Assembly: GCA_028819345.1 (NCBI GenBank)
Contig: JAPPLW010000004.1
Location: 3,530-67,529, forward strand
DNA: 64,000 nucleotides
Source: a bacterium
GTDB lineage: Bacteria > Actinomycetota > Acidimicrobiia > Spongiisociales > ZC4RG35
Reading direction: 5' to 3'
Numbering within the stretch: position 1 is the first letter of the stretch; each line of letters starts with the position of its first letter. Made by a program: the position numbers and the translations under genes. This document shows, one piece after another, positions 1 through 64,000 of the stretch. The notes below the pieces were generated by a model. The model did no database searches and had not been told where the DNA came from. It saw only the letters and a program-made list of their open reading frames with translations.

Positions 1-195
1 GTCCACCAGCAACTCGATTCGCTGGCGGGCAAGGAGTTTTCCTCTAGCCAGGTGGCGCGCAACGTATTTGGGTCCACCCCCTTCCCGGGCCTGGGCCATC
101 AACTCCTCGAACCCCGCGAGCGTGGCGACCATGGACTCCCGGTTGGCCCCGAACTCCGCGGACGACCGGTCGATCTTGGTGGGCAGGACGGGCAT
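1..195 (-). CDS. acyl-CoA carboxylase carboxyltransferase (beta) subunit, N-terminal fragment (methylcrotonyl-/propionyl-CoA carboxylase beta-like); continues beyond window start
   Basis: Not in the ORF track (open at window edge). Reverse complement from ATG at 195..193 reads [65 protein letters not shown], which fits the conserved N-terminus (GGG..RH..RGKLL.R.RI..LLD) of carboxyltransferase beta subunits. Confidence 0.6.
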
Positions 196-242
196 AGACG
201 TTGGGAAGGCTACCGTCCGTTGATGTCTTATTCTTTGCGGGT

Positions 243-1052
243 GTGAGCTACAGACACATCCAGATCGAGACGGAGGGGCACATCGGGTGGCTGTGGCTCA
301 ACCGTCCTGAAAAGATGAACGCCTTCTCTCCCGACCTGTGGGAGGACCTGCCCCGGGCGGTTGAGGAGTTGGGCGACAATCCCGAGGTGAGGGTGATGGT
401 GGTGGCGGGCAGGGGCCGGGCGTTCACGGTGGGAATCGACCTGAACATGCTTGGCGACCTGGCACCCCGCGGGGAGTCGCCGGTGGCGGCCAGGAGGGTG
501 CTGTATCGCCGTCTCAAGGAACTCCAGCAGACCTTCAGCGCTCTGGAGCGTTCCCCCGTTCCCGTGATCGCCGCGGTTCACGGTTGGTGTATCGGGGCGG
601 GTATGGATCTCATCACCGCCTGCGACATCCGGCTGGCCGCTTCCGACGCGGTCTTCTCGGTTAGGGAGACCCGCATGGCGATGGTGGCCGACATGGGCAC
701 CCTGGAGCGGCTTCCCAAGGTGGTGTCGGCGGGCCATGTGGCTGAACTGGTCTACACGGGAAAGGACATAGACGCGGCCCGGGCGGAGCAGATAGGGCTG
801 GTCAACCAGGTCTATGCGGACCCCGAGGCGCTGATGGAGGGCGCCCGCTCCTGGGCGAGCCAGATCGCCTCCAACTCTCCTCTGGCCGTGCAGGGCGCCA
901 AAGCGGTGCTCTCGGCCGAAGAGGGCCGGTCGGTCACGGAAGCCCTGGACTATGTGGCCCTGTGGAACACCGCTTTTCTGGAGTCCAATGACGTGACCGA
1001 GGCTCTGGCCGCCTTCATGGAGCGGCGGCCTCCCCGGTTCACCGGAGATTGA
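243..1052 (+). CDS. enoyl-CoA hydratase/isomerase (crotonase) family protein
   Basis: ORF 201..1052. [29 protein letters not shown] and [11 protein letters not shown] are crotonase-fold motifs. Start placed at in-frame GTG 243 ([12 protein letters not shown]...); TTG 201 is the alternative. Divergent from the carboxyltransferase gene (liu-like pairing). Confidence 0.85.
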
Positions 1053-1928
1053 TCAAGCCGGGTCGGGGGCCCAATGGTGCACCCTGGGGGGATTGCGGAA
1101 CCCGAGTTCCTTACAAAGCGCCTGGTACTCCACGCGATTGACGCCGCGCCAGCGGATCTCGTCCAGGGTCGGGGAGATGGGGGCGTCCCGCCTAAGGGTG
1201 GTCAACTCCCTGAACAGCAGGACGTCGTCCTGTCGCTCGCTCAGGTTCCTGGCCAATCGGGCCGCCCCTCTCACTGTCACCTCCCAGTCCCGAGGATCGG
1301 GAGGGATGTACTCCAGGTGCTGGTAGTGTCCCAACACCGTCGCCGACGACTTGGCGCCCCAACCGGGGATGCCGGGAATGCCGTCTGCCGTGTCTCCCAC
1401 CAGCGCCAGGTAATCGGGGATCGACGCCGGCGCCACGCCGAATTTGGCCACCACGCCGTCCGCGTCAAGCATCTGGCCCTTGCGACGGTCGAAAGTGACT
1501 ACCTGCTGGCCCGTGACGCACTGGGTCAGGTCCTTGTCGGGGCTGACCAGTATCACTCTGTCGGCCTCCGGAGAGAATCGATGAGCGCCGCTGGCCATGG
1601 CGTCGTCGGCTTCGAACTGGGTCATCCCCCACACAGTGACTCCCAGGGCCCGGAAGGCCCGCTCCGCCAGGCCGAACTGGCCCATGAGGTCCTCGGGCAC
1701 ACCTTCCCCGGTCTTGTAGCCGTGGTACAGATCGTTGCGAAAACTCTCGATCACGGTGTCGGTGGCCGCGGCGATGTGGGTCAGGTCGGGGTCCCGCAAG
1801 AGCGAAAGGGTGGTGTTCAGCAATCCATAGACGGCTCCCACCTCGCGACCATCCGGCGACGTCCGGGAGGGAAACCCGAAATAGGCGCGGAAGAGTTCGT
1901 ATGTACCATCCAGCAGATGCACGAACAT
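1053..1928 (-). CDS. 5'-3' exonuclease (FEN / Pol I N-terminal domain family)
   Basis: ORF 1053..1976. MFVHLLDGTYELFRAYF..., FEADDAMAS, LVSPDKDLTQ and LVGDTADGIPGIPGWGAKSA are typical 5'-3' exonuclease/H3TH motifs. ATG 1928 preferred over the TTG at 1976. Confidence 0.8.
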   Translation of the reverse strand: MFVHLLDGTYELFRAYFGFPSRTSPDGREVGAVYGLLNTTLSLLRDPDLTHIAAATDTVIESFRNDLYHGYKTGEGVPEDLMGQFGLAERAFRALGVTVWGMTQFEADDAMASGAHRFSPEADRVILVSPDKDLTQCVTGQQVVTFDRRKGQMLDADGVVAKFGVAPASIPDYLALVGDTADGIPGIPGWGAKSSATVLGHYQHLEYIPPDPRDWEVTVRGAARLARNLSERQDDVLLFRELTTLRRDAPISPTLDEIRWRGVNRVEYQALCKELGFRNPPRVHHWAPDPA

Positions 1929-2018
1929 TCCGATGATGCTATGGGCGATCCCCGATGCGGTCAAGCCGGCTTCCAAGAAGAGGATCCGGGATCCGGTTGG
2001 CGTGAAGCAGGAGAAGAG

Positions 2019-2405
2019 TTGAATGACCTCCGGGAATCATTCCGCTCCAGCTACCAGCAGGGTTCGGCGGAGGGCCCGTCCCGAGATGACGTCATGGGAG
2101 CTCTTCGCACCCTGGGAGACGCCATTACCCACATCGCGGCGGGCGCCGGCAACACTCTGAAGGATCCCCAGGTCAAACAACAGGTCAAAAAGACCACTTC
2201 CTCTGCGATGTCGGCCATCAGCGGGATTCTCCTGGACTTCAGCGCCGACTTACGGCGCCGGATGGGGGAGAAGGAAGAACACAATGGGCAGGAGGAAGAT
2301 ACCCGCGCCGATGAGGCGACGCCCTCCTCCGATGCCGGCAGTGGCGACGCCGCAGAATCCAACGGCGGGGATGCCGATTCGGACACCGGCGGACCCAGAG
2401 GCTGA
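2019..2405 (+). CDS. hypothetical protein with acidic low-complexity C-terminus
   Basis: 3' part of track ORF 1074..2405 (its 5' part is antisense to the exonuclease gene). In-frame TTG at 2019 lies 5 nt after AGGAG (2009..2013); ATG 2094 is the alternative. No family recognised. Fills an otherwise ~450 bp gap. Confidence 0.35.
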   Translation: MNDLRESFRSSYQQGSAEGPSRDDVMGALRTLGDAITHIAAGAGNTLKDPQVKQQVKKTTSSAMSAISGILLDFSADLRRRMGEKEEHNGQEEDTRADEATPSSDAGSGDAAESNGGDADSDTGGPRG

Positions 2406-2423
2406 GCCGAACAGGGACTCGCG

Positions 2424-3269
2424 ATGGCACTGATGGCTGTCGAGGCATTGGCTGGGCGGCTTTCAGACCCGCGGACGGTGATCGGCGATGTGCGGTGGTA
2501 CCTCGCTGATCCCGACCAAGGTCGGGTGGAGTATGACCGCGGGCACTTGCCCGGTGCGCGGTTCGTCGATCTGGAAACCGACCTGAGCGGTACCGAAGGT
2601 CCGGGTCGTCACCCCCTGCCTCCGGTGGAGGTGTTCTGTCGCACCCTGGAGCGAATGGGCGTCAGCCCCGATCACACTGTGGTGGCTTACGATGCTTCCG
2701 GGGGGGCGATAGCCGCCCGCCTGTGGTGGATGCTGGACGCGATAGGGCACCGGTCGGTGTTCGTACTGGATGGGGGATTCCAGGCATGGGTGGAGGCGGG
2801 TCTGCCCCTTACCACCGCCATTCCCCGAATCTCGCCGGTTTACTACCCGCCGTCGCAGGGGTGGACGGGAGTGGTGAACGGGGATCAGGTGCGTTCGCTC
2901 CTGGGTCGGCGTCCCATCCTGGATGCCCGCTCCGAGGACCGCTACCGGGGCGAGAACGAGGTGGTGGACCCCCGGGCCGGCCACATTCCGACCGCCCGCG
3001 CCGCCTTTTTCGGGAAGAACCTGACTCCCGAGGGCAGGTTCCTCTCTCCTGGGTCGTTGCAACGCCGTTACCGGGCGCTGGGGGTAGGGGAGTCTGACTC
3101 CGCTGTCGCATATTGCGGAAGCGGGGTCACTGCATGCCACAACCTCTTGGCGCTGCGTCTCGCCGGGTATTCCGGCCAACTGTACGAGGGGTCCTGGAGC
3201 GACTGGTCCAGCCGTTCCGATCCGCTGGTGGCCACCGGGCCGCATCCGGGAGACGCCCCTGCTGAATGA
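2424..3269 (+). CDS. thiosulfate / 3-mercaptopyruvate sulfurtransferase (tandem rhodanese domains)
   Basis: Two rhodanese-like halves. Active-site loop AYCGSGVTACH. YDRGHLPGARFVD and RYRGENEVVDPRAGHIPTA are typical of SseA/CysA-type sulfurtransferases. Confidence 0.85.
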   Translation: MALMAVEALAGRLSDPRTVIGDVRWYLADPDQGRVEYDRGHLPGARFVDLETDLSGTEGPGRHPLPPVEVFCRTLERMGVSPDHTVVAYDASGGAIAARLWWMLDAIGHRSVFVLDGGFQAWVEAGLPLTTAIPRISPVYYPPSQGWTGVVNGDQVRSLLGRRPILDARSEDRYRGENEVVDPRAGHIPTARAAFFGKNLTPEGRFLSPGSLQRRYRALGVGESDSAVAYCGSGVTACHNLLALRLAGYSGQLYEGSWSDWSSRSDPLVATGPHPGDAPAE

Positions 3270-3343
3270 GGCCGATCGGCCTGCCCTGATCCCGGCCATC
3301 CCTCCCGATTCCCGGCGCGGATAGCTCGCCGTCCAAAGTATTC

Positions 3344-5092
3344 TTGGGGATCATGCGTTCTTTAATCTCTCGTTCTCACCACAGGATCGCCGGTGCGGTG
3401 GCGGCGGCGCTGGCTCTGGCGGTCGGCGAGTTGATCGCCGGGGTCTCTCCGGCTTCCGTCTCCCTCACCGAAGCGGTAGGCGGTCTGGCGATCGACTATG
3501 TTCCGCCACCGGTCAAGGACTTCGCCATTGCGGTGTTCGGGATCTACGACAAGTTGGCCCTGATCATCGGAATGGTGGTGGTGACGGTCCTGCTGGGGGC
3601 TCTGGTAGGAAAAAGGGCGGCTAATCGCTGGTCGGTGGCCGTGTGGGTGTTCGGCCTGTTCGGCCTGTTGGGCGCTTTCTCCCTGCAGCGGGAGCCTGAC
3701 ATCGGATGGCCCTCGTCGATCATCTACGCGGCTGTGGCCGCGGCGGTGGCGCTCGTCGCACTCAGAGTCCTCTACCGATGGCTCCCGGCGGCGGCAACCG
3801 AGAGTGGCGATGCCTCCCCCGTCGAGGCGGATGTGGAAGGAGACGAGCACGCCGACGACGAAGTCGACCCGAGCGAATCGGCTCCCGAGTCGGAGCCCGA
3901 GATCTCTCGGCGGAAGTTCCTGGTGGGAGTGGGGGCGGTATTCGGGCTGGCGGTGGCGGCGGCCGCTGGCGGTCGCCTGCTTCTGGAGCGCACCAAGCAG
4001 GCCCTGGCCGGCCGGGAAGATGTCGTGCTTCCCCAGGCCACCACGACGACCACCACGAGCCCGACCACAACCGCGGCCAGCCCGTCGACCACCGAGGCGG
4101 GCGCCGGCGCAGTCGAGGCGACCACCACCACCACCGAGGCGACCACCACCACCGCGCCGGCGGTGGAGGGAGCGGGACCGCTTCCTGCCGGACACTCTCT
4201 GGATGTGGATGGGATCAGCCCGATCATCACCCCCAACGAGCATTTCTACCTGATCGACACCGCCCTCAGCCCGCCTCAGGTGAACCTGGAGGAGTGGACC
4301 CTGAAGGTCACCGGCTTGGTGGAAAACCCCTACGAGATCAGCTTCGATGAGTTGTTGACCCGACCGTTGGTGGAGCGATACGTGACGCTGTCCTGCGTCT
4401 CCAACCAGGTGGGAGGCTCTCTGGTCGGTCACGCCAAGTGGCTGGGGGTGCCGCTCAGCTTGATCCTGGACGAGGCCGGACTCCTTCCCCAGGCGGAGCA
4501 GATCGTGGGGCGCTCGGTGGACGGCTTTACGGTTGGTTTCCCCTCAAGCATTCCCTACGACGGCAGGGACGCCCTGGTGGCGGTGGGGATGAACGACGAG
4601 CCCCTTCCCATCGAGCACGGGTTCCCGGTCCGGTTGGTGGTGGCCGGGCTGTACGGTTATGTGTCCGCCACCAAGTGGCTATCCGAGTTGGAGTTGACTA
4701 CTTGGGACGGGTTTGACGCCTACTGGGTACCGAGGGGATGGGCCAAGGAGGCGCCTGTCAAGACCCAGTCGCGGATCGACACTCCCCTGGAAGGGCGCAT
4801 CGCGGCCCGTGCAAGGGCCATCGCCGGCGTTGCGTGGGCCCCTCACCGGGGGGTTGACCGAGTTGAGGTGCGGATCGACGAGGGAGAGTGGATCGAGGCG
4901 GAGTTGTCCAGCGAGATCTCTGACAACTCGTGGCGGCAGTGGAAGGTTGACTGGGATCCGGAGCCGGGCCGGTACAGGCTCCAGGTGCGGGCCACCGACG
5001 GCGACGGGATCACCCAGACCGATTTGCGGGTTCCTCCCGCCCCCGACGGAGCGACCGGCTGGCACACCATTCACGTGACCGTGGTCGCCTGA
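3344..5092 (+). CDS. membrane-anchored molybdopterin-dependent oxidoreductase (sulfite-oxidase / YedY-like fold)
   Basis: N-terminal ~150 aa hydrophobic (about 4 TM helices), then an acidic stretch, an SRRKFLVGVGAV twin-arginine-like segment and a Thr-rich linker. The oxidoreductase molybdopterin-binding core follows (HFYLIDTAL, YVTLSCVSNQVGG, HGFPVRLVVAGLYGYVSATKWL) with a C-terminal Ig-like domain. Confidence 0.8.
   Translation: MGIMRSLISRSHHRIAGAVAAALALAVGELIAGVSPASVSLTEAVGGLAIDYVPPPVKDFAIAVFGIYDKLALIIGMVVVTVLLGALVGKRAANRWSVAVWVFGLFGLLGAFSLQREPDIGWPSSIIYAAVAAAVALVALRVLYRWLPAAATESGDASPVEADVEGDEHADDEVDPSESAPESEPEISRRKFLVGVGAVFGLAVAAAAGGRLLLERTKQALAGREDVVLPQATTTTTTSPTTTAASPSTTEAGAGAVEATTTTTEATTTTAPAVEGAGPLPAGHSLDVDGISPIITPNEHFYLIDTALSPPQVNLEEWTLKVTGLVENPYEISFDELLTRPLVERYVTLSCVSNQVGGSLVGHAKWLGVPLSLILDEAGLLPQAEQIVGRSVDGFTVGFPSSIPYDGRDALVAVGMNDEPLPIEHGFPVRLVVAGLYGYVSATKWLSELELTTWDGFDAYWVPRGWAKEAPVKTQSRIDTPLEGRIAARARAIAGVAWAPHRGVDRVEVRIDEGEWIEAELSSEISDNSWRQWKVDWDPEPGRYRLQVRATDGDGITQTDLRVPPAPDGATGWHTIHVTVVA
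4037..4153 (+). repeat. Thr/Ala/Pro-rich low-complexity linker (runs of ACC codons) inside the Mo-oxidoreductase gene
   Basis: Translation ATTTTTTSPTTTAASPSTTEAGAGAVEATTTTTEATTTTAP. The DNA shows repeated accacc tracts. Confidence 0.7.
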
Positions 5093-5131
5093 GGCGGTTC
5101 GGTCGAGTCAGAACCTGGGCAACCAACCCGG

Positions 5132-5752
5132 ATGGATCCCGGCCTGGTGACGGTGGGCCCCGATGGGGCGCGGCGCTGCTGGTGGGGGCCTGAGCCTGCG
5201 GAGTACCGCCGGTATCACGATAGGGAGTGGGGTTTTGGAGTCACCAGTGATGAGCGGCTGTTCGAGAAGATCTGCCTGGAAGGGTTTCAAGCGGGACTGT
5301 CGTGGCTGACCGTGCTCCGGAAGCGGGAGAACTTCAGGGACGCCTTCTCGGGCTTCGATCCCGAGCGGGTGGTCGAGTTCGGGGAGAGGGATGTGGAACG
5401 GCTGATGGGAGATGCCGGGATCATCCGCCATCAGGGGAAGATCCGCTCGGTGATCAACAATGCGGCCCGGGCATTGGAGGTCGTGGCTTCCCACGGGTCG
5501 CTCTCAGCATTCTTCTGGGAGTGGGCGGAGTTCGACTCGGCGCCGCATCGCGCTGCGCCCCCCGCACTGACCGGGGAGTCCACAGCCCTGGCCAAGGAAC
5601 TTCGCCGTCGCGGGTGGACGTTTGTCGGTCCCACCACCTGCTACGCCTTCATGCAGGCCATGGGTCTGGTCAACGATCACCTTGACGGCTGCTGGGTGCG
5701 GGAAGAGGCGGAGGAGTCCCGCCGCCGGGCTGGCATGGAGGTCCTGAAATAG
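5132..5752 (+). CDS. tag: DNA-3-methyladenine glycosylase I
   Basis: YHDREWGFGVTSDERLFEKICLEGFQAGLSWLTVLRKRENFRDAF and the C-terminal TCYAFMQAMGLVNDH are hallmark Tag sequences. Confidence 0.9.
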   Translation: MDPGLVTVGPDGARRCWWGPEPAEYRRYHDREWGFGVTSDERLFEKICLEGFQAGLSWLTVLRKRENFRDAFSGFDPERVVEFGERDVERLMGDAGIIRHQGKIRSVINNAARALEVVASHGSLSAFFWEWAEFDSAPHRAAPPALTGESTALAKELRRRGWTFVGPTTCYAFMQAMGLVNDHLDGCWVREEAEESRRRAGMEVLK

Positions 5753-5815
5753 GAGGGGGGACGCCGAGAGCGCAGGAAGCGCCTCATGGGAGCGCCCTCC
5801 TCCCGACCAGGCAAC

Positions 5816-6751
5816 CTAGGGGTCGGTGGTCCGGCTGCGGATGAAGGTGGCGGTCATAAGGTCGAGATGGCCTCCGCCTCCGTTCTCATACATGGTTATC
5901 TGGGTTCGGTCCCGCCGTCCGGGATGCTGTGCGCGGCAGAGTTCGAAGAGGTCGGCCTGGATGTCCCCGTCGTCAATCAGGCCGGAGCCCAGTGGGATCA
6001 CCAGATCACCGCATTCGTGAACCGCCGCGTCGCGGGAATCCACGAAGATGGTGGCCCTCCGTATGACCTCGTCATCCACCTCCCGGCAGTGGGGTAGGAA
6101 GGCTCCCACCAGGTCCAGGTGCGTTCCGGGCTGGAGCAGTTCTCCCCTGACCAGCGGTTCGACGGTCATGGTGGCGGTGGATATGATGTCGGCCACGGAC
6201 ACGGCTTCGTCCAGGCTGTCCGCCACCTCACCACCGGTGGCTTCGGCCAGTTCCTCTGCCTTGGAGCGGGTCCGGTTCCAGATCAACACCCGGCGGAGAG
6301 AAGGTCGCACCTCCCGATGAGCGGCGATCAGATGGGGCGCCAGGCCGCCTGCGCCCACCATCAACAGGGTTCGGCTGTCCGGTCGGGACAGCAGCCGGGA
6401 ACCGAGGGCGGAATCCGCCGAGGTCTTCCGGTAGGTGAGTTCGGTGCCGTCCATGATCGCCAGGGGCTTCCCGTCCGCTCCGTCGAACAGGACGTACACC
6501 GCCTGGACCGAGGGGAGACCGGAGACGAGGGGGTTGTCGGGGAAGACAGTCACCAGCTTGACTCCCAGGGATTCTCCGGGCTGCCAGGCGGGCAGGCCCA
6601 GGAAGACCTCCTCGGACCCCGGCGGCGAGTAGACCACCCGCCTGACGTGGGCGGGCGGGTCGAGATGGCTCCGATGCAGGTGGTCGACCAGCTCTCCATA
6701 GGGCGCCAGCCCTGCCACGGCGGCTCTGTCGAGAAAGGGGATGGATCTCAT
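5816..6751 (-). CDS. ornithine cyclodeaminase / mu-crystallin family protein
   Basis: GVKLVTVFPDNP, DGTELTYRKTSADSALGSRLL and the Rossmann segment LLMVGAGGLAPHLIAAH are typical of the OCD/mu-crystallin family. Confidence 0.85.
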   Translation of the reverse strand: MRSIPFLDRAAVAGLAPYGELVDHLHRSHLDPPAHVRRVVYSPPGSEEVFLGLPAWQPGESLGVKLVTVFPDNPLVSGLPSVQAVYVLFDGADGKPLAIMDGTELTYRKTSADSALGSRLLSRPDSRTLLMVGAGGLAPHLIAAHREVRPSLRRVLIWNRTRSKAEELAEATGGEVADSLDEAVSVADIISTATMTVEPLVRGELLQPGTHLDLVGAFLPHCREVDDEVIRRATIFVDSRDAAVHECGDLVIPLGSGLIDDGDIQADLFELCRAQHPGRRDRTQITMYENGGGGHLDLMTATFIRSRTTDP

Positions 6752-6953
6752 CCGGCCGGGAGGACCTTGGGATTCGGCACGACCGGAAGTCTAAGCGGGG
6801 GTCCTGGGAAGCCCCGGGGCGGGCTGCAGTGTCGCCGGCTGGATTCGATGGCCACAGCAGGAGCTAACCCGTTCGTGCACGGCCCTATTTGCACAAGGGA
6901 TTGAAGAAGGCAGATATCCTCGGTGGGCAATTGCTGACCCGAGAGGGAGACGT

Positions 6954-8111
6954 ATGGCTCTGCAGAGACCATCTTTCACAGTGGGAATCGAAGAAGAGTA
7001 CATGTTGATCGATCCCCAGACCCGAGACCTGATTTCTGATCCCGATCCCGACATGTTCGCCAGGTGCCAGGAGTTGTTGGGCGACCGCGTCACCCACGAG
7101 TTGTTGCGATCCCAGATCGAGGTGAACACCAGGCCCTACTCCTCGATCACGGCCCTGGGCGAGGACCTGCGGCATCTTCGCGGGACAGTGGTAAGCACCG
7201 CACGAGAATTCGGGATGGAGGTCATCGCCTCCTCCACCCACCCCTTTGCCCAGTGGTGGGAACAACAGGTGGTTGCCGACGAGCGATATCTGATGCTGGC
7301 CGGGGACATGCAGACCCTAGCCCATCGGCTGGTTACCGGAGGGATGCATGTCCATGTCGGCATCGAGGACCCGGACATGAGGATCGACCTGATGGGACAG
7401 GTCACCTACTTTCTTGCCCACCTGCTGGCGCTGAGCACTTCTTCTCCCTTTTGGGGGGGACAGGACACCGGATTGAAGAGTTATCGCCTCAACGTGTTCC
7501 GCAGCCTGCCGCGCACAGGCCTCCCCGAGGCATTCGAGAGTTGGAGCGCTTACCAAAGGCATGTCGATGTCCTGGTAGGGGCGGGGATCATAGAGGATGC
7601 CAGCAAGGTGTGGTGGGATATCCGACCCAGCGCCCGATATCCCACCCTCGAGATGCGCATCACCGATGTCTGCACCAAGATCGAGGATGCCCTGACGGTG
7701 GCCACGGCGTATGTGTGCCTGCTCAGCATGCTCTTTCGACTCAGGACCAACAACCAGAAGTGGCGCTCCTACGCGACCTTTCTCCTGGACGAGAACATCT
7801 GGCGCGCTCAGCGATACGGCTCGACCGACTCTCTGATGGACTTCGGACAGCGCCGGTTGGTGCCCTTCTCCGAGTTGGCGGAGGAGATGGTCGACATCCT
7901 CACGCCCGAGGCGGAGGAGTTGGGGTGTCTGCCGCAACTCAACCGCGTACGGCAGATAATCATGGACGGCACGTCCGCCGAACATCAACTGTGGGCGTTC
8001 CGCCGGGCGCTCAACAACGGGGCCACCCAGCGGGAAGCCCTGGTCGAAGTGGTGGATATGCTGGTAACCAACACGGCGGCGAACTTGAGCTCCGGCGCCG
8101 GGGACTTGTAG
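6954..8111 (+). CDS. carboxylate-amine ligase, YbdK / glutamate-cysteine ligase family 2
   Basis: FTVGIEEEYMLIDPQTRDL, GMHVHVGI and WWDIRPSARYPTLEMRITDVC match GCS2/YbdK. GAGGGAG RBS precedes ATG 6954. Confidence 0.85.
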   Translation: MALQRPSFTVGIEEEYMLIDPQTRDLISDPDPDMFARCQELLGDRVTHELLRSQIEVNTRPYSSITALGEDLRHLRGTVVSTAREFGMEVIASSTHPFAQWWEQQVVADERYLMLAGDMQTLAHRLVTGGMHVHVGIEDPDMRIDLMGQVTYFLAHLLALSTSSPFWGGQDTGLKSYRLNVFRSLPRTGLPEAFESWSAYQRHVDVLVGAGIIEDASKVWWDIRPSARYPTLEMRITDVCTKIEDALTVATAYVCLLSMLFRLRTNNQKWRSYATFLLDENIWRAQRYGSTDSLMDFGQRRLVPFSELAEEMVDILTPEAEELGCLPQLNRVRQIIMDGTSAEHQLWAFRRALNNGATQREALVEVVDMLVTNTAANLSSGAGDL

Positions 8112-8134
8112 ATACGACGAGCCGAGAGGAAGAA

Positions 8135-8914
8135 ATGAGCAAATACCCGATAAGGATCGGCGTCCACCTCCAACCCCAGCATGCCGATTACTCCACCATT
8201 CGCGCTGCAGCGTCGCGGGCCGAGGAGATCGGCGCCGATGTGGTGCTCAACTGGGACCACTTTTACCCGCTGTTCGGCGATTTGGGAGGTAAGCACTTCG
8301 AGTGCTTGACGATGTTGGCGGGGTGGGCGGAATCCACCAGTAGGGCGGAGATCGGCGCCCTCGTGCTCTGCAACTCCTATCGCAACCCGGATCTGCTGGC
8401 CGACATGTCCCGCACCATAGACCACATTTCCGGAGGGCGTTTCATTCTGGGGATCGGGTCCGGTTGGTTCCGGTGGGACTACGACTCATATGGCTACGAG
8501 TTCGGAACCGCGGGCAGCCGGCTGGATGATCTCGCCGCGGCTCTTCCGCGTATCGAGAACCGCTTCACCAAACTCAACCCGCCGCCGCTCCGCAAGATCC
8601 CCATCCTCATCGGAGGAGGGGGGGAGAAGAAGACCCTTCGACTGGTGGCTCGTCATGCCGACATCTGGCACGGGTTCGGTGACGTGGCAACCATTGCTCA
8701 CAAGAACTCGGTGATCGACCGGTGGTGTGAGGTGGAGGAGCGGGACCCCTCCGCCATCGAGCGGTCATGTTCGGTTCGAGACGTCGACGTCTCCATGGGA
8801 GACGACTTCGCCGAGGTAGGGGCGACCTTCTTCGTGGTGAGCACCGGCGGCCCGGACTATGACCTCTCCACCCTGGAGAAGTGGGTCGATTACCGCGACT
8901 CGAGGAACTCATAG
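8135..8914 (+). CDS. LLM-class (luciferase-like) F420-dependent oxidoreductase
   Basis: 3' part of track ORF 7064..8914. ATG 8135 lies after GAGAGGAAG. MSKYPIRIGVHLQPQHADY..., SGGRFILGIGSGW and IPILIGGGGEKKTLRLVARHADIWH fit the small LLM F420 family. Confidence 0.8.
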   Translation: MSKYPIRIGVHLQPQHADYSTIRAAASRAEEIGADVVLNWDHFYPLFGDLGGKHFECLTMLAGWAESTSRAEIGALVLCNSYRNPDLLADMSRTIDHISGGRFILGIGSGWFRWDYDSYGYEFGTAGSRLDDLAAALPRIENRFTKLNPPPLRKIPILIGGGGEKKTLRLVARHADIWHGFGDVATIAHKNSVIDRWCEVEERDPSAIERSCSVRDVDVSMGDDFAEVGATFFVVSTGGPDYDLSTLEKWVDYRDSRNS

Positions 8915-8958
8915 CGGCTATCCGGCGCCCGTTGACGGGGCTGGAACAACCAGGCAAA

Positions 8959-8988
8959 GAGAAGGGGCCCCGGTTGGGGCCCCTTCTC
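8959..8988. terminator. bidirectional intrinsic terminator hairpin between convergent genes
   Basis: Perfect 13-bp GC-rich stem gagaaggggcccc / ggggccccttctc with loop ggtt. A-rich 5' flank and T-containing 3' flank. Sits between the stops at 8914 (+) and 9011 (-). Confidence 0.7.
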
Positions 8989-9010
8989 CTCGTTGCTTCG
9001 TCGTTCCCGG

Positions 9011-11275
9011 CTACGGCAGTCCGATGCTGGGATCGATGAACTCGTTGGTGACGATGTCGGTGGCCGTCACGTTCGGGTCCCAGGTCTCCAGTCCCTGCGG
9101 GCCGTAGATGTCGGCCAGAAGGGCGATCACCTCGTTGACCCGATCCAGGTCGAAGTCGCCGAGGGTGTCGTTGGGACCGTTCCCGATCAGGCCCAACTCG
9201 AGCTGGGCGTCGTGGGAGAACTGGGCCACTCCGGGACTGTATGTCCAGAAGCTCTCCAGCGCGGCCACGATCTCGACGATCTGGGCGTTGGTGGCGGCCG
9301 GGTCGGCGGCGTAGTCCACCTGGGCCTGTTGCACTAGGGGCACGAACAGCTCCCAGCACTCGCGGTACTCCTCGACGATGTCGGGCTTGGTGGCCAACAA
9401 CTGCGCGTACATCTCCAAGCCGGAGTCGTGGATCAGCATGAAGTCCACCGGCTTGCCCCAGTCCTCGAACTCGTACTGGTACTGGAAGGGTTCAGCCGAA
9501 GCGAATCCCTGCTGTACGAGGTTGCCCTCGGCGATGAACCGGGCGGGCGACCCGTCGTAGGAAGCGTCGATCTGGTCTTCGGTGACCCAGCCCCTACCCA
9601 ACAGGAAGTCGATGTAGGTGGCGCCCTCGAAATATAGGAGGGTCCCGTCGTTCGCTCTGAGCTGATCGCCCAAGTCCTCGAAACTCTCCAAACTGTATAC
9701 CTCGGGATCCCACATCACGATCTGGGGGTTCTTGTCGCGGGGGGCGACGATTCCCAGGGTGGGCTGGGAGCCATAGAGTCTCACCTGCTCATCGGTGTTG
9801 GTGTACGCCAGGTGGATCGACGGGTCCTGGTAGAGGAGCGAGATGTCGTTCTGGAAGCCGATGTATGGGCCGCCGGCCCGGACTTCCAGCATCACGCCGG
9901 TGTCGCCGATCTCGTTGGTGTAGGTCCCGTTAGTGGAGTCGATCACGCCTCCAGGACCGGCCAGGTGGTACAACTCGGAGTGCTCGGCCTCGGGGAACCA
10001 GTCGGTCTGGACCACGATCGTGGCGGGGCACACATCAGCCAGGGAAGCCATGGCCATGTCGTCCATGTCCATCGAGGGCAGTCCGATGCTCGGGTCGATG
10101 AACTCGTTGGTGACGATGTCGGTGGCTGTGACGTTCGGATCCCAGGTCTCCAGTCCCTGCGGACCGTAGATGTCGGCCAGCAGGGCGATGACCTCGTTGA
10201 CCCGATCAAGGTCGAAGTCGCCGAGGGTGTCGTTGGGGCCGTTCCCGATCAGGCCCAACTCGAGTTGGGCGTCATGGGAGAACTGCGCCACTCCCGGGCT
10301 GTAGGTCCAGAAGCTCTCCAGCGCGGCCACGATCTCGACGATCTGTGCGTTGGTGGCGGCCGGGTCGGCGGCGTAGTCCACTTGAGCCTGCTGCACCAGG
10401 GGCACGAACAGTTCCCAGCACTCGCGGTGTTCCTCGATGATGTCGGGCTTGGTGGCCAGCAGCTGCGCGTACATCTCCAAGCCGGAGTCGTGGATCAGCA
10501 TGATCTCGACCGGCTTGCCCCAGTCCTGGAACTCGTTCTGGTACATGTACGGCTCGGCAGAGGCGAATCCCTGCTGTACCAGGTTGCCCTCGGCGATGAA
10601 CCGGGCGGGAGACCCGTCGTATGAGGCGTCGACCTGGTCTTCGGACACCCAACCCTTGCCCAGCAGGTAATCGATGTAGGTGGCTCCCTCGAAATAGAGG
10701 AGGGTCGCCCCCGACGCGCCGATGTCGGCGAAGCTGTCGAAGGAGTACACGGCCGGGTCCCACATCACCATCTGGGGGTTCTTCTCGCGAGGAGCGACGA
10801 TGCCCAGAGTGGGTTGGGAAGCGGAGAGTCTCACCTGCTCATCGGTGTTGGTGTACGCCAGGTGGATCGACGAATCCTGGTAGAGGAGCGAGATGTCGTT
10901 CTGGAAGCCGATGTAGGGGCCGCCGGCCCGGACTTCCAGCATCACGCCCGTGTTACCGATCTCGTTGGTGTAGGTCCCGTTGGTGGAGTCGATCACGCCG
11001 CCCGGACCGGCCAGGTGGTACAACTCCGAGTGCTCGGCCTCGGGGAACCAGTCGGTCTGGACCACGATCGTGGCGGGGCACACATCAGCCAGGGCCACGT
11101 CCGGCATTGCTGCGGTGGTCTCGGTGGGTGCTGCCGTGGTGGCCGGCGCGGCGGTGGTGGCCGGCGCGGCGGTGGTCTCGGCGACTTCCTCGTCACCGTC
11201 TCCGCAGGCCGCTACGACCAGGGCCAGCACAGCCAAGGCGGCCAGCCACCTCGGCACCTTGCGATGGTTCTTCAT
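9011..11275 (-). CDS. lipoprotein: tandem double NMT1/THI5 (ThiY/SsuA-like) ABC substrate-binding protein
   Basis: ORF 9011..11377. ATG 11275 gives MKNHRKVPRWLAALAVLALVVAACGDG (lipobox LVVAAC). Two consecutive ~340-aa near-identical binding-protein modules follow. Downstream of the permease and ATPase genes of the same family. Confidence 0.85.
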   Translation of the reverse strand: MKNHRKVPRWLAALAVLALVVAACGDGDEEVAETTAAPATTAAPATTAAPTETTAAMPDVALADVCPATIVVQTDWFPEAEHSELYHLAGPGGVIDSTNGTYTNEIGNTGVMLEVRAGGPYIGFQNDISLLYQDSSIHLAYTNTDEQVRLSASQPTLGIVAPREKNPQMVMWDPAVYSFDSFADIGASGATLLYFEGATYIDYLLGKGWVSEDQVDASYDGSPARFIAEGNLVQQGFASAEPYMYQNEFQDWGKPVEIMLIHDSGLEMYAQLLATKPDIIEEHRECWELFVPLVQQAQVDYAADPAATNAQIVEIVAALESFWTYSPGVAQFSHDAQLELGLIGNGPNDTLGDFDLDRVNEVIALLADIYGPQGLETWDPNVTATDIVTNEFIDPSIGLPSMDMDDMAMASLADVCPATIVVQTDWFPEAEHSELYHLAGPGGVIDSTNGTYTNEIGDTGVMLEVRAGGPYIGFQNDISLLYQDPSIHLAYTNTDEQVRLYGSQPTLGIVAPRDKNPQIVMWDPEVYSLESFEDLGDQLRANDGTLLYFEGATYIDFLLGRGWVTEDQIDASYDGSPARFIAEGNLVQQGFASAEPFQYQYEFEDWGKPVDFMLIHDSGLEMYAQLLATKPDIVEEYRECWELFVPLVQQAQVDYAADPAATNAQIVEIVAALESFWTYSPGVAQFSHDAQLELGLIGNGPNDTLGDFDLDRVNEVIALLADIYGPQGLETWDPNVTATDIVTNEFIDPSIGLP
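9014..11092 (-). repeat. intragenic tandem duplication: two ~1.02 kb units (9014..10042 and 10076..11092) joined by a 33-nt linker
   Basis: DNA at 9015.. and 10077.. aligns by eye (offset 1062 nt at the 3' ends, 1050 nt at the 5' ends, so a 12-nt indel). The two protein halves start LADVCPATIVVQTDWFPEAEHSELYHLAGPGG and end NEFIDPSIGLP. Confidence 0.9.
11138..11173 (-). repeat. 18-nt tandem repeat (x2, plus a degenerate third copy) encoding the PATTAA linker after the lipobox
   Basis: ggtggccggcgcggcggt occurs twice in a row on the + strand. Translation on the minus strand is TTAAPATTAAPATTAAPTETTAA. Confidence 0.6.
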
Positions 11276-11351
11276 GTTGAATCTCCTTTCGTTCGAACCC
11301 TTGAGGTCTTGTCGTCTGAATGCGTCATTTAAGATTGGTCGACAGTGGCTT

Positions 11352-12158
11352 TCAGGTGGTTTCGTGCCATTTTCCAACTACCAGCCTACCCAGGAAACCG
11401 AATCCCCAGAAAACCAGAATGCCCAGCAGAGAGGAGAAGACCAGAGCGGTGAAAAGCTGTTCGGTGAGCAGCCGGGCCCGGTAGAGGTCGAGCAATCTTC
11501 CCAAACCGGGGATCCCCTTGCGGAAGAAGAACTCGCCGACGATGGCGCCGATTACCGAGAGACCTGCTGAAATACGGAACCCGGCGAAAATGGCGGGGAG
11601 GGCATTGGGAAACTGGAGCTTCACCAGGCGGGTCAGCCGGCTTGACCGGTGCAAAGTGAAGAGGTCATGGAAGGAGGCGGGCACCGACTGGAGACCGAAG
11701 AGGGTGTTGGTGATGATCGGGAAAATGGAGATGATCACGCACACCACCACCCGGCTGGTGAACCCGAACCCGAGCCACAGACCCACCAGGGGAACGATGG
11801 CCAGGATGGGCACGGTCTGGATGATCACCGCGTAGGGGTAGAAGGAGGTCTCCACCCACTTGGCCTGGCTCATCATGATGGCCGAAGTCATTCCCAGCAC
11901 TATGGCGATCACCAGGCCGGTCATGGAGACCGCCACCGTCCAGAGCAGTCCCTCCAGCACTTGGAACAGGTTGTCCTGGTTGACGAAACCGACGTCTATC
12001 ACCTCGTTCGGGGTGGGCAGCAGGAACTGCCGGTCGGGATCGAGGCTCAGGCTGATGGCGTACCAGATGCCCAACACCACGAGGAACACCACGATCGGGG
12101 GTCCCAGCCGGTAAGTGGAGGAGCGGAGCCGGGAGGAGGTGTGTCGGGCGGTGCTCAT
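11352..12158 (-). CDS. ABC transporter permease (nitrate/sulfonate/taurine NitT/TauT family)
   Basis: Six hydrophobic segments and the EAA-like loop LTRLVKLQFPNALPAIFAGFRISAGLSVIGAIVGEF. Abuts the ATPase gene (stop 12159 / start 12158). Confidence 0.85.
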   Translation of the reverse strand: MSTARHTSSRLRSSTYRLGPPIVVFLVVLGIWYAISLSLDPDRQFLLPTPNEVIDVGFVNQDNLFQVLEGLLWTVAVSMTGLVIAIVLGMTSAIMMSQAKWVETSFYPYAVIIQTVPILAIVPLVGLWLGFGFTSRVVVCVIISIFPIITNTLFGLQSVPASFHDLFTLHRSSRLTRLVKLQFPNALPAIFAGFRISAGLSVIGAIVGEFFFRKGIPGLGRLLDLYRARLLTEQLFTALVFSSLLGILVFWGFGFLGRLVVGKWHETT

Positions 12159-12953
12159 CTATTCATCTCTCAGGACTTCGGAGACTTCTCCGGTCAACTC
12201 GGCGAACGCCGGGTCGAATCGAAGGTCCAGATCGCGGGGGTAGGGAAACGGGATACTGAAAGACTTGAGTATGCGCCCGGGCCGGGAGGACATCACCAGG
12301 ACGTCGGTTGACAGGAACACCGCCTCGTACAGGTTGTGGGTGATGAACACCGCCCCGAAACCGGCGTGGGCGAAAATCCGCAGCAACTCCAGGTTGAGGT
12401 ATTCCCGGGTGATCTCATCCAGGGCCCCGAACGGCTCGTCGAAGAAGAAGAGAGGAGGATCCAGGGTGAGGGACCTCGCCAGAGAAACCCTCATCTTCAT
12501 CCCGCCCGACAATGCGGCGGGGTAATGCCGGTTGAACCCGCTCAGGCCCACCAGTTCGATGGCGTCCTTGGCTCTCTTACGCCTCTCGCTCCGATCGAAA
12601 CCGCGCAGTTCGCAGAAGAGTTCCACGTTCTTCTGAACGGTCCGCCAGGGCAGGAGAGTGGCGTCCTGGAAGACGTAACCCAGGTTCCCCTCGGACCGGC
12701 GGACTTCACCGGAGCTGGCTGAGAGGAGGCCCGATCCCATTCTGAGCAATGTGGACTTACCGCAGCCGGAGGGGCCGACGACCGTCACGAACTGGCCCGG
12801 TTCCACCTTGAATGAGACACTGTCCACCGCATGGGTCCCGTCGGGGAAGGTCTTGCTGACGTTCTCGAAGGAGATCAGGGTGGAGGAAGAACCGCCGCCC
12901 CGCGTGTCTCCATGGTTCGAGGGCTGGATGTTTGAGATTTGTCGGTCCCCCAT
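12159..12953 (-). CDS. ABC transporter ATP-binding protein (NitT/TauT family)
   Basis: Walker A GPSGCGKSTLLRM, signature LSGGMKMRVSLARSL, Walker B LFFFDEPFGALD. Confidence 0.9.
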   Translation of the reverse strand: MGDRQISNIQPSNHGDTRGGGSSSTLISFENVSKTFPDGTHAVDSVSFKVEPGQFVTVVGPSGCGKSTLLRMGSGLLSASSGEVRRSEGNLGYVFQDATLLPWRTVQKNVELFCELRGFDRSERRKRAKDAIELVGLSGFNRHYPAALSGGMKMRVSLARSLTLDPPLFFFDEPFGALDEITREYLNLELLRIFAHAGFGAVFITHNLYEAVFLSTDVLVMSSRPGRILKSFSIPFPYPRDLDLRFDPAFAELTGEVSEVLRDE

Positions 12954-12965
12954 CCGTGTCTTGGA

Positions 12966-14171
12966 TTAGTTGCTTCCAGAGGCGACCACTACGCCCTCTC
13001 TCATGGTAATCCGCGCGGGGCGGATAGAAAGCGCTTCGTTGAGAGTTTTCGCTTCCACGAAGGCCAGATCGGCCCTCTCTCCCGACCTGGGAGCGGACCG
13101 GCCGTCACTGAGAGCGGAGAGGAGGAAGGCGTCGTCGTACAGGTGCCCGGCCAGCCTCGCCAGGTAGCCCACTTCCAGGGGGTCTGCGGTGGGAAAGGGA
13201 CAGAAGGTGTCGTCCACGTTGTCGACGCCCAGCCTCACATGCACCCCTTCATCGATCAGCAGGTTGATGGGCGCCAGGGCCCGGCGGGGTGAGTGGACCC
13301 GGTATTCGTGCAGGATCAGGTTGGTGCGCGGCTGGCAGTTGACGGTTATCCCCAGCCCGGCCATGCGTCGAGCGAGGGAGCGGGTCTGCTGTTCTCCCAG
13401 TGCGCTCAGGAGGCAGCAGTGGCTGAACGAGACCCGTCCCTCCAAACGTCGGCGCTCCACCTCGTCGAGGGCGAAGTCCATCAGGAGCCGGCTGGGATCC
13501 AGCGTCTCGTCTATGTGCACATCTACCTCCACGCCGGTTCTCACCGCCAGTTCCATCATCGAACTGATCGACTCGGACGGCCGGGAGTCATGATTGGGTG
13601 AGCCCCCGATCAGCTGGTACCTGCCCATGCTCAGGTCCCTGTGCAGCCTCGATGTCTCCTCCCGGTCTGTAAGGGTGTCCGCTACTGCGAAGGCAACCAA
13701 TTCGATCTCCATGACCTTCTTCATCTGCTCCCGCACTTCCCCCATCACCTCCCACCGGGGGGCGGCGATGTGTTCGGGGTGGCACCCGACATGGCCCCTG
13801 GCCCGGGTGGCGCCGTTGGTCGACAGGGTGGAGAAGAGTTTTCTGGCCCGTTCGGCGGCGGTCTCCGGTATGTAGCCCTCCGGCCTAGCCCCCGTCTCGA
13901 TGGCGTCCTCCAGGGAACGGGGTGGGCGGGGAGAGCCGACGTATGCGCGGTCGGGATGCAGGTGCGGCTCGGCGAAAGACGGCATGGCCAGGTGCGAAGG
14001 CTCCGGGACGAGCCCTCCCGGCCGGTCGGGGAAGGGTTTGATCTCGGTGATGAGGCCGCGGCGCATCGAGATGACCTGAGGTCTCGAATACTCGGATACG
14101 TTGACCGGCCCGACAGCCGCGGGCCGGTCTCCTTCAGCCAGGCGCCGGGGGTGGGTGGGCAATTCCCTCAT
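12966..14171 (-). CDS. cytosine-deaminase-like amidohydrolase (CodA / creatinine deaminase / AtzC family)
   Basis: FAEPHLHPD (HxH), VDVHIDETLDP, SFSHCC and RLGVDNVDD line up with the CodA metal/active-site motifs as I remember them. The start overlaps the upstream stop (ATGA at 14168..14171). Confidence 0.75.
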   Translation of the reverse strand: MRELPTHPRRLAEGDRPAAVGPVNVSEYSRPQVISMRRGLITEIKPFPDRPGGLVPEPSHLAMPSFAEPHLHPDRAYVGSPRPPRSLEDAIETGARPEGYIPETAAERARKLFSTLSTNGATRARGHVGCHPEHIAAPRWEVMGEVREQMKKVMEIELVAFAVADTLTDREETSRLHRDLSMGRYQLIGGSPNHDSRPSESISSMMELAVRTGVEVDVHIDETLDPSRLLMDFALDEVERRRLEGRVSFSHCCLLSALGEQQTRSLARRMAGLGITVNCQPRTNLILHEYRVHSPRRALAPINLLIDEGVHVRLGVDNVDDTFCPFPTADPLEVGYLARLAGHLYDDAFLLSALSDGRSAPRSGERADLAFVEAKTLNEALSIRPARITMREGVVVASGSN

Positions 14172-15622
14172 TGGTAGAGAACGGTGGTCAGGGGGATATC
14201 TGTTCTGCCCAGGCCGGCCCGGGTGCGGATGCCTGCGGCCCTCCTCCGGGCTTCGACGTGCAGTGCAGCCTCGTCGATGCCGATCACCCGGCCATTACGA
14301 AAGCAGGGCCGACCGTCTACCCAGGTCTCGTGCACCGAAGCCGTCGACGCCGACCAGACCAGCGCCGAGAGGGGGTCGCCGTAGGGTATCCACTCGGGGT
14401 GGTCGAGGTCCCACAACACGAAGTCGGCCTTCTTTCCCACCTCCAGCGAGCCGATCTGATCATCCATGCCCAGGGCCTTGGCCCCATCGATGGTGGCCAT
14501 ACGCAGCGCCTGGCGCGCCCCCACCAGCGAAGCATCCATGCGGGCATCCTTGAACAGACCGGCGGCGAGGTGCACCTGGCGGTGCAGGTTGAGATTGCCC
14601 GCGGCGGAGACGCCGTCGGTCCCCAGGCCCACCGTCACTTCCGCCTCCATCATCTCGGGGTACTTTCCGATCGAGGTGGCGCCTTTGGCGAGTTTCAGAG
14701 AAGTGGACGGACAGAAGGCCACCTTGGTCCGATGGGAGGAGAGAAGATCCACCTCCTCCGGCGTCACCGCCACCGCATGAGCGATCACCAGGTTGTCGCC
14801 CAAGCCTCCTGCTCGCGCCACCCTGGTGATCGGCCAGCTTCCATGGCGTCGTTGGGAGATCTCCGCTTCGGCCAGGGAGGTGGCGAGGTGGTAGGTCGTG
14901 CCCACCCCCAGTCTCGCCGCCAGTTCCCGCGCGCCCACATGAAGCTCCAGACTGCAGGGCTCCTTCCCCTCGATGTTCACCCACACCCCGAGTCGCCCCC
15001 CGGCCGACCCGTTCCAGGCGGAAACCGTCTCGGCCAGGGCTTCAAGCGCCGCCTCGGCGTCGGGAAAGAAGTGATGATCGACTATCTCGGTCGACCAGCC
15101 TCGGGGGATCTCGGTGGGTTTGACGTCGGCGGCGTGGCGGCCGGTGATACCCCGGATCCCGGTCTGTTCCACGGCGGAGGCCACCGGCGCCGGGTCGTTC
15201 TGGGCGCCCATGTCCAGAAAGCAGGTGGTCCCTCCCCGTAGCATCTCCGCGGTCCCCAGGAGCGCCCCCACCTCTTCGTCCTCGGGACTGACATGGGCGT
15301 AGAAGGGCTTCGCCCAGTGGAACACCCAGGTGCGGGTGTCGATCACATCGGGGAACACCGCCCTGGACAGCGTTTCGGAGAGGTGGACGTGGGAGTCAAC
15401 CAGTCCGGGAGTCAGTCCCAAGCGCCGACCATCCAGCCGATCCACGGGTTGGCCCCCGGCGCCCGAGTGCATCCTCTTTTCAACCTCGGCCGTGGCGCCC
15501 AAGTCCTTTATCCGATCGCCTTCTATCAGGATTGCTCCGTCGGTTATCACCCGGTCATCCCGGTCGCAGGTTATGGCGAATTCCAGGCGTTCTATAAGGA
15601 TCAATGAGGTCACGGGGATCAC
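14168..15622 (-). CDS. amidohydrolase, Atz/Trz / SsnA / MTA-SAH-deaminase-like family
   Basis: PGLVDSHVHLSE (HxH), GTTCFLDMG, TYHLATS, HAVAVTPEE and GLGTDGVSA are typical of the chlorohydrolase/aminohydrolase subgroup. Confidence 0.8.
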   Translation of the reverse strand: MIPVTSLILIERLEFAITCDRDDRVITDGAILIEGDRIKDLGATAEVEKRMHSGAGGQPVDRLDGRRLGLTPGLVDSHVHLSETLSRAVFPDVIDTRTWVFHWAKPFYAHVSPEDEEVGALLGTAEMLRGGTTCFLDMGAQNDPAPVASAVEQTGIRGITGRHAADVKPTEIPRGWSTEIVDHHFFPDAEAALEALAETVSAWNGSAGGRLGVWVNIEGKEPCSLELHVGARELAARLGVGTTYHLATSLAEAEISQRRHGSWPITRVARAGGLGDNLVIAHAVAVTPEEVDLLSSHRTKVAFCPSTSLKLAKGATSIGKYPEMMEAEVTVGLGTDGVSAAGNLNLHRQVHLAAGLFKDARMDASLVGARQALRMATIDGAKALGMDDQIGSLEVGKKADFVLWDLDHPEWIPYGDPLSALVWSASTASVHETWVDGRPCFRNGRVIGIDEAALHVEARRRAAGIRTRAGLGRTDIPLTTVLYQ

Positions 15623-15647
15623 GGCCTTTCCGAGAACTGGCCGCGTA

Positions 15648-16538
15648 CTAGGAAGGGTATGTGGCCCGATAACGCATGTACAAGTAGTCCCCCGCTTTGC
15701 GAACCGACAGGATCTTCATCCTCGGTATGTCATCGGGGAGCCAACCGGTTCCCTCCACCAGGCTGGGCCTTGGGTTGCCGGGACTCTCTCCCACCACCAG
15801 CGGCGACCGGGTGATGAAGGGCTCATGCATGATCCCGGCTTTGAGGAGGGCACCGTATAGCGTGGCGCCGCCCTCGCACAGGAGGAACTCGACACCGTAA
15901 TCTCCGGCCATTATGCGGGCGTAGCGCTCCAGGTTCACTCCGCTGCTTCCAAACTCGAGGATGTCGATCTTGCCGGCCGGCCGGACCGTGGCGCGAATTT
16001 TCCGGGCGCCGGCCCTGGTGGTGGCCACCACCACGTGGGCGTCCTCCATCGAGAACACCTTGGCCTCGGTTGGAAGGTTGCCGTCGAGGGTTATGTAGGA
16101 GATGATGGGGAGTTCCGAGCGGTTCTCGTGCCGGCGGAGGGCGGCGAAGGCATCCTTGTCTCCGGGATAGATGTCTTCGGATGTGTTGACGTGGCTGGGT
16201 TCGGCTCGGAGGGTTCCCTCGCCTATGACCACGGCGTCGGCTCGGGCGCGGAGCAAGCCCATCAGCCACACATCGTTGTCGTTGAACCCCGAGATCGGGC
16301 CGCCTCCCCGGTGGTCGGGGTGGTTGAAGGCCACTCGGCCGTCATGAGAGGTGACGAAATTGGCCGCCAGCAGGGGCAGGCCCTTGACAGGAGGCTTGAG
16401 TCGCAGGGGACCGCCGTACACCGCTGCGAGGTCAGGGTGCAGTTCCAGTCCCTCTCCGTCGGAGGCCGTTTCCTCATCGAACAACGTCTCGAACCGAAGA
16501 GCCGGTCCATGTACCGAGATGGGGGTGTCTTGTGTCAT
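15648..16538 (-). CDS. RibD C-terminal-domain (dihydrofolate-reductase-like) reductase family protein
   Basis: NFVTSHDGRVAF, DVWLMGLLRARADAVVIGEGTL and LLCEGGATLYGALLKAG resemble the pyrimidine-reductase domain of RibD. No deaminase domain is present. Confidence 0.7.
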   Translation of the reverse strand: MTQDTPISVHGPALRFETLFDEETASDGEGLELHPDLAAVYGGPLRLKPPVKGLPLLAANFVTSHDGRVAFNHPDHRGGGPISGFNDNDVWLMGLLRARADAVVIGEGTLRAEPSHVNTSEDIYPGDKDAFAALRRHENRSELPIISYITLDGNLPTEAKVFSMEDAHVVVATTRAGARKIRATVRPAGKIDILEFGSSGVNLERYARIMAGDYGVEFLLCEGGATLYGALLKAGIMHEPFITRSPLVVGESPGNPRPSLVEGTGWLPDDIPRMKILSVRKAGDYLYMRYRATYPS

Positions 16539-16654
16539 TCTTCTAGACCTGCTCCTGGTGATTGTCTACCGGGAGTGAACGATACAGGGTCCACCCAGAG
16601 GCCTGGCTGGCCGCCGGTTGTTACGATTCCATCGACCACCCGGAGGATCCCAGG

Positions 16655-17770
16655 ATGAGAGAACAGGTGATGGCCCGCCTTCGCCCGGCCTTGGAGGAAC
16701 AAGGCTGGGATGGTCTGGTGGTTTCCTCTCCGGAGAACTTCGCCTATCTGGCCGGGTTCGTTGTTCCCTCCCACCCGCTGATGCGCTGGCGCCATGCGGC
16801 GGTCGTGCTTCCGGCTGGCGGTGATCCGGCAGTGATGTGCATCGGGGTCGAAGAGGCCATGGTCCGCCAGAGGACCGGAGCCGCCGAGGTGGCGGTGTGG
16901 GACGAGTTCGGCGACGATCCGATGGCCTGCCTTGCCGGGTTGTTGGAGCGGCTGGGCCTGAGTCGGGGTCGGTTGGGCGTGGAACTGGGATACATGCCGG
17001 CGGCGGATTTCGCCCGTCTCCGGGAAGCAGCGCCCGGTGTGGAGTGGGTGGCGGCCGACCGATGGTTGGGGAGGCAGCGGCAGGTCAAGACCCCGGAGGA
17101 ATTGGCGCTCCTGGCCCGCTTGTCCCGTATCTCCGACGTCTCCATCGGCGCGGCGCTCGGGGCGGTGAAGGCTGGGGACACCGAGATGGAGATCGCCGCC
17201 GCGCTCACCGACGGCATCTACCGGGGTGGCGCCGAGGACTTCAAGCTGATGATCGTTGCCACCGGTCCCCGCAGCCAGTTGGCCAACGTTGGTCCTACCG
17301 AACGGGTCCTCGAGGAGGGGGACGTGTGCAGGGTGGAGATCTTCGCGGTGGCGGAGGGGTACCACGCCGGAGTATGCCGCACCGCCGTCGTAGGGTCGCC
17401 ACCACCGGAGGCGGTCGGGATCTGGGCCAATCTGGTGGAATGCCGCGATGTCTTGCTGGACGCCATCCGCCCGGGAGTCTCCAGCCGGTCGGTGTGGGAC
17501 CGCTTCGAGGCCCTGTGCGGCCCCCTAGGCCTGCCGCTCTTCTCCTTCGTCGGTCACGGGATCGGACTATCCCTGCACGAGCACCCCTACCTGAGTCCCC
17601 GCCACGACCAGGTGCTGGAAGAGGGAATGGTGTTCGGAGTGGAACCCCTGATCTACGACACCGGCCACGGCTTCGGGCTCCAACTCAAAGACATGGTCGA
17701 GGTAACCGCCCAGGGAGCAAGGCTCCTGTCGGATGTAAACCACAACCGGGAGTTAATCACCGTGGGTTGA
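16655..17770 (+). CDS. M24-family protein (creatinase / Xaa-Pro peptidase fold) with substituted metal ligands
   Basis: ORF 16562..17770; ATG 16655 gives MREQVMARLRPALEEQGWDGLVVSSPENFAYL (creatinase_N-like). Pita-bread motifs are GDVCRVEIF, GYHAGVCRT, VGHGIGLSLHE, GMVFGVEP and GLQLKDMVEV. Confidence 0.8.
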   Translation: MREQVMARLRPALEEQGWDGLVVSSPENFAYLAGFVVPSHPLMRWRHAAVVLPAGGDPAVMCIGVEEAMVRQRTGAAEVAVWDEFGDDPMACLAGLLERLGLSRGRLGVELGYMPAADFARLREAAPGVEWVAADRWLGRQRQVKTPEELALLARLSRISDVSIGAALGAVKAGDTEMEIAAALTDGIYRGGAEDFKLMIVATGPRSQLANVGPTERVLEEGDVCRVEIFAVAEGYHAGVCRTAVVGSPPPEAVGIWANLVECRDVLLDAIRPGVSSRSVWDRFEALCGPLGLPLFSFVGHGIGLSLHEHPYLSPRHDQVLEEGMVFGVEPLIYDTGHGFGLQLKDMVEVTAQGARLLSDVNHNRELITVG

Positions 17771-17879
17771 GCGGCGAGGCAGCTGTCCGGCCAACTTATA
17801 AAAGAGTCTCGGGTTTACGAAAGAACTTTTGTAAAGCGGGTCAAAAGGTGTATGTCGCTTGGCTGGTGATGAGAGCCGG

Positions 17880-18476
17880 CTACCCGGAGAAGAACCTCGG
17901 CAGGGTGCGTTCCACCTTTTCCAGGAATCTCGCCCGCTTGCGAGGCGAGTCCTTGTTCATGTTGTTCAGATCCAGCCACTTGGTGCGGGCGCCCCGGGCG
18001 AACATGACTCGGTGGCCCCGCTTCAGGACTTTCCTGGCGGGGTTGCCCACCGCCTTCACGTACCACCAGGGTGATCCGGTGGTGGTAACGGCCGCCACTC
18101 TGCGGATGCCCAGTATCCCGGGGATGATGGGGCCTCCCTCTTCTCTGAGCCCGAATGCCACGCCGGGGATCCACACCCGCTGGAGCCATCCGGTGAGGAT
18201 GGCCGGGAACCCGAAACTCCAGGTGGGGAAGACCAGGAGGAGGCCCTCGGCAGCGCGAAGTTGTTCCACGTAGGGTCGGACGTTGGCGACGTTGAGTTCC
18301 AGGTCGTGGTAGTCGATCCGCTCCTGGGCGGATAGCGCCGGGTCGAACTCCTCGGCGTAGAGATCGAGGAGATCGATGTCGTGCCCCGCGGATTGCAGTG
18401 CGCTCACCGCCCGGTCCTTGAGGGCCGCCGAGTAGCTGTCGGCCAGAGGATGGGCCCACACCACCAGAATTCTCAT
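17880..18476 (-). CDS. NAD(P)H dehydrogenase (quinone) / flavodoxin-like-fold FMN reductase
   Basis: MRILVVWAHPLADSYSAAL, LLVFPTWSFGFPAILTGWL and the ~198 aa length fit the NQO1/KefF-like flavodoxin_2 family. Confidence 0.8.
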   Translation of the reverse strand: MRILVVWAHPLADSYSAALKDRAVSALQSAGHDIDLLDLYAEEFDPALSAQERIDYHDLELNVANVRPYVEQLRAAEGLLLVFPTWSFGFPAILTGWLQRVWIPGVAFGLREEGGPIIPGILGIRRVAAVTTTGSPWWYVKAVGNPARKVLKRGHRVMFARGARTKWLDLNNMNKDSPRKRARFLEKVERTLPRFFSG

Positions 18477-18537
18477 CAGTCGCTCCTTGTGCCTGAGTGG
18501 CCGCTGATCACTGACATGCTATTCCCCTGACGGCCGT

Positions 18538-19884
18538 TCAGTCGGGTCGGGTCACACACAGGCCGTGGCCCAATGAATCGGGATCCACCTCTCCGTTGTC
18601 GAAGACCACGCTCCCGCGGCTGACCGTCGTCACCGGCCATCCCCGTAGCTCCATCCCCTCATAGATGCAAGTCCCGTTGCCGGTGTGGCGGACCGTGTCC
18701 ACCTGGTCGGGATCGACCAGCACCAGGTCGGCGTCGGCGCCGGGGATCATCGCCCCCTTGCGGGGGTAGAGGCCGAAGCGGCGCGCCGGCCCGTATGAAT
18801 TCATCCTGACCAGGTCGGAAAGGGAGAGTCCCCGGCGATGCACGCCGTGCTCCATGAGCAGGGCGAGCTCCCACGGAAAAGAGACGATTCCGGGCTTCTC
18901 CTCCCACAAGTCCTCGCCCTTCTTGGGGAAGAAGGGAACATGGTCGGATCCGATCGAGCCCACCTGGCCGGCCAGCATCCCCTCCCAGAGGCCCTCCTGC
19001 TGCTCAGCGTCCCGCAGGGGAGGAGAGATCTTGGCCCGCATGTCCAGGTCGGGGTCGTAGGCGGTGCGCACCAGATAGTGGGGACAGGTCTCGATGGTGA
19101 CGTCCACTCCCCGGGCGCGAGCCTGGGCAGCCAGTCTGGGTCCGGCCGCCACGCTGGTGTGCACCACGTACAGGGGACATCCGGTGAGTTCGGCCAGAAA
19201 GATCATCCGGGCGATGGTCTCCTCCTCGCAGAATGCGGGCCGGGACTCTGAGTAGGCGCCGAGGTCCTGGCGCCCGGTGGCCTGGATCGATCTCTTTATC
19301 CACCGGGCGATCTCGGTGTTCTCGCAGTGAACGGAGATCACTCCCTTGGGGAGACGGCGGATCTTGGTCATGGCGGTGTACACCCAGCCGTCGTTGGCGG
19401 GCACTATTCCGATCGGGTTCTCCTGTTCGTATCCGAAGTAGCACTTGAAGGACTGCACCCCGGTCTCGGTGGCGATGCGGGGGATCTCGGCGATATGCTC
19501 GGGGCGCTGGATACCGAAGTGGAACCCGAAGTCGATGCGGGCCACCGCCTCTCCCCGTCGCCGGCGGTCCCGGTAGAAGGGTATGTATGAGGGCTCGAGG
19601 TTCCTTATGTACAGGAGGACGGTGGTGATGCCACCCCGGGCGGCCGCCGCGGTCTCGGTGTCCATGTCCTGGTCGTAGGGATAGTTCACTCCCAGGTGGC
19701 AATGGGGGTCGATCACCCCCGGCATGAGCGCCAGCCCGTCGGCGTCGATCATCCTCCGACCGCGCGGCAACTCCCCGTTCTTGCCGACGGCCGAGATCTT
19801 CTCTCCCATGATGGACACCCCTCCATGGAACTCTCCGTTGTGAGTCACCACTCGGGCGTTGCGGATCACCAGGTCAGCCTTCAT
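18538..19884 (-). CDS. dihydropyrimidinase / D-hydantoinase-type cyclic amidohydrolase
   Basis: ORF 18538..19929; ATG 19884 (MKADLVIRNARVV) overlaps the upstream stop (ATGA). Contains GVIDPHCHLG (HxH), VQSFKCYFGY (carboxylated-Lys region), ISVHCEN, LYVVHTS and GSDHVP. Confidence 0.85.
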   Translation of the reverse strand: MKADLVIRNARVVTHNGEFHGGVSIMGEKISAVGKNGELPRGRRMIDADGLALMPGVIDPHCHLGVNYPYDQDMDTETAAAARGGITTVLLYIRNLEPSYIPFYRDRRRRGEAVARIDFGFHFGIQRPEHIAEIPRIATETGVQSFKCYFGYEQENPIGIVPANDGWVYTAMTKIRRLPKGVISVHCENTEIARWIKRSIQATGRQDLGAYSESRPAFCEEETIARMIFLAELTGCPLYVVHTSVAAGPRLAAQARARGVDVTIETCPHYLVRTAYDPDLDMRAKISPPLRDAEQQEGLWEGMLAGQVGSIGSDHVPFFPKKGEDLWEEKPGIVSFPWELALLMEHGVHRRGLSLSDLVRMNSYGPARRFGLYPRKGAMIPGADADLVLVDPDQVDTVRHTGNGTCIYEGMELRGWPVTTVSRGSVVFDNGEVDPDSLGHGLCVTRPD

Positions 19885-20780
19885 GCCACTCCTTCTATTC
19901 GTTCGATCCTCTTGCGTATCCCGTCCCACTGCGAGGCGCCCGCCGTAACCGGCGCACGGGCGCCCAGGCCCCTGGCCCAGGAGGTTATGTGCCCCAACTC
20001 GGCGGCTCTGTCCAGGTCCACGCCTCCCGGCGGCGCCGCCAGGTCCATGACCAGGCTCCCGGAGGGCAGGGCATCCAGCACATCCTTTTCCACAACCGGG
20101 ACGGGGACCGTGGAGAGGAGCATGTCAAGGCGGTGAGCATGCTGCGGAAGCTGATCCAGGGGCACCGCTTCGGCGCCGGTCACCTCAGCCTCCGCCCGCT
20201 GGACGGGGTTGCGGGCCGCCACCAGGACCTCGGCGCCCAGGAGCACCAGGGTGCGGGTGAGGAGGGATCCGACGGTCCCCTGGCCGACCACTCCTATCGT
20301 CGAGCCGTGGATAGTGATCTCGGTCAACTCGATGATTCTCTGCAGGGCGCCCTCCACGATGGTGGGGCCGCGGCGCAGCATCAACTCCCGGTCCTGCTCG
20401 TACTCCACGATGCCCACTCCGGCCGCCTGGGCCTCCGCCCGGAGGCGGTGATCGGCGGTCCCCAGTATGAGGTGAGCACCGGCAGCCATCCTTCCCAGCA
20501 CTTCCCGGCCGATCACGATGGGTCCGGGGGCATGGGGTGCGTAGAGAGATCCGTCCTCCGCCATTCCGGGGATGGGCAGCAGACCGTAATGGGCGTCCCG
20601 CAACACCTCGTCGGGGTCTCGGCACGGCGTCACTCCGGCGATCCCCTGCGCGGGCCAGGGAAACCCGTAGGCGCGCACCGCCGCTCCGGTGATCGCGGCC
20701 TGACGGGCTATCTCCCGCTCGCGGTGGTCGCCTCCCACCACGGCGATCACCCTTTCGCTCCAGGGAACTGTCACCTCCAC
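19881..20780 (-). CDS. dipicolinate-synthase-subunit-A-like (DpaA/SpoVFA family) NAD(P)-binding dehydrogenase
   Basis: VIAVVGGDHRE..., GPTIVEGALQRIIELTEITIHGSTIGVVGQGTVGSLLTRTLVLLGAEVLVAARN, LVMDLAAPPGGVD and GLGARAPVTAG parallel the B. subtilis SpoVFA pattern as I remember it. No DpaB-type flavoprotein gene is adjacent. Confidence 0.65.
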   Translation of the reverse strand: MEVTVPWSERVIAVVGGDHREREIARQAAITGAAVRAYGFPWPAQGIAGVTPCRDPDEVLRDAHYGLLPIPGMAEDGSLYAPHAPGPIVIGREVLGRMAAGAHLILGTADHRLRAEAQAAGVGIVEYEQDRELMLRRGPTIVEGALQRIIELTEITIHGSTIGVVGQGTVGSLLTRTLVLLGAEVLVAARNPVQRAEAEVTGAEAVPLDQLPQHAHRLDMLLSTVPVPVVEKDVLDALPSGSLVMDLAAPPGGVDLDRAAELGHITSWARGLGARAPVTAGASQWDGIRKRIERIEGVA

Positions 20781-20783
20781 CTC

Positions 20784-22454
20784 TTACCAGTATTCCTCGT
20801 AGTGGACGTTTGCCTTCACCCCCTGCTGGGGAAGCGTAAACCCTCGCTCGGCCAGGAGTTCGGCTACTCCGAGCGTCTCCCCGAAGACCGGTCGGCCGTC
20901 CACCCATTCAGGCACCCCGATCATCGCCGGGTTGCCGCACATGAAAACCTGCAGGCGGGAGGGGTCGAGTTCCAATCCGGTTTCCGCGGTCAGAAGGTCA
21001 TCTCCGATGAGTTGCTGGATGCGCATCCTCAGAGCGCCATGGGCGTCCTGGCGGGTGACCAGGGGGAGGTAGCGATAGTTGGGAAAGCGTTCTTCCAGGG
21101 CCCGGTGGCGAGCCACGTATCCCAGGTCCGCGGCGTAACGGCACGACACGACCGACACCACCCGTCCCTGATGTCCCTTTCGAAACAGCTCCACCACCAT
21201 GGCGTTGTGGGGCGCCTCCCCTGTCCCGGTGGCCAGGAAGAGCACATCGGAGAAGGGATCGGTCACCGTGGAAAGGGTGTAGCGGCCGGCCATCCGGGGA
21301 CCGAGGTAAATCCGGTCCCCCTCGTGCTTGAGGGCCAGTCGCGGCGTCAGGGCCGGCAGGCGGTCGACAGTGGGAGGGACCAACACGACGTAGAACTCAA
21401 GGGACCCTTCGTATGCGGGATCGGTGAGGTACCCTCGGGCGTCGAAGATCCGGGATGAGATGGAGTAGGACCTTCTCACCAGCCGCTCCGCCCCTGCCAG
21501 GCGGTCCTCGGCCCCGTCCGCTCTCGGCTCCCAATAGCCCAGGCCGAGAGTGGCGTACTGTCCCGGCACCAGGGGCGAGTCGCGCTGGTCGGGCCGTACC
21601 CTGACTATCCACAGGTCGGGGTTTATCCGGCGGAACCAGGTGATTGTGGCGTTGTAGTAACGACTCTCCAGGTCGAAGAGGTGCCCGGCCTGGACCGTGG
21701 TGACGGACGGGGCGGCAGGCGGCAGGGAAGGAAAGTGCCGGGACCGCATTCTCTCCCAGGCTTGATCGGCAGGAACGGTGACCACTCCCTCCAGATGCTC
21801 TTCGGCGCCCTGTTGGTGGAGGAGCAGGTGAATGGGGAGAGCGCCCTTCTCCACCTCTATGCCTGAATGGTCGAGCACCTGAGAAGCCGATGAGTCGGGT
21901 TCCGAGAGGAGAACGTTGTCGAATTGGAGGTCCGGCGTTTGACGACTGTCGAAGGCCACCATCGGGTAGCTATGCAGGTCATAGACCCGGGTGGGCCGGG
22001 CCCTCCAGAAGACCGTGATCTGGCGTTGGGCCTCCAGGCGCCGGACCATTCGTCTGGCCAGAAAGGACATCTTTCCGAACTCGGTGTGATGAATGCACAG
22101 GACCACCTTGGCTCCCTGCGCCAGAAGTTCGAAGGTCCACTCCACCGGTTCGTCGCCTTCGCCTATCACAACCACGTCTCCGGGAGGCCCCTCTATCTGG
22201 TCGGGATGCGTGTGGGCCCGGTGAGCGACCGAGGGATCTACCGAGATTCGGGGAGAACGCTGCTTGAGCGGGGGATAGGACAATCCCAACACCACTGACC
22301 GAGCGGCGACCGGGCCGGTGGAGGTCTCCACTACCAGCAGGGGTCCCGGAGCCTGCCGAACCCTGCGGGCGACAGTGTCGTAGCGCACCGTTACCCCCGG
22401 CGCCTCGAAGCGACTGGGGTAAACCTGGGGATCGGAAGGGGAGAGCACCAGCAC
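20784..22454 (-). CDS. fusion: degenerate two-dinucleotide-binding (thioredoxin-reductase-like) N-domain + plant-type ferredoxin-NADP reductase (FNR/Fpr) C-domain
   Basis: C-terminal half has RRSYSISS (FAD RxYS), VLFLATGTGEAPHNAMV, VFMCGNPAMI and the terminal HYEEYW. N-half has VVVIGEGDEPVEW. The reading frame stays open upstream to ~22616 and encodes WEIVVIGDRLAGLSLA, but no ATG/GTG/TTG occurs there, so the true 5' end is uncertain. Confidence 0.7.
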   Translation of the reverse strand: MLVLSPSDPQVYPSRFEAPGVTVRYDTVARRVRQAPGPLLVVETSTGPVAARSVVLGLSYPPLKQRSPRISVDPSVAHRAHTHPDQIEGPPGDVVVIGEGDEPVEWTFELLAQGAKVVLCIHHTEFGKMSFLARRMVRRLEAQRQITVFWRARPTRVYDLHSYPMVAFDSRQTPDLQFDNVLLSEPDSSASQVLDHSGIEVEKGALPIHLLLHQQGAEEHLEGVVTVPADQAWERMRSRHFPSLPPAAPSVTTVQAGHLFDLESRYYNATITWFRRINPDLWIVRVRPDQRDSPLVPGQYATLGLGYWEPRADGAEDRLAGAERLVRRSYSISSRIFDARGYLTDPAYEGSLEFYVVLVPPTVDRLPALTPRLALKHEGDRIYLGPRMAGRYTLSTVTDPFSDVLFLATGTGEAPHNAMVVELFRKGHQGRVVSVVSCRYAADLGYVARHRALEERFPNYRYLPLVTRQDAHGALRMRIQQLIGDDLLTAETGLELDPSRLQVFMCGNPAMIGVPEWVDGRPVFGETLGVAELLAERGFTLPQQGVKANVHYEEYW

Positions 22455-22655
22455 CCGTTCCAGGCCGCCGGCGGCGGCTTCCGACGCCAGGGACAGGCCG
22501 GCCAGCCGGTCACCTATGACTACGATCTCCCAGACGAAGGAGGGCTGCGGGGTGTCGGGCGTGTCTGTTGGGACGATGCTGTAAAGGCTATCGGGATCCG
22601 CTGTAAGGTGTTCGGCCTAAATTTAGGTGCGAAGGCCCGAAAAAGGAGCAGTGTC

Positions 22656-22850
22656 GTGCCGGTCGTCACCGTGGAGATGTGGGAAGGAAGGACCGTCGAG
22701 CAGAAGCGTCGGCTGGTCAAGGCCATTACCGAGGCAATGGTGGAACACGCCGATGCCCGACCCGACGCCCTGCATGTGATCATCCACGACGTTCCACGGG
22801 AGAGTTGGGGATTGGCCGGGGTTCTCGGTCCGGACCGCACCGACGTATGA
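22656..22850 (+). CDS. 4-oxalocrotonate tautomerase family protein
   Basis: ORF 22608..22850. GTG 22656 lies 7 nt after AAGGAG and gives (M)PVVTVEMWEGRTVEQKRRLVKAITEAMVEH, the Pro-1 tautomerase signature at ~64 aa. Confidence 0.75.
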   Translation: MPVVTVEMWEGRTVEQKRRLVKAITEAMVEHADARPDALHVIIHDVPRESWGLAGVLGPDRTDV

Positions 22851-23842
22851 GCGTTGCGGTCGGCCTGGACGCGCTTGCCCCCGATTCGGCGGCGCTCCTG
22901 GTCATCGACATGCAGAACGCCTTCTGCCACCCGGAGGGCACCCTGGGAGAGTCAGGGGTGGACGTGGGTCCGGTCCAAGAGGTCTATGAACCCATAGGCG
23001 GCCTGGTCGAGGCGTTCAGAGGATCCGGGATCCCGGTCATCTGGACTGTCCAAGAACATCTTCAACCGGACCGGAGCCGCCAACAGAAACGCCTGCCATC
23101 CCACACCGAGCGTCGTTCGAGGGTGGCGGCCCTGGCCGGCACCTGGGACGCGGAGATCGTTGAGGAATTGGCCGGATGGGCGGATGAACCGACCATGGTG
23201 GTGCGCAAGCACCGGTTCGGGGCGTTTTACGAGACGCGTCTTCAAACGCTGCTGGGGATGCTGGGGGTGCGAACCCTGTTCATCGCGGGGGTTACTCTCA
23301 ACGCCTGCGTCGAGACCACCATACGGGAGGCCTACCTGCGGGACTATGACGTGGTGGCGGTCACCGACTGCATCGCCGGAGTGCGGCCGCAATGGGAGCC
23401 CTCGGCCCTGGAGGTCTGGGCACAGTACCTGGCTCACCTGGCTACCTCCCGGGAGGTGACCGACTGGCTGGCCGAGAGCCGCCGGCCCGTGGTCAGGGGG
23501 ATCCGGCACGTGTTGTTGGAGACCACCGACCTGGACGCCGCGGAGCGCTTCTACGTGGACCTCCTGGGATTCAAGGTGAGGAACCGCACTCCGTTCCGCG
23601 ACGGCAGAAGATTCATCAGCACCGAGGAGGGCCTGGGACTGACCGAGGGGGGCGCAGGCAAGGGTGGACAGGTGGATCACATCGCCTTCGAGGTTGACGG
23701 CGTTGCGGAGTGGGAGCGGGTGGTAGCCGACGCCGGGCACCCGATCGTCCGTCCGCTCGGCCCCGGGCCCTACGGCCTAACCGTGTACGTGGCAGACCCT
23801 GACGGCAACGAGATCGAACTCTACGAGACGGAGGGTCCGTGA
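22847..23842 (+). CDS. fusion: isochorismatase-family cysteine hydrolase (RutB / N-carbamoylsarcosine-amidase-like) + VOC (glyoxalase/dioxygenase-fold) domain
   Basis: ORF 22679..23842; ATG 22847 overlaps the tautomerase stop (ATGA). LLVIDMQNAF (Asp), VVRKHRFGAF (Lys) and IAGVTLNACVETT (Cys) form the triad. The C-terminal IRHVLLETTDLDAAERFYVDLLGF...VDHIAFEV...DPDGNEIELYE is VOC fold. Confidence 0.8.
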   Translation: MSVAVGLDALAPDSAALLVIDMQNAFCHPEGTLGESGVDVGPVQEVYEPIGGLVEAFRGSGIPVIWTVQEHLQPDRSRQQKRLPSHTERRSRVAALAGTWDAEIVEELAGWADEPTMVVRKHRFGAFYETRLQTLLGMLGVRTLFIAGVTLNACVETTIREAYLRDYDVVAVTDCIAGVRPQWEPSALEVWAQYLAHLATSREVTDWLAESRRPVVRGIRHVLLETTDLDAAERFYVDLLGFKVRNRTPFRDGRRFISTEEGLGLTEGGAGKGGQVDHIAFEVDGVAEWERVVADAGHPIVRPLGPGPYGLTVYVADPDGNEIELYETEGP

Positions 23843-25029
23843 AGATAACCGCTGCCACCGTGTACATAGTGGCGCTGCCCACTCGACGCCACCACTCGTG
23901 GGCCTCCAAGATGACCGCTCCGATCGGTCGTCATGCCATCCTCCGGCTGCGGACCGACGAGGGACTTGAGGGATGGGGGGAGGCGCCCGCCGGCATCACC
24001 TGGGGCGGGTCGGCGATGCGGTACTACGGCGAGTCGCCCGAGACGGTGCGGATCGTGGCCCTCGACTACCTGCTTCCGGCCGTGGGGGGCTGCGACCCGC
24101 GTGAGATCGCGGTGGTCCACGCCCGGATGGACAGAGCCGTGAAGGGCCACCCCTATGCAAAGGCGATGATCGACATGGCCAGCCACGACCTGGCAGGACG
24201 GGCCATGGGCGTGGGAGTCTCAACCCTCCTCGGGGGATCTCACCGTCGAGGGATAGAGTTGGCCCACTCATTGGGGATAATGCCGATTGAACGCTGCCTG
24301 GAGGAGGCGGAGCAGGCGGTTTCGGAGGGCGCCCTCACCATCAAGTGCAAGACCGGCCTGGACCCCTTCCGGGATGTGGAGTTGGTGCGTCGCCTGCGGG
24401 AGTTGGTGGGCCCCGGGATCAAGATCAGGGTTGACGGCAACGAGGGGTATTCCCATGTCGCCGAGGCGGTGAGGGTAACCCGCGCCCAGGAGGAATATGA
24501 CATCATGCTGTGCGAGCAACCGGTGGCCGGCGCTGAGGGCCTGGCGGCGGTGGCCCAAAGGATCGAGGCGCCGGTGATGGCCGATGAGTCGGCTTGGACC
24601 GTCGAGGACATCTGGGAGTTGGCCGACTTGGGCGCTGCCGACTACATCTCGTGCTACGTCACCAAGCCGGGAGGGCTGTTCCGCGCCCGCCAGCAGGCCG
24701 AGACCGCCCGTCGCCTGGGGATGCTGTGCGACATAGGAGGCTCGATTGAGACCGGGATCGGCAACGCCGCAAACCTGGCTCTGGGAGCGGCGGTGGAGAA
24801 CGCCTCCCTTCCCAGCGTTTGTCCGGTATCCGGCCCGGAGGGCAGTGCCCGCCCGGAGATAGCGGGCATCTACTACACCGACGACTTGATCTCAGCCCCC
24901 TTCCGTTTCGAGGACGGTCGGGTGTCGGTCCCCGAAGGTCCGGGGCTGGGGGTGGAAGTCGAAGTGGCCAAGGTGGAGAAGTACTCGGTGGCGGAGGCGG
25001 TCAGCCTCGACCTGGGTGAGGATGGGTGA
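23839..25029 (+). CDS. mandelate racemase / muconate lactonizing enzyme (enolase superfamily) protein
   Basis: LRLRTDEGLEGWGEAP, KCKTG, IRVDGNEGY, LCEQPV, ADES and CDIGGSIETGIG match the MR/MLE capping and barrel motifs. The GTG start overlaps the upstream stop (GTGA). Confidence 0.85.
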   Translation: MKITAATVYIVALPTRRHHSWASKMTAPIGRHAILRLRTDEGLEGWGEAPAGITWGGSAMRYYGESPETVRIVALDYLLPAVGGCDPREIAVVHARMDRAVKGHPYAKAMIDMASHDLAGRAMGVGVSTLLGGSHRRGIELAHSLGIMPIERCLEEAEQAVSEGALTIKCKTGLDPFRDVELVRRLRELVGPGIKIRVDGNEGYSHVAEAVRVTRAQEEYDIMLCEQPVAGAEGLAAVAQRIEAPVMADESAWTVEDIWELADLGAADYISCYVTKPGGLFRARQQAETARRLGMLCDIGGSIETGIGNAANLALGAAVENASLPSVCPVSGPEGSARPEIAGIYYTDDLISAPFRFEDGRVSVPEGPGLGVEVEVAKVEKYSVAEAVSLDLGEDG

Positions 25030-25038
25030 GAGAGGTCC

Positions 25039-26148
25039 ATGACCCGGGTAGTCGTTATGGGGGGCGGAGCGGGAGGCATGGCGGCGACAGTCGACCTGAC
25101 CCTGCGGGGATTCGATGTGGTCTGGTGGCGACGCACCGTCCCGAAAGAGCCGCCCACCGGGTTCCGGCTTGCCTACCGGGGCGTGTGCGGGGACGGTGCG
25201 ATGCCCGTGACATGCACCGACGATCTGGCCCCGAGCCTTGCCGGAGCGGGAGGCGTGCTCGTGTGCCTGCCATCCACCGCCCATCGGCACATAGCCCGAC
25301 TCCTGGCCGAGGCCGGTTGTACGGCGCCGGTGGTGCTGGCCCCCGGCCACCTGGGCGGCGCCCTGGAGGTGGCCAAGGTGTGGCGCGACGCCGGGATGGA
25401 AGGCGTGCCTCCTCTGGCGGAGTGTTCCACGCTTCCCTACACGGTGCGGGCCTTCCCGGTGGACGCTGACGCAGGTGGGGACGGCCGGGCAGCGCAATGG
25501 GGAGTGAACATCACGGGTGCCGCCGCCCGGGTGCCGGTTGCCTGCCTCCCCGGGGGCGAGGCGGCTCTCCGGTTGGCCGGGCGGCTTTACCCCGGAGCCG
25601 TCACCCTGCCCGATGTCCTGGCGGTGGGACTGGCGGAGGTCAATATGGTTCTCCACCCTCCCGGAGCGGTTCTGGGAGCGGCCTGGGTAGAGGCCACGGG
25701 CGGGGACTTCCGCTTCTACGTGGACGGTATGACCCGGGGAGTGGCCTCGGTGATGGGGCGCCTTGACTCTGAGCGCCTGGCGGTGGCCGAGGCCTTCGGA
25801 TACCGCCTGGGGTCTCTGATGGAGGAGATGTCGGCGATCGGCACGGTGGAACCGGACGCCGACCTGGGGGACATACAGAGCGCCATTTCCAGTGGGAGCG
25901 CCAACGCCCGGATAATGGCGCCTGACTCTCTGGGCCACCGGTACTACACCGAGGACTTCGGGTATGGACTGTTGCCTCTGGTGGAGTTGGCCAAGGTGGC
26001 GGGGGTGGCTACCCCGGTGGCTCAAGCGCTGCTCAATCTGGCCTCAGCGGCAGGCTTGGAAGAGGCGATAGCCGGAGGCCGCACCCTGGAGCGGCTGGAC
26101 CTGGAGGGTCTCTCGACCGACGAGATCATCGCCCGGATCCGGCCATAG
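25039..26148 (+). CDS. NAD/NADP octopine/nopaline (opine) dehydrogenase family protein
   Basis: N-terminal VVVMGGGAGGMAATVDL Rossmann segment and C-terminal YYTEDFGYGLLPLVELAKVAGVATPVAQALLNLAS are typical of the Octopine_DH helical domain. Confidence 0.75.
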   Translation: MTRVVVMGGGAGGMAATVDLTLRGFDVVWWRRTVPKEPPTGFRLAYRGVCGDGAMPVTCTDDLAPSLAGAGGVLVCLPSTAHRHIARLLAEAGCTAPVVLAPGHLGGALEVAKVWRDAGMEGVPPLAECSTLPYTVRAFPVDADAGGDGRAAQWGVNITGAAARVPVACLPGGEAALRLAGRLYPGAVTLPDVLAVGLAEVNMVLHPPGAVLGAAWVEATGGDFRFYVDGMTRGVASVMGRLDSERLAVAEAFGYRLGSLMEEMSAIGTVEPDADLGDIQSAISSGSANARIMAPDSLGHRYYTEDFGYGLLPLVELAKVAGVATPVAQALLNLASAAGLEEAIAGGRTLERLDLEGLSTDEIIARIRP

Positions 26149-26321
26149 CCGCGACGACGCCCGTCCGCCGAAGCCTGCCTCGCTCTGGGACCTGACCCTC
26201 CAGCCCTGGAATCGGTCGGAGGTTTCGTCCCCGTTCGGGTTGCGGGCAGGGACTAGTTGGCGATCATCCTATGTGATCCCTTCCAGAGTCGCTCAGGGGG
26301 CCCAGTGCAAGATCCCGCCTA

Positions 26322-28589
26322 CTAAGCGGTAGGGCTCTCCTCCATGCGTCGCCCGATGGCGTCCCGCCAGGTGCGGGAGGCCACCGCCAGGCTGACGGCG
26401 CCGCGCACCCCGCCGCTCTCGAGGGAGATCTCCCGGCCGCCGAAGGTGCCGATCTGGGAGGCCGGAAGACCGTGTCGGGCGGTGATGGCGGTCAAGTGAG
26501 GAACGTCCCGCGGGGCCACCGCGGCCAGAAGCCTGTTCGGATCCTCGCTGAAGAGGCTGCGCCAGTCCCGGAAGGTAACGTTCACTCCCACCTGCGAGGC
26601 GATGGCTATCTCGGCCGCGGCCAGAGCCAGGCCGCCGTCTGAGATGTCATGCAGTACGGGCGTCACGCCTCCTTGCACCAGGTCCAGAGAGGTCTCGATC
26701 GCTGCCCGGCAGAGGGCGAAGTCGGCGGCGGAGGGGCGACCCCCCAGGTGACCGAAGGCGATCTTGGCGAAAGAACTTCCCGCCAGGTTTACCGCGTTAC
26801 CCAGTCCCAGCAGCCACAGTTCCATGCCTTCTTCGGCCCGGTCCATGCCTGGAGGGAACTCGGGGGCCGGATCGGCGACTCCAACCACCCCCACCACCGG
26901 GGTGGGATGGATGGGATACCCGTCGACTTCGTTGTGGAAGGAGACGTTGCCTGAAACCACCGGAAGGCCCAGCAGTTCGCAGGCTTCGGCCAGACCTTCC
27001 ACCGTCTCGCGAAACTGCCACATCACATCCGGGCTGTCGGGGCTCCCGAAGTTGAGATTGTCCACCACCGCCTTGGGTCGGGCGCCGGAGATGGCCACGT
27101 TCAGCGCCGCTTCGCAGACTAGCCTTCCCGCTCCGCGGCGAGGGTCGAGGTAACAGAGTCTCCCGTTGCCATCCGTGGACACGGCTACCGACTTGGAGGT
27201 GCCGGGGATCTGCACCAGGGCATGGTTCTGTCCCGGGCCGACCGTCACGTCCTCCCGTGGTTTGGTGGGGTACTGCTCGTATATCCAGCGCTTGGAAGCC
27301 AGGTGGGGGTCGTCCAGTAGGTCCAGGAGGGCACCTCCCAATGCCGGCCTTCGTAAGAACCGGATGCTGTTGGACCAGAGGTTCTCCATCCATCCCGGCT
27401 CCCCGATCTGATGGTGATCGACCACGGCTCCCTCGGCCAAGGACCGGATCGGCGCCTCCATCACCACCTCGCCCCGGCTCATGACCCGGAGCGTCTTCGA
27501 AGAGACGACTCTCCCGATCACCGAAGCCTCCACCCCCCGTCCGCGGGCGGTCTCCAGCACCTCATCCACCGAGCCGGGTTCTGCAAACGCCAGCATCCTC
27601 TCCTCCGTCTCCGCAGTCAGCACACCGGCGGCGTCGATCTCCTCGGGCCGGACGTGTACGGCGGACAGGTCGAGGTCGATCCCGACGTCCGAACGGGAAG
27701 CCGGCTCCGTCACCGCGCTGGCCAGTCCGGCGCCCCCCAGGTCCTGGAGACCCTTGACCAGGCCGAGGCGGGCCAGTTCCAGGCACACCTCCAGCAGTCG
27801 ACTCGCCAGTTCTGGATCCCCCTCCGGGATGATCTGAGGGGAGGAGTCGGCGAGACTGCGTGCGCCGGTGGTGGCGAGAGTCGCCACCCCTCCGACGCCG
27901 TCCGGCCCGGTTGGGGAGCCCAGCAAAACCAGCCTGGTTCCTTCGTCTCCGGCCCTTCCCAACACCAGTTCCTCCCGCCGGAGGATCCCCACGCACATCA
28001 CGTTCACCAGGGGATTGTTGAAATAGCTTTCCGAGAAGGCCACCTCGCCGCCCACGATCGGAACCCCCACATCCCTGCCGTATCCGGCCATCGCTCCCAC
28101 CACTTCCCGCAGTCTGAGCCGGCTCTCCGGTTCGCTCAGAGGCCCGAAGCGGATCTGATTCAACAGGGCCACCGGCCGGGCCCCCATGGCCGCCACGTCC
28201 CTGAGAACTCCTCCCACTCCCGTGGAGGCGCCCCGGCGGGAGTCCACGTTGGAAGCGTGATTGTGGCTCTCGATCCGCAGGGCCAGCAGCCATCCGTCAC
28301 CCAGGTCTATCACCCCTGCGTTCTCTCCAGGCCCGACCACCACCCACGGGGCGACGGATGTGAGCCGGCGCAGGTAGGGACCCGAGGACTTGTACGAGCG
28401 GGCTTCCGACCACATTCCTGCGTACACTGCCAACTCCACCGCGGAGGGGGCGCGACCCAGGTCGCGACGGATCGCCTCCAAGTCGGGGTCCGTCAGTCCC
28501 AGAAGTTGATGGAGGGGCGCCGGCGCTTGGCTCTCGGCCTCCCCCGGATCGGCGACCGTAGACCCGGGCGCCTCTGGGCCTTCTGTCAC
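26322..28589 (-). CDS. purL: phosphoribosylformylglycinamidine synthase subunit PurL-like protein (divergent)
   Basis: 755 aa with small-PurL architecture: GENAGVIDLG, RIESHNH, TGVGGVLRDV..MGARP, QDLGGAGL, and the second half VSGNVSFHNE. Several normally invariant motifs are altered (see findings). No purS/purQ adjacent. Confidence 0.8.
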   Translation of the reverse strand: MTEGPEAPGSTVADPGEAESQAPAPLHQLLGLTDPDLEAIRRDLGRAPSAVELAVYAGMWSEARSYKSSGPYLRRLTSVAPWVVVGPGENAGVIDLGDGWLLALRIESHNHASNVDSRRGASTGVGGVLRDVAAMGARPVALLNQIRFGPLSEPESRLRLREVVGAMAGYGRDVGVPIVGGEVAFSESYFNNPLVNVMCVGILRREELVLGRAGDEGTRLVLLGSPTGPDGVGGVATLATTGARSLADSSPQIIPEGDPELASRLLEVCLELARLGLVKGLQDLGGAGLASAVTEPASRSDVGIDLDLSAVHVRPEEIDAAGVLTAETEERMLAFAEPGSVDEVLETARGRGVEASVIGRVVSSKTLRVMSRGEVVMEAPIRSLAEGAVVDHHQIGEPGWMENLWSNSIRFLRRPALGGALLDLLDDPHLASKRWIYEQYPTKPREDVTVGPGQNHALVQIPGTSKSVAVSTDGNGRLCYLDPRRGAGRLVCEAALNVAISGARPKAVVDNLNFGSPDSPDVMWQFRETVEGLAEACELLGLPVVSGNVSFHNEVDGYPIHPTPVVGVVGVADPAPEFPPGMDRAEEGMELWLLGLGNAVNLAGSSFAKIAFGHLGGRPSAADFALCRAAIETSLDLVQGGVTPVLHDISDGGLALAAAEIAIASQVGVNVTFRDWRSLFSEDPNRLLAAVAPRDVPHLTAITARHGLPASQIGTFGGREISLESGGVRGAVSLAVASRTWRDAIGRRMEESPTA

Positions 28590-28755
28590 GTTGGTTGGTC
28601 TCTTACCGTTGACACGCCCCCTTACGATAGTTTGGGGCGCAGACTGTAGGCGGGGTGGTGTGTGTCACGCTCTTCGCGAGGGAGACGCCGCCGAACAGTA
28701 TCGCCTGACCCTGTCAACCATTCGAAATGTGCCTCTAAAGGTAAACTGCCCGGGT

Positions 28756-29448
28756 GTGAAGAGAGTGGTGGTCATCAAGCATTCCGGTGCATCGGCGGGC
28801 AGACTGGGGGAACGGCTGGACCGTTCGGGAGTGGAGTGGGTGGAGATCAACGCCGCGGAGGGCGACAGCCTTCCCCGGATGGAGGAGGTCGGAGCCCTGG
28901 TCATAATGGGCGGGCGAATGGGTGCCTATGAAACAGAGGAGCACCCCTTCCTGGCCGAGGAGATGGCGATGGCGCGCCGGGCGGTGGACGGGGAGGTGCC
29001 CGTCCTGGGGATCTGTCTGGGTTCCCAACTACTGGCCGCCGCTCTGGGGGGAAGCGCCTACCTGGCGGACCGCCCGGAGGTGGGGCCCATCTCGGTCCTC
29101 CTCACCGAGCCGGGTTACCGGCACCCGGTCGTATCCAGGGTCGCCGGTCGGCGGGTGTTCTCGATGCACCAGGACACGTTCGACCCTCCCCCGGGAAGCG
29201 TGCTATTGGCCTACTCGCGGCGCTTCCCGCAGGCTTTCAGCGTCGGATCGGCATTAGGCATCCAGTTCCATCCGGAGACCCCCAACGCCGAGGCCAACGA
29301 GTGGGCCTACAACGGAGCGCGAGGCATGTTGGAACGAGCGGGCCAGACTCCTGAGGGGTTCGCGGCGGAGATGGCAGAGGCTGAAGGAGAGATAGTCGAC
29401 GGCGGCCACCAACTCTTCGACGCCTGGATCGCCGGACTGGATGGCTGA
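28756..29448 (+). CDS. class I glutamine amidotransferase-like protein (GuaA-N / GATase1 type)
   Basis: ORF 28591..29448; GTG 28756 gives VKRVVVIKHSGASAGRLGERL. PVLGICLGSQLLA (nucleophile Cys) and IQFHPE (His-Glu) are present. Confidence 0.75.
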   Translation: MKRVVVIKHSGASAGRLGERLDRSGVEWVEINAAEGDSLPRMEEVGALVIMGGRMGAYETEEHPFLAEEMAMARRAVDGEVPVLGICLGSQLLAAALGGSAYLADRPEVGPISVLLTEPGYRHPVVSRVAGRRVFSMHQDTFDPPPGSVLLAYSRRFPQAFSVGSALGIQFHPETPNAEANEWAYNGARGMLERAGQTPEGFAAEMAEAEGEIVDGGHQLFDAWIAGLDG

Positions 29449-29583
29449 ATCGCCTGGCCGTGCCGTTCGATGGAGACGACATCCGCCCGGCTCGACGCGC
29501 CGGTTGCCGCCGATCGGGGAAGGGTACCCTTCTTGGGCGGGGCGCGGTGACGCCTCTGCATTGTCGAATAGGGACTTGAAAGG

Positions 29584-30792
29584 TTGACCTCCAGAACCGC
29601 GCTCCGTATGAAGCGGCGCAAGACGCAACGCCGGATCTGGATAGGGGTTGCCGCATTGGTGGTGTTGCTCATGGCGCTGGCGGGATGGCGCGTGTACGGG
29701 GGTTTCAGGGAGATCGCCGATCAGCCCTTTGCGCCGGATGTGGCGGGGGCGGCTTTGGAGGATCGCACTCCGGAGGAGGTCGAGGAGGGTCGTCAGGAGA
29801 TAGAAGCCCAGGAAGTGCAGAACCCCGACCGCCAGGAGGAGGAGGCGACCGAGGCCGTACCGCCGCCGGAGGACCGGGAGGGGATAGCGTCGGAACCCGA
29901 AGCAGGGGATGGAGTGGCGCCGGAACCCGAAGCGGCGGCCGGGGAGGTTGCCGGAGAACCCGGGGAAGAGGAGATGCCGGAACCCCCTCCCGTTGCCCAT
30001 GCCCGCAGTTCGGTGAAGGTGCCCGACGCCAGATACGACTCGGTGTTGCTGATGGGCGCCGACGCCAGCGGGTACCTGGCCGACGCCATCCTCTTTGCCT
30101 TGTTCCCCGACGACGGCTCGGCGCCGGCTCTTGTTTCCATCCCGCGAGATCTCTATCTCTACAACTTTTGCTCGAATGACTACCGGCGTGTGAACGCCAA
30201 CCTGGGAGGATGCACCGGGTTCGCCAATGGTCCCGAGCTCTTGGCCCTGGCCATAGAAGACTTCACCGGTATCGCGGTGGACCACTTCGCGAAGGTGGAC
30301 TTCGACGGATTCGTCGAGTTGGTGGACGGCCTGGGAGGGATCGAGATCTGCTTCGATTACCCAACCTATGACGAGAAAGCCCATCTGGACGTCACCGAGC
30401 CGGGCTGCCGCATGGCGGACGGCGCCACCGCGCTGGCCTACGCCCGGTCTCGCAATGCCCGCCACCTGGTGGATGGGGAGTGGCAGCGAGCCTGGTCTTC
30501 GGACTTCACTCGCCAGGCACACCAGCAGGAGTTGCTTCTGACGCTGGCCGGCCAGCTTCGGCTCAACTCCCCGACCGACCTGCTTTCCACCATGGACAGT
30601 CTTTCCCATACCATTCGCTTGGACAAGAGATGGTCGATCGCCCAGGCGGTGGACTGGGCGGTGCGATATCGGGATCTCGATCCCTCCTCGGTTTCCCGGC
30701 TGACTATCCCGGTGGCCGACTACACGGCTCCCTCCGGCGCTCAGGTGCTGGTCCCCACCACGTCTTTCGGCGAGGTTCTCTCCAACTGGTGA
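29584..30792 (+). CDS. LytR-CpsA-Psr (LCP) family cell-envelope phosphotransferase
   Basis: N-terminal basic segment plus TM (RRIWIGVAALVVLLMALAGW), acidic/Pro-rich linker, then the LCP core SVLLMGADASGYLADAILFALF...VSIPRDLY...LGGIEICFDYP...GATALAYARSRN. Start TTG 29584 or ATG 29608. Confidence 0.8.
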   Translation: MTSRTALRMKRRKTQRRIWIGVAALVVLLMALAGWRVYGGFREIADQPFAPDVAGAALEDRTPEEVEEGRQEIEAQEVQNPDRQEEEATEAVPPPEDREGIASEPEAGDGVAPEPEAAAGEVAGEPGEEEMPEPPPVAHARSSVKVPDARYDSVLLMGADASGYLADAILFALFPDDGSAPALVSIPRDLYLYNFCSNDYRRVNANLGGCTGFANGPELLALAIEDFTGIAVDHFAKVDFDGFVELVDGLGGIEICFDYPTYDEKAHLDVTEPGCRMADGATALAYARSRNARHLVDGEWQRAWSSDFTRQAHQQELLLTLAGQLRLNSPTDLLSTMDSLSHTIRLDKRWSIAQAVDWAVRYRDLDPSSVSRLTIPVADYTAPSGAQVLVPTTSFGEVLSNW

Positions 30793-30875
30793 GAAACCCA
30801 CCGCCGCGGGTGGTCCGGACCACTCGGCGCCGGCTCCGCTCTGAGCGTCTACCGGGCCACTAGCCTCATCCGGCT

Positions 30876-31361
30876 ATGAACGTCGAGGGATCCCTGGGTC
30901 TGGATGGGGTTGTGAAGAGGTTTGACCACGTGTCGTGGGCGGTGGGTGACATCAGAGACGCCCTTCCGCTTGTCGAGTTGCTGGGAGGCCGTTTTTACCA
31001 GGGCGCCGATCATGCCCGCAACTCCTTCCGGTGGGTACAGTTCCGGCTTCCGCTCGGGATGTTGGAGATCATGGCCCCGCTTGGAACCGACTCCTTCCTC
31101 CACAAGTTCCTGAGGGAGCGGGGTGAGGGTCTGCACCATCTCACTTTCGAAGTCGCCGACCTGTCGGATGCGGTGCGGATCGCCGAGGAGAAGGGTTTTC
31201 GGATCACCGGACTCAACTTCAGTGAGCATTGGAGCGAGGCCTTCCTGCATCCCCGCACCACCAACGGGGTGCTCATCCAACTCGCCCAGTGGGAAGAGGA
31301 CATCTGGGTCGGTTACACCCTGGAGGAGGTACTGGCCGGGCTTTCCATCGACGCCTCCTAG
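30876..31361 (+). CDS. VOC family protein (glyoxalase / methylmalonyl-CoA epimerase-like)
   Basis: RFDHVSWAVGDIRDALPLVELLGG, LHHLTFEVADLSDAVRIAEEKGF and VLIQLAQ fit the paired beta-alpha-beta-beta-beta VOC pattern. Confidence 0.7.
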   Translation: MNVEGSLGLDGVVKRFDHVSWAVGDIRDALPLVELLGGRFYQGADHARNSFRWVQFRLPLGMLEIMAPLGTDSFLHKFLRERGEGLHHLTFEVADLSDAVRIAEEKGFRITGLNFSEHWSEAFLHPRTTNGVLIQLAQWEEDIWVGYTLEEVLAGLSIDAS

Positions 31362-31370
31362 CTCCCGGCG

Positions 31371-31985
31371 ATGGAGGTCCTGGCGGCGGTTCCTGTTAGG
31401 CAGGCCATTTCCCCCAAGTCCCGACTGGCGACGGTTCTCTCGCCCCGGGCCCGGCGTCTTCTGAGCCTGGAGATGGCTGCCAGGGTTGTGGGCGCCATCG
31501 AGGAGGCAGGCGCTCAACCGGTCGTGCTGGCTGCAGACCAGGTGGTCATGGAGTGGGCCTGCGAGCGTGGATGGGAGGGTATCCGGGACCGGGCGCCGTC
31601 ATTGAATGCGGCTGCGGCCGGAGCTGTGGCGGAGGCCACGAGGCGCCAGGCCGGGTGGATGATCGTGCATGCCGACCTTCCTCTGTTGACCGCCGCCGAC
31701 CTGGGGGACAGTCTGGCCGCGGTGGGTTCGGGACACTGGGTCCTGGCCCCCTCCTCGGACGGCGGCACGTCGCTGATAGGGGGATCGGGTGATCCCCACT
31801 TTGACTTCGCCTACGGGGAGGGAAGTTTCCACCGGCATCTGGCCCGACTCCGCCGGCGGTCCCCGAAGGTTGTCTTCCGGCCCGGTCTGGCCTTGGATCT
31901 CGACCGCCCATCCGATCTGCAGGCGGCCCTCTCCCATCCCCGCGGCCGGTGGCTGGCGGACTGGGTGACGGAAGTGGAGGGGTAG
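31371..31985 (+). CDS. cofC: 2-phospho-L-lactate / phosphoenolpyruvate guanylyltransferase (F420 biosynthesis, CofC/FbiD)
   Basis: AAVPVRQAISPKSRLATVLSP..R..L...M, IVHADLPLLTAADL, LAPSSDGGTSLIG and DLDRPSDL follow the CofC/FbiD pattern. Confidence 0.75.
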   Translation: MEVLAAVPVRQAISPKSRLATVLSPRARRLLSLEMAARVVGAIEEAGAQPVVLAADQVVMEWACERGWEGIRDRAPSLNAAAAGAVAEATRRQAGWMIVHADLPLLTAADLGDSLAAVGSGHWVLAPSSDGGTSLIGGSGDPHFDFAYGEGSFHRHLARLRRRSPKVVFRPGLALDLDRPSDLQAALSHPRGRWLADWVTEVEG

Positions 31986-32153
31986 CCAGGCCTGGGGGGC
32001 AAGGGTTGAAGTAAGCTGTGATGAGCGGCCTGGCAAGGTGGTCCAATCGGGTATCAGCAGGCCGCGCCGCCTCAGCGGAGGCGGGCTGGCAGCCATGGTC
32101 GAAAGCCATCGAGAACGCGAAATCGTCGGCAAACTGACAGGGGAATTATCGAG

Positions 32154-32882
32154 GTGAGCGAGCAGTTGCCTACTCCGGACCGGGCGCTGACTATCGGCGC
32201 TCATCCCGACGACGCCGAGTTCGGGGCGGGAGGCGTTCTCTCCAAGTGGTCCGACAGGGGATGCGAGGCCTCGATGTTGGTGATAACCGACGGATCGAAG
32301 GGGAGTTGGGACCCGGCCGCGGATCAGGACGATCTGGTGGAGACCCGGCGCGCCGAGCAGCACCGGTCGGCGTCCGTCCTGGGCATAACCGGGGAGGTGG
32401 TGATGTTGGGCCGGGTGGACGGGGAGTTGGAGTACGGCATGGAGCTTCGGGAGACGCTGTGCTGGTGGATCAGGCGGTTGCGTCCCAACGTGGTGATCAC
32501 CCATGATCCTTGGAAGCGCTACATGCTGCATCCCGATCATCGGGTGACGGGGTTGGCAGCTACCGATGGGGTCATCGCCGCCCGAGACCATCTCTTCTTT
32601 CCGGCCCAGTTGGGCTCAGGGATCGGAAAGCACCGACCGGACGCGGTGCTCTACTGGCAGGCGGACGAGCCCGACCATCGGGAGGACATCACAGGGTATG
32701 TGGACCGGAAGGTCTCCGCTCTCCTGTGCCACTCCAGCCAAACCCAGACCACGATGGACGATGCGGGTGCCTCCGCCTCGCACCGGGAGAGGTTCGCGGC
32801 CAGGATCACCCAGCGAGCCGTGGAGATCGGAAAACCGGCGGGCCTGGCCGCGGCGGAGGCCTTCAAGCTCGTCGTGCCCTGA
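32154..32882 (+). CDS. PIG-L / LmbE family N-acetylglucosaminyl deacetylase
   Basis: LTIGAHPDDAEFGAGGVLSKW, VITDGSKG and HPDHRVTG are the PIG-L zinc-site motifs. Confidence 0.8.
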   Translation: MSEQLPTPDRALTIGAHPDDAEFGAGGVLSKWSDRGCEASMLVITDGSKGSWDPAADQDDLVETRRAEQHRSASVLGITGEVVMLGRVDGELEYGMELRETLCWWIRRLRPNVVITHDPWKRYMLHPDHRVTGLAATDGVIAARDHLFFPAQLGSGIGKHRPDAVLYWQADEPDHREDITGYVDRKVSALLCHSSQTQTTMDDAGASASHRERFAARITQRAVEIGKPAGLAAAEAFKLVVP

Positions 32883-32884
32883 GG

Positions 32885-34153
32885 ATGGCGAACCGGTCCG
32901 TGCGAGGGGCGTTCCTGGCCGCCTACCGGGCGGCCCTCCGCTCGGTGGATCCCTGCCTCGTTACCGAGAGGAACCTGTCAGGTTCCGGGGAGCGGCTGGA
33001 AGTGGGAGGCCATATGGTCGAAGCCAGGCGGGGAGTGCGGATCCTGGCGGTGGGGAAGGCGGCGCACGGCATGGCCCGCGGTGCTGCCGGGTTCCTTTCC
33101 TCCCGCCTGGTGGGCGGCTTGATCATCTCCGATCACCACCGACTCTCTCCCCATCCTCGGCTGAAGGTGATGGTCGGTGATCATCCCTACCCGGGCCGGG
33201 CCAGCCTGGCGGCGGGGCGGGCTGCGCTTTCTCTGGCAGCGGACGGGCATCCCGACGAGTTGCTTCTGGCGCTGGTGTCGGGCGGGGGATCGTCCCTGAT
33301 GGAAGTCCCCGCCCCGGGGATCACCTTCGATGATCTGGCGGCGGCGGGTCGGGCGCTGGTGACCGGGGGAGTCCCCATCTCGGAGATGAACGTGGTCCGC
33401 CGGCATCTCTCTTCCATAAAGGACGGGGGGATAACCCGGATGGCCGGTGGTCGACCTCTGGCCACCCTGCTCATCTCCGATGTGGTGGACGGTCCCGCCT
33501 CGGCGGTGGCCTCCGGTCCCACGCTGGCGGACGGAACAACTGCTGAGGATGCCCGGGCGGTGCTGGCCGCCTACCGGCTGGAGGAGAGGGTGCCGCCCTC
33601 CGTGACGGCCTATCTCGGGTCCTCCCGTCCGGTGGCCCGATCTTCGGTTCGGCGCCCGCACCGGGTGATAGCGGACGGGTTGGAAGCGGCGCGGGCGGCC
33701 TGCGTCGAACTGGGGGCCCGCGGGATTCCGGCCGTGATCGTGACGTCCCCGGTGGTGGGGGAGGCGGCGCCAGCCGCCCGGGAGGCGATGGAAAAGGCCG
33801 TGGCGGGTCAGGTGCGCGTCTACTGGGGGGAAACCACGGTGAGGATCGACGTCTCGGCGCCTGGACGGGGAGGGCGGAACCAGCACGCCGCCCTGGTGGC
33901 CGCCGGGAGGCTGGCCGAGCGGGGACGGGGGGTCTTCGGAGGCTTCGCAACCGACGGCGTGGACGGCGACAGCGACGCCGCCGGGGGTTTGGTGGACTCC
34001 GGGACCATCGAGCGGGGCAGAGCCGCCGGCCTCGATTGGCGGGAACACCTCCGCCGTTACGACTCCTCTTCCTTTCTGGCCTCTTCGGGCGACCTGGTTG
34101 TCACCGGGCCCACCGGCGTCAACGTGGGCGACCTGTGGTTGGTGGCAGGATGA
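32885..34153 (+). CDS. glycerate 2-kinase / hydroxypyruvate reductase family (DUF4147 + MOFRL domains)
   Basis: 3' part of ORF 32510..34153; ATG 32885 lies 2 nt after the PIG-L stop. ILAVGKAAHGMA, LVSGGGSSL, RRHLSSIKDGG, LLISDVVD, GGRNQHAAL and ATDGVDGDSDAAG are present. Confidence 0.8.
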   Translation: MANRSVRGAFLAAYRAALRSVDPCLVTERNLSGSGERLEVGGHMVEARRGVRILAVGKAAHGMARGAAGFLSSRLVGGLIISDHHRLSPHPRLKVMVGDHPYPGRASLAAGRAALSLAADGHPDELLLALVSGGGSSLMEVPAPGITFDDLAAAGRALVTGGVPISEMNVVRRHLSSIKDGGITRMAGGRPLATLLISDVVDGPASAVASGPTLADGTTAEDARAVLAAYRLEERVPPSVTAYLGSSRPVARSSVRRPHRVIADGLEAARAACVELGARGIPAVIVTSPVVGEAAPAAREAMEKAVAGQVRVYWGETTVRIDVSAPGRGGRNQHAALVAAGRLAERGRGVFGGFATDGVDGDSDAAGGLVDSGTIERGRAAGLDWREHLRRYDSSSFLASSGDLVVTGPTGVNVGDLWLVAG

Positions 34154-34196
34154 GCAGGGACGACCGGTCGGAGCCAGGTCGTAAGATGGGGCGGAG

Positions 34197-35492
34197 ATGA
34201 ACCTTAACAGGTCGGCGGAGCTATTCGAGCGGGCCAGGAGAGTGCTGGCCGGAGGGGTTTCCAGTCAGTTCCGGTCGCACGACCATCCCCATCCCATGTT
34301 CTATGAGTCGGGTCGGGGAACCCGGATCACCGACGTGGATGGGAACACTTTCCTGGACTTCACCCTCAGCCAGGGTCCCCTGATTCTCGGCCACTCCCGG
34401 CCCGAGGTGGTGGAGGCTGTGGCCAGGGCGACCGCCTCCGGGCAGATCTTCGCCGGACAGCACCTTGCCGAGGTGGAATTGGCCGAGACGGTCGGGCGGT
34501 TGGTTCCCTGCGCCGATCTGGTGCGGTTCAGCCTTAGCGGCTCGGAGGCGGTGCACGCCGCCATCCGGGCGGCGCGGGTGCACACGGGGAGGGAGCGCTT
34601 CTTGAAGTTCGAAGGCCACTATCACGGCTGGTTCGACAATGTGGCGGTGAGTGTCTCCGCCCCCTCTGCGGACGCGCTCGGCTCCCGGCTGCGCCCGCGG
34701 CCGCTGCCCTGGACGGAAGGCCGTCCGGTCTCCTCGGACGCCGAAGTGACCACTGCCTGCTGGAACGACCTGGACGCAGTGGAGAGAGCCCTGGCCTCCG
34801 ATCCGGACGGGATAGCAGCGGTGATCACCGAGCCGGTGATGTGCAACAGCGGCTGCATCCTTCCCGTCGGGGGATTCCTGGAGGGCCTGCGTTCTCTTTG
34901 CTCTTCTTATGGAGCGCTTCTGATCTTCGATGAGGTCATCACCGGATTCCGGCTGGGAATGGCCGGCGCTCAAGGGCATTTCGGGGTGGTTCCCGACCTC
35001 GCCACCTTCGGCAAGGCCATGGCCAACGGGTTTCCGATCAGCGCGCTGGCGGGGAGAGCCGAGATCATGACGCACGTTGCCGAGGGGAGGGCTCTGCATG
35101 CCGGGACCATGAACACTTCTAATCCCACCGTGGCGGCTGCGGCGGCCACCCTGGCCATCCTGGAGAGAGAAAGGGTTCACGAACACCTTTACCTCCTGGG
35201 CGCCGAGCTCATGGAAGGTCTCCGGCGGGTCTCCGCGGAGGCGGGGCAGCCTCTTCGAGTGGAGGGTCCCGGCCCCATGTTCCACGCCGGATTCACGGCC
35301 GCCGAGCGCATCCGGGACTATCGGGATACCCTCTCCTACGATACGGCCCGCTATGGGCGCTTCGTGGCAGGGATGCACCGACGGGGCATAAGACTGATCG
35401 GAAGGGGCCTCTGGTACCTGTCGGCGGCCCACACCACGGACGATGTGGATGCGGCCCTCGCTGCGGCTGCCGAGGCGCTTTCGGAGATCTGA
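34197..35492 (+). CDS. class III aminotransferase (glutamate-1-semialdehyde 2,1-aminomutase-like)
   Basis: ARRVLAGGVSSQFR, GPLILGH, SGSEAVHAAIRAAR, LIFDEVITGFR and TFGKAMANGFPISA (PLP Lys) are present. Confidence 0.85.
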   Translation: MNLNRSAELFERARRVLAGGVSSQFRSHDHPHPMFYESGRGTRITDVDGNTFLDFTLSQGPLILGHSRPEVVEAVARATASGQIFAGQHLAEVELAETVGRLVPCADLVRFSLSGSEAVHAAIRAARVHTGRERFLKFEGHYHGWFDNVAVSVSAPSADALGSRLRPRPLPWTEGRPVSSDAEVTTACWNDLDAVERALASDPDGIAAVITEPVMCNSGCILPVGGFLEGLRSLCSSYGALLIFDEVITGFRLGMAGAQGHFGVVPDLATFGKAMANGFPISALAGRAEIMTHVAEGRALHAGTMNTSNPTVAAAAATLAILERERVHEHLYLLGAELMEGLRRVSAEAGQPLRVEGPGPMFHAGFTAAERIRDYRDTLSYDTARYGRFVAGMHRRGIRLIGRGLWYLSAAHTTDDVDAALAAAAEALSEI

Positions 35493-35511
35493 GAACCACG
35501 GAGGCTGGCAA

Positions 35512-36234
35512 ATGGCATCTGAGAAGGATATGGAAGGTCACGGGGATGGCGCCGAGAACCCCGATCATCACGGCTCGGGGCATTATCACGGGCATGAACA
35601 CGAGGGATGGTGGCACCAGGTCCGGTACCTGCGGCATGCCCCCCAACTCTGGACGTCGCCCATCAACGTGGCAGTGGTGGGTTTGATCGACCCGCGCGAG
35701 GGGGAGACGATGTTGGACGTGGGGGCGGGAATGGGCCCGGCGGTCCTGGCCGCCGCCCGGAGGGTGGGCAACGGCAGGGTCATTGCCTTGGACCCTTCGC
35801 CGCTGATGAGAGGGATCATGAGGTTTCGCCGCCGGACGGCGGGATTGGTGGATCGCCTGTCAATCATGAAGGGCAAGGCCGAGGAGATCCCTCTCGAAGC
35901 CGCCTCGGTGAACGGCGCCTGGTCCATAAACTGCGTCCACCACTGGGGCGACGATCAAGTTGCATGTACGGAGTTGGGGAGGGTGATGAGGCCGGACGGA
36001 CGCCTCCTGCTCTTGGACGAGCAGTTCAGTGATCCCGACCATCCCCGGCATGAGTCCTACGACGACACCCGGCACGGTGAGCCGGGCTTCTTCCACGAGA
36101 TAGACACCGATCGCCTCGGTGGCCTGTTGGAGCAGGCGGGCTTCCGGATCGAACGAGCTGGTGACGAACGCTTGGACGGGGTCCCGGTGAGGCTGATCCG
36201 GGCCGTTCGCCTGTCGGGCCACCCCGGCTCGTAG
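35512..36234 (+). CDS. class I SAM-dependent methyltransferase with His-rich N-terminal extension
   Basis: ORF 35443..36234; ATG 35512 follows GGAGG. Motif I MLDVGAGMGPAV and motif II-like VIALDPS. N-terminus is GHGDGAENPDHHGSGHYHGHEHEGWWH. Confidence 0.75.
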   Translation: MASEKDMEGHGDGAENPDHHGSGHYHGHEHEGWWHQVRYLRHAPQLWTSPINVAVVGLIDPREGETMLDVGAGMGPAVLAAARRVGNGRVIALDPSPLMRGIMRFRRRTAGLVDRLSIMKGKAEEIPLEAASVNGAWSINCVHHWGDDQVACTELGRVMRPDGRLLLLDEQFSDPDHPRHESYDDTRHGEPGFFHEIDTDRLGGLLEQAGFRIERAGDERLDGVPVRLIRAVRLSGHPGS

Positions 36235-36327
36235 CCACCGGTGAAGTAGCTCGCCCGGGCCTGGGTCTCCCCGAGGAGCAGCGCGGTGGATTTGCCTGAA
36301 CGGCGGGTACTGTTTCCCCATGAGGTA

Positions 36328-37872
36328 ATGACTTACGAATCTCTGGTTGAGGCTTTCCGGTGGGAGATCCCCGATAGTTTCAACCTGGGAGTGGCATGCG
36401 CCGACCATCAGGATCCCGACGCCCTTGCTCTGGTGGCGGAGCATCGGTCGGGGAGGATCTCCCGGCACACCTTTGGAGAGTTGGCCGAAGGTTCGGACCG
36501 GCTCGCCGGCGGTCTGGCTCGGCAGGGGATCAAAAGGGGTGATCGAGTGGCGATCGTGGCGCCGCAATCGGTCGAGGTCGGCCTGGCCCATCTCGCTCTG
36601 TGGAAACTGGGGGCAGTGTCGCTCCCGCTGGCCTCCCTGTTCGGGCCGGACGCCATTTCCTACCGGCTCTCAGATTCGGGAGCCAAGGCGGCCATCGTCC
36701 ACCCTGCCAACCGGGCGAAGGTGAACGAGGCTGCGCCCCGCTTGCCGGTGATCGAAACCGGCCCGGAGTTCGACGCCCTCTGTTCCGGTCCGGCACTTGA
36801 TCTGGCGCCGGACACCGCCGCAGAGGATCCGGCCTACCTGATATACACCTCCGGCACCACCGGACCCCCCAAGGGTGCGCTCCATGCCCACCGGTCCCTC
36901 TTCGGGCATCTACCTGCCTTCGAGTGTTACTACGAGTTCGCTCCCCGCCCCGGCGATCTGATCTGGACGCCGGCCGACTGGGCGTGGATGGGCGGCCTGA
37001 TGGATGTGCTGATCCCCGCCTGGTATTACGGGATGGCAGTGCTAACCGTCGAGGCGGACTTTGATCCTGCCGGTTCCTTCGATCTGATGGCGGAGCACGG
37101 CGTGACCCTCGCCTTCCTCCCGCCCACCGCCCTGAAGATGATGCGGGCGTCGGGCGCCGGTTGTTCCGATCTGTCGCTCCGGGCCATCTTCACCGCTGGG
37201 GAACCGCTGGGATCTGAGGTGCTGGATTGGGCGAAGCGAAACCTCGGGTGCCGCATCAACGAGGGCTATGGGCAGACTGAGGCCAACCTGGTGGTGGGCA
37301 ACTGCGCATCGGTGTGGCCGGTGCGCCCCGGGTCGATGGGTCGGGCGATCCCCGGCCATGAAGTGGCAATCCAGGACGAGAACGGTAACCGGCTCATTGA
37401 TGAGGAGGGAGAGATATGCGTGCGCGCCCCCGACCCGGTGATGATGCTCGGCTACTGGAACCGACCGGAGTCCACTGCAGAGAAGTTCCGGGACGGGTGG
37501 CTTCTCACGGGCGACCTGGGTGTCGAGGACTCCGACGGGTACCTCTGGTTCCGCAGCCGGAAGGACGATGTGATCACCTCGATGGGGTACCGGATCGGTC
37601 CGGGAGAGATCGAGGAGTGCCTCATGGGCCACCCGGCGGTGGCGATGTGCGCGGTGGTGGGGGTTCCCGATGAGATCCGGGGCCATGTCCCCGCAGCTTT
37701 CGTGGTGCCGCGCTCGGGCATCGCACCGTCGGAGGAACTGGCTGCAGAACTACAGCAGCATGTCCGCACCCGGCTGGCCGCCCACGAGACCCCTCGCCGG
37801 GTGACCTTTCTCGACGAACTCCCCCGGACCACCACGGGCAAGATCATGCGCCGGGTTCTCCGTCCTTCCTGA
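36328..37872 (+). CDS. AMP-dependent acyl-CoA synthetase / ligase
   Basis: ORF 36286..37872 (GTG). ATG 36328 (MTYESLVEAFRWEIPDSFNLG) preferred by similarity to usual N-termini. AMP-binding box YLIYTSGTTGPPKGALHAH, then GYGQTE, GDLG..DSDGYLWFRSRKDD and LPRTTTGKI. Confidence 0.85.
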   Translation: MTYESLVEAFRWEIPDSFNLGVACADHQDPDALALVAEHRSGRISRHTFGELAEGSDRLAGGLARQGIKRGDRVAIVAPQSVEVGLAHLALWKLGAVSLPLASLFGPDAISYRLSDSGAKAAIVHPANRAKVNEAAPRLPVIETGPEFDALCSGPALDLAPDTAAEDPAYLIYTSGTTGPPKGALHAHRSLFGHLPAFECYYEFAPRPGDLIWTPADWAWMGGLMDVLIPAWYYGMAVLTVEADFDPAGSFDLMAEHGVTLAFLPPTALKMMRASGAGCSDLSLRAIFTAGEPLGSEVLDWAKRNLGCRINEGYGQTEANLVVGNCASVWPVRPGSMGRAIPGHEVAIQDENGNRLIDEEGEICVRAPDPVMMLGYWNRPESTAEKFRDGWLLTGDLGVEDSDGYLWFRSRKDDVITSMGYRIGPGEIEECLMGHPAVAMCAVVGVPDEIRGHVPAAFVVPRSGIAPSEELAAELQQHVRTRLAAHETPRRVTFLDELPRTTTGKIMRRVLRPS

Positions 37873-37954
37873 GGCGCGGGCAACCTCGCCCGGTTGAGAG
37901 GGCGCGAAGAGACGGCACAGAGTCTCAACACCCCCATGTCCGGGAGCCGTCGAG

Positions 37955-38506
37955 TCAAAGGCTGATGGGGCCCGGCCGCAGCACCTTGGGCTGGCGGTTG
38001 GCCAACGCCTCTATAACCGTGGAGGCCACGCCTCCCGGACACAAACCCGGCAGATAGAGTTCTATCCGGTCGCCGAAGACGTCCCGGGCTTCCACGTGCG
38101 AGTGGGCCGGGGAATCCCCCGACCGGTTGGCGGATGTGACGGCGAGCGGTCCGCACAGGTTCAGCAGTTCCAGGGCGACCGGATGATCCGGCATCCGGAG
38201 TCCCACGGTCGTCGGGCCGTCTTCCTCCGTGGAGCCTTTGGAAGATACGACCAGGGTCAGCGGGCCCGGCCAATGGGCGTCGGCCAACTCTCGAGCGACC
38301 CGGGGAAACAATGCCATTTCCATGGCGTCGGCCACAGATCCCACCAGCACGGCGATCGCCTTATCCGGGGGGCGTCCCTTCACTGCGAAGAGTTCCTGCT
38401 GGGCCGAGAGGTGGGTGGCCAGCCCGTAGACGGTATCGGTGGGCACGCCCACCACCTTCCCCTCTGCGAGCAGGGCGCGGGCGCGGTCCAGCAGCCGGGT
38501 TGTCAC
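37955..38506 (-). CDS. tsaC: L-threonylcarbamoyladenylate synthase (TsaC/YrdC/Sua5 family, single domain)
   Basis: ORF 37955..38764; GTG 38506 overlaps the prmC stop (GTGA). VVGVPTDTVYGLA, FAVKGRPPDKAIAVLV, WPGPLTLV and LAVTSANRSG are present. Confidence 0.8.
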   Translation of the reverse strand: MTTRLLDRARALLAEGKVVGVPTDTVYGLATHLSAQQELFAVKGRPPDKAIAVLVGSVADAMEMALFPRVARELADAHWPGPLTLVVSSKGSTEEDGPTTVGLRMPDHPVALELLNLCGPLAVTSANRSGDSPAHSHVEARDVFGDRIELYLPGLCPGGVASTVIEALANRQPKVLRPGPISL

Positions 38507-39333
38507 GGTTCGATCGGCCCTCCCCACACGAACCGGGAACGACCGGCAAGGTCGTTGTGGATCTTGGCGGCGATGCCTCCGGCCCGAAAGGCCTCCTGCA
38601 CCTCTTCGGCCTGGGTCTCCCCGATTTCGACGGCGACGGTTCCTGACGGTCTCAGCCAATCGCCAACCTCGGCAGCCAGTCGCTCCAGTATCTCGGTGCC
38701 CCGAGGGCCCGCCACCAGGGCCCCGTAGGGTTCGGTTCTCACCTCGGCCGGAAGACCGGACCACTCCGACTCAGCAACGTAGGGCGGATTGGAGACCACT
38801 ATGTCCACCTCGCCCCGCAGGGAACACGGCACGGCGTCAAAGAGATCGCCCTCCCGGACGTCGATCCGCCCCGCCTCCCAGTGATTGTCCCTGATGTTCT
38901 CCCGGGCCAACTCCACGGCTGCCGGAGAGATGTCGGTTGCTATCACCTCCGCTCGTGGATAGGTGTGCGCCAGCGCCAGGGCCAGGGCGCCCGAGCCGGT
39001 TCCGATATCCACGATCACCGACGCCAGAGAAGCCGGGACCAACCGGGTGACCAGTTCCCACAGCTGCTCGGTCTCGGGTCTGGGTATCAGCGCCCTCTCG
39101 TCCACGGCCACTCGTACCGGGCCAAAGTCCACGTACCCCTCCAGGTATTGGAGCGGGACCCCCGATTGGCGTTTTCTGATCAGCGTCTCGGTCGCCGCCG
39201 CGATGGGTGGGGGCAGGGGCCGGTCGGCCTCCACGCGGTCCTCTGTGAGAGTCTCGATCAGACGCCGCACCTCGTGGTAGGGGATCCGACTGCGGCGGGA
39301 GATCTGGAGGGGAGAGAGAGCCAGGGGAGCCAT
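38503..39333 (-). CDS. prmC: peptide chain release factor N5-glutamine methyltransferase
   Basis: ORF 38503..39672; ATG 39333 lies 14 nt after the prfA stop. PLQYLEGYVDFG, ALIPRPETE, VDIGTGSGALALALA and IVVSNPPYV (NPPY) are present. Confidence 0.85.
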   Translation of the reverse strand: MAPLALSPLQISRRSRIPYHEVRRLIETLTEDRVEADRPLPPPIAAATETLIRKRQSGVPLQYLEGYVDFGPVRVAVDERALIPRPETEQLWELVTRLVPASLASVIVDIGTGSGALALALAHTYPRAEVIATDISPAAVELARENIRDNHWEAGRIDVREGDLFDAVPCSLRGEVDIVVSNPPYVAESEWSGLPAEVRTEPYGALVAGPRGTEILERLAAEVGDWLRPSGTVAVEIGETQAEEVQEAFRAGGIAAKIHNDLAGRSRFVWGGPIEP

Positions 39334-39347
39334 CGGGGCCGAAAGGG

Positions 39348-40442
39348 TCACTCCGTGGGTGACGCCGAGAGTGAGGAGACCAGTCTCTCGGACCGGTCCC
39401 GGGCCGCCAACTCGCCGGTTATCTGGTCGATCTCCCCTTCGAGCACCCTGTCGAGCGACTTCAGGACAAGCCCGATCCGATGGTCGGTCACCCGGTTCTC
39501 CCGGAAGTTGTAGGTGCGGATCTTCTCGGATCGGTCGCCACCCCCCACCTGGGACCGTCTCTGGCCGGCGATGCCGGCTCGGCGACGCTCGATCTCCAAC
39601 TGGTACAGCCGGGCGCGCAGCACGCGGAAGGCCTTCTCTTTGTTCTGGAACTGGCTTTTCTGGTCCTGGCAACTCACCACCAGACCGGTGGGGAGATGGG
39701 TGATGCGGACCGCCGAGTCCGTGGTGTTGACCGACTGGCCGCCGGGGCCGGAGGAGCGGAACACGTCCACCCGGACTTCATCGGGGCTCACCTCCACCTC
39801 CACCTCGTCAGCCTCCGGCAGAACGGCAACGGTGGCCGTTGAGGTGTGGACCCGCCCCTGCGACTCGGTCCTGGGCACCCGCTGCACGCGGTGCACGCCG
39901 CCTTCATAACGAAGCATTCCATACGATCCGCGACCCTTGACGGCGAAGGAGATCTTGCTGTATCCGCCCACCCCGGAGGGAGAGGCGTCCATCTCCTCCG
40001 TGCGCAGACCGTGCCGGTCGGCGAACTTCTGGTACATGCGAAGCAGATCACCGGCCCAAATGGCGGCTTCGTCGCCTCCGGCCGCCGCTCTGATCTCCAG
40101 GATCACGTCCCGATGGTCGTCGGGATCGGCGGGGACCATGAGGATCTCCAACTCCTTTTCCAGGCATACGGCGTCGCGTCGCCGCTCCTCGGCCATTTCC
40201 AGCAGTTCGTCGCGGAGCCCCGGGTCGGACTGGGCCAACTCCTCGGCTTCCCCGGCCTCGTCCACGGCTGCCAGCCAGGCGCGGGCGGTCTTCACGATCG
40301 GCCAAAGCTCGGCGCGGCGCCGGCCCGCCTCGGCCAACCGCCGGTGGTCGGAGATCACATCCGGCTGTGCCATGGAACTCTCCACTTCGGCCAACTGCCG
40401 TTCCAACACGGGGATACGCTCCCGCCAAACCGGATCGGTCAT
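39348..40442 (-). CDS. prfA: peptide chain release factor 1
   Basis: SGPGGQSVNTTDSAVRITHLPTG (GGQ), the PxT-type region and RIRTYNFRENRVTDHR are classic RF1. Confidence 0.95.
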   Translation of the reverse strand: MTDPVWRERIPVLERQLAEVESSMAQPDVISDHRRLAEAGRRRAELWPIVKTARAWLAAVDEAGEAEELAQSDPGLRDELLEMAEERRRDAVCLEKELEILMVPADPDDHRDVILEIRAAAGGDEAAIWAGDLLRMYQKFADRHGLRTEEMDASPSGVGGYSKISFAVKGRGSYGMLRYEGGVHRVQRVPRTESQGRVHTSTATVAVLPEADEVEVEVSPDEVRVDVFRSSGPGGQSVNTTDSAVRITHLPTGLVVSCQDQKSQFQNKEKAFRVLRARLYQLEIERRRAGIAGQRRSQVGGGDRSEKIRTYNFRENRVTDHRIGLVLKSLDRVLEGEIDQITGELAARDRSERLVSSLSASPTE

Positions 40443-41422
40443 CGCGCCAGGGCCTCTATGACCACCGAGGGTATGGCCCCGGTAGTCACCAGACGGTCGG
40501 ATTCAGCGGCGTCCACCGCCGCCAGCAGGCTGGTCATAGCCACCTCGACCTGGTCTGGGGCGGGTTGTTTGGTGGTTAGCTTCTGCAGCCACAGTCCGGG
40601 CGCGGCAAGCCATCTGCCCAGGACATCCGATTGCTTCCTCCCGGCGAATTTCAGGATCTCGTACGCGATGGCCGCGATTACCGGGATGAGGACCACCCGG
40701 CTCAGGATCAGGACCAGCCAACCGGGGTTGCCCACCAGGGCGAAGGCCAGTATCGAGATGATCACCACCAGCAAGAGGAAGTTGGTCCCGCACCGTGGGT
40801 GCTCGGGCGGGTACTTGAGAACAGTCTCCACGGATAGAGGCTCTCCCTGCTCGTAGGCGTGGATGGTCATGTGCTCGGCGCCGTGGTAGGCGAATACTCT
40901 CTTGATGTCCGCCATCCGGCCGATCGCCCACAGATAGCCAATGAACAGGCCGAGTCGGATGACCGCTTCCAAGAACCCGAACGCCAACCCGGATTCGCCC
41001 GCCGTCAGCCGGGCGACGGTGGCGGGAACCACCATGAAAAACGCCACGAAGAAGGAGAGAGCCACCGCCATCCACACCCAGAGTTGCCAGCCGAGCGTTT
41101 CCCGGGGGCCCTCGGCTCCGTCCGGATCTTCCCCCGGTTCCTGGGCGGCGATCTCCGCGGACCAGGCCAGGGAGCGGAATCCCAGGTTGAGAGATTCAAA
41201 CAGGACCAGGATGCCTCGCAGGAAGGGGACTCGAGCAGCCCAGCTTCGGGTGGAGAGGCGGGGAAGCTCCCTCCGCTCGGCCACGATCACGCCATCCGGG
41301 CGTCGAGCCGCCACAGCCCAGGCCTCCGGGGCGCGTACCATCACACCCTCGATCAGGGCTTGCCCCCCTACCGTCAGTAATTCGGATTGAGGCGCAGGGA
41401 CAGGTTGGGATTCGGCCCTCAA
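40439..41422 (-). CDS. DUF1385 (YqhQ-like) membrane protein
   Basis: GGQALIEGVMVR, AYHGAEHMTIHAYE and EHPRCGTNFLLLV are the DUF1385 signature. The stop overlaps the prfA start (ATGA). Confidence 0.8.
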   Translation of the reverse strand: MRAESQPVPAPQSELLTVGGQALIEGVMVRAPEAWAVAARRPDGVIVAERRELPRLSTRSWAARVPFLRGILVLFESLNLGFRSLAWSAEIAAQEPGEDPDGAEGPRETLGWQLWVWMAVALSFFVAFFMVVPATVARLTAGESGLAFGFLEAVIRLGLFIGYLWAIGRMADIKRVFAYHGAEHMTIHAYEQGEPLSVETVLKYPPEHPRCGTNFLLLVVIISILAFALVGNPGWLVLILSRVVLIPVIAAIAYEILKFAGRKQSDVLGRWLAAPGLWLQKLTTKQPAPDQVEVAMTSLLAAVDAAESDRLVTTGAIPSVVIEALAR

Positions 41423-41438
41423 AGCGAACAGGGGTTGG

Positions 41439-41801
41439 TTAGGCGCCGTCGGTCCTCAGCACCTCGGGTCCTGTTTCCGGAGTTGACTCTCCGGCGGCGG
41501 GTGTCGAAGACCCCTCGGCGTTCGCCTCCTCGGGGACAGGCGAAGGTGCTTCAGTAGGAGCCGTGGTTTTCTTGCGGTACCGCTTGGAGCGGACTTCGGC
41601 CGCTTTTCCGTAGCGCCTCTGAAAGTGCTCCACCCTTCCGCCGGTGTCGACCAGCCGTTGCTCTCCGGTGTAGAAGGGGTGACACTCATTGCACAACTCC
41701 ACGCTCATGGCGGGCGGCCTGGTGGTCCTGGTCACGAAACTGGCCCCGCAGGAGCAGGTGACCGTGGTCAGGTCGTATTGGGGATGTATTCCTGTTTTCA
41801 T
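41439..41801 (-). CDS. rpmE: 50S ribosomal protein L31 (Zn-ribbon type) with ~50-aa C-terminal extension
   Basis: MKTGIHPQY...CSCG...CNECHPFYTGEQRLVDTGGRVEHFQRRYGK is L31 type A. It is followed by a Pro/Thr/Glu-rich tail. The start overlaps the rho stop (ATGA). Confidence 0.9.
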   Translation of the reverse strand: MKTGIHPQYDLTTVTCSCGASFVTRTTRPPAMSVELCNECHPFYTGEQRLVDTGGRVEHFQRRYGKAAEVRSKRYRKKTTAPTEAPSPVPEEANAEGSSTPAAGESTPETGPEVLRTDGA

Positions 41802-43366
41802 ACCGATCTGACTCGATCTCCGGTGTTTCTGGCCACCTCGGCCAAGAACACCTTGTTGGAAGGGGAACTCTGGAGTTTATCGATGAGCAACTCGATAGCG
41901 GCACTCGGGTCGAGCGAGAGAAGCACCCGCCGGAGTTTCCAGACCTGAGGCAGTTCGTCTACGGTGAACAGCAGTTCTTCCCGCCGGGTGCCGGACAACT
42001 CGATGTCCACCGCCGGATAGATCCGCTTGTCGGCGAGCTTCCGGTCCAGGCGCAGCTCCATGTTGCCGGTGCCCTTGAACTCCTCGAAGATCACTTCGTC
42101 CATCTTGGACCGGGTCTCCACCAGGGCGGTGCCCAGGATGGTCAGACTCCCGCCTTCCTCTATGTTGCGGGCTGCTCCGAAGAATCGCTTGGGCGGATAG
42201 AGGGCGGTGGCGTCGATTCCGCCCGAGAGCATCCGTCCCGATGCGGGGGCCGCCAGGTTGTGAGCCCGGGCCAGACGGGTTATGGAGTCCAGCAGGATCA
42301 CCACGTCCAGTCCGGTCTCCACCATGCGCTTGGCGCGCTCCAAAGCGAGATCGGCGATCTGGGTGTGCTGATCGGCGGGCCGGTCGAAGGTGGAGTAGAC
42401 CACGTCACCCTTGACCGATCTCTGCATGTCGGTCACCTCTTCGGGACGCTCGTCCACCAGCACCACCATCAGCCGGCACTCCGGGTTGTTGATGATTATC
42501 GACTGGGCGATCTCCTTGAGCACGGTGGTCTTACCGGCCTTGGGTGGGGAGACGATCAGTCCCCGCTGCCCCTTGCCTATCGGAGAGATGAGGTCGATGA
42601 GGCGGGCCAGGGTTCGATTGGGCATTCCCTCCAACTCCAAGCGGAGCCGCTGATCGGGGAAGAGGGGTGTCAGCCTATCGAACTTGGGGCGACGCATTGC
42701 CTCGCCGGGGTCCATCTTGTTGACATGTTCCACTCTCACCATTCCCGGGTACTTTTCCTGCGAGCGGGGAGGTCTGATCGGCCCGCCCACCAGGTCACCC
42801 TTGCGAAGCTGCATACGGCGGATAAGCCCGGCGGAGACGTAGACGTCCCTCTCTCCCGGCCCGTATCCCGACACCCGGAGGAACCCGTAGCCCTCGGGGA
42901 GGATGTCCAGCAGCCCTTCCCTCACCTCCATCTCGCTCTCGGGGATGTTGGAGTGAGAAGACTGCCGCCGGCCCCGTCCACGTCGGCGTCGACCTCCGCC
43001 GGAATGCGAAGGCCCCGGGTTCTCGGTCACTTTGAAATCAAAGTCCGGGGAGGCGCCATCCGACGGACGACGGCTGTCGCTGTCCTGGGAGGCGCCGCCC
43101 TGGGGTCGTCTGGAGGCCGGGGAAGGGGGCACCGGAGCGGGAGGGGCCTGCTGGCGTCCGCCGCTGCGCGCTCGGGACGCCTGAGGCGCCTTGCCGCCGC
43201 CCGGGTTGGTTTCGGCGCCGCTGCCTGTTATGGCCTTTATCAGCTGCTCCTTGCCCATCCCGCCGGAGTCGATGCCGATCGCCGAGGCGATTTGGCGCAG
43301 GTCATTGACCGATTTGGATAGGAGTTGTCCGTTTTCGGATTCACTGGTCATTAGAGAATTCCTCAT
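41798..43366 (-). CDS. rho: transcription termination factor Rho (with R/G/S-rich N-terminal insertion)
   Basis: Rho_N ([10 protein letters not shown]), a ~110-aa R/G/P/S-rich insert, cold-shock-like GYGFLR, Walker [14 protein letters not shown], Walker [14 protein letters not shown], and SGTRREELL. Confidence 0.95.
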
Positions 43367-43503
43367 CTTCTCGAAGTTTCCGAATTGCCTATTGCTTGCT
43401 CTGTGGAGGTATGGGGCTGTAACGCGTTACAGAAAACCGCCTTGAAGAGTTTCTTGGGTGTTCGCCGCCGGACCCAGATGGGCGGACGAACCAGACGGCA
43501 CCG

Positions 43504-43533
43504 ACTATAACAGATCGGGCGTCTATATGTCAA
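43504..43533 (-). promoter_or_regulatory. candidate sigma-70-type promoter of rho (TTGACA-N18-TATAGT)
   Basis: On the minus strand TTGACA (43533..43528) and TATAGT (43509..43504) are separated by 18 nt in a locally AT-richer stretch. It lies ~135 nt upstream of the rho ATG and just downstream of the thrC terminator-like hairpin. Confidence 0.5.
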
Positions 43534-43548
43534 ACTCATAAACGGGAC

Positions 43549-43570
43549 GGCCCCGGTCCGGCCGGGGGCC
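43549..43570 (-). terminator. putative intrinsic terminator after thrC
   Basis: The minus-strand RNA ggcccccggccggaccggggcc forms a GC-rich stem (one bulge) followed by GUCCCGUUUAUGAGUUUG. It begins 16 nt after the thrC stop. Confidence 0.45.
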
Positions 43571-43585
43571 ACCGGTTGGCCCGGG

Positions 43586-44953
43586 CTAGGGGCGGGTCTC
43601 CTCCAGAACGGACAGGAGCCTGCCAAGCCGGGCGGGGATCACGGTTATCCGCTCCCGACGCCGGGAGAGGTCGGCCAGGCGGGAGGGCGGATGGGGGGAG
43701 GAGCCCACCGCCTCCGCCACCGCTTCGGGGAACTTGGCGGGATGAGCCGTGGCGATGCTAACAACTTCCTCCCCGGCGGCGCGCAATGGCTCCGCCATAG
43801 CCCAACCCAGGGCGCTGTGGGGGTCGAGCAGGAGTCCGTGCCTGTGGTGGACGGCGGCGATTACCTCGACTATGGAGCGGTCGTCCAGCCATCCCGCTTC
43901 GAAGTCATCCGACAGGCTGGAGTGAAGTTCTCTGTCGAGCCGCAGTTCGCCGCGGCTGCGGTAGGCGTCCATCATCTCCGACATCCACCCGCCCCGTCGG
44001 CAACCCAGTTCAAAAAGGTATCTCTCCAGGTTGGAGGGGATTTGAATGTCCATTGCGGGCGCGAGCGTGGGACGTACCTCTTCGATGGAGAGCACACCCT
44101 CGGAGATGAGTCGGGTCAATCCCCGGTTGTGGTTGTTGGCCACCACCAGCCGCCCGACCGGTCCACCCATCCTGCGGGCCGCCCATCCGGCCAGCACGTT
44201 GCCGAAATTGCCGGTGGGAACCGAGAAGCTGACCTCCCGGCCCAGTCGGTGTCCCACCCACAGGTAGTAGGCGATCTGGGCGAGGATCCGCGCCCAGTTG
44301 ATCGAGTTGATGGCGGCCAGGGCCATCCGGCTCCGCACCTCGGCGTTGGCGAACGCCGCCTTCACCAGGTCCTGGCAGTCGTCGAAAGTCCCTTCAACCG
44401 CCACTGCGTGGACATTGGGAGACTCCACGGTCGTCATCTGCCGACGTTGGATGTCGGAGACCCGACCTTGGGGATAGAGAATCACGATGTCGATGGCCGC
44501 CCGGTCCCGGCAGGCCTCGATGGCCGCGGAGCCGGTGTCCCCGGAGGTGGCGCCCAGCACGAGAATCCGCTTTCCTTGGATTTCCAGCAGTTGATCGAAC
44601 AGCCTTCCCAGCAGTTGGAGGGCATAGTCCTTGAAGGAGAGGGTCGGCCCCGAAGTCAGATCCAGAAGCCATCGCCTGTCGGCTACCTCCCGGAGTGGCG
44701 CGGGCCCCTGCGGTCCGAAGTCGGAGTAAGCCTCGGCGGCCAGTCGGGGGAGGTGCTCGGACAGCAGGCTGTCGCCCATGAAGGGGGCGGCGACGGCGGC
44801 CACCATCTCGTGATATGACGCCCCCGGGGCCAGCCGTGGAGCGTCCGGCCACCGAACGGGAACGTAGAGTCCTCCGTCGGGCGCTGGACCGGCCAACAGG
44901 ATCTCATCGAAGGAGGCGGGCCCGGTTCCTCCCCGGGTCGAGACGTATCTCAC
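43586..44953 (-). CDS. thrC: threonine synthase
   Basis: MRYVSTRGG, GPTLSFKDYALQ (PLP Lys), GATSGDTGSAA and PTGNFGN are present. Confidence 0.9.
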   Translation of the reverse strand: MRYVSTRGGTGPASFDEILLAGPAPDGGLYVPVRWPDAPRLAPGASYHEMVAAVAAPFMGDSLLSEHLPRLAAEAYSDFGPQGPAPLREVADRRWLLDLTSGPTLSFKDYALQLLGRLFDQLLEIQGKRILVLGATSGDTGSAAIEACRDRAAIDIVILYPQGRVSDIQRRQMTTVESPNVHAVAVEGTFDDCQDLVKAAFANAEVRSRMALAAINSINWARILAQIAYYLWVGHRLGREVSFSVPTGNFGNVLAGWAARRMGGPVGRLVVANNHNRGLTRLISEGVLSIEEVRPTLAPAMDIQIPSNLERYLFELGCRRGGWMSEMMDAYRSRGELRLDRELHSSLSDDFEAGWLDDRSIVEVIAAVHHRHGLLLDPHSALGWAMAEPLRAAGEEVVSIATAHPAKFPEAVAEAVGSSPHPPSRLADLSRRRERITVIPARLGRLLSVLEETRP

Positions 44954-44981
44954 AGCCGGCCCGCGCCGGCGGTGAGCTCCA

Positions 44982-46259
44982 TCAGGGGCCGGCGCCTGCT
45001 ACTCGAATGGTGGCGGCTACCTGCCTCACCACCTCCAGCCCCTCCAGGTCCTTGACGGCCGCCCGATGATCGGTCTCCCGTGCATGGTGGGTGACCAGGA
45101 GCAGCGTCGCGTAGTCTCCCCGTCCGTCCTGCCACACCGACATGATCGACACCTGGTGGATCCCGAAAACGGCCGCGATCCGGGCCAGGACTCCCGGGCG
45201 GTCCCGCACCTCCAGGCGCAGGTACCACTGGGTCTCCACCTCTGAGAAGTCCCGTATGTCCCCGTTGCCGAATCGAACCCGAGGGGCCACCTTCGTTCCC
45301 GCCAGGAATTCACGGGAGGCGAGGATCACATCTCCCAGCACCGCGGTTGCGGTTGGCTCCCCTCCCGCTCCCGGACCCAAGAACAGAAGCTCGCCGATGG
45401 AGGGCCCCTCCAGGAAGACGCCGTTGTTGGCGCCACGGATCAGCGCCAAGGGGTGGTCCAACGGCACCAGGGCGGGGTGAACCCGTACCGTCGGCCCTTG
45501 GGGTGAACTCTCCGCCACGGCCAGTAACTTGATGGTGTATCCAAGCTGGCGGGCAAACCCGAGATCCTGCGAGGTGAGGTCGGCGATTCCCTCGGTGTGG
45601 ACGCGGTCGATACTCACCCATCGGCCGAAAGCCAGGCCTGCCAGGATGGCGGCCTTGGCTGCCGCATCGCTCCCGCTCACGTCGGCGGTTGGATCCGCCT
45701 CGGCGTATCCACGTCGCTGCGCATCGGCGAGGGCCTCGCCATAGGGTATGCCCTCGGAGTCCATGGCGGTAAGGATGAAATTGGTGGTCCCGTTGACGAT
45801 TCCCATCACCCGCTCGATCCGCTCCCCGGCCAATGACTCCGAGAGTGGGCGGATCAGGGGTATTCCTCCGCCAACAGCCGCCTCGAAGAGTAGGGACACC
45901 CCTTTCGCCGCCGCCCGAGCGAACAACTCGGGTCCGTGGAGCGAAAGGAGCTCCTTGTTGGCGGTGATCACCGGTTTGCCCAGGTCCAGGGCGGAGAGAA
46001 CCATCTCCCGGGCGGGATCGACCCCTCCCATCAACTCCACGACCAGGTCGACTTCAGGGTGAGAGACCACCAGGTCGGCGCGGTCGACGATGTACCGAGA
46101 GGGAAAGAGGCGGGGTTTGTCCAACTCCCGCACCGCAACCGCCCGCAGTCGCAGATGGATGCCCGACTTGGCGAGTATGGCTTCCCGGTCTTCGAGCAGC
46201 CGCCGGGCCAACTCTCCGCCGACCGTGCCTCCTCCCAGGATGCCTACGCCTATTTCCAT
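44982..46259 (-). CDS. hom: homoserine dehydrogenase (with C-terminal ACT domain)
   Basis: IGVGILGGGTVGG, VITANKELL, FEAAVGGGIPLIRPL, GIVNGTTNFILT, ADPTADVSG.DAA.K and an ACT-like tail WYLRLEVRDRPGVLARIAAVFG. Confidence 0.9.
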   Translation of the reverse strand: MEIGVGILGGGTVGGELARRLLEDREAILAKSGIHLRLRAVAVRELDKPRLFPSRYIVDRADLVVSHPEVDLVVELMGGVDPAREMVLSALDLGKPVITANKELLSLHGPELFARAAAKGVSLLFEAAVGGGIPLIRPLSESLAGERIERVMGIVNGTTNFILTAMDSEGIPYGEALADAQRRGYAEADPTADVSGSDAAAKAAILAGLAFGRWVSIDRVHTEGIADLTSQDLGFARQLGYTIKLLAVAESSPQGPTVRVHPALVPLDHPLALIRGANNGVFLEGPSIGELLFLGPGAGGEPTATAVLGDVILASREFLAGTKVAPRVRFGNGDIRDFSEVETQWYLRLEVRDRPGVLARIAAVFGIHQVSIMSVWQDGRGDYATLLLVTHHARETDHRAAVKDLEGLEVVRQVAATIRVAGAGP

Positions 46260-46320
46260 AGCGGGAATGCTAGAGGCAATCAGGTACCCTTCGGCAAACG
46301 TAAGCGCCCCCTAAGACCAA

Positions 46321-47601
46321 GTGGTCATGGCCGGACCTCTGCCTTTTCATCTTCTTCCCATCACCTCCGAGGTGGTTGGCGGACGCCTGAAGGTAGGTGG
46401 CTGCGACCTGGTCGGCTTGGCGGAACGGTACGGGACTCCCTTGTTTGTCTATGACGAAGCGCACCTGCGCCGCCGGTGCCGGGAGGCGTCGGAGGCCTTC
46501 GGTGGGGGAGTCTCCTATGCGGCCAAGGCTTTCTTGTGCCTGGCCATGGCCAGGCTGGTGGAATCGGAGGGCCTGGGCATGGATGTGGCCACCGGAGGGG
46601 AGTTGGCGATGGCCCTGCAGGCGGGCTTCCCACCCTCCAGGCTGGTCTTCCACGGCAACAACAAGTCTGTGGAGGAACTGACCATGGCGATCGAGTCGGG
46701 CGTGGGCAGGGTGGTGGTGGACTCCTTCGACGAGATGGATCGAATCGACCGACTTCATTCCCGGATGGGATGTGCGCCAGTAGACGTCCTGATCCGGATC
46801 ACGCCCGGGGTGGACGCTCACACTCATGAGTTCGTGGCAACCGGTCACGACGACACCAAGTTCGGCTTCACCGTGTCGTCGGGCGCGGCCGACCGGGCCG
46901 TGCGCAGGGCCAAGGAGTCTCCCTCCATGAACGCCCGGGGCGTGCACGCCCACATCGGCAGCCAGGTCTTCCGGCTCGAGTCGTTCCGGGAGGCCGCCCG
47001 GATCGTGTCGAGTATGGCTGCTCCCTTCGGCTTGGAGGAGTTGTCCCTAGGAGGCGGGTTGGGGGTCCCCTATGTGGAGGGAGAGTCGGCGCCGACCATC
47101 GGCGAGTGGGCCGAGGCTCTGGTGGGGGCCTGCCGGGCCGAGGGAGTCACGGGAACGATCATGGCCGAGCCGGGGAGGGCGATCGCGGCTGCGGCGGCGA
47201 TCACTCTCTACCGGGTGGGGACCATCAAGGAGATTCCGGGCGTGCGCACCTACCTGGCGGTGGACGGAGGCATGAGCGACAACCCCCGGCCGGTGCTGTA
47301 CGGGAGCGGCTATGAGGTGTTCCTGCCCCGGGCGGTGTGCGCCCCGAGGGAGCGGGAGGTGACGGTGGTGGGGAAGCACTGTGAGAGCGGTGATCGACTG
47401 GTTACTTCGGGCTGGCTTCCCGGAGAGGTCGAGGTGGGCGATGTTGTCGCCACCCCGGTCACCGGCGCTTACGGTCACTCGATGGGCTCGGGCTATCAGA
47501 AGGTCCCCCGGCCCCCGGTGGTCTTCGTCTCCGATGGGGAGTCCCGTCTCGTGGTGCGCCGGGAGGAGTACGACGACTTGTTCCGCCTGGAGGTGGGGTG
47601 A
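46321..47601 (+). CDS. lysA: diaminopimelate decarboxylase
   Basis: YGTPLFVYDE, YAAKAF (PLP Lys), HAHIGSQ, LSLGGGLG, EPGRAI, CESGD and GAYG are present. Confidence 0.9.
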   Translation: MVMAGPLPFHLLPITSEVVGGRLKVGGCDLVGLAERYGTPLFVYDEAHLRRRCREASEAFGGGVSYAAKAFLCLAMARLVESEGLGMDVATGGELAMALQAGFPPSRLVFHGNNKSVEELTMAIESGVGRVVVDSFDEMDRIDRLHSRMGCAPVDVLIRITPGVDAHTHEFVATGHDDTKFGFTVSSGAADRAVRRAKESPSMNARGVHAHIGSQVFRLESFREAARIVSSMAAPFGLEELSLGGGLGVPYVEGESAPTIGEWAEALVGACRAEGVTGTIMAEPGRAIAAAAAITLYRVGTIKEIPGVRTYLAVDGGMSDNPRPVLYGSGYEVFLPRAVCAPREREVTVVGKHCESGDRLVTSGWLPGEVEVGDVVATPVTGAYGHSMGSGYQKVPRPPVVFVSDGESRLVVRREEYDDLFRLEVG

Positions 47602-47630
47602 CGGGGTCAAGCGCCCCGGGATAAGGAGAG

Positions 47631-48452
47631 CTAGCTGACCGCCCTTTGGGCAGGGGAGGGGTCGTGGCCCTCGGCAGCCATCCTGGTGGCCTCCACGCTG
47701 GCTTTGAGTGCGGCCAGCAGGTCGACGACCTCCCCAGGCTCGGTGGCGGCGTCCACCGAGACGACTTCCTTTCCCTCCACTTTGAGACGGGCCGCCTCCT
47801 CGATGTTCTCCCTGGTCTTGTCCTTGTAGTCATCACCCACGAAGGGGCCGCTCATCGTCTCTATGAGAAGCTTGGCCATCTCCACCTCCTCGGGGCGGAT
47901 CTCTGCGTCCTCGTGTTCTTCGGGGGCGGGTATATCGCGGATTTCATCAGGCCAGAACATGGTCTCCAGCAGGAGACTCTCCTCGTGGAAGCGAAGAGTC
48001 GAGAGATGCTCCTTGCCTCGCATGGAGAAGCGGGCGACTCCCACCCTTCCCGCCGCGCGGAGCGCCTCCAGGAGGATCCGGTAAGCGCGCAGGCCGGTCT
48101 TCTCGGGCTTCAGGTAGTAGGAGGACTTGTAGTAGACGGGATCGATCTCCGTGCCTTCCACGAACCGGATCACCTCGATCAGGGGGAGGCCCTTTTTGCC
48201 CATCCCGGCCGCGGACAGCTCCGAGTCGGTGAACACCACATAGGCGCCGCGGTCCACCTCATAGCCGCGCACGATCTCGCTCCAGGCGACTTCCCGGCCG
48301 TCGGCTTCGGCCACCCTTTTGTAGCGGATAGGGCTCCGGTCGCTCTGGCGCAACTGCTTGAACTTGGGCCGCCGGTCCTCGGTGGCCGAGTAGAGGACCA
48401 CCGGGATGCTCACCAAGCCAAAGGAGATGGCGCCTTTCCAAACGGGACGCAT
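47631..48452 (-). CDS. ku: non-homologous end-joining protein Ku
   Basis: MRPVWKGAISFGLVSIPVVLYSAT, IRYKRV, KGYEV-like RGYEVDRGAYV and YYLKPEK are present. Confidence 0.9.
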   Translation of the reverse strand: MRPVWKGAISFGLVSIPVVLYSATEDRRPKFKQLRQSDRSPIRYKRVAEADGREVAWSEIVRGYEVDRGAYVVFTDSELSAAGMGKKGLPLIEVIRFVEGTEIDPVYYKSSYYLKPEKTGLRAYRILLEALRAAGRVGVARFSMRGKEHLSTLRFHEESLLLETMFWPDEIRDIPAPEEHEDAEIRPEEVEMAKLLIETMSGPFVGDDYKDKTRENIEEAARLKVEGKEVVSVDAATEPGEVVDLLAALKASVEATRMAAEGHDPSPAQRAVS

Positions 48453-48473
48453 CAGACTCCTGATTGTACAGGT

Positions 48474-48962
48474 CTAACCGGTGGCTAGCTCCTCGGACAC
48501 CAGCCGGGAGATCAGACCTCCGTCCACTTCCTGCCGATGGGCCTTCATTATGTGCCCCATCACCCTTCCCTGGGCACGGGGTTGGCCCTTCACTCCCAAC
48601 AGCGCCACCGTCTCCGCCACCAGCCTGCGACTCTGCTCCTCATCCAGGTGGGCGGGCAGCCACCGGGACAGGTATTCGGCTTCGAACGAGAGCTTCTCGG
48701 ACATGTCCTTACCGCGTTCTCCCAGTTCGGCGTACTCGGAGGCGGCCTTTCGCATCTTCTTCACGTACCCCCCGATCACCTGCTGGTAGAACTCGTCGTC
48801 CTCGCCGGTTCCCGAGAAACCGGGGGCGGTCCTCCGGGTCTGCACCTCTGCCTGGACCGAGCGGATTGCGTCCCGCCGGCCGCGGTCCCCCGACTTCATG
48901 GCCTTGACCAACTCGCTGCGCAGTTCGTTCTTGATGCTCATGCGATGTCGGTTCTCGGCCAC
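48474..48962 (-). CDS. GatB/YqeY domain-containing protein
   Basis: LRSELVKAMKSGD, FEAEYLSRWLP and GRVMGHIMKAHRQEVDGGLISRLV follow the YqeY pattern. Confidence 0.8.
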   Translation of the reverse strand: MAENRHRMSIKNELRSELVKAMKSGDRGRRDAIRSVQAEVQTRRTAPGFSGTGEDDEFYQQVIGGYVKKMRKAASEYAELGERGKDMSEKLSFEAEYLSRWLPAHLDEEQSRRLVAETVALLGVKGQPRAQGRVMGHIMKAHRQEVDGGLISRLVSEELATG

Positions 48963-48993
48963 CGCCTCGGTCTGTCCAGCCTGATCACGGTTC

Positions 48994-49734
48994 TCAGAGG
49001 TGCATCAGCCCGGCGCCGAAGGCCGCCAGTAGGTTCTCTCTGGTCAGAACCTCGAAGGGGGGTCCTGAGATAACCTGTTTCTTCCCCAAGAGGAGCACGT
49101 GGTCGGCGGTTCTTGCCTCTCCGAGGTCGTGGGTGGACACCAGGACCGCGCAACCGTGAGCCTTCTCCTCGTGAATCGTCCTGTCCACCGCTTCCGCCGA
49201 AACAACATCCAGGCCGGTGAGGGGCTCATCCAAGAGCATGATGCGGTGGTCTTGCGCGATTCCCTGCGCCATGAAGACCCGCTGGCGCTGGCCCCCGGAG
49301 AGTTCGGTGAGGTGACGGCTGGACAGGTCGGTGATGCTCATCCTCTCCATGGCCTCTTGCACCCGCGCCTTGTCATCGGTCTTCAATGGCTTGACCATGC
49401 CCCGGTTGGCGTACCGTCCCATTGCCACGACCTGGGCGACCGTCAGGGGCAGAGACTGGTTGATTTCCTTGGACTGGACCACGTAAGCAACCTGCCTTCG
49501 AGCCTTTTGCGGGGAGGCGCCCATAACGCGGATGTGGCCGCCGGTGGGATCCACCAAGCCGACCATGGAGTGAAGCAGGGTCGACTTACCGGCGCCGTTC
49601 GGGCCGATCAGGGCGGTGATCGCCCCCATCGGGGCCGTGAAGGACGAGGGCTCCAGCACCACGTTCGCACCGTAACGCAACTCCAGGCCCACAGCGTCGA
49701 CGGCGTTTTCGAAGCTCTCTACCGGTGTCGTCAC
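48994..49734 (-). CDS. znuC: metal (Zn/Mn) ABC transporter ATP-binding protein
   Basis: ORF 48994..49917; GTG 49734 overlaps the Fur-family gene stop (GTGA). Walker A GPNGAGKSTLLHS, signature LSGGQRQRVFMAQ, Walker B IMLLDEPLTGLD. Confidence 0.8.
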   Translation of the reverse strand: MTTPVESFENAVDAVGLELRYGANVVLEPSSFTAPMGAITALIGPNGAGKSTLLHSMVGLVDPTGGHIRVMGASPQKARRQVAYVVQSKEINQSLPLTVAQVVAMGRYANRGMVKPLKTDDKARVQEAMERMSITDLSSRHLTELSGGQRQRVFMAQGIAQDHRIMLLDEPLTGLDVVSAEAVDRTIHEEKAHGCAVLVSTHDLGEARTADHVLLLGKKQVISGPPFEVLTRENLLAAFGAGLMHL

Positions 49735-50168
49735 GAAGCGCAATCGGGGCACAGACCCTCGATCTCCAGCGAGTGGCCGGTTACCCGGTATCCGCTGGCG
49801 GCCGCTGCGCTCTCGGCCAACCGGGCGAGGCGGCGTTCGGAGTCGGGAGACAGGGAGACATCGGAGATTGCCATGCACGGCACGCACACCAGGTGATGAT
49901 GATGCCCCGACAGCCACTCGGCCAGTTCGAACCGGTTGGACCGGTCGGCGCCGTGATGGAGGGTGAGCACCTGGGTGTCGGTCAAGACCCGCACGTCCCT
50001 ATATATGGAGGAGTAGGGGATCCTCGGCTCCGTCACCCGATAAAGCTCCTCGACGGTGAGAGGACCCGGGGTGTTGTCCAGCGCCTCGATGAGCGCCCTG
50101 CGGTTGGTGGTGTAGCGCACCCCCTGTGAGCGGAGGCTCTTTTCCACCTTGGCGTGAAGTCCAACCAT
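49731..50168 (-). CDS. zur: Fur-family metalloregulator, probably Zur
   Basis: ORF 49731..50210; ATG 50168 gives MVGLHAKVEKSLRSQGVRYTTNRRALIEAL. HHHHLVCVPC and GLCPDC metal sites. Co-operonic with znuC and preceded by a Zur-type box. Confidence 0.8.
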   Translation of the reverse strand: MVGLHAKVEKSLRSQGVRYTTNRRALIEALDNTPGPLTVEELYRVTEPRIPYSSIYRDVRVLTDTQVLTLHHGADRSNRFELAEWLSGHHHHLVCVPCMAISDVSLSPDSERRLARLAESAAAASGYRVTGHSLEIEGLCPDCAS

Positions 50169-50179
50169 CGCGATTAATA

Positions 50180-50194
50180 TGATAATGATTATCA
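50180..50194. promoter_or_regulatory. Zur/Fur box, perfect 7-1-7 palindrome TGATAATGATTATCA
   Basis: Seen directly in the only strongly AT-rich stretch of this region. It lies 12 nt upstream of the zur ATG (minus strand) and 40 nt upstream of the znuB GTG (plus strand). Same architecture as actinobacterial Zur boxes (TGAAAATGATTTTCA-like). Confidence 0.65.
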
Positions 50195-50234
50195 AATTGT
50201 TAAAGGACACTTTAAGGCTCGACGAAGTAGCGGC

Positions 50235-51077
50235 GTGGACTGGTTGCTAGAGCCCTTTGAATTCGCCTTCCAGCAGCGGGCCCTCCTGGCCGGAGTGCTG
50301 GCCGGGTTGCTCACCTCGGTGGTGGGCACCTGGGTGGTGATCCGGGGGATGTCATTTATGGGAGACGCGGTGGCGCACGGGATCATTCCGGGCGTGGCCA
50401 TCGCCCTGGTCCTGGGAGTCAATCCTCTGTGGGGAGCCCTGGCCGCCGGGATTGTGATGGTCTGGGGGATCAACCAGGTTCACCAGCACACCAAGCTGAG
50501 CGCCGACATCGGGATCGGACTCCTGTTCGTGGGCATGCTGTCCCTGGGGGTGGTGATCATCTCGCTGACCGCTTCCTTCTCGGTCTCGATCACCGCGGTT
50601 CTGTTCGGCGACCTTCTGGGAGTGACCACCGGCGGCATCCTGCTGCAGACCGTGAGCCTGGTGGTCGCCGCGGCGATCTCGGTGGTGATGTACCGGTCGT
50701 TCCTTGCTCTTGCCTTCAATGAAGCCAAGGCCGAGATGATGGACCTCCGGCCCCGTATGGCCCACCTGATGTTGCTGGCCCTTATCACCGGGACCATGGT
50801 GGTGCTGTTCCAGGGGGTGGGCGCCATCCTGGTGTTCGGCTTGCTGATCGGGCCTCCGGCCACCGCCATAATCCTGGTCCGCCGGGTGGTGCTGGTGATG
50901 GCGGTCTCCGCCGTGATAGCGGTCTTCTCGGTGGTGAGCGGCCTGGTGATCAGCTATCAGTTCTCGACGGCCGCCTCGGCCAGCATCGTGGTCATCTCGG
51001 TGGCCCTGTTCTTCGTCGCCCTCACGGGATCGCGGATACGCGATCACTTCCGTCGGAAGACTCCTGCCCTGGCCTGA
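50235..51077 (+). CDS. znuB: metal (Zn/Mn) ABC transporter permease
   Basis: FQQRALLAGVLAGLL, MSFMGDAVAHGIIPGVA and 8 hydrophobic segments are typical of ZnuB/MntB (ABC-3 family). Confidence 0.85.
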   Translation: MDWLLEPFEFAFQQRALLAGVLAGLLTSVVGTWVVIRGMSFMGDAVAHGIIPGVAIALVLGVNPLWGALAAGIVMVWGINQVHQHTKLSADIGIGLLFVGMLSLGVVIISLTASFSVSITAVLFGDLLGVTTGGILLQTVSLVVAAAISVVMYRSFLALAFNEAKAEMMDLRPRMAHLMLLALITGTMVVLFQGVGAILVFGLLIGPPATAIILVRRVVLVMAVSAVIAVFSVVSGLVISYQFSTAASASIVVISVALFFVALTGSRIRDHFRRKTPALA

Positions 51078-51086
51078 ACTCGCCCG

Positions 51087-52073
51087 CTACTCGGGCGACG
51101 GGCGACGGGCTTTCGCCAACACCTCGTCGATCGAGCTTCGGTCCACATCGCCCAGATTCTGGACATAGTCGTAGCCGAACCGGCCCTTGATGCACAGATG
51201 GCCGTTGGTCACGTCGTGGTCCTGGGGGGAGGTCACCTTCACGATCCGGTTGTCCTGGGTGTGCAGCTCCAGGTTGCAGCCCACCCCGCAGTAGGAGCAG
51301 ACCGTCCGGGTGACCGACTGGGCGTCCGGGTTCCACATCTCCGCCCGCCGCAGTTCCCACTCGGAGCGGAACATGAGAGCGCCTGTGGGACAGACCCCGA
51401 TGCAGTTGCCACAGAACACGCAGGCCCCGTCGCCCAGGGGAAGATCCATCTCGGTTGAGATCCGGGCGTCGAACCCCCGGCCGGCCACCGCAATGGCGTA
51501 GGTCCCCTGCGCGTCGATCCCGCACGCCTCCACGCATTTGTAACAGAGGATGCAGCGGGAGTAGTCGCGGACATAGAGGGTGTTGTCCACCTTGGTCGGC
51601 TGATGAACGCCTTCGGCGGTCCGGCCGTTTACCTCGCCGTGATGTCCCGGATGGCGCCGGTCCCTCTCGCCGGCAGCGCTGGGCTCCGACTGCGGGCCGT
51701 AGCGGTCCGGCTCGGCTTCGTATTGGCGCATCCACTCTCCGACCTCGTCTTCGGCCGCCGAGAGGTCGACCGAGGAGCCCAGGAATTCCAGGATCATCTT
51801 CCGGCTGTGGCGGACCCTGTCGGAGTCCGTCTTCACCACCATGCCCTCTTCGGCGATCCGTGAACATGCGGGGACCAGGGTGCGGTTGCGTTCCACCTCC
51901 ACCACGCAGATCCGGCACACGTTCACCGGCGTGAGGGTCTCCAGGTAACAGAGGGTCGGCACTTCGGTGCCCATCTGGCGGCATGCCTCCAGGAGAGTGG
52001 CGCCCGGCCGGACTTCCACCGGAGCGCCATCGATGGTCAGGCGCACGGACTGTTGAGTCTCGGGTCGGGTCAT
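51087..52073 (-). CDS. formate dehydrogenase Fe-S protein: NuoG-N-terminal-like clusters plus the Mo/W-bisPGD-type FS0 [4Fe-4S] motif (N-terminal fragment of an FdsA/FdhA-type alpha subunit)
   Basis: ORF 51087..52262; ATG 52073 overlaps the upstream stop (ATGA). 2Fe-2S LCYLETLTPVNVCRICVVEV..PAC, ferredoxin motifs CILCYKCVEAC and CVFCGNCIGVCPTGAL, then CSYCGVGCNLELH...GHLCIKGRFGYDYVQN. It stops after 22 more residues. Confidence 0.8.
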   Translation of the reverse strand: MTRPETQQSVRLTIDGAPVEVRPGATLLEACRQMGTEVPTLCYLETLTPVNVCRICVVEVERNRTLVPACSRIAEEGMVVKTDSDRVRHSRKMILEFLGSSVDLSAAEDEVGEWMRQYEAEPDRYGPQSEPSAAGERDRRHPGHHGEVNGRTAEGVHQPTKVDNTLYVRDYSRCILCYKCVEACGIDAQGTYAIAVAGRGFDARISTEMDLPLGDGACVFCGNCIGVCPTGALMFRSEWELRRAEMWNPDAQSVTRTVCSYCGVGCNLELHTQDNRIVKVTSPQDHDVTNGHLCIKGRFGYDYVQNLGDVDRSSIDEVLAKARRPSPE

Positions 52074-53881
52074 TCCATGAGTCCAAGTTCGAGGGCCGAG
52101 CGCAGCGCGATGGCGGCGGTGTGCCCCAGGCCGCAGATGGATGCGTCCCTCATGGCCAGGTCGATTTCTTCGATCAGTTCCAGGTCTCCGGGCTGGGGGT
52201 CGCGCCGTATTCTCGCCAGCGCCTCTTCGACCCGTACAGTACCAACCCGGCACGGAACGCACTGTCCGCAGGTCTCGTCACGGAAGAAGGCGGCGATCCT
52301 TGCCAGGATGTCTCCGAAGTCGGTGTGCTGATCGAAGGCCATTATCACCCCCGAGCCCAGGGAGACCCCGGCTTCGGAGGCCGCCTCGAAGGTGAGGGGC
52401 ATCTCCAGTAGGTCGGGAAGCACGAAGGAGCCGGCGGCTCCTCCCAGGAGTACGGCCCGCAGCCGGCGGCCCTCGGGTAATCCGCCGGCCAAGGCGATCA
52501 AATCGCCCAGAGTGGCGCCGAACTCCACCTCGTAGGTGCCCGGCCGGCGCACGGATCCCGACAGGCAGAAGAGCTTGGGCCCGGTCGACTGGGGAGTGCC
52601 CAACGAAGCGAAGTTGCTCCCCCCGTCACTGACGATATCGAGGACGTTGCAGAGCGTCTCCACGTTGTTGATGACGGTCGGTTTCCCGAACAGTCCCGAG
52701 ACCGTCGGGAATGGCGGTTTGTTGCGGGGTTCTCCCCGCAGGCCTTCGATGGAGTTCATCAGGGCGGTCTCCTCGCCGCAGATGTACGCGCCCTGCCCGC
52801 GTCGGAGATCGATGTCGAAGGAGACTCCGTTTCTCATCGACTCCCCCAGGAGACCTGCCCGCCGCGCCTGGTGGATGGCTGACCGGAGGCGCCGGGTGGC
52901 CAGGGGGTACTCCCCCCTGATGTAGAGATAGCCCTGGCGTGCGCCGACCGCATAACCGGAGATGGTCATCGCCTCGATCACCGAGAAGGGATCGTCCTCC
53001 ATCAGCACCCGGTCCTTGAAGGTGCCGGGCTCCGACTCGTCGGCGTTGCAGATCAGGTAGCGGACCGCGTCGGGGGAGTTGGCCACCGCCTCCCATTTGA
53101 TCCAGGCGGGGAAGGCCGCCCCGCCCCGTCCGCGGAGACCGGACGCTTTGACCTCGGCCACAACCGCCGCAGGTCCCATCTCCACCGCCTCCTCCAAGGC
53201 CCTGTAGCCGCCCGCCTCCAGGTAGGAGTCGAGGGACCCGGGGTCCACCGTCCCCACCCTCCGCAGGAGCCGGAGATGCGGCTCTCCGGCCTGGGGCACA
53301 GCAAGGCTCTCTGGTTGACCGTTGGTCGAGACGATGCTCCCGTCCGGTTCCATGGGCCGCGCCTGGGGATCGATGGAGACCAGCACATGGTCTTCTTCTC
53401 CGGCCCGCTGGACGTAGGCCGCAGGGGCGCGGTCGCACTGGCCCAGGCAGGGCGAAGGCAGCCAACGGGTGTTGGGTATCCGGCCGTTGGCTTCCAGACC
53501 TTCCATCAACTCCAGGGCCCCGGCCCTGCGACAGACGATGTCGTCACAGACGTGGACAACAACCGGTGGGGAAGGGTCGACCGAGATCAGGGAATAGAAG
53601 GTGGCGACTCCCCAAGCTTCGGCTGGCGGGACCGACAGTTCCCGGCAGATGTGCATCAGCGCTCCCTCCGAGACCCAACCTATCTCGGATTGGACGGTCT
53701 CCAGGGCCGGCAGCAGGAGGTGGCGTCGATCGGCGACGCTCTGCATCCCCGTGGCGAAGATCCTGAGATTGGAGGCGGTCCGGACCCGCTGGTGGCTCTC
53801 CACCCCGGCCGGGCCGAGGACCGACTCCACCGCCTCCCGCTCGGCTGCGGTGGGTTGAGCATCTGTGAAGCGCAGGTCCAT
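52070..53881 (-). CDS. NAD-reducing formate dehydrogenase diaphorase subunit, NuoE-like + NuoF-like fusion (FdsG/FdsB-type)
   Basis: NuoE part: HVCDDIVCRRAG...PCLGQCDRAPA. NuoF part: GLRGRGGAAFPAWIKW, YLICNADESEPGTFKDR, and 4Fe-4S ETCGQCVPCRVG...ICGLGHTA. Confidence 0.85.
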   Translation of the reverse strand: MDLRFTDAQPTAAEREAVESVLGPAGVESHQRVRTASNLRIFATGMQSVADRRHLLLPALETVQSEIGWVSEGALMHICRELSVPPAEAWGVATFYSLISVDPSPPVVVHVCDDIVCRRAGALELMEGLEANGRIPNTRWLPSPCLGQCDRAPAAYVQRAGEEDHVLVSIDPQARPMEPDGSIVSTNGQPESLAVPQAGEPHLRLLRRVGTVDPGSLDSYLEAGGYRALEEAVEMGPAAVVAEVKASGLRGRGGAAFPAWIKWEAVANSPDAVRYLICNADESEPGTFKDRVLMEDDPFSVIEAMTISGYAVGARQGYLYIRGEYPLATRRLRSAIHQARRAGLLGESMRNGVSFDIDLRRGQGAYICGEETALMNSIEGLRGEPRNKPPFPTVSGLFGKPTVINNVETLCNVLDIVSDGGSNFASLGTPQSTGPKLFCLSGSVRRPGTYEVEFGATLGDLIALAGGLPEGRRLRAVLLGGAAGSFVLPDLLEMPLTFEAASEAGVSLGSGVIMAFDQHTDFGDILARIAAFFRDETCGQCVPCRVGTVRVEEALARIRRDPQPGDLELIEEIDLAMRDASICGLGHTAAIALRSALELGLME

Positions 53882-53902
53882 AAGGAGATCGGTGGGCGGA
53901 GG

Positions 53903-55801
53903 TTAGCCAACCGGAGCAGTCATCTTCTCCACTCGCACCGCGGTGGCCTTGAACTCGGCGGTGCCGCTCTTCGGATCCCACGCTTCGATGGTGAGTTGAT
54001 TGATGTCGACTTCCTCAGGGAAGTGAAGGGACATGAAGACCAGCCCGGGCCGCAGGCTCCCGTCCACCCGGGCGGGAACGGTGATGGATCCTCTCCGGGA
54101 CGTGACCCGTACCTCTTCTCCCTCCGAGACCCCCCACTCAGAGCAGTCCTCGGGTGAGATGTCGATGGTGCCGCCGATCCGGATCGGGGACTTCATGGAG
54201 CCGCTCTGGACCCCCGTGTTGTAGGAATCGAGGTGGCGGCCGGTGGTGAGCCGGATGGGATAGTCCTCGGTCAGGCGGTCCACCGGAGGCGCCCACTCCA
54301 CCGGGGTGAAGGGTGCCAGCGGGCCGCCCGGCGGGTCTGCCCACAGGCGGGAATGGAGGAACAGCTCCCCGGGATGGTCCTCGTCGTAGCAGGGCCATTG
54401 CAACCCGTCCTCCTCCAATCGACTGTACGACATGCCCCCGTGCATGGGGGAGAGGCTGCGCATCTCGTCCCAGACCTCCTCGGCGGCCGGGCGACCCCAG
54501 TCATGGCCCATGGCGGTGGCCAGGGAGCAGATGATGTGCGAGTCGGTGCGGGCCTCGCCCGGAGGCCGGAGGGCGGGACGCACCCGCTGCACCCGTCGTT
54601 CGCTGGAAGTGACCGTGCCCTCGGCCTCGCACCAGTCGGCCGCGGCCGGGAACACCACGTCGGCCATCTGGGCGGTCCGGGTCAGGAAGATGTCCTGGAC
54701 CACTATGAAATCCAGTCCCTCCAGGAGGCCGCGGGCCCGGTTGACGTCGGCCTCGGACTCGGCGGGATTCTCTCCGATGACATACAAGCCTCTCAGGTGT
54801 CCCTCTTCCATGGCTTCGAACATCTGGGTGAGGTGAAGTCCCTTGCGAGGCGGGACGGACGCCTGCCATGCCGCTTCGAAACGGCCCCGGATCTCGTCGG
54901 ACTCGACGTCCTGGAAACCGGGGAACTTGTTGGGGATCGCCCCCATGTCGCCGCCCCCCTGCACGTTGTTCTGGCCCCGGAGGGGCACCAGGCCCGACCC
55001 GTAGCGGCCCACGTGTCCGCAGAGCAGGGCCAGGTTGATGAGAGCCAGCACATTGTCGGTGGCGTTGTGATGCTCGGTTATTCCCAGCGTCCAGCACAAC
55101 TGGGCGCGATCGGCCTTTGCGTAGGTATGGGCCAGGGAGCGGATGGCTTCGGCGGGTACGCCGGTGACCTCCTCGCCGCGTTCGAGGGTCCACTCCTCCA
55201 CGCTTTCGGCGTATTCGTCGAAGTTGAGGGTCGCCCGCTCGATGAACTCCCGGTTCTCCAGTCCATTTGCCAGGATCTCGCGGGCCACCGCGTTGGAGAG
55301 GGCGATGTCGGACCCGACGTCGATTCCCAGCCACAGGTCGGCCCATTCCGCGGACTCGCTCCGCCGAGGGTCCACGCAGAACAAGGTGGCGCCGCGGCGG
55401 ACCGCCCGGATGATCCGGTGAAAGAAGATGGGATGTGCGGCCCGGGCGTTCGATCCCCACAGGATCACCACCTCTGCGTCATCCATCTCCTCATAGGAAC
55501 TGGTTCCCCCTCCGGCTCCGAAAACCGTCGCCAGACCGGCGACGCTGGGAGCGTGTCAGGTCCGGTTACAGGAATCTACGTTGTTGGTGCTCAACACCAC
55601 CCGAGCGAACTTCTGTGCCAGATAGTTGGTCTCGTTGGTGGCCTTGGAGCAGGAAAACAGCCCTATAGCCTCTCCGCCGTGAGCATCGCGCACCCCGCCC
55701 AGGCCACGGGCCGCCGCGGCCAGAGCCTCGGCCCAGGTGGCTTGTCGAAGTGCGCCGTTCTGTCGCACCAGCGGATGGGTCAGCCGGGTCTTTCTTCCCA
55801 T
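53903..55801 (-). CDS. fdhA: formate dehydrogenase catalytic (Mo/W-bisPGD) subunit, selenocysteine-containing, lacking the N-terminal FS0 cluster domain
   Basis: Joins track ORFs 55556..55852 and 53903..55486 through the in-frame TGA 55558..55556: ...STNNVDSCNRT-U-HAPSVAGLATVFGAGGGTSSYEEMDDAEVVILWGSNA..., which parallels the FdhF NNVDCCARV-U-HGPSVAGL site. ATG 55801 lies 6 nt after AAGGAGAG. The C-terminal molybdopterin dinucleotide-binding domain is present. Confidence 0.8.
55515..55558 (-). other. UGA selenocysteine codon plus downstream SECIS-like stem-loop
   Basis: The mRNA reads UGA CAC GCUCC cag CGUCGCC GGUCU GGCGACG guuuuc GGAGC. There is a 7-bp upper stem (55544..55538 / 55532..55526), a GGUCU apical loop and a 5-bp lower stem (55552..55548 / 55519..55515), starting 14 nt after the UGA. 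Confidence 0.65.
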
Positions 55802-55918
55802 TCTTGACTCTCCTTGACTTGAAGGGGCTGGTCCGGCCCCATGGGGGAGCATTTTAGCAATCTGTAAAGAGGGGGCTCACCGTTCGACGCGGAGAATCGA
55901 GCGGCCGCCGGGCCGATC

Positions 55919-57685
55919 TCAGAACAGGCCCACCACCTTACCGGACGAGTCGAGATCCACATTGAGATAGGCCGGCGCTGACGAGAGGCCGGGCATGGTG
56001 CGCACCGCGCCGACCAACGGATAGATGAACCCGGCTCCCACCGAGGCGCGCACTTCCCGGATGGGCAGCGTGTATCCCCGCGGCGCCCCCCTGAGACTGG
56101 GGTCATGGCTGATCGAGAGGTGGGTTTTGGCCATGCAGATCGGCAGGTCACCGAACCCGGCCTGCTCGTACTGGGCGAGTTGACGGTTGGCCAGGGCGGT
56201 GTACGAGACATCCGCCGCGCCGTAGACCTTCCGGGCGATGGTCGAGATCTTCTCCTTGAGGGACAGTTCATCGGGGTAGAGCAGGGAGAAGTCGCCCGGT
56301 AGGGTGCAGGCGTCCTCGACCGCCTCGGCCATCTCCAGGGCGCCCTGGCCTCCGTTGGCCCAGTGGGTGGTGGCGGCGACGGCATGGGCTCCGGCCTCGG
56401 AGGCCGCCGCCCGGAGGTATTCGATCTCCCGCTCGGTGTCGGTGGGAAACACGTTCACCGCCACCACGGCCGGCACCCCGAACTGCTTCACGTTGTTGAG
56501 GTGGGCCTGGAGGTTTGCCACGCCTTCTCCCAGCAACTCCAGGTTCTCCTCGACGTAGGCTCTGGGCAGGGGCCGCCCCGGTCTCACCGGCGGGCCTCCT
56601 CCCTGGGCTTTGAGGGCTCGGATGGTGGTGGTCAGCACCACGCAGTCCGGGACCAGCCCCGAGGTCCGGCATTTTATGTTGAAGAACTTCTCCATTCCCA
56701 TGTCGGCGCCGAACCCCGACTCGGTGACCACGTAGTCGGACAGTTGGAGGGCCACCCGGTCGGCCAGCACCGAAGAATTTCCGTGGGCGATGTTGGCGAA
56801 GGGCCCGGCGTGCACGAAGACCCCCTGTCCCTCCAGGGTCTGCATCAGGGTCGGATGAAGAGCGTCCTTCATCAGCACTGTCACCGCTCCCGCCACCCCC
56901 AGGTCCTCAAGGGTGAGCGGATCCCCACCCTTGGACGTGCCGAACACGATCTTCCCGCAACGCTCCCTCAGGTTGCGGAGAGCGGAGGCGTAGTCCTGTC
57001 CGTCCACCAGCGCCAGGATGGCCATGATCTCGCTCGCTACCGTGATGTCATAGCCGGTTTCCCGCGGCAGCCCGTCGGCCCGGCCTCCCAGTCCCAGCAC
57101 GATGCTGCGAAGGGCCCGGTCGTTCACGTCGACGACCCGCCGCCACAGGATGCGGTGCTGGTCGATATTCAGACGCTTCAGTCCCCTCTCCGCCAGTTTC
57201 GCGTCGCTGAGCCTCTCCTCGAAGTACCAGCGGGCGTCGATGGCGGCGGCCGCCAGGTTGTGGGCCACCCCGATGGCGTGCAGGTCACCGGTCAGGTGAA
57301 GGTTGAACTCCTCCATGGGGATCACCTGGCTGTAGCCACCTCCCGCTGCACCTCCCTTGATGCCGAAGGTGGGACCCATGCTGGGCTGGCGAATGCAGGC
57401 CATCACGTCTCGACCCCGGGCTCCCAGGCCCTGGGTCAGGCCGATGGTGGTGGTGGTCTTCCCCTCCCCGAGGGGAGTCGGAGTGATGGCGGTCACGTCC
57501 ACGTAGCGGCCCCGCGGGCGGTTGCGAACCCGCTTCAGGATGTCGAGGTGCACCTTGGCCTTGTCGTGCCCGTAGGGGATCAGCTCTTCGGTTCTGATTC
57601 CCACCCGGTCGGCTATGTCGGTGATGGGAATTACCTGGGCGGCTTGGGCGATGTCCAGGTCGGAGGGGATGGGGGACGAGTTCAA
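55919..57685 (-). CDS. fhs: formate--tetrahydrofolate ligase
   Basis: PTPLGEGKTTTTIGL, EFNLHLTGD.HA, and the C-terminal MAKT.LS.S and G.I.TMPGL patterns at 588 aa are classic FTHFS. Confidence 0.95.
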   Translation of the reverse strand: MNSSPIPSDLDIAQAAQVIPITDIADRVGIRTEELIPYGHDKAKVHLDILKRVRNRPRGRYVDVTAITPTPLGEGKTTTTIGLTQGLGARGRDVMACIRQPSMGPTFGIKGGAAGGGYSQVIPMEEFNLHLTGDLHAIGVAHNLAAAAIDARWYFEERLSDAKLAERGLKRLNIDQHRILWRRVVDVNDRALRSIVLGLGGRADGLPRETGYDITVASEIMAILALVDGQDYASALRNLRERCGKIVFGTSKGGDPLTLEDLGVAGAVTVLMKDALHPTLMQTLEGQGVFVHAGPFANIAHGNSSVLADRVALQLSDYVVTESGFGADMGMEKFFNIKCRTSGLVPDCVVLTTTIRALKAQGGGPPVRPGRPLPRAYVEENLELLGEGVANLQAHLNNVKQFGVPAVVAVNVFPTDTEREIEYLRAAASEAGAHAVAATTHWANGGQGALEMAEAVEDACTLPGDFSLLYPDELSLKEKISTIARKVYGAADVSYTALANRQLAQYEQAGFGDLPICMAKTHLSISHDPSLRGAPRGYTLPIREVRASVGAGFIYPLVGAVRTMPGLSSAPAYLNVDLDSSGKVVGLF

Positions 57686-57945
57686 GGGGCGCCTCCTGGG
57701 CTCGGGGGATTCGGTATCGCAAGTGACACCGCCGCATCGGTTTTACATAATGTTAACCCATTGGCAGGGTGTTTGGCATTCCGACGGCCCTCTTTCTGGA
57801 AGCGGGGTTGTGGAAAGGCCGCGCCGCCGACGGCGTCGGCGACCGGATTCCGGGGTGGGGAGGAAGGGTTTTGTTATGGGGGTGGGCGTTTCTAATCTTT
57901 CACATAGGCCGTGGCAGCGCTCTATTTCCTGGTGACAACCCTCTG

Positions 57946-59061
57946 ATGGACTGGGTGGATCTGTTATTGGTGGCTGCCCGCGTGGTGGGGGTGTTCGCCC
58001 TGCTGGTGGTGCTCACCATCGTCAACATCTGGTTGGAGCGCAAGGTCGTGGCGGACATGCAGAACCGCGTGGGGCCGGCCCGGGCGGGGCCATGGGGGAT
58101 ACTCCAGACCCTCGCCGACGGGGTGAAGTTGTTCTTCAAGGAGCAGGTGACGCCGCGGAAGGTGGACCTGGGCGCCTACCTGCTGGCGCCTTTCCTGGCG
58201 GTGGTCCCGGCCTTCTTGATCTTCATGATGGTTCCCCTCGGTCCGGGCCTCGAGATCGCGGGTCGCCAGGTGCCGCTTCAGGGAGCGGACCTGAACATCG
58301 GGATCCTGTTCATCCTGGCGATGTCGTCGATGGCCGTGTACGCGGTGGTGCTGGCCGGGTGGTCGTCGGGGTCCAAGTACCCGTTGCTGGGAGGCGTGCG
58401 GGCCACCGCGCAGGCCATCTCCTACGAGGCGGCCATGGGTCTGGCGATGGTGGCGGTCGTGATGTTCTCCGCCACCGCTCCCGGGGCCGAGAGCGGGACC
58501 CTCTCCCTCGCCGAGATCGTGGAGCGCCAGTCGGGGACCTGGTCGGGGACGGTTGCCTTCCTCGACCCGGTGGTGAGCTTCATTCCCCGTTGGTATGTCT
58601 TCCCCCAGGTGGTGGCGTTCGTGATCTTTTTCCTGGCGGCGGTGGCGGAGACCAACCGGGCGCCGTTCGACCTGGTGGAGGCGGAGCAGGAGTTGGTGGG
58701 CGGATTCCACACCGAGTACTCGGGAATCCGCTTCGCCATGTTCTTTCTGGCCGAGTACATCAACATCCTCTCCATGTGCGCCATCGCCGCCACGCTCTTC
58801 TTTGGCGGGTGGAACGGCCCGACCTGGGAAGGAGTCGTCCCCGGGTGGGTTTCGGCCATCCTGCCCGTGGTGTGGCTGATGTTGAAGAGCTATGTGCTGG
58901 TGGTTGCGTTCTTCTGGATCAGGGCCACGCTCCCGCGGTTGCGCTACGACCAGTTGATGACCCTGGGGTGGAAGCGGTTGATACCGGCCTCGATGCTGTG
59001 GCTGGTGATCTCCACCGTGGTGATCGGGTTCCGCCAGTTCGGGCTTCCCTTTATAGGGTGA
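57946..59061 (+). CDS. nuoH: NADH-quinone oxidoreductase subunit H
   Basis: ORF 57769..59061; ATG 57946. ERKVVADMQNRVGPARAGPWGILQTLADGVKLFFKE, ETNRAPFDLVEAEQELVGGFHTEYSG and LPRLRYDQLM are present. Confidence 0.9.
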   Translation: MDWVDLLLVAARVVGVFALLVVLTIVNIWLERKVVADMQNRVGPARAGPWGILQTLADGVKLFFKEQVTPRKVDLGAYLLAPFLAVVPAFLIFMMVPLGPGLEIAGRQVPLQGADLNIGILFILAMSSMAVYAVVLAGWSSGSKYPLLGGVRATAQAISYEAAMGLAMVAVVMFSATAPGAESGTLSLAEIVERQSGTWSGTVAFLDPVVSFIPRWYVFPQVVAFVIFFLAAVAETNRAPFDLVEAEQELVGGFHTEYSGIRFAMFFLAEYINILSMCAIAATLFFGGWNGPTWEGVVPGWVSAILPVVWLMLKSYVLVVAFFWIRATLPRLRYDQLMTLGWKRLIPASMLWLVISTVVIGFRQFGLPFIG

Positions 59062-59069
59062 GGTGAGAA

Positions 59070-59708
59070 ATGGGAATACTGAGAGAATTCTGGAAGGGCT
59101 TCAAGGTAACCGGCTCGATAGGGCTGCGAGGTTTCTTCGGCAAAGACATCGTCACCACCCGGTACCCCTCGGAGATGCGGGAGAAGCCCACCCGGTTCCA
59201 TGGTCGCCACGTCCTTAACCGCTATCCCGACGGAATGGAGAAGTGCATCGGATGCGAACTTTGCGCGGGGGCCTGCCCGGCTCGATGCATCTACGTGCGG
59301 GGGGCGGACAACCCGCCCGATGACCCCCGGAGTCCGGGAGAGCGCTTCGGGTACGTGTATGAGATCAACATGCTGCGCTGCATCTTCTGCGGGCTGTGCG
59401 TGGAGGCCTGTCCGACGGAGGCCATCACCATGACCCACCTCTTCGAGATGTCGGTGACCAACCGCAACGACGCCATCCACACCAGGAAGGAACTGTTGAT
59501 GGCGGAGGACGGGTCGGTTCCCCACATCTACCCCGAGGACCCGTTCGCCGACCTCTCCGAACTGGACGCCGCCGACGGCTGGCTGCGGGCCACTTCTCCC
59601 AGCGGCGTAGCGGCCTACGAGGGGGAGACCATGTGGCAGGCCACCCCCGGCCCGGCCTCCTGGACGCCCGAGCCCGATCAGGAGACCAGGGACTCCCAGC
59701 ATGGTTGA
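59070..59708 (+). CDS. nuoI: NADH-quinone oxidoreductase subunit I (2x[4Fe-4S]) with C-terminal extension
   Basis: CIGCELCAGACPARCI and CIFCGLCVEACPTEAI, followed by a ~70-aa tail. Confidence 0.9.
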   Translation: MGILREFWKGFKVTGSIGLRGFFGKDIVTTRYPSEMREKPTRFHGRHVLNRYPDGMEKCIGCELCAGACPARCIYVRGADNPPDDPRSPGERFGYVYEINMLRCIFCGLCVEACPTEAITMTHLFEMSVTNRNDAIHTRKELLMAEDGSVPHIYPEDPFADLSELDAADGWLRATSPSGVAAYEGETMWQATPGPASWTPEPDQETRDSQHG

Positions 59709-60234
59709 ACTGGTGATCTTCGTGCTGATGGGGGCGGGGACATTGGCCGGCGGGGTGACGGTGGTCCTGGCCCGCAACCCGGTCCGCTCCGCGTTGGGTC
59801 TCCTGGGAGCCTTGGTCTCCCTGGCTGTCATATACGTGGTCAACCTGGCCCACCTGGTGGCTGCCGTGCAGGTGGTGGTTTATGCGGGAGCGGTGTTGAC
59901 TCTGTTCCTGTTCGTGATCATGTTCATCGGCGTGGACCGCGCCGAGGACACTTCCGAGACCATCCCCCTCCAGCGCAAACTGGTGGCCGGGCTCGCCACC
60001 GTGGTGGCCCTGGGAGCGGCGGTCCTGGTGTCGAGGGGCCGGTTCACCTGGACCCCCGCTTCGGGGGAGGCGGCCGAGATCCCCAACGGCACGGTTCAGG
60101 CTCTGGGAGGAGAGCTCTTCACCACCTGGGTGCTGGGAGTTGAGGTGACCGCTCTGTTGCTGACCATCGCCGCGGTGGGGGCGATCGCCCTGGCTTTCCA
60201 CCGACGGTCCGCCGAGTCGCCGACGGAGGACTGA
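59701..60234 (+). CDS. nuoJ: NADH-quinone oxidoreductase subunit J
   Basis: Five hydrophobic helices. [10 protein letters not shown] and [16 protein letters not shown] are typical NuoJ. Position between nuoI and nuoK. Confidence 0.85.
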
Positions 60235-60538
60235 TGCCCGTCGTAACCCCGGGCTGGTACATGACGCTGGCGGCCGTCCTGTTCGTCCTGGGGATGACCG
60301 GGGTCCTGATCAGACGGAACGCCCTGGTGATGTTCATGTGCGTGGAGTTGATGCTCAATGCGGTCAACCTGACCTTCGTGGCCGCCGGCCGGGCGGCGGG
60401 AGTGCTGGACGGGCAGGTGGCGGTGTTCTTCGTGCTGGTGGTGGCGGCCGCCGAGGTGGTGGTGGGCCTGGCCATCATCGTCGCCATATTCAGGAGGCGG
60501 GAGACCGCCTCCGTCGACGAGTTGGCGGCGCTCCGGGG

Positions 60539-60542
<4 letters not shown>
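60234..60542 (+). CDS. nuoK: NADH-quinone oxidoreductase subunit K
   Basis: 102 aa with [31 protein letters not shown] and [11 protein letters not shown]. Confidence 0.9.
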
Positions 60543-62440
<1,898 letters not shown>

Positions 62441-62450
62441 GTCGCCGGCC

Positions 62451-63995
62451 ATGCTGACCCTGCTGGTTCTCACGCCCCTCCTGGGGGCGGTGGTGGTCTC
62501 CCTGGTCCCGGCCCGTCGTCGGGAACTGCACCTGCCGCTGGGCATAGCCCTGTCCGTGGCGCCCCTGGGGCTGGCGGGAGCGATGTTTTTCTCCTTCGAC
62601 GCGGGGGAGGCTTCCTTCCAGATGGTCGAGAAGGTGGTGTGGTGGGAACCGTGGGGGGTGTCCTGGCAACTGGGCGTGGACGGGATCTCGCTGGGGATGG
62701 TGGCTCTCACGGCCATCCTGTTCCCCCTCAGCCTGGCGGTCTCCGACTCCATCTCCCACCGGCGCAAGGCATTCGTGGTGGCCATGCTCTTTCTGGAGAC
62801 GGGCCTGATCGGCACCTTCCTCGCCCTGGACCTGCTGCTGTTCTTCGTGTTCTTCGAGGTGATCCTGGTCCCCATGTACCTGATAATCGGTGTGTGGGGA
62901 GGCAAGCGCCGGGTTTACGCGGCCGTGAAGTTCTTCATCTACACCGCGTTCGGTTCGGCGCTGCTGCTGGCGGCGATCATCGCCCTGGCTGTCATGCATG
63001 CCTCCCAGGCCCCCGACGGCCTGCTCAGCTTTGACTACCTGGCTTTGCTGGCTCTGGACATCTCTCCGACCGCCCAGATGTGGCTGTTCGGAGCATTCGC
63101 CCTGGCCTTCGCCATCAAGGTGCCCCTGTTTCCCTTCCACACCTGGCTTCCCGACGCCCATGTGGAAGCGCCCACGGCCGGGTCGGTGCTCCTGGCGGGA
63201 GTCCTCCTGAAGCTCGGAACATACGGGTTGCTCCGGTTCAACCTCACGCTCTTTCCCGAGGCCACGGTCTCCCTGGTGCCGGTCCTGGCGGTCCTGGCCG
63301 TGGTGGGAATCATCTACGGGGCGGTGGTGGCCATCGTCCAGCCCGACCTGAAGAAGTTGGTCGCCTATTCGTCGGTCAGCCACCTGGGGTTCGTGGTGCT
63401 GGGGATTTTCGCCCTCACTTCAGCCGGACTCCAGGGCGCGGTTATTCAGAACGTCAACCACGGGCTCACCACCGGCGCGCTGTTCCTCCTCGTCGGGATG
63501 CTGTATGACCGGCGTCACACCAAACAGATCAGCGACTTCGGGGGCCTGGCCACACCGGCTCCCCTCATGGCCGGGTTCTTCCTGTTCATGGCCTTCGCCT
63601 CCATCGGCCTGCCCGGTCTCAACGGGTTCGTGGGGGAATTCCTGGTGTTGGTGGGTAGCTTCCCCTCTCTTCCGGGCCTGACGGTGGTGGCGGCGTTCGG
63701 CGTCGTGCTGGCCGCCATATACATGTTGTGGGCCTACCAGCGGGTGTTCACGGGACCGCTGAAGGGAGCCGAGAACCGGAAACTCACCGACCTCTCGGCC
63801 AAGGAGACGGCGGTGATGGCGCCCCTGGCGGCCTTGGTCTTGCTGCTTGGCCTGTATCCGGGCATCCTCCTGGAGCGGACCGCTCCATCCGTGGAGGCGA
63901 TTCTCGACCGCATCGAGCAGTACACCGACTATGAGGCGCCCGATCCGGGAAGATTGGCGGACGTTTTCAACACCGCCTCGGAGGATGAATCGTGA
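62451..63995 (+). CDS. nuoM: NADH-quinone oxidoreductase subunit M
   Basis: FFEVILVPMYLIIGVWGG, KVPLFPFHTWLPDAHVEAPTAGSVLLAGVLLKLGTYG and KKLVAYSSVSHLGF are present. Confidence 0.9.
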   Translation: MLTLLVLTPLLGAVVVSLVPARRRELHLPLGIALSVAPLGLAGAMFFSFDAGEASFQMVEKVVWWEPWGVSWQLGVDGISLGMVALTAILFPLSLAVSDSISHRRKAFVVAMLFLETGLIGTFLALDLLLFFVFFEVILVPMYLIIGVWGGKRRVYAAVKFFIYTAFGSALLLAAIIALAVMHASQAPDGLLSFDYLALLALDISPTAQMWLFGAFALAFAIKVPLFPFHTWLPDAHVEAPTAGSVLLAGVLLKLGTYGLLRFNLTLFPEATVSLVPVLAVLAVVGIIYGAVVAIVQPDLKKLVAYSSVSHLGFVVLGIFALTSAGLQGAVIQNVNHGLTTGALFLLVGMLYDRRHTKQISDFGGLATPAPLMAGFFLFMAFASIGLPGLNGFVGEFLVLVGSFPSLPGLTVVAAFGVVLAAIYMLWAYQRVFTGPLKGAENRKLTDLSAKETAVMAPLAALVLLLGLYPGILLERTAPSVEAILDRIEQYTDYEAPDPGRLADVFNTASEDES

Positions 63996-64000
63996 TCCCC
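63992..64000 (+). CDS. nuoN: probable start of nuoN (only 9 nt visible)
   Basis: GTG at 63992 overlaps the nuoM stop (GTGA), and nuoN is the expected next gene. No sequence is available to confirm it. Confidence 0.3.

What the first reader, a model, noticed from the sequence alone, without database searches (positions are those of the whole stretch)
9011..11275. ABC substrate-binding lipoprotein is an internal tandem duplication of two complete NMT1/ThiY-type modules
One lipobox-containing ORF encodes two consecutive ~340-aa binding-protein modules joined by SMDMDDMAMAS. The first ~95 and last ~115 residues of the modules are nearly or fully identical at protein level. Amino-acid differences and a 4-aa indel cluster in the middle (roughly residues 95-260 of each module). 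The identical protein ends still carry synonymous DNA differences (e.g. ggccgtcacgttcgggtcc vs ggctgtgacgttcggatcc). So this is neither an assembly artefact nor a very recent duplication, and both copies look to be under purifying selection. A double-headed binding protein could deliver two related ligands to one permease. It could also simply raise capture avidity.
Basis: seen in the sequence. Interest (0 to 1): 0.65.

Follow-up and report, generated by a model that had tools for sequence, protein, structure and literature searches.

The report
Two-headed binding lipoprotein, halves evolving together
One gene encodes a membrane-anchored nutrient-capture protein with two nearly identical ThiY-like binding modules; in most of about 100 relatives recombination keeps the two modules alike, but here a short central patch has stayed different since before the related species diverged.

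Summary
The gene is on the minus strand (9011-11275). It encodes a lipoprotein with two 339/343-aa modules joined by SMDMDDMAMAS. The modules are 90% identical in DNA and 91-92% in protein, with 61 synonymous codon differences, 26 non-synonymous ones and a 4-aa indel (dN/dS 0.125). Fold search puts each module nearest ThiY, Thi5, TauA and SsuA. The gene ends an operon with a TauC/SsuC-like permease, an ATPase, two amidohydrolases and a RibD_C reductase.

About 100 protein clusters only 39-48% identical to this one have the same two-module build. In each, the two halves are 85-100% identical, and in several long-read genomes they match at every base. In 16 syntenic relatives with the same linker, half-versus-half dS is mosaic and far below the species divergence. 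This is concerted evolution by non-allelic recombination.

The window gene is one of the least homogenised. Its central region carries two old types, alpha and beta (beta has the DQLR insert). Each type tracks the species tree and predates most of the clade's radiation. Both halves keep the conserved residues. No three-module protein was found.

I read it as a two-headed binding protein for an N-heterocycle importer. This is a new variant of tandem binding-domain systems, of moderate interest.

The parts
9011..11275 (-). Complete gene for the two-module substrate-binding lipoprotein (754 aa plus stop)
   Evidence: The AF2 model has mean pLDDT 87.3 with both modules confident.
11283..11288 (-). 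Shine-Dalgarno sequence AAGGAG, 7 nt upstream of the ATG at 11275
   Evidence: read directly from the sequence
11204..11275 (-). Signal peptide with lipobox (MKNHRKVPRWLAALAVLALVVAAC; Cys24 is invariant in the family)
11093..11203 (-). Disordered Thr/Ala/Pro-rich spacer (aa 25-61). It contains an 18-nt tandem repeat at 11136-11176.
   Evidence: (pLDDT below 50)
10076..11092 (-). Module N (aa 62-400, 339 aa), ThiY/NMT1-like type II binding fold
10043..10075 (-). Met/Asp-rich inter-module linker SMDMDDMAMAS (aa 401-411). It is disordered in the model, and the same linker type is conserved across the syntenic clade.
9014..10042 (-). Module C (aa 412-754, 343 aa), the second copy of the same fold
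10469..10828 (-). Region B of module N (module codons 89-208), the alpha type. This is the central region that has not been homogenised with module C.
   Evidence: dS 0.56 and dN 0.11 against module C. The alpha clade mirrors the species tree.
9407..9778 (-). Region B of module C (module codons 89-212), the beta type
10706..10744 (-). Alpha patch (aa 178-190, SFDSFADIGASGA). It covers the short helix 183-188 of the middle part of the module.
   Evidence: All fixed alpha/beta differences fall here.
9644..9694 (-). Beta patch (aa 528-544, SLESFEDLGDQLRANDG) with the 4-aa DQLR insert. The helix is lengthened to 532-541.
   Evidence: The insert is present in only about 1% of family representatives.
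8955..8992 (-). Terminator-like hairpin with a 17-bp stem, just downstream of the stop codon. The binding-protein gene is the last gene of the operon.
11352..12158 (-). ABC permease (BPD_transp_1; nearest NCBIfam models are SaoP, NtrB, SsuC and TauC, all below cut-off)
12159..12953 (-). ABC ATPase (nearest models are TauB and SaoA, below cut-off)
12966..14171 (-). Cytosine-deaminase-like amidohydrolase
14168..15622 (-). Amidohydrolase of the TRZ/ATZ and guanine-deaminase type
15648..16538 (-). RibD_C-type (pyrimidine) reductase, first gene of the co-oriented cluster

Best explanation
The gene encodes a lipid-anchored substrate-binding protein. It carries two complete, independently folded ThiY/NMT1-like type II binding modules on a flexible tether. 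It serves the adjacent importer, which has one permease gene and one ATPase gene of the nitrate/sulfonate/taurine type.

Shown:
- The two-module architecture was inherited from the ancestor of a clade of marine Acidimicrobiia, many of them MAGs whose isolate names suggest sponge or coral sources.
- The architecture is also found in many more distant relatives.
- The two halves do not diverge freely. Non-allelic homologous recombination between the adjacent 1-kb direct repeats (gene conversion and/or unequal crossover) repeatedly overwrites one half with the other, in tracts.
- In the window gene the N-terminal third (dS 0.14) and the C-terminal third (dS 0.35) are old conversion tracts.
- The central third (dS 0.56, dN 0.11) has escaped conversion. 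It holds two old allelic types, alpha in module N and beta (with a one-turn helix extension) in module C. Both types have been inherited vertically since before most of the clade radiated.

Inferred:
- Both heads are functional and dock on the same permease.
- Two heads are kept by selection. Perfect 1-kb direct repeats are expected to be prone to recombinational loss, yet the pair persists across species divergences of dS above 1, and no protein with three modules was found.
- The main benefit is more capture sites per anchor and per transporter.
- In this lineage the two heads may differ slightly in surface or ligand preference.
- The substrate is probably a small N-heterocycle or cyclic amide (pyrimidine-, creatinine- or hydantoin-like).
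For: Anatomy:
- ORF, lipobox, modules and linker; RBS and terminator.
- AF2 model with pLDDT 87.3. Both modules are confident, the linker 403-408 is disordered, and pTM is 0.53.

Fold and system:
- Foldseek top hits are ThiY 3ix1 (E 1.6e-14, TMt 0.79), the thiamin-binding protein 4nmy, Thi5, TauA and SsuA.
- The permease and ATPase are nearest to the SaoP, NtrB, SsuC and TauC/TauB models.

Concerted evolution:
- In 103 two-module homologues the halves are 84-100% identical, with two exceptions at 45% and 63%. The proteins themselves are only 39-48% identical to the query.
- In 65 of 103 proteins, the N half has its own C half as nearest relative.
- In species-representative genomes the halves are 100% identical in DNA over about 1 kb in L013, L018, L020, L024, L025, L027, L028 and L030.
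- In the 16-genome syntenic clade with the conserved linker, half-to-half dS per region is 0-0.1 in most genomes. The permease dS between species is 0.2-1.1. The patterns are mosaic, for example L005 with 0.37/0.08/0.01.
- In the query, synonymous divergence differs between regions (chi-square 12.8, p = 0.0017).

The alpha/beta island:
- The region B tree splits cleanly into alpha and beta clades, and each mirrors the permease tree.
- L015 (permease dS 1.09 from the query) is still alpha/beta. L010 (dS 0.27) was recently converted to alpha/alpha. L002 is beta/beta.

Both heads intact: 69 of 71 conserved columns are kept in both halves.

Exactly two modules: no protein with three matched stretches appears among the best 150 hits in 1.84 billion cluster representatives.

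Substrate context: the operon holds two amidohydrolases and a RibD_C reductase. A creatinase-like M24 protein and a further amidohydrolase lie next to it. The arrangement is conserved in relatives.
Against: - No binding, transport or expression data exist. The relative position of the two modules is not predicted with confidence (pTM 0.53), so an obligate intramolecular pair cannot be excluded.
- The fixed alpha/beta differences are 9 non-synonymous to 1 synonymous, against 40:89 for variable sites (Fisher p = 3.6e-4). This fits functional differentiation better than two equivalent heads.
- The dS values come from the NG86 method in a gene with GC3 of 0.88, so they are compressed and noisy over 90-130 codons.
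- I cannot separate gene conversion from cycles of unequal crossover (2 to 3 to 2 copies).
- Whether the many two-module clades descend from one duplication or several is unresolved. Parsimony on an NJ tree gives at least 10 changes between one and two modules. Some 'single' genes in short-read MAGs may be collapsed doubles.
- The substrate guess rests only on gene neighbourhood and a distant fold match.
Confidence: 0.72

Rival explanations
1. Two-specificity heads. Module N (alpha) and module C (beta) recognise different ligands, or the same ligand with different affinity, and deliver both to one permease, as SBD1 and SBD2 of GlnPQ do. Selection for this difference protects the central region from homogenisation.
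For: - The alpha/beta dimorphism is older than most of the clade's radiation and is retained in 6 of 16 genomes (Q, L001, L007, L008, L009, L015).
- Fixed alpha/beta differences are 9 non-synonymous to 1 synonymous, against 40:89 for variable sites (p = 3.6e-4).
- These differences sit in one patch that starts a few residues after the invariant NPQ(M/I)(I/V)MWDP motif.
Against: - Ten of 16 genomes in the clade have lost the dimorphism by conversion (nine alpha/alpha, one beta/beta). Most of the wider family has identical heads. Two different heads are therefore not required.
- No column conserved at 90% or more differs between the halves.
- The clustered changes plus the indel could be one complex mutational event. 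Divergence itself blocks recombination, so persistence need not mean selection.
- The insert lengthens the C-terminal end of a helix, which in this fold usually points away from the cleft. This is inference; I had no coordinates.
Confidence: 0.2
2. Obligate pair. The two modules work only together, as an intramolecular pseudo-dimer or by matching the two-fold symmetric homodimeric permease. This would explain why there are exactly two and why they are kept alike.
For: - No three-module protein among the best hits in 1.84 billion representatives, although unequal crossover between identical repeats should produce such genes.
- There is a single permease gene and a single ATPase gene, so the transporter is a homodimer.
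- Thi5, a structural relative, was deposited with up to eight chains per entry. I recall it being a dimer in solution; that was not checked here.
Against: - The linker is disordered in the model. Across clades it varies from 7 to 27 residues with unrelated sequences, which is typical of a flexible tether.
- Single-module relatives are the majority of the family and sit beside the same kind of permease. Rhodococcus has two separate genes.
- In other genomes the same module is fused to unrelated binding domains (Peripla_BP_6, OpuAC) rather than to itself.
Confidence: 0.12
3. Simple ageing duplicate. One duplication happened at a time corresponding to dS of about 0.3, and the halves have since diverged under purifying selection without any exchange. 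This is the reading implicit in the finding.
For: Overall dS is 0.34 and dN/dS is 0.125.
Against: - The architecture and linker are shared by genomes whose permease dS from the query is up to 1.1. The duplication is therefore much older than dS 0.3.
- Synonymous divergence differs threefold to fourfold between regions (p = 0.0017).
- In region B the halves group by type across species. In regions A and C they group by genome or genome group.
- Close relatives have identical halves (L010, L013).
Confidence: 0.03
4. Assembly artefact. Two alleles, two strains or two separate genes were stitched into a tandem, or a repeat was expanded.
For: None specific. The window's sequencing technology is unknown and no reads are available.
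Against: - The ORF is intact and in frame, with a conserved linker.
- The same structure is found in 16 independent assemblies, including 2.3-3.1 Mb contigs and chromosome-level records.
- The halves differ by 10%, so short reads could resolve them.
Confidence: 0.01

Closest known systems
ThiY (FAMP/HMP-binding protein, PDB 3ix1) and the NMT1/Thi5, SsuA and TauA group of type II binding proteins of nitrate/sulfonate/taurine-type ABC importers
   Same: - Each module has this fold (Foldseek E 1.6e-14 to 1e-7, TM on target 0.6-0.8).
- Pfam NMT1 is just above its cut-off.
- The adjacent permease and ATPase are of the matching type.
- It is a lipoprotein.
   Different: - Sequence identity is only 11-18%. 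There is no PDB hit by sequence and no NCBIfam model.
- It has two modules in one chain, whereas the listed single-domain structures are about 270-340 residues long.
- The neighbourhood is amidohydrolases and a reductase, not thiamin or sulfonate genes, and no riboswitch was found.
Tandem substrate-binding domains of GlnPQ (SBD1-SBD2, PDB 6h30) and related amino-acid importers of Gram-positive bacteria
   Same: - Two complete binding domains sit in series on flexible linkers and feed one translocator (PMC8025302, abstract).
- The model aligns over both domains to 6h30, though with poor rmsd.
   Different: - In GlnPQ the domains are fused to the membrane domain, and they differ in specificity and affinity (PMC8025302, PMC11331510 abstracts).
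- Here the pair is a separate lipoprotein, has the ThiY-like fold, is 91% identical, and is kept alike by recombination.
Concerted evolution of bacterial paralogues by gene conversion (for example tufA/tufB and rRNA operons from my own knowledge; release-factor genes, PMC4530459)
   Same: - Copies within a genome are more alike than orthologues between genomes.
- The identity is at the DNA level.
- The tracts are mosaic.
   Different: - Here the exchanging units are two halves of one reading frame, 33 nt apart.
- An internal island resists conversion.
Identical tandem repeats in Gram-positive surface proteins (alpha C, Rib; from my own knowledge)
   Same: In-frame repeats in a cell-surface protein, identical at the DNA level and homogenised by recombination.
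   Different: - Those repeats are about 80 aa, are non-enzymatic spacers, and vary widely in number.
- Here the unit is a 340-aa ligand-binding fold, and the number in one gene is always one or two.

Membership tests
NMT1/ThiY/SsuA-type substrate-binding proteins (Pfam PF09084 clan; partners of nitrate/sulfonate/taurine-type ABC importers) | Sequence match to the family model above the curated threshold | tested here: inconclusive
   PF09084 scores 22.5 bits against a cut-off of 20.5 for the whole protein, and no single stretch passes alone. A relative, P0070, scores 30.9 bits. NCBIfam gives 0 hits. A PDB sequence search gives 0 hits at E up to 10.
NMT1/ThiY/SsuA-type substrate-binding proteins | Type II periplasmic-binding fold closest to ThiY, Thi5, SsuA and TauA | tested here: met
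   In the Foldseek PDB search, ranks 1-21 are ThiY, the thiamin-binding protein 4nmy, Thi5 and TauA. E is 1.6e-14 to 7e-10 and TM on target is 0.60-0.79. The model pLDDT is 87.
NMT1/ThiY/SsuA-type substrate-binding proteins | Encoded beside a TauC/SsuC-type permease and a TauB/SsuB-type ATPase | tested here: met
   The permease gene (11352-12158) and ATPase gene (12159-12953) lie immediately upstream on the same strand. The best models are SaoP, NtrB, SsuC and TauC, and TauB and SaoA, all below the equivalog cut-offs.
NMT1/ThiY/SsuA-type substrate-binding proteins | Binds a defined small ligand in the inter-lobe cleft | not testable with these tools
   Needs DSF, ITC or a structure. Only the conservation of 69 of 71 family-conserved columns in both halves could be shown.
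Tandem substrate-binding-domain ABC importers (GlnPQ type) | Two complete binding domains in series in one polypeptide | tested here: met
Tandem substrate-binding-domain ABC importers (GlnPQ type) | Binding domains covalently fused to the transmembrane domain | tested here: not met
   The binding protein is a separate gene with its own signal peptide and lipobox. The permease is a separate 268-aa protein.
Tandem substrate-binding-domain ABC importers (GlnPQ type) | The two domains differ in specificity or affinity | not testable with these tools
   The halves are 91% identical. Only a 17-residue patch is consistently different.
Concerted evolution by gene conversion or unequal recombination | Paralogous copies within a genome are more similar than orthologous copies between genomes | tested here: met
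   For example, L013, L016 and L011 have half-to-half dS of 0-0.01, while their nearest-species permease dS is 0.53-0.64.
Concerted evolution by gene conversion or unequal recombination | Mosaic tracts, with different parts of the repeat having different histories | tested here: met
   Region-wise dS values and trees. Heterogeneity in the query has p = 0.0017. Q_C against L007_N in region C shows 1 difference in 393 nt, against 20-27 for orthologous pairs.
Concerted evolution by gene conversion or unequal recombination | Homogeneity at the DNA level, not only at the protein level | tested here: met
   100.0% nucleotide identity over about 1 kb in eight species-representative genomes.
Diversity-generating retroelement target (considered) | Differences between the repeats confined to adenines of one copy | tested here: not met
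   Mismatches are spread over all bases (A 18, C 38, G 22, T 20 in the N half), and 70 of 98 are at third codon positions.

The most novel reading that the evidence does not exclude
The two-headed architecture has arisen repeatedly in marine Actinomycetota, as at least three or four separate in-frame duplications with different junctions. It is actively kept at exactly two copies. In the window's lineage a recombination-resistant island (the beta helix extension) marks the first step towards two functionally distinct heads. This would be a natural series, spread across sequenced genomes, running from one head, to two identical heads held together by gene conversion, to two specialised heads.
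Probability: 0.25. Interest if true: 0.72.

Novelty: new variant of a known kind. Interest (0 to 1): 0.56.

Why it matters
Tandem binding domains are known in ABC importers from a few well-studied cases such as GlnPQ, where they are fused to the membrane domain and differ in specificity.

Here there is a large, unannotated family, almost entirely labelled 'hypothetical protein'. Its members are free lipoproteins with two ThiY-like heads.
- It offers a test of what a second, identical head is worth to a cell, for example in capture rate at low substrate.
- It also gives an unusually clear bacterial example of concerted evolution inside one reading frame. It includes an island that has escaped homogenisation, and natural 'revertants' in sister species (alpha/alpha and beta/beta) that can serve as controls.
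- For annotation, perfect 1-kb in-frame repeats are likely to be collapsed in short-read MAGs. Copy number in this family is therefore probably under-reported.

Tried and rejected
- PDB sequence search with one module gave no hit at E up to 10. NCBIfam had no model.
- An Rfam scan of the whole window found no riboswitch or other RNA family, so there is no regulatory clue to the ligand.
- No tRNAs were found. Tandem Repeats Finder cannot see a 1-kb period and found only the 18-nt repeat in the spacer.
- tblastn of the module against the window found no further copy.
- A DGR-like origin of the differences is rejected because there is no adenine bias.
- I considered that selection specifically keeps the two C-terminal thirds identical in protein while the DNA drifts (23-26 synonymous against 0-2 non-synonymous differences). 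I rejected it because the same allele is equally frozen between species: Q_N against L008_N shows 28 synonymous and 0 non-synonymous differences, and omega is 0.03 or less within this allele group against a median of 0.16.
- Four literature searches for tandem or duplicated binding lipoproteins, or for concerted evolution of binding-protein halves, found nothing relevant. A fifth returned only GlnPQ-type work.
- The luciferase-like gene comparison used a wrong frame for the window copy, and I ignored it.
I could not measure how far the alpha/beta patch lies from the cleft or from the other module.
- A single origin of all two-module proteins could not be shown. NJ trees with bootstrap place the query clade next to single-module proteins in 46 of 60 replicates.
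Full report
**1. The observation**

The feature is real and sits at the stated coordinates, on the minus strand. ORF 9011-11275 (-) starts at an ATG seven bases after AAGGAG and encodes 754 aa. A strong hairpin at 8955-8992 follows it. The protein reads as follows:
- a signal peptide with lipobox LVVAAC|G;
- a disordered Thr/Ala/Pro spacer;
- module N (aa 62-400);
- the linker SMDMDDMAMAS;
- module C (aa 412-754).

The repeat finder independently reports the direct repeat at a spacing of 1062 and 1050 nt. In a codon alignment, 252 codons are identical, 61 differ synonymously and 26 non-synonymously, and there is one 4-codon indel. NG86 gives dS 0.34, dN 0.043 and dN/dS 0.125. The last 115-130 codons have 23-26 synonymous and 0-2 non-synonymous differences. 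Of 98 mismatches, 70 are at third positions and there is no adenine bias, so this is not a diversity-generating retroelement.

**2. What each module is**

By sequence the modules are almost orphan. Pfam NMT1 scores 22.5 bits against a cut-off of 20.5. NCBIfam has no model, and no PDB chain matches by sequence.

An AlphaFold2 model built on 58 homologues is confident for both modules (mean pLDDT 87.3). The N-terminal 57 residues and linker residues 403-408 are disordered, and pTM is 0.53, so the mutual orientation of the modules is undefined.

Foldseek against the PDB ranks these first:
- ThiY, the formylaminopyrimidine-binding protein (3ix1, E 1.6e-14, TM 0.79);
- a thiamin-binding protein (4nmy);
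- Thi5;
- TauA and SsuA.

**3. Surroundings**

The gene is the last of a co-oriented cluster:
- RibD_C-type reductase (15648-16538);
- amidohydrolase of the TRZ/ATZ and guanine-deaminase type (14168-15622);
- cytosine-deaminase-like amidohydrolase (12966-14171);
- ABC ATPase (12159-12953);
- permease (11352-12158);
- the binding protein.

Next to the cluster lie a creatinase/prolidase-like M24 protein, a flavodoxin-like reductase and a further amidohydrolase. The arrangement is conserved in relatives. No riboswitch or other Rfam family is present in the window.

From this context and the ThiY-like fold I infer a small N-heterocycle or cyclic amide as substrate. This is inference only.

**4. 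Family context changes the reading**

A search of 5.8 billion proteins returned about 100 clusters of 740-850 aa that cover the whole query at only 39-48% identity, followed by single-module proteins of 415-546 aa. I split every hit into modules. In 103 two-module proteins the two halves of the same protein are 84-100% identical, and many are 100% identical. Two exceptions stand at 45% and 63%. For 65 of 103 proteins, the nearest relative of the N half is its own C half.

At the DNA level, species-representative genomes, most of them records titled 'chromosome' or multi-megabase contigs, show 100.0% identity between halves over about 1 kb in eight cases and 99.3-99.9% in five more. The window-like group is the most diverged, at 85-92% identity. 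Homogeneity is therefore a DNA-level phenomenon and not protein-level constraint.

**5. Proof of exchange within the query's own clade**

Sixteen genomes share the synteny and the linker type SMDMDxMxMA[ST]. The permease gene gives a time scale. Its dS from the query is:
- 0.19 (L007), 0.23 (L009) and 0.27 (L010);
- 0.40 (L001) and 0.54-0.55 (L008, L002);
- 0.67-0.86 (L003, L004, L011-L013, L016);
- 1.07-1.09 (L005, L006, L015).

Half-to-half dS, for regions A (codons 1-88), B (89-212) and C (213-343), is:

| Genome | A | B | C |
|---|---|---|---|
| Window gene | 0.14 | 0.56 | 0.35 |
| L001 | 0.16 | 0.55 | 0.37 |
| L002 | 0.07 | 0 | 0.01 |
| L005 | 0.37 | 0.08 | 0.01 |
| L010 | 0.07 | 0 | 0.06 |
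| L013 | 0 | 0 | 0 |

The duplication is older than the clade, yet most regions of most genomes are far younger than the species splits, and the pattern is mosaic. In the window gene the heterogeneity of synonymous divergence is significant (chi-square 12.8, p = 0.0017). This is the signature of gene conversion and/or unequal crossover between the adjacent repeats.

One striking tract stands out. Region C of the query's module C differs from region C of L007's module N by 1 of 393 nt, against 20-27 nt for orthologous pairs. This points to a recent, register-shifted exchange between lineages.

**6. The central island**

Region-wise trees show that regions A and C cluster by genome or genome group. 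Region B splits into two clean clades:
- alpha: module N of the query, plus both halves of L003-L006, L010-L013 and L016;
- beta: module C of the query, L001, L007, L008, L009 and L015, plus both halves of L002.

Within each clade the branching mirrors the permease tree. L015, at permease dS 1.09, is still alpha/beta. The dimorphism therefore predates the split of L015 from the query, which covers the clade except possibly the basal L005/L006 pair. It has been lost repeatedly by conversion, most recently in L010.

All fixed alpha/beta differences lie in module codons 117-133: alpha is SFADIG----ASGA and beta is SFEDLGDQLRxNDG. In the model, the 6-residue helix 183-188 of module N becomes the 10-residue helix 532-541 in module C. 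Fixed differences are 9 non-synonymous to 1 synonymous, against 40:89 for variable sites (Fisher p = 3.6e-4). This fits adaptive differentiation, but it could equally be one complex mutational event. Once diverged (78% nucleotide identity plus an indel), the segment would resist recombination anyway. The DQLR insert is found in about 1% of family representatives, so it is a novelty of this clade.

**7. Are both heads intact?**

Across 117 family representatives, 71 columns are at least 90% conserved. Both halves keep 69 of them and deviate identically at the other two. None of the 26 substitutions touches such a column. Two invariant cysteines per module (C66/C286 and C416/C640) may form a disulfide, which is inference.

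**8. Copy number in the family**

A full scan of 1.84 billion cluster representatives with one module found 213 clusters at E of 1e-30 or better. Only three of the listed representatives have two full matched stretches, and none has three. Most are single-module proteins of about 390-400 aa.

On an NJ tree the two-module clades are interspersed with single-module ones. The query clade is monophyletic in 60 of 60 bootstraps, and its sister is all-single in 46 of 60. Parsimony needs at least 10 changes between one and two modules.

Linkers differ in length (7-27 aa), composition and register between clades. For example, P0094 repeats PEDAMMTS exactly before each module, and P0010 repeats GGAE(T/A)A(V/A)G after each. 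This suggests several independent duplications and/or many collapses, but I cannot decide between them. Perfect doubles may also be collapsed to 'singles' in short-read assemblies.

Three loci illustrate other states:
- Rhodococcus sp. IEGM 1408 has the unfused state, two adjacent lipoprotein genes that are 65% identical.
- L022 carries a decayed double.
- In several Acidimicrobiales genomes a third copy of the module forms the C-terminal domain of a neighbouring lipoprotein whose other domain is Peripla_BP_6. In L024 and L028 this copy is 100% identical in DNA to both halves.

**9. Mechanism**

Shown:
- a two-module lipoprotein;
- a ThiY-like fold;
- a cognate permease and ATPase;
- recombinational homogenisation with an escaped island;
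- both halves conserved.

Inferred:
- Both heads bind substrate and dock on the same permease.
- Because perfect 1-kb direct repeats are expected to be prone to recombinational deletion, their persistence over dS above 1 implies selection for two heads.
- The likeliest benefit is more capture sites per anchor and transporter, as argued for transporters with tethered tandem domains.
- The alpha/beta patch may tune surface or ligand preference in this lineage.

Rivals are two-specificity heads (0.2), an obligate pair (0.12), a simple ageing duplicate (0.03) and an artefact (0.01).

**10. Comparison and novelty**

The closest functional analogue is the tandem SBD1-SBD2 of GlnPQ (PMC8025302, PMC11331510). 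Those domains are fused to the membrane domain and differ in specificity. The fold relatives (ThiY, SsuA, TauA) are single-domain proteins. Concerted evolution of bacterial paralogues is known, for example in release-factor genes (PMC4530459). My literature searches found no description of it between the halves of a binding protein, nor of this family, whose few source names are 'hypothetical protein' with one 'ABC transporter substrate-binding protein'.

I class it as a new variant of a known kind, with moderate interest (0.56). It is not a new principle. It is a large unrecognised family that offers a clean natural experiment on tandem binding domains and on intragenic gene conversion.

Noticed in passing
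L024 8199-11018 (also L017, L018, L020, L021, L028, L029): A second lipoprotein gene lies about 100 nt downstream of the two-module gene. It encodes signal peptide/lipobox, a long Ala/Glu-rich spacer, a Peripla_BP_6 (LivJ-like) domain and one copy of the same module. In L024 and L028 this third copy is 100% identical in DNA to both halves of the neighbouring gene. In L018 and L020 it is 84% identical.
   Followed up: partly
P0070 (1007 aa); also P0127, P0136, P0163, P0184, P0190: These are chimeric multi-domain binding proteins. P0070 is module-module-OpuAC domain. Several proteins of 740-1133 aa carry one module plus 400-780 residues of other sequence. The module seems to be a portable unit in multi-headed lipoproteins.
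   Followed up: partly
L077 5887-7137 and 7591-8871 (Rhodococcus sp. IEGM 1408): Two separate adjacent lipoprotein genes of this family, 65% identical and each with its own signal peptide and lipobox, lie directly after the permease gene. This is the unfused counterpart, in a named isolate rather than a MAG.
   Followed up: partly
L022 6088-7936: A relative (77% identity) on a chromosome-level record has a decayed version. Module 1 is frameshifted near its end, and it is followed by fragments of a second module (query positions 68-179 and 274-339 in another frame).
   Followed up: partly
window 9014-9406 versus L007 module N region C: Region C of the window's module C differs from region C of L007's module N by 1 of 393 nt, whereas orthologous pairs differ by 20-27 nt. 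This suggests a recent exchange between lineages in shifted register.
   Followed up: partly
window 10043-10075 (linker) and homologous linkers: The linkers are rich in Met and Asp in several clades (SMDMDDMAMAS, DMDMDMDMPMAA, ADAMMMAS, EMMEEVAVD). I did not examine whether this is more than a flexible low-complexity tether, for example a metal-binding Met motif.
   Followed up: no
window 11136-11176: A perfect 18-nt tandem repeat (2.3 copies) encodes the TTAAPA repeats of the spacer between the lipobox and module N. Spacer length varies widely in the family, up to about 140 Ala/Glu-rich residues in P0016, P0109 and L024.
   Followed up: no
window module region C (9014-9406 and 10076-10468) and orthologues: One allele group of region C (Q_N, Q_C, L001_N, L007_N, L008_N) evolves with omega of 0.03 or less, for example 28 synonymous and 0 non-synonymous differences between Q_N and L008_N. 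The median omega for other pairs at similar dS is 0.16.
   Followed up: partly
window 60001-64000: AT skew is strongly negative (-0.28 to -0.30) in the last 4 kb of the window, compared with about -0.16 to +0.06 elsewhere.
   Followed up: no
window 4114-4153: A perfect 21-nt tandem repeat (1.9 copies, CGAGGCGACCACCACCACCAC) was reported by Tandem Repeats Finder. I did not examine it.
   Followed up: no

Follow-up and report, generated by a model that had tools for sequence, protein, structure and literature searches.

A conserved gene cluster with a predicted role in N-heterocycle breakdown in sponge- and coral-associated Acidimicrobiia

In the Pyd pathway, dihydropyrimidine dehydrogenase (PydA) reduces the ring, dihydropyrimidinase (PydB), a cyclic amidohydrolase, opens it, and β-ureidopropionase (PydC) carries out the decarbamoylation. 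RutB and the biuret and triuret hydrolases BiuH and TrtA are isochorismatase-like cysteine hydrolases that act on terminal ureido amides. In the experimentally demonstrated reductive uric acid pathway, a reductase acts first, the SsnA amidohydrolase and the HyuA hydantoinase come next, and ureido groups are then cleaved; the clusters of E. coli and C. difficile comprise XdhD-YgfM, YgfK/UacX, SsnA, HyuA, YgeW plus YqeA/UacY, YgeY, and YgeX (PMC12507026). Creatinine breakdown via creatinine deaminase, N-methylhydantoin, and N-carbamoylsarcosine, together with creatinase, is described for C. glutamicum ATCC 14067, Arthrobacter, and Pseudomonas (PMC8864220).

The block at positions 9011 to 26148 of the analyzed window (the whole 64,000-nucleotide stretch of DNA) is, with somewhat better than even chances as judged from its gene content, a vertically inherited, modular catabolic (nitrogen-scavenging) supra-operon for an aminopyrimidine-like cyclic amidine or ureide. 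Its predicted logic resembles that of the Pyd and reductive uric acid pathways. As in the Pyd pathway, a ring would be reduced, opened by a cyclic amidohydrolase, and decarbamoylated, and the hydantoinase-like protein (Hyd) falls in the PydB/D-hydantoinase/allantoinase family, although its 286 bits to TIGR02033 lie under the dihydropyrimidinase cutoff of 393. In contrast to the Pyd pathway, the block lacks PydA (DHO_dh/Fer4) and PydC (CN_hydrolase or M20) and adds two cog0402 amidohydrolases and a lower module of six genes. The uric acid cluster is similar in gene organization and in its alternative reductases in different phyla, and the chemistry proposed here would likewise couple NAD(P)H-dependent dearomatization to a TRZ/ATZ-superfamily amidohydrolase, followed by hydantoinase-family ring opening and stepwise ureido removal that ends in a small 2-oxoacid and NH3. 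However, the block holds no orthologue of XdhD, YgfK, SsnA, YgeW, YgeY, or YgeX; its reductases are the DpaA-like, Octopine_DH-like, FNR-fusion, NQO, and RibD_C proteins, ureido cleavage would fall to an isochorismatase-type cysteine hydrolase, the 4-OT, VOC, MR/MLE, and M24 proteins have no counterpart in that cluster, and the hosts are presumably aerobic. With the creatinine pathway, the block shares the classes of CodA-family deaminase, hydantoin ring hydrolase, and isochorismatase-family carbamoyl amidase, as well as an M24 protein that has a Creatinase_N domain and whose metal site is degenerate. A literature search found no published description of this gene combination.

Gene content and layout

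Open reading frame and codon-position GC analysis gave an uninterrupted series of 15 genes from 9011 to 26148, in agreement with an independent public gene call for the same contig (ENA ERZ23495468, scaffold_558) and with an earlier note, which had described three operons plus two single genes. Pfam assignments match each protein family named in that note, but its inventory omitted a TRZ/ATZ-type amidohydrolase, an MR/MLE enzyme, and a 64-aa 4-OT tautomerase. No cluster protein reaches an NCBIfam equivalog cutoff, and every pathway step is therefore assigned at the level of protein family. Active-site residues seem intact in the CodA-like and TRZ-like proteins by alignment and in Hyd, the isochorismatase-like domain (Iso), and the 4-OT protein as read by eye.

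The six-gene importer operon runs on the minus strand from 16538 down to 9011, with gaps of ≤25 nt or 4-nt overlaps except for 76 nt ahead of the binding protein gene. Family matches identify a RibD_C-type (pyrimidine reductase/DHFR-like) protein with the pyrimidine reductase fold (15648 to 16538), a TRZ/ATZ (cog0402)-type amidohydrolase of 484 aa (14168 to 15622), a CodA/AtzC-like amidohydrolase of 401 aa (12966 to 14171), and the dedicated importer that had been recognized earlier, namely, an ABC ATPase (12159 to 12953), a NitT/TauT-type permease (BPD_transp_1; 11352 to 12158), and a lipoprotein substrate-binding protein of 754 aa (9011 to 11275). In an alignment, the CodA-like protein retains its metal ligands and both catalytic residues (Glu and His) but has no equivalent of Gln156, which binds cytosine in E. 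coli CodA. The TRZ-like enzyme, also aligned, has intact metal ligands and weak matches to the HutI-composite domain and SsnA models; it carries HLAT in place of the canonical HxxE motif, and since the Glu of that motif is lacking, “deaminase” may be the wrong label. Beyond the binding protein gene, a strong minus-strand hairpin with a 17-bp GC-rich stem followed by a T-rich tract (8955 to 8992) is likely the terminator of this operon, bidirectional with the upstream LLM gene.

The binding protein consists of two tandem ThiY/NMT1-like domains of ∼340 aa each that are 92% identical to one another. Its match to Pfam NMT1 is borderline (22.3 bits), and no match to PDB chains was detectable by sequence, but the best structural matches of its model are the thiamin- and FAMP-binding proteins 4NMY and 3IX1 (TM of 0.67 to 0.79 at 13 to 18% identity, the matched family being broad). 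The predicted class II fold is shared with these NMT1-family proteins, whose ligands, the nearest to have been solved, are substituted aminopyrimidines. Tandem-domain ABC importers such as GlnPQ likewise place two binding domains on one polypeptide; in GlnPQ-type proteins, however, the tandem domains have diverged, whereas here the repeats are near-identical, homogeneous within each lineage, and fused to each other rather than to the permease. Homologous tandem binding proteins elsewhere adjoin a TRZ-like amidohydrolase and a CN_hydrolase or have a CodA-like amidohydrolase in the neighborhood. As a separate observation, the two halves of this tandem duplicate evolve in concert across the Acidimicrobiia.

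A single plus-strand gene (16655 to 17770) encodes an M24 “pita-bread” hydrolase with a Creatinase_N domain, in which E, G, H, E, and K occupy the metal-ligand positions where D, D, H, E, and E are expected, i.e., two of five ligands are lost; a canonical metallo-M24 protein takes its place in some versions of the cluster. The minus-strand unit contains a Pyr_redox_3-like flavoprotein fused to an FNR-like NAD_binding_1 module (20784 to 22580), a DpaA/DpsA-like NAD(P) dehydrogenase of 297 aa (19881 to 20774), and Hyd, a 448-aa cyclic amidohydrolase of the hydantoinase/dihydropyrimidinase/allantoinase family (18538 to 19884), in which the HxH, carbamylated-Lys, His, His, and Asp positions are visible by eye, without a reference alignment. 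The unit continues after a 61-nt gap with a Flavodoxin_2/NQO-type NAD(P)H oxidoreductase (17880 to 18476), an accessory gene restricted to this Acidimicrobiia lineage. In the FNR fusion, the N-terminal half corresponds to a Pyr_redox_3/2-type flavoprotein domain. The first canonical start of this gene is at 22454, but conserved coding sequence, including the β-α-β dinucleotide motif, extends upstream to ∼22580 to 22612 with no ATG, GTG, or TTG.

The plus-strand operon comprises a 4-oxalocrotonate tautomerase-family protein of 64 aa with Pro1 present (22656 to 22850), an isochorismatase-like cysteine hydrolase fused to a single VOC/glyoxalase domain (22847 to 23842), an MR/MLE enolase-superfamily enzyme of the muconate cycloisomerase subgroup (23839 to 25029), and an Octopine_DH-family NAD(P) dehydrogenase (ODH; 25039 to 26148), whose true start is likely 25039 (MTRVVVMGGGAGG). 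Residues in Iso are consistent, by eye, with a D21-K121-C154 triad, and its best sequence matches are RutB (74 bits), BiuH (62 to 64 bits), and TrtA (61 bits), although it falls under the equivalog cutoffs of RutB (91 versus 378) and BiuH (80 versus 370). Unlike the Rut pathway, the cluster has Iso fused to VOC, always after a 4-OT gene, and lacks RutA and RutC to RutG.

Conservation and occurrence in other lineages

From ODH to the CodA-like gene, and with the ABC components included, gene order is identical in nine related Acidimicrobiia species represented by MAGs. Elsewhere, a core set of 4-OT, the isochorismatase-VOC fusion, M24, MR/MLE, the opine dehydrogenase-like, DpaA-like, hydantoinase-like, TRZ-like, and CodA-like genes recurs in soil actinobacteria, among them Gaiellaceae, and on megaplasmids of Aminobacter, Shinella, and Phyllobacterium, with identities of 46 to 78%. 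The gene set is a widespread, uncharacterized gene cluster family that is also present in soil actinobacteria and rhizobia, and its co-conservation across two phyla strongly bears out the earlier view of the operons and single genes as one unit. Hyd is the most conserved protein (73 to 75% identity to Gaiellaceae and other Actinomycetota; 68 to 69% to the Aminobacter, Shinella, and Phyllobacterium plasmids) and the TRZ-like protein is second (66 to 68% and 62 to 63%, respectively); the CodA-like protein comes last, at 23 to 38% between lineages. Further identities to the actinobacterial versions are 66 to 70% for MLE, 69 to 78% for 4-OT, 60 to 66% for DpaA, and 59 to 64% for Iso-VOC, and M24 is 52% identical to the plasmid versions.

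Linkage within the core is tight. Among 80 metagenomic loci with a DpaA-like gene, ODH is the immediate upstream neighbor in 34 of the 48 with room, and the directly downstream gene is 4-OT (33) or Hyd (11) in 44 of 47. None of 71 other loci with a homologue of the FNR fusion (41 to 50% identity) carries the other block genes. Several versions besides the present one also have a linked ThiY-like ABC importer, and that of the Gaiellaceae has a RibD_C-type gene as well. The alphaproteobacterial versions come with RidA, a CobW-like GTPase, and PntAB; malate synthase and a DadA-like oxidase adjoin the Aminobacter cluster, and pseudogenized copies lie beside that of Phyllobacterium.

A predicted route and alternative readings

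The make-up is that of a catabolic or nitrogen-scavenging system whose substrate would be a cyclic amide, amidine, or ureide, in line with the earlier description of a catabolic cluster with amide hydrolases. Catabolic use is favored by the linked importer, by the GntR/FCD regulators found outside this lineage, and by the genes that come with the alphaproteobacterial versions; the structural matches of the binding protein model, the neighborhoods of its tandem homologues, and the RibD_C fold point to the type of heterocycle. In the route that we propose, the ThiY/NMT1-type ABC importer would take up an amino-substituted pyrimidine-like heterocycle or a cyclic amidine or ureide, from which the CodA-like and TRZ-like amidohydrolases may remove exocyclic amino groups or in which they may open the amidine. 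The NAD(P)H-dependent, always-adjacent Octopine_DH-like and DpaA-like pair would then reduce the ring, assisted in this lineage by the FNR fusion, the NQO flavoprotein, and RibD_C, and the hydantoinase/dihydropyrimidinase-like enzyme would open the reduced ring. The RutB/BiuH-like cysteine hydrolase could split off the ureido or amide group, yielding NH3 and CO2. The 4-OT tautomerase, the VOC domain, the MR/MLE protein, and the M24 hydrolase with its degenerate metal site would together act as a “lower module” that turns the leftover amino or imino acid into a 2-oxoacid.

A role as the aerobic equivalent of the reductive/hydrolytic purine pathways appears rather unlikely. Guanine, xanthine, 8-oxopurines, or pterins would first be deaminated and then reduced, the TRZ-like protein and Hyd would cleave the pyrimidine and imidazole rings stepwise, and ureido removal would be followed by diamino or amino acid processing. 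This order fits the XdhD/YgfK/SsnA/HyuA/YgeW-YgeY/YgeX series of E. coli (PMC12507026), and the TRZ-like protein, a cog0402 enzyme lacking the deaminase Glu, has the weak HutI and SsnA matches noted above. The five C-N hydrolases also suggest a very nitrogen-rich substrate, and the alphaproteobacterial RidA and the glyoxylate-handling gene of Aminobacter suit such an end game. Against this, XdhD, YgfK, YgeX, and SsnA orthologues are absent (98 to 108 bits to SsnA models versus cutoffs of 444 to 455), the modeled binding protein fold appears nearest to binders of monocyclic aminopyrimidines, and DpaA, ODH, MLE, and M24 have no counterpart in known purine routes.

It is unlikely, too, that the key chemistry is dehydration or epimerization, tautomerization, and imine reduction or oxidation rather than heterocycle hydrolysis, with an ODH-DpaA-4OT-VOC-M24-MLE module degrading a cyclic imino acid or opine-type secondary amine (e.g., a hydroxy- or amidino-substituted cyclic amino acid) and the amidohydrolases merely feeding it from lactam or ureide derivatives. 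A minimal variant favors this, consisting of ODH-DpaA-4OT-VOC, M24, MLE, GntR, a TctC carboxylate receptor, and a split TPP decarboxylase, with none of the hydrolases; since the lower module occurs in this form, the cluster could be two often colocated pathways rather than one. ODH scores 126 bits to the opine dehydrogenase 1BG6, the only DpaA substrate known to us is a cyclic imine dicarboxylate, cis-3-hydroxy-L-proline dehydratase is the second-best NCBIfam match of MLE, and M24 is nearest to prolidases. However, four or five amidohydrolases and the pyrimidine-type binding protein are strictly co-conserved with the module, both here and in every full-length version, and Iso is physically fused to the module's VOC domain.

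Creatinine and creatine catabolism, which the earlier note had suggested, is quite unlikely. The CodA-like protein would convert creatinine to N-methylhydantoin, an ATP-independent hydantoinase would open it, Iso would be the N-carbamoylsarcosine amidase, and M24 would be the creatinase. The enzyme classes fit these three hydrolytic steps plus creatinase, and the loss of two metal ligands in M24 is suggestive, creatinase being the one known non-metallo M24 enzyme. A Creatininase-family gene lies near one related metagenomic cluster, the DadA-like oxidase and malate synthase of Aminobacter suit a glycine or glyoxylate end product, and sponge symbionts reportedly use host creatine and creatinine (PMC6742649). 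The claim that every hydrolytic class of creatinine breakdown is present was nevertheless overstated, as creatininase (PF02633), sarcosine oxidase, and HyuA/HyuB, the ATP-dependent type to which the known N-methylhydantoinase belongs, are absent from the block, and neither creatininase nor HyuA/HyuB occurs in the window. Iso has only 30 bits to N-carbamoylsarcosine amidase (1NBA), far fewer than to RutB, M24 scores 52 to 62 bits to creatinases versus 100 to 124 to prolidases, conservation within the cluster is lowest for the CodA-like protein, and the modeled binding protein resembles pyrimidine binders. The creatinine pathway leaves at least eight conserved genes without a role. TRZ, RibD_C, DpaA, ODH, MLE, 4-OT, VOC, the FNR fusion, and NQO all fall outside it, yet several of them are the best conserved and most tightly linked.

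Inheritance and regulation

The earlier note had called the block an island, but recent acquisition as a genomic island is very improbable, and so is the chance assembly of three unrelated operons: the right-hand junction does vary among relatives (PurL present or absent, extra ABC transporter or HpcH-aldolase genes) and seven of nine have low-GC accessory genes between NQO and M24, but codon usage is native (r = 0.989 to the rest of the window; GC3 of 0.819 versus 0.814), no tRNA, flanking repeats, or mobility genes were found at the block, internal order is identical and the left junction is the same in 9/9 relatives, cluster protein divergence tracks that of PurL, and the gene set is co-conserved across phyla. 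The flanks had been called housekeeping, which holds for PurL on the right; the left flank (luciferase-like monooxygenase, GCS2 ligase, and OCD/mu-crystallin) is not classically so, though syntenic in relatives.

Neither transcription factor nor mobility domains occur in the ∼50 larger open reading frames scanned in the window, as the earlier note had stated for the island, and no Rfam riboswitch was found between 6000 and 30000. The lack of a regulator gene holds for this lineage but is not a property of the system, as every homologous cluster seen outside it carries a GntR/FCD regulator. This regulator was probably lost in the sponge- and coral-associated Acidimicrobiia lineage, and the cluster would therefore be constitutive or controlled in trans. 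The divergent promoter region contains a perfect 12-bp palindrome, CCTAAATTTAGG (22616 to 22627), a candidate operator or −10 region, which is kept as TCTMAATTTAGR in most of the nine relatives and has diverged in two (L007 and L008).

Layout and inheritance of the gene block

Fifteen genes lie between window positions 9011 and 26148 in the public gene call for the ENA metagenome scaffold that contains the window (ERZ23495468:scaffold_558; 98,995 bp), and our own list of open reading frames (ORFs) and codon-position GC analysis are concordant with this call. According to Pfam assignments, a minus-strand importer operon (16538 down to 9011) encodes, in order, a RibD_C protein, a TRZ/ATZ-type amidohydrolase (TRZ-like; 484 aa), a CodA/AtzC-like protein (CodA-like; 401 aa), an ABC ATPase, a permease, and a binding protein (SBP) that is a 754-aa lipoprotein. 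Next to it lies a plus-strand M24 gene with a Creatinase_N domain (16655-17770). A second minus-strand unit encodes a 556-aa Pyr_redox_3-like flavoprotein with an FNR-like module (FNR-fusion), a DpaA-like dehydrogenase, a member of the hydantoinase/dihydropyrimidinase/allantoinase family (Hyd), and a Flavodoxin_2 protein (NQO), and a plus-strand operon encodes a 64-aa 4-OT-family tautomerase, an isochorismatase-glyoxalase/VOC fusion (Iso-VOC), an MR/MLE protein (MLE), and an Octopine_DH-family dehydrogenase (ODH). Within these units, genes overlap by 4 nt or are separated by ≤27 nt, except for gaps of 61 nt before NQO and 76 nt before the SBP gene, and a hairpin with a 17-bp stem (8955-8992) ends the importer operon. 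The layout of three operons plus two single genes described in the earlier note is confirmed because the gene calls, intergenic distances, and hairpin all fit it. The gene families that it named were also recovered; the TRZ/ATZ amidohydrolase, MR/MLE, and 4-OT genes, which it had omitted, complete the list. The public call starts the Octopine_DH gene at 25057; judged by orthologues and the Rossmann β1-GxGxxG motif (MTRVVVMGGGAGG), the start is most likely the ATG at 25039.

The block is an old, vertically inherited chromosomal part of this lineage and has no sign of acquisition. Its composition, which would be expected to deviate in an acquired island, is not atypical: synonymous codon usage of the 15 genes correlates with that of the 33 other window genes (r = 0.989), GC3 is 0.819 in the block and 0.814 in the rest of the window, and in tetranucleotide composition only the SBP gene, with its internal repeat, stands out. 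Composition-based island detection was accordingly negative, and there are no tRNA genes in the window, no direct repeats flanking the block, and no integrase- or transposase-type mobility domains in the window ORFs scanned. A scan of relatives (one genome per species, with the FNR-fusion protein as query) returned 80 loci. In nine, all from Acidimicrobiia metagenome-assembled genomes, every gene from ODH to the CodA-like gene, together with the ABC genes, is present in identical order at 64 to 98% aa identity. Synteny is therefore conserved in all nine species-level genomes recovered, although a search seeded with a block gene is blind to relatives without the block. The other 71 loci contain an FNR-fusion homologue at 41 to 50% identity without any other block gene. 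Divergence of the cluster proteins parallels that of PurL in the same genomes. "Island", in the sense of an acquired block, is thus contradicted by native composition, by the lack of tRNA genes, repeats, and mobility domains, and by the constancy of internal order and, in the relatives checked, of the left flank.

The left flank consists of a luciferase-like monooxygenase (LLM), a GCS2 ligase, and an OCD/mu-crystallin gene, and is identical in the two relatives checked (LLM-GCS2, OCD, adenine glycosylase, and molybdopterin oxidoreductase). On the right, PurL and then GATase follow the block, but this junction varies. PurL lies between GATase and ODH in the window and five relatives, whereas in relatives L006 and L008 (5252-6320) the GATase gene directly abuts Octopine_DH (the window counterpart is 26148-28591), which places PurL at a junction prone to rearrangement. 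Additional genes, for a sugar-type ABC transporter or an HpcH-like aldolase, occupy this position in some relatives. A further variable site is the gap between NQO and M24, where seven of the nine relatives (L003-L005, L007, and L009-L011) carry low-GC (55 to 59%) inserts, e.g., at 14726-15901 in L005 and 15776-16843 in L004. The inserts encode an AAA_16/STAND-like ATPase (391 to 393 aa), a 355-aa ORF without a Pfam match, or both; the same site spans only ∼100 bp in the window, L006, and L008. The remainder of the window encodes core metabolism (RF1, Rho, threonine synthase, homoserine dehydrogenase, FTHFS, and complex I).

Recurrence and regulation of the cluster

The block is a lineage-specific, regulator-less variant of a widespread, uncharacterized cluster family. 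DpaA-like homologues with 60 to 67% identity occur in Gaiellaceae, Thermoleophilaceae, and other Actinomycetota, and inspection of their neighborhoods revealed a main unit of tautomerase, Iso-VOC, M24, MR/MLE, Octopine_DH-like, DpaA-like, and ∼450-aa amidohydrolase genes and an adjoining unit with ∼390-aa and ∼480-aa amidohydrolases. One Gaiellaceae contig adds RibD_C and an ATPase-permease-SBP set, and a GntR/FCD regulator is found in all of these neighborhoods. Identity to the window proteins in the actinobacterial versions is 73 to 75% for Hyd, 69 to 78% for 4-OT, 66 to 70% for MLE, 66 to 68% for TRZ, 60 to 66% for DpaA, 59 to 64% for Iso-VOC, 50 to 53% for ODH, 45 to 46% for SBP, 36 to 38% for the CodA-like protein, and 46% for the one RibD_C. 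A tblastn search against plasmids placed the set on megaplasmids of Aminobacter (10 records), Shinella (3 records), and Phyllobacterium (1 record). The three plasmid regions inspected contain MLE, M24, and TRZ-like genes; ODH, "DpsA", Hyd, a 227-aa protein without a Pfam match, tautomerase, and Iso-VOC; and also a "cytosine deaminase", GntR, RidA, a CobW-like GTPase, an ABC SBP-permease-ATPase set, and PntAB. The Aminobacter version additionally has a DadA-like oxidase and malate synthase G. Cultured carriers include Aminobacter aminovorans KCTC 2477 (plasmid pAA01; AA2016_RS28065-RS28155) and Shinella sp. HZN7 (pShin-03).

A metagenome scan with an alignment of DpaA-like proteins as query produced 80 further loci. 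Among those with room for the neighboring gene, ODH is immediately upstream of DpaA in 34 of 48, and the position immediately downstream is occupied by 4-OT (33 of 47) or Hyd (11 of 47). A minimal variant recurs that consists of ODH-DpaA-4OT, a free-standing VOC protein, M24, MLE, GntR, a TctC receptor, and a split TPP-dependent decarboxylase, without any of the amidohydrolases. On our reading, the cluster has two modules, a "lower" one with redox and isomerase functions (ODH, DpaA, 4-OT, VOC, M24, and MLE) and an "upper" one for hydrolysis (Hyd, Iso, TRZ-like, and CodA-like), which the Iso-VOC fusion physically joins in full versions. We define the family by an Octopine_DH-like gene next to a DpaA-like gene, with Hyd or 4-OT following and Iso-VOC, MR/MLE, and M24 also present. 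This arrangement is found in the window, the nine related Acidimicrobiia (L003-L011), three actinobacterial loci (L083, L085, and L086), three alphaproteobacterial plasmid loci (L088-L090), and many of the 80 metagenome loci. FNR-fusion and NQO are accessories confined to the window's lineage, from which GntR, RidA, and CobW are missing. The ∼45%-identical FNR-fusion homologues of other Acidimicrobiia were ruled out as representatives of the same pathway, as no other cluster gene is nearby.

The claim that the block contains neither a transcription factor gene nor a mobility gene holds, as no DNA-binding or mobility domain was detected in the ∼50 larger window ORFs scanned. The GntR/FCD gene is absent from the window's lineage and present with every other version seen. 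If this reading is true, loss of GntR in the putatively host-associated lineage alone would be a concrete case of regulatory streamlining. An Rfam scan of positions 6000 to 30000 (E ≤ 1) gave no match, so that no riboswitch stands in for the absent regulator, and a sigma-70 promoter scan of this high-GC DNA also gave none. The divergent region between FNR-fusion and the tautomerase gene (201 bp) contains a perfect 12-bp palindrome, CCTAAATTTAGG (22616-22627), which is kept as TCTMAATTTAGR in most relatives but not in L007 and L008, where it has diverged; close by is a conserved CCGATAGCCTTYACAGCATC box. In a search for a shared operator, CCTAAATTTAGG was present as a single copy in the window and the remaining matches were at chance level. 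The palindrome is a candidate −10 region or operator; in the latter case, the gene of the cognate regulator would lie elsewhere.

Coding sequence of FNR-fusion is conserved for ∼50 codons 5′ of the first ATG, GTG, or TTG (22455-22616, minus strand), and its N-terminal dinucleotide-binding motif, VVIGDRLAGLS, falls in this stretch. There is no in-frame ATG, GTG, or TTG back to a stop within the palindrome, and homologues are called at 579 to 610 aa. This suggests that, in this sub-lineage, either translation starts at a noncanonical codon or the protein is shortened at its N terminus.

Enzyme assignments and a proposed catabolic route

No block protein reached a curated NCBIfam equivalog cutoff, and all assignments are therefore at family level. 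Hyd has motifs that, read by eye, fit the HxH, carbamylated-lysine, two-His, and Asp positions. Among solved structures, it matches the ATP-independent L-hydantoinase 1GKR best (209 bits) and D-hydantoinases and allantoinases almost as well; it scores 285.7 bits against the dihydropyrimidinase model TIGR02033 (PydB; cutoff, 393), and allantoinase models are equal. The isochorismatase (Iso) domain has residues that fit the D-K-C triad, also by eye, and is most similar to RutB at 74 bits and to biuret hydrolases at 62 to 64 bits (61 to 64 bits for biuret and triuret hydrolases together). Aligned to Escherichia coli CodA, the CodA-like protein is intact at the metal-ligand positions and at the catalytic Glu and His (HxH, His, Glu, His, and Asp); the cytosine-binding Gln156 is missing, D314 is replaced by N, and NCBIfam scores are far under the cutoffs. 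In the TRZ-like protein the metal ligands are likewise retained, but all orthologues have HLAT in place of the HxxE of cog0402 deaminases, and HMMER aligned Thr248 to the catalytic Glu of MTA/SAH deaminase. A Glu four residues downstream could replace this residue, and the enzyme may act as a ring-opening hydrolase instead of a deaminase. ODH matches the Arthrobacter opine dehydrogenase 1BG6 (126 bits), the DpaA-like protein matches dipicolinate synthase subunit A (110 bits), and MLE belongs to the muconate-cycloisomerase subgroup.

The M24 protein is closer to prolidases (100 to 124 bits) than to the creatinases 1CHM, 1KP0, and 7YTO (52 to 62 bits). Its residues at the positions of the five E. 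coli MetAP metal ligands are E, G, H, E, and K, a pattern kept in the window's lineage, in the alphaproteobacteria, and in one soil actinobacterial version; in two more actinobacterial versions, the in-operon gene is a paralogue with the canonical D, D, H, E, and E (L083, 6633-7763; L086, 6577-7704). Creatinase, as Bazan et al. reportedly described in 1994, is the M24 member without a metal site. That the M24 protein resembles creatinase in this respect is suggestive but does not prove the assignment. In the plasmid collection, "creatinase" occurs as an automatic label only.

We tentatively propose, at somewhat less than even confidence, that the cluster encodes an undescribed route for the breakdown of a common metabolite of aminopyrimidine-like or cyclic-amidine type. 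It would use families not yet assigned to heterocycle breakdown, i.e., a DpaA-like/opine dehydrogenase-like reductase pair, a metal-free M24 amidine hydrolase, and 4-OT with Iso-VOC, would be common to putatively sponge- or coral-associated Acidimicrobiia, soil Gaiellales, and rhizobia, and would be served by an importer whose tandem SBP has halves kept near-identical by concerted evolution. In the most likely mechanism, a ThiY-type ABC importer would bring in an amino-substituted pyrimidine-like heterocycle or a cyclic amidine or ureide, which the two cog0402 enzymes would deaminate or open at the amidine. The always-adjacent ODH/DpaA-like pair would then reduce the ring with NAD(P)H, supported by FNR-fusion, NQO, and RibD_C here and elsewhere perhaps by PntAB or other oxidoreductases. 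Hyd would open the reduced ring, the RutB-like hydrolase would release the ureido group as NH3 and CO2, and 4-OT, VOC, MLE, and M24 would convert the remainder to a 2-oxoacid. A 2-oxoacid, glycine, or glyoxylate as possible end products is hinted at by the TPP enzymes of soil versions and by the malate synthase and DadA-like oxidase of Aminobacter.

The closest experimentally shown logic is that of the reductive uric-acid pathway of E. coli, in which the reductase YgfK is coupled to the amidohydrolase SsnA, followed by the hydantoinase HyuA, ureido cleavage, and a lyase (PMC12507026); the reductive pyrimidine (Pyd) pathway is the next closest. However, scores against the SsnA models are 108 bits (NF005540; cutoff, 444) and 98 bits (TIGR03314; cutoff, 455), and the block lacks an XdhD-type Mo-hydroxylase and a YgfK-type protein. 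Similarly, no PydA (DHO_dh and Fer4) or PydC (CN_hydrolase and M20) domain is present in the block. As the defining proteins of both pathways are not orthologous here, the block can be said to work like them, not to be a member of either. Nor does the block represent the Rut pathway (RutB together with RutA and RutC-RutG): the Iso protein scores 90.9 bits against TIGR03614 (RutB; cutoff, 378), and the 259-aa LLM in the flank is the only luciferase-like gene.

An alternative is that the block encodes creatinine and creatine degradation, as its hydrolase families had suggested to the earlier note. Sponge symbionts are reported to use host creatine and creatinine, via classical genes (PMC6742649; for pathway genes, see PMC8864220). 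Against N-carbamoylsarcosine amidase (1NBA), the Iso domain scores 30 bits (E = 2.6e−6), far below its match to RutB, and is not an orthologue. The enzymes that define the pathway are also absent: Hydantoinase_A/B domains (the ATP-dependent HyuA/HyuB N-methylhydantoin amidohydrolase) were found neither in the block nor in the other window ORFs scanned, and none of the window ORFs scanned encodes a creatininase (PF02633) or sarcosine oxidase/dehydrogenase. PF02633 was seen only once, in a gene close to a distant related cluster. In addition, the cluster genes with the highest conservation and the tightest linkage play no part in creatinine breakdown. We therefore regard this alternative as improbable. 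Overall, the proposal of a coherent catabolic unit stands; those of an acquired island and of a demonstrable creatinine pathway do not. The importer, the abundance of hydrolases, and regulators of the FCD type led us to set aside a biosynthetic reading.

Our literature search found no description of this gene combination or of creatinine genes in sponge Acidimicrobiia. If the aminopyrimidine or amidine route is correct, it would represent a widely distributed, multienzyme nitrogen salvage pathway with several uncharacterized reaction types, present in uncultured, putatively sponge- or coral-associated Acidimicrobiia, soil actinobacteria, and cultured rhizobia. It would also provide the first functions for DpaA-like proteins outside spore formers, for a conserved M24 subfamily with a degenerate metal site, and for isochorismatase-VOC fusions. 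The existence of cultured carriers (Aminobacter, Shinella, and Phyllobacterium) makes the pathway directly testable.

Two further genes of the window may be recorded here. The short LLM (259 aa; 8135-8914) directly adjoins the importer operon, and a CofC-like gene (F420 biosynthesis) is located at 31371-31985. In Chloroflexota, putative F420 enzymes of the luciferase family substitute for the ring reductase of the reductive uric-acid pathway (PMC12507026). The window's LLM lies outside the homologous clusters seen in full in other lineages, and one distant locus has a Bac_luciferase gene ∼8 kb away.

The tandem binding protein

The SBP (9011-11275, minus strand) consists of two ThiY-like domains of ∼340 aa each. 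A sequence search of the PDB with one domain gave no match at E ≤ 1, and the fold was therefore assigned through an AlphaFold model (pLDDT, 78.7; pTM, 0.82), which best matches the thiamin-binding SBP 4NMY and the FAMP-binding ThiY 3IX1 (TM, 0.67 to 0.79), followed by Thi5. The tandem architecture is common to >100 Acidimicrobiia protein clusters (690 to 850 aa; P0241-P0342), many on multimegabase contigs, which rules out an assembly artifact or a recent one-off duplication. Some of these homologues are located beside TRZ-like and CN_hydrolase genes or have a CodA-like amidohydrolase in the neighborhood; further examples are at 10001-12313 in L093 and 10001-12250 in L094, two other Acidimicrobiia loci. 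Single-domain homologues of 383 to 431 aa exist, and a homologue of 1,007 aa (P0310) may contain three copies.

In most of these proteins the two halves are 96 to 100% identical (98.8% and 99.4% at the DNA level in two loci), whereas orthologues across lineages are only 40 to 52% identical. Near-identical halves in the face of such divergence are a signature of concerted evolution and point to homogenization of a ∼1-kb intragenic repeat by gene conversion or unequal crossing-over. The tandem SBP would thus be a clean natural example of concerted evolution within a transporter gene. The halves are 92% identical in the window (DNA, 90.5%) and 90% identical in its nearest relative, and orthologous halves of these two proteins (98.2% and 93.8%) are more similar than paralogous ones; homogenization seems to have stopped in this sub-lineage. 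In L093, the tandem SBP gene adjoins a gene (12632-15052) for an 806-aa protein that combines Peripla_BP_6 with a C-terminal ThiY-like domain homologous to the SBP.

Follow-up and report, generated by a model that had tools for sequence, protein, structure and literature searches.

A DpaA-like dehydrogenase and a hydantoinase in a putative N-heterocycle catabolic cluster of Acidimicrobiia

We consider it moderately probable that a DpaA-like dehydrogenase and a hydantoinase encoded side by side in a genome of the Acidimicrobiia (Actinomycetota) belong to a catabolic gene cluster, old and horizontally widespread, which degrades an imported N-heterocycle of the nucleobase/hydantoin/cyclic-ureide class, that they do not constitute a dipicolinate synthase, and that the flavoprotein encoded upstream of them (FNR fusion) is a lineage-specific, dispensable accessory. 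The stretch of DNA analyzed (64,000 nucleotides, referred to as the window) contains a cluster of about 13 genes, of which this trio is only a fragment. If this reading holds, the DpaA-like cluster represents a mis-annotated, uncharacterised pathway rather than a replacement of DpaB. We found no literature on a DpaA-like/tautomerase/hydantoinase cluster.

The trio of genes on the minus strand

The original prediction placed the genes in an apparently actinobacterial genome, which the host confirms, and gave their order as FNR fusion, DpaA-like, hydantoinase. All three open reading frames indeed lie on the minus strand in this order, and both junctions can be read in the sequence. The stop codon of the FNR fusion (TAA, 20786..20784) is separated by a 3-nt gap from the GTG of the DpaA-like gene (TAA-GAG-GTG), and the DpaA-like and hydantoinase genes overlap by 4 nt in an ATGA. 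The three reading frames of the span initially assigned to the trio (18538–22616) were retained. Its 5' end was not, because position 22616 is merely the first codon past an in-frame TAG (22619..22617) and no start codon.

The hydantoinase-like gene (18538..19884) codes for a cyclic amidohydrolase of the hydantoinase/dihydropyrimidinase/allantoinase type. Its mechanical reading frame extends to a GTG at 19929; translation from ATG 19884 yields a protein of 448 residues, the length of the homologue at locus L001. The NCBIfam models for allantoinase and dihydropyrimidinase score 286 bits each, both under cut-off. The closest PDB entry is the L-hydantoinase 1GKR (7.9e-61) and all metal ligands are in place (H61, H63, K147, H186, H242, D314). 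As proposed, the gene encodes a cyclic amidohydrolase, and it is intact.

The DpaA-like gene (19881..20780, GTG start) codes for 299 residues; a second GTG at 20774 would yield a 297-residue form, as in database homologues. The protein scores 75.6 bits with Pfam DpaA_N (cut-off 29.2), 193 bits with NF006162 (cut-off 261) and 174 bits with TIGR02853 (cut-off 320), compared to at most 25 bits with models of 2-hydroxyacid dehydrogenases. It matches PDB entry 2RIR (8.7e-31) and contains the motifs GQGTVG (residue 166) and DLAAPPGG (residue 246). Judged by these scores it is a true member of the DpaA family below the DpsA equivalog cut-off, and not an ordinary 2-hydroxyacid dehydrogenase. We assign this NAD(P)-binding dehydrogenase to a subfamily that is not associated with sporulation.

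Neighbouring genes and their conservation

The survey was based on 80 GTDB species loci with a DpaA-like gene. In 57 species-level genomes this gene is flanked by 4 kb or more on either side; this informative subset comprises Actinomycetota, Alpha- and Betaproteobacteria and Opitutales.

On the minus strand, the hydantoinase gene is followed after 61 nt by a gene for a Flavodoxin_2/NAD(P)H oxidoreductase-like flavoprotein (17880..18476; Pfam Flavodoxin_2, 100.8 bits), which was found in 14 of 57 loci, every one in the Acidimicrobiia clade. A RibD_C-type protein of the pyrimidine reductase family (15648..16538; Pfam RibD_C, 51.9 bits; NCBIfam pyrimidine reductase family, 65 bits, under cut-off) is present in only 15 of 57. 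Two deaminase-like amidohydrolases overlap by 4 nt. AMH1 (14168..15622; Pfam Amidohydro_1, 185 bits) is of the TRZ/ATZ type, with 5'-deoxyadenosine deaminase, TRZ/ATZ and 8-oxoguanine deaminase as top NCBIfam matches, all under cut-off. AMH3 (12966..14171; Pfam Amidohydro_3/1) resembles cytosine deaminases (97–128 bits with the NCBIfam subfamily models, all under cut-off) and occurs in 27 of the 36 hydantoinase-containing clusters. Genes for an ABC transporter ATPase (12159..12953; Pfam ABC_tran) and permease (11352..12158; Pfam BPD_transp_1), both syntenic in relatives, complete this strand; further downstream, the reading frame 9011..11377 contains a weak NMT1/THI5-like binding-protein match. 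NMT1 matches are clear in the Shinella and Actinomadura clusters, and the latter also encodes an NCS1 'cytosine/purine/uracil/allantoin' permease.

On the plus strand, divergent from the FNR fusion, a 4-oxalocrotonate tautomerase family protein of 64 residues (22656..22850; Pfam Tautomerase, 76.5 bits) carries a proline right behind the initiator (VPVVTVEMWEG) and is 94% identical to its L001 homologue (tblastn). This gene, which the original prediction had missed, is the most constant partner of the DpaA-like gene (56 of 57 loci). An ATGA overlap connects it to a gene for an isochorismatase-like amidase fused to a glyoxalase/VOC domain (22847..23842; Pfam Isochorismatase, 136.9 bits; Glyoxalase, 56.8 bits). 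The isochorismatase domain has RutB, biuret hydrolase, triuret hydrolase and an N-carbamoylsarcosine-amidase-related protein as its nearest relatives; it matches RutB in the PDB (1.2e-19) and stays under the NCBIfam cut-offs for RutB (90.9 bits, cut-off 378) and BiuH (79.9 bits). Next come an enolase-superfamily enzyme of the muconate-cycloisomerase subgroup (MR/MLE, 23839..25029; Pfam MR_MLE_C, 161 bits; MR_MLE_N, 60 bits), with MLE and N-acylamino-acid racemase as PDB matches, and an opine (octopine/nopaline) dehydrogenase family oxidoreductase (ODH, 25039..26148; Pfam Octopine_DH, 128 bits; PDB match CENDH 1BG6, 1.9e-36). A Creatinase_N/Peptidase_M24 hydrolase (16655..17770, plus strand; 60 and 133 bits) is 84% identical to its L001 homologue (tblastn). 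The 276-residue minus-strand frame 16535..17365 was rejected as an antisense artefact over this gene.

In 36 of 57 loci the DpaA-like gene is followed by the hydantoinase gene, which was always found in this immediately downstream position. Only 13 loci have the FNR fusion upstream of the DpaA-like gene, and all 13 belong to one Acidimicrobiia clade. Since both junctions recur in this way, the trio arrangement is not due to chance; the trio is kept in at least 13 species-level genomes, as the original prediction required, and in 16 of all 80 loci. MR/MLE, M24 hydrolase and isochorismatase fusion are encoded in 43, 38 and 37 of the 57 loci, and ODH in 41, with 26 loci having it immediately before the DpaA-like gene. 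Isochorismatase fusion and ODH each accompany the hydantoinase in 35 of 36 loci; of the 21 loci without hydantoinase, all have the tautomerase and 2 have the isochorismatase fusion. The survey thus showed two pairings: the DpaA-like gene with the tautomerase, nearly always together, and the hydantoinase with the RutB-like amidase. The conserved unit has about ten genes (tautomerase, isochorismatase–VOC, M24, MR/MLE, opine-DH-like, DpaA-like, hydantoinase, two deaminase-type amidohydrolases and a transporter of the NMT1-type ABC or NCS1 kind), to which versions in cultured strains add GntR/FCD regulators, RidA, aldehyde dehydrogenase, DAO-type oxidoreductases and malate synthase G.

The FNR fusion flavoprotein

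The predicted combination of a thioredoxin-reductase-like domain with an FNR domain (20784..22526, minus strand, likely start ATC 22526) was borne out by Pfam, PDB and structural comparisons, the former being the N-domain and the latter an Fpr-type C-domain. Pfam matches are NAD_binding_1 (39 bits) and Pyr_redox_3 (17.9 bits, under cut-off), and the PDB match is Fpr (2.9e-17). An AF2 model (pLDDT 85.5 for the whole protein, 89.9 for the N-domain) resulted in Foldseek matches to thioredoxin reductase (E = 6e-13) and to Fpr (TMt 0.87). With TMt values of 0.85–0.88, the C-half can be superposed on the Fpr proteins of E. coli and Klebsiella, and it shares RxYS, GTGxAP and the terminal Tyr-Trp of subclass II FNRs (RRSYSIS at residue 381, GTGEAP at 464, YEEYW at the C-terminus). 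The N-half has the fold of low-Mr thioredoxin reductase, TrxR-like FNR and YpdA. Unlike Fpr and TrxR-like FNR, the fusion carries both modules in one chain, for which we found no published description, and the dinucleotide motif of its N-domain is degenerate (GDRLAG, residue 35), without canonical GxGxxG and without CxxC.

The reading frame is open to 22616, and no ATG, GTG or TTG occurs in it between this position and GTG 22454, the first canonical start. In a codon comparison with three close relatives, codons 28–54, upstream of GTG 22454, were under purifying selection (35 synonymous vs 9 non-synonymous differing codons), whereas codons 1–27 were not (11 vs 19). This pattern points to a non-canonical ATC, at 22526 or at 22577, as the probable true start. 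Loci L024 and P0121 carry an ATG at the position matching ATC 22526.

Proposed pathway and alternative explanations

No cluster member reaches any NCBIfam equivalog cut-off, so all steps are assigned from superfamily chemistry. The deaminases would strip exocyclic amino groups, and the hydantoinase would open the ring of a cyclic ureide. This would yield an N-carbamoyl (ureido) acid, from which the RutB-like amidase would take off the carbamoyl group. The tautomerase would handle the resulting enamine/imine or enol/keto intermediate, which the DpaA-like enzyme, with NAD(P)(H), would reduce or oxidise at the C=N or C=O beside the carboxylate; such chemistry is close to DpaA's own substrate, dihydrodipicolinate. 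The opine-DH-like enzyme would catalyze another reaction of this kind. FNR fusion and Flavodoxin_2 protein are additions of one Acidimicrobiia clade, in which the block from tautomerase to ODH is inverted relative to the DpaA-like/hydantoinase genes and the FNR fusion heads the operon of the latter. The fusion would most likely shuttle NADPH-derived electrons for this version of the pathway and be dispensable for its core chemistry.

Neighbour genes and transporters fit the catabolic role in N-heterocycle degradation that had been suggested. The same suggestion had the DpaA-like enzyme act before ring opening; we favour a step after it, because DpaA-like gene and tautomerase persist in the 21 genomes without hydantoinase. 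The ATGA coupling to the hydantoinase gene (36/36) could equally reflect consecutive steps on an intact ring, as originally modeled. The set of M24 hydrolase, MR/MLE and ODH is also compatible with a substrate of the imino-acid or opine type that has no ureide ring.

Several known systems resemble parts of the cluster. 'Hydantoinase process' systems (hydantoinase, N-carbamoylase, racemase or NSAR-type MR/MLE) share a cyclic amidohydrolase closest to the Arthrobacter enzyme 1GKR, a putative decarbamoylating enzyme, an MR/MLE related to N-acylamino-acid racemases and nucleobase/hydantoin-type transporters. In our cluster, however, the decarbamoylating enzyme would be an isochorismatase-type cysteine hydrolase–VOC fusion instead of an M20 or nitrilase carbamoylase, and the cluster encodes in addition two NAD(P) oxidoreductases, a tautomerase and two deaminases. 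The Rut pathway (RutA–G) likewise places a ureido-amide hydrolase before enamine/imine-handling enzymes and reductases (RutB, RutC, RutE/YdfG; here a tautomerase, plus RidA in proteobacterial versions), but no RutA-type monooxygenase was seen in the cluster, ring opening would be hydrolytic and the similarity to RutB is far below cut-off. Reductive pyrimidine catabolism (dihydropyrimidine dehydrogenase, dihydropyrimidinase, beta-ureidopropionase) has the same logic of ring redox, dihydropyrimidinase-type hydrolysis and decarbamoylation, an analogy on which the original prediction drew; in contrast, the cluster lacks a PreT/PreA or DPD homologue, and its DpaA-family dehydrogenase, usually without a flavoprotein, persists in genomes without the hydrolase.

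In RefSeq/GenBank the name 'dipicolinate synthase subunit DpsA' is attached to the window protein and to its relatives from proteobacteria, and DpaA is the top HMM and PDB match. The protein shares with DpaA/DpaB (SpoVFA/SpoVFB) of endospore formers the A-subunit family, the DpaA_N and NAD(P) Rossmann domains, the DLAxxPGG and (I)VEG motifs and the closest structural relatives (2RIR/3D4O). That it makes dipicolinate is nevertheless highly improbable. Four other cluster proteins score 193–205 bits where a Monoglobus DpsA control reaches 298 (cut-off 261), and identity to Firmicute DpsA is about 30%, compared to 52–63% among cluster members of different phyla. As predicted, tblastn detected no DpaB partner in the window, nor a DpsB homologue within 10 kb in any of 87 loci (E <= 1). 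In a Firmicute control locus dpsA and dpsB adjoin spoIVB, whereas the neighbours here are catabolic hydrolases, transporters and the tautomerase, not spo or dap genes. The host lineages are not known to form endospores.

In the original prediction the FNR fusion replaces DpaB, forming with the DpaA-like protein a two-component N-heterocycle dehydrogenase/reductase ahead of ring opening by the hydantoinase. The absence of DpaB, the co-oriented, tightly spaced genes, the recurrence of the trio and the retained C-domain motifs agree with this, as does the divergence of cluster-linked from stand-alone fusions (32% identity in the N-domain, 60% in the C-domain), expected after specialisation. As a general rule the replacement did not hold up: 44 of 57 genomes, among them 23 of the 36 that carry the DpaA-like/hydantoinase pair, contain neither fusion nor DpaB nor a substitute flavoprotein, and within the clade itself the fusion is absent from L022 and frameshifted in L013. 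Given also the degenerate N-domain, the lost canonical start in the window copy and homologous fusions standing alone elsewhere, we regard a two-component enzyme as unlikely. Somewhat less doubtful, if still improbable, is that the fusion serves Acidimicrobiia as a general-purpose redox protein, came to abut the cluster by inversion or insertion and has no role in the pathway. Its family is widespread in Acidimicrobiia (43–48% identity, unrelated neighbourhoods), its own position is precisely the point where the inverted tautomerase-to-ODH block meets the DpaA-like/hydantoinase genes, and it was lost or frameshifted in the members named above. The 3-nt spacing, however, implies that the genes are co-transcribed and probably translationally coupled, purifying selection acts on both domains (non-synonymous/synonymous ratios 0.16–0.35), and the adjacency is kept where DpaA-like proteins are only about 70–92% identical to that of the window. 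Spacing and conserved junction argue, also against our main reading, that the fusion is more than a bystander in its clade.

Gene limits and organization of the cluster

Three tightly packed ORFs lie on the minus strand, as the original prediction described: a hydantoinase-like gene (18538..19884, start ATG 19884, 448 aa, the same length as its homologue in the related locus L001), a DpaA-like gene (19881..20780, GTG start, 299 aa) and an FNR-fusion gene with its 3' end at 20784. The last one encodes a thioredoxin-reductase-like N-domain joined to an Fpr-type FNR C-domain. A gap of 3 nt (TAA-GAG-GTG) separates the FNR-fusion gene from the DpaA-like gene, which in turn shares a 4-nt overlap (ATGA) with the hydantoinase-like gene. 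The frame of the FNR fusion is open to 22616. This position, originally taken as the upper limit, is merely the codon following an in-frame TAG, and no ATG, GTG or TTG precedes the first canonical start, GTG 22454.

In L001 the homologous FNR fusion (75% identity) has an ATG start at the equivalent of about 22600, a start that the window has lost along with the four relatives nearest to it (L008, L009, L010 and L024). We compared the codons of the window, L008, L009 and L010; L024 was left out because of an indel. Among these four genomes, codons 28–54, located 5' of GTG 22454, contain 35 synonymous versus 9 non-synonymous differing codons (ratio 0.26), matching the rest of the N-domain (ratio 0.28–0.35). 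For codons 1–27 the numbers are 11 and 19 (ratio 1.73). The substitution pattern shows purifying selection in codons 28–54, so translation of the FNR fusion starts upstream of 22454, probably at a non-canonical ATC, either that at 22526 or that at 22577. L024 and the homologous protein P0121 carry an ATG at the position of the window's ATC 22526. L010 and L024 have each gained their own, different ATG start for this gene.

The trio forms the middle of a larger gene block. Besides these three genes, the minus strand encodes an ABC permease and ATPase, a cytosine-deaminase-like amidohydrolase (AMH3), a TRZ/ATZ-type amidohydrolase (AMH1), a RibD_C reductase and a Flavodoxin_2 protein. Inside this run, a Creatinase_N/Peptidase_M24 hydrolase (M24 hydrolase) is encoded on the plus strand (16655..17770). 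Genes in high-GC loci were called by the difference between third- and second-codon-position G+C. A 276-aa minus-strand ORF without Pfam match (16535..17365) is an antisense shadow of the M24 hydrolase gene; high-GC antisense ORFs are frequent across the window.

The plus-strand part of the block starts with a 4-OT tautomerase gene (22656..22850, 64 aa), divergent from the FNR fusion. It is followed by an isochorismatase–glyoxalase fusion (22847..23842), an MR/MLE enzyme of the enolase superfamily (23839..25029) and an opine-dehydrogenase-family protein (ODH; 25039..26148), all on the plus strand. The tautomerase has a proline straight after the initiator (V/M-PVVTVEMW), fits a 4-OT subunit of ~60 aa and scores 76.5 bits with Pfam Tautomerase (cut-off 22). 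The isochorismatase domain is nearest to RutB, biuret and triuret hydrolases and an N-carbamoylsarcosine-amidase-related protein. The next gene past ODH (26322..28589) contains AIR-synthase-related (AIRS) domains and a weak match to the FGAR-AT linker (27.1 bits, cut-off 26.6). We read it as a putative FGAM-synthase-like (purL-like) gene marking the cluster edge.

Just past the transporter end of the cluster, there are an ornithine cyclodeaminase/mu-crystallin gene (5816..6751, minus strand) and a GCS2 glutamate-cysteine-ligase-family gene (6954..8111, plus strand). Between 9000 and 27000 no riboswitch or RNA leader was found at Rfam gathering thresholds, and consensus scans for promoters and terminators were uninformative. 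The region 56000..64000, with the plus-strand ORFs 60338..62440 and 62451..63995 among others, has a strongly negative AT skew (-0.14 to -0.30), unlike the remainder of the window.

The DpaA-like protein and its flavoprotein neighbor

The DpaA-like protein comprises a DpaA_N domain (residues 12–127; 75.6 bits, Pfam cut-off 29.2) and a subsequent Rossmann domain with 2-Hacid_dh_C, AlaDh_PNT_C and Shikimate_DH matches at residues 150–254 and a GQGTVG motif at residue 166. Its closest PDB relatives are both DpaA structures, 2RIR (8.7e-31, aligned residues 12–291) and 3D4O. The assignment to the DpaA family holds up against an ordinary D-2-hydroxyacid dehydrogenase, since the models for 2-hydroxyacid dehydrogenase, PdxB and glyoxylate reductase give at most 25 bits versus 193 bits for the DpsA model. 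It is, on the other hand, very probably not a dipicolinate synthase. The protein stays below the equivalog cut-offs for the A subunit DpsA (NF006162, 193 bits, cut-off 261; TIGR02853, 174 bits, cut-off 319.65), as do relatives from Shinella, Aminobacter, an uncultured alphaproteobacterium and a Gaiellaceae MAG (193–205 bits in NF006162), while a genuine Firmicute DpsA from Monoglobus reaches 298 bits in NF006162. Neither subunit B nor a sporulation context is present. The nearest genomes are Acidimicrobiia MAGs and the neighboring genes encode hydrolases and transporters rather than sporulation or dap functions; Acidimicrobiia and the other carrier lineages are not known to form endospores. 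The A subunit of dipicolinate synthase thus shares the DpaA_N and Rossmann architecture with the window protein, whereas its adjacent DpaB is absent here.

Two genes on RefSeq plasmids, 14010..14900 of the Shinella locus L088 and 12001..12891 of the Aminobacter locus L090, are named 'dipicolinate synthase subunit DpsA' at 193–194 bits (cut-off 261), with no subunit B. This naming in non-sporulating bacteria looks like systematic over-annotation. Hundreds of such bacteria have a gene publicly named "dipicolinate synthase subunit DpsA", and the name is misleading: the genes so named form a separate DpaA subfamily inside a conserved, probably catabolic cluster.

We searched for the missing subunit by tblastn. 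In the 64-kb window the best match of Monoglobus DpsB (E = 0.11 over 36 aa) was not credible, and this Firmicute query detected no DpsB homologue in any of the 87 loci searched. In the Firmicute control locus dpsA is directly followed by dpsB, beside spoIVB. Most carriers of the DpaA-like gene have no other flavoprotein adjoining it either. In most hosts, the DpaA-like subfamily therefore functions with no flavoprotein partner dedicated to it, which speaks against the FNR fusion as a general stand-in for DpaB.

The C-half of the FNR fusion is an FNR of the Fpr type by fold (Foldseek TMt 0.85–0.88 to E. coli and Klebsiella Fpr, E = 1.5e-18). It contains the FAD motif RxYS (RRSYSIS at 381), the NADP motif GTGxAP (GTGEAP at 464) and a C-terminal stacking aromatic residue (YEEYW), and it remains below the Fpr equivalog cut-off (NF008178, 69.4 bits versus 390). 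The N-half, modeled alone (AF2 pLDDT 89.9), matched low-Mr thioredoxin reductase, TrxR-like FNR and YpdA best in Foldseek, with E about 1e-12 and a TM of only 0.33–0.37. Pfam Pyr_redox_3 gave 17.9 bits for the window protein (cut-off 30) and is still recognized in homologues at 43–48% identity, which are numerous in other Acidimicrobiia. No CxxC redox disulfide was seen in the translated N-half. In the window the first dinucleotide motif reads GDRLAG; the other cluster-linked copies have GDRLA[GA], with rare variants. In stand-alone copies it is mostly GG[ST]xAG; neither form is GxGxxG.

Examples of stand-alone copies are found in loci L006 (7001..8764) and L007 (7001..8782) and among proteins P0142–P0240. 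Both genomic contexts inspected, beside a LigD-type ligase and beside a CoA-transferase, were unrelated to the cluster. The N-domain is the faster-evolving half in every comparison: N- versus C-domain identity is 41% versus 65% among stand-alone copies, 69% versus 86% among cluster-linked copies and 32% versus 60% between the two groups. The fusion of a TrxR-like domain with an Fpr-type FNR is apparently an abundant, undescribed Acidimicrobiia protein family; a full-text literature search found no publication on it.

Conservation of the cluster

A database search at E ≤ 1e-10 yields 1365 relatives of the DpaA-like protein. In GTDB species-representative genomes we counted 220 relatives, and 80 of these 220 loci were fetched for a tblastn synteny survey, complemented by gene calls in three metagenomic contexts. 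Counts are given for those 57 loci that extend ≥4 kb to either side of the DpaA-like gene. The actinobacterial hosts are Acidimicrobiia (nearest, 70–92% identity), Thermoleophilia/Gaiellales, Actinomadura, Amycolatopsis, Nakamurella and Microbacterium. Further hosts are Xanthobacteraceae, Bradyrhizobium, Rhodoplanes, Aminobacter, Burkholderiales and one Opitutales genome.

The tautomerase is present in 56 of the 57 loci, followed in frequency by MR/MLE (43), ODH (41, in 26 of them directly upstream of the DpaA-like gene), the M24 hydrolase (38) and the isochorismatase fusion (37). The hydantoinase occurs in 36 loci, always directly downstream of the DpaA-like gene. AMH1 was found in 32 loci, AMH3 in 27, RibD_C in 15 and Flavodoxin_2 in 14. 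In the 36 hydantoinase-positive loci the isochorismatase fusion and ODH are each present 35 times and MR/MLE 34 times. All 21 hydantoinase-negative loci contain the tautomerase, two the isochorismatase fusion and two AMH1. The DpaA-like protein and the tautomerase therefore form the invariant pair, and the hydantoinase and the RutB-like amidase of the isochorismatase fusion travel jointly as a putative ring-opening/decarbamoylation module. An SMP-30 lactonase was considered as a replacement for the hydantoinase in alphaproteobacterial DpaA-like/tautomerase loci and rejected, as it keeps no fixed position relative to the DpaA-like gene.

The FNR fusion is present in 13 of the 57 loci (16 if shorter loci are counted), all from a single Acidimicrobiia clade, that of the window. 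The check set by the original prediction, conservation of the three genes as neighbors in other genomes, is thus only half passed: the trio is conserved, but in one lineage only. Within this clade, L022 has ~1.2 kb between the tautomerase and DpaA-like genes (8793..10001) without detectable FNR fusion. In L013 (8193..9988) a frameshift splits the fusion at the junction of N- and C-domain; an error in the long-read assembly could account for it. In Gaiellales, Thermoleophilia, Actinomadura and Amycolatopsis the genes follow each other on a single strand in the order tautomerase, isochorismatase fusion, (M24 hydrolase), MR/MLE, ODH, DpaA-like and hydantoinase. In the window's clade the block from tautomerase to ODH is inverted, with the FNR fusion at the junction.

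Accessory genes vary between hosts. Plasmids of Shinella and Aminobacter carry the cluster together with GntR/FCD regulators, RidA, a COG0523 GTPase and NMT1-type binding proteins. The Bradyrhizobium version includes a DAO-type oxidoreductase, and the Actinomadura version an aldehyde dehydrogenase and an NCS1 cytosine/purine/uracil/allantoin permease. Proteobacterial clusters encode a conserved protein of ~227–234 aa between the hydantoinase and tautomerase genes (L088 16240..16923, L090 14231..14914, L084 12216..12920). It has no Pfam or NCBIfam match, is called 'resolvase' in one record and is absent from the window.

Proposed pathway

The hydantoinase-like protein contains the full ligand set of a binuclear metal center, H61, H63 (HxH), the carboxylated lysine K147, H186, H242 and D314, located in the motifs DPHCH, SFKCY, VHCEN, VVHTS and GSDHV. 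It is about equally near to allantoinase, dihydropyrimidinase and L- and D-hydantoinases (about 286 bits; top PDB match 1GKR) and below the cut-offs for any of the named specificities: allantoinase (NF004839, 286 bits, cut-off 631), dihydropyrimidinase (TIGR02033, 286, cut-off 393), AllB (275, cut-off 358) and ErtD (206, cut-off 600). The logic of the cluster is similar to that of hydantoin-utilisation systems, the Rut pathway and reductive pyrimidine catabolism. The cluster belongs to none of these three systems, since no equivalog cut-off is reached. For the Rut pathway, the RutB-like domain gives 90.9 bits in the RutB model (TIGR03614, cut-off 378), and the RutA monooxygenase model had no match among the window genes scanned against profile models.

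From the gene content we rate the cluster as a putative catabolic cluster for a cyclic ureide or heterocycle, which would use a DpaA-family dehydrogenase. The transporters and the three amidohydrolase-superfamily enzymes suggest an imported heterocycle of the nucleobase, hydantoin or ureide type. Exocyclic amino groups would be taken off by the deaminases, the cyclic ureide would be opened by the hydantoinase and the carbamoyl group removed by the RutB-like cysteine hydrolase. The resulting enamine/imine or enol/keto product may be handled by the tautomerase, together with RidA where present. The DpaA-like and opine-dehydrogenase-like enzymes would catalyze NAD(P)(H)-dependent steps at a C=N or C=O bond beside a carboxylate. 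This placement fits the chemistry of both families: DpaA acts on dihydrodipicolinate and opine dehydrogenases reduce Schiff bases. The FNR fusion and Flavodoxin_2 probably add NADPH-linked electron transfer to this scheme in the window's clade.

The order of these steps could also be a different one. According to the original prediction the ring is still intact when the DpaA-like enzyme works on it and the hydantoinase follows directly, a possible sequence of events given the universal ATGA-type coupling of the two genes; the DpaA-like/tautomerase pairs without any hydantoinase weaken it. We also considered degradation of creatinine or creatine, for which cytosine-deaminase-like, hydantoinase, N-carbamoylsarcosine-amidase-like and creatinase-like proteins are at hand. 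We did not adopt this route, because the M24 protein has prolidase and ectoine-hydrolase models as its top matches, the amidase is nearest to RutB, and MR/MLE, ODH, the DpaA-like protein and the tautomerase would be left unexplained. The literature on creatinine and sponge symbionts yielded general papers only, and a full-text search found no relevant publication on a DpaA-like/hydantoinase cluster.

Degradation of a cyclic ureide or related heterocycle can be extended to a more specific proposal, which we regard as rather unlikely. The DpaA-like dehydrogenase and the tautomerase, joined in two thirds of the carriers by the translationally coupled hydantoinase and the RutB-like amidase, would constitute an unrecognised flavin- and oxygenase-free route for nucleobase- or hydantoin-like compounds, spread horizontally over Actinomycetota and Proteobacteria. 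One Acidimicrobiia clade would have added a dedicated double-FNR electron-transfer partner, as DpaA uses DpaB. If true, this would be a further pyrimidine/ureide catabolic pathway besides the reductive, oxidative and Rut routes. Independently of this proposal, tests of the cluster could reveal a new degradation route for nitrogen heterocycles and the first non-sporulation chemistry of the DpaA fold. The cluster is widespread, and since some of its carriers can be cultivated (Aminobacter, Shinella, Bradyrhizobium, Actinomadura, Amycolatopsis), the pathway lends itself to direct testing.

On plasmid pAM01 of Aminobacter sp. MSH1, the two halves of the cluster are separated by an insertion (L090 6830..10743) that encodes a D-amino-acid dehydrogenase, malate synthase G and a heme-binding protein. 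This insertion hints at glycine or glyoxylate as an end product.
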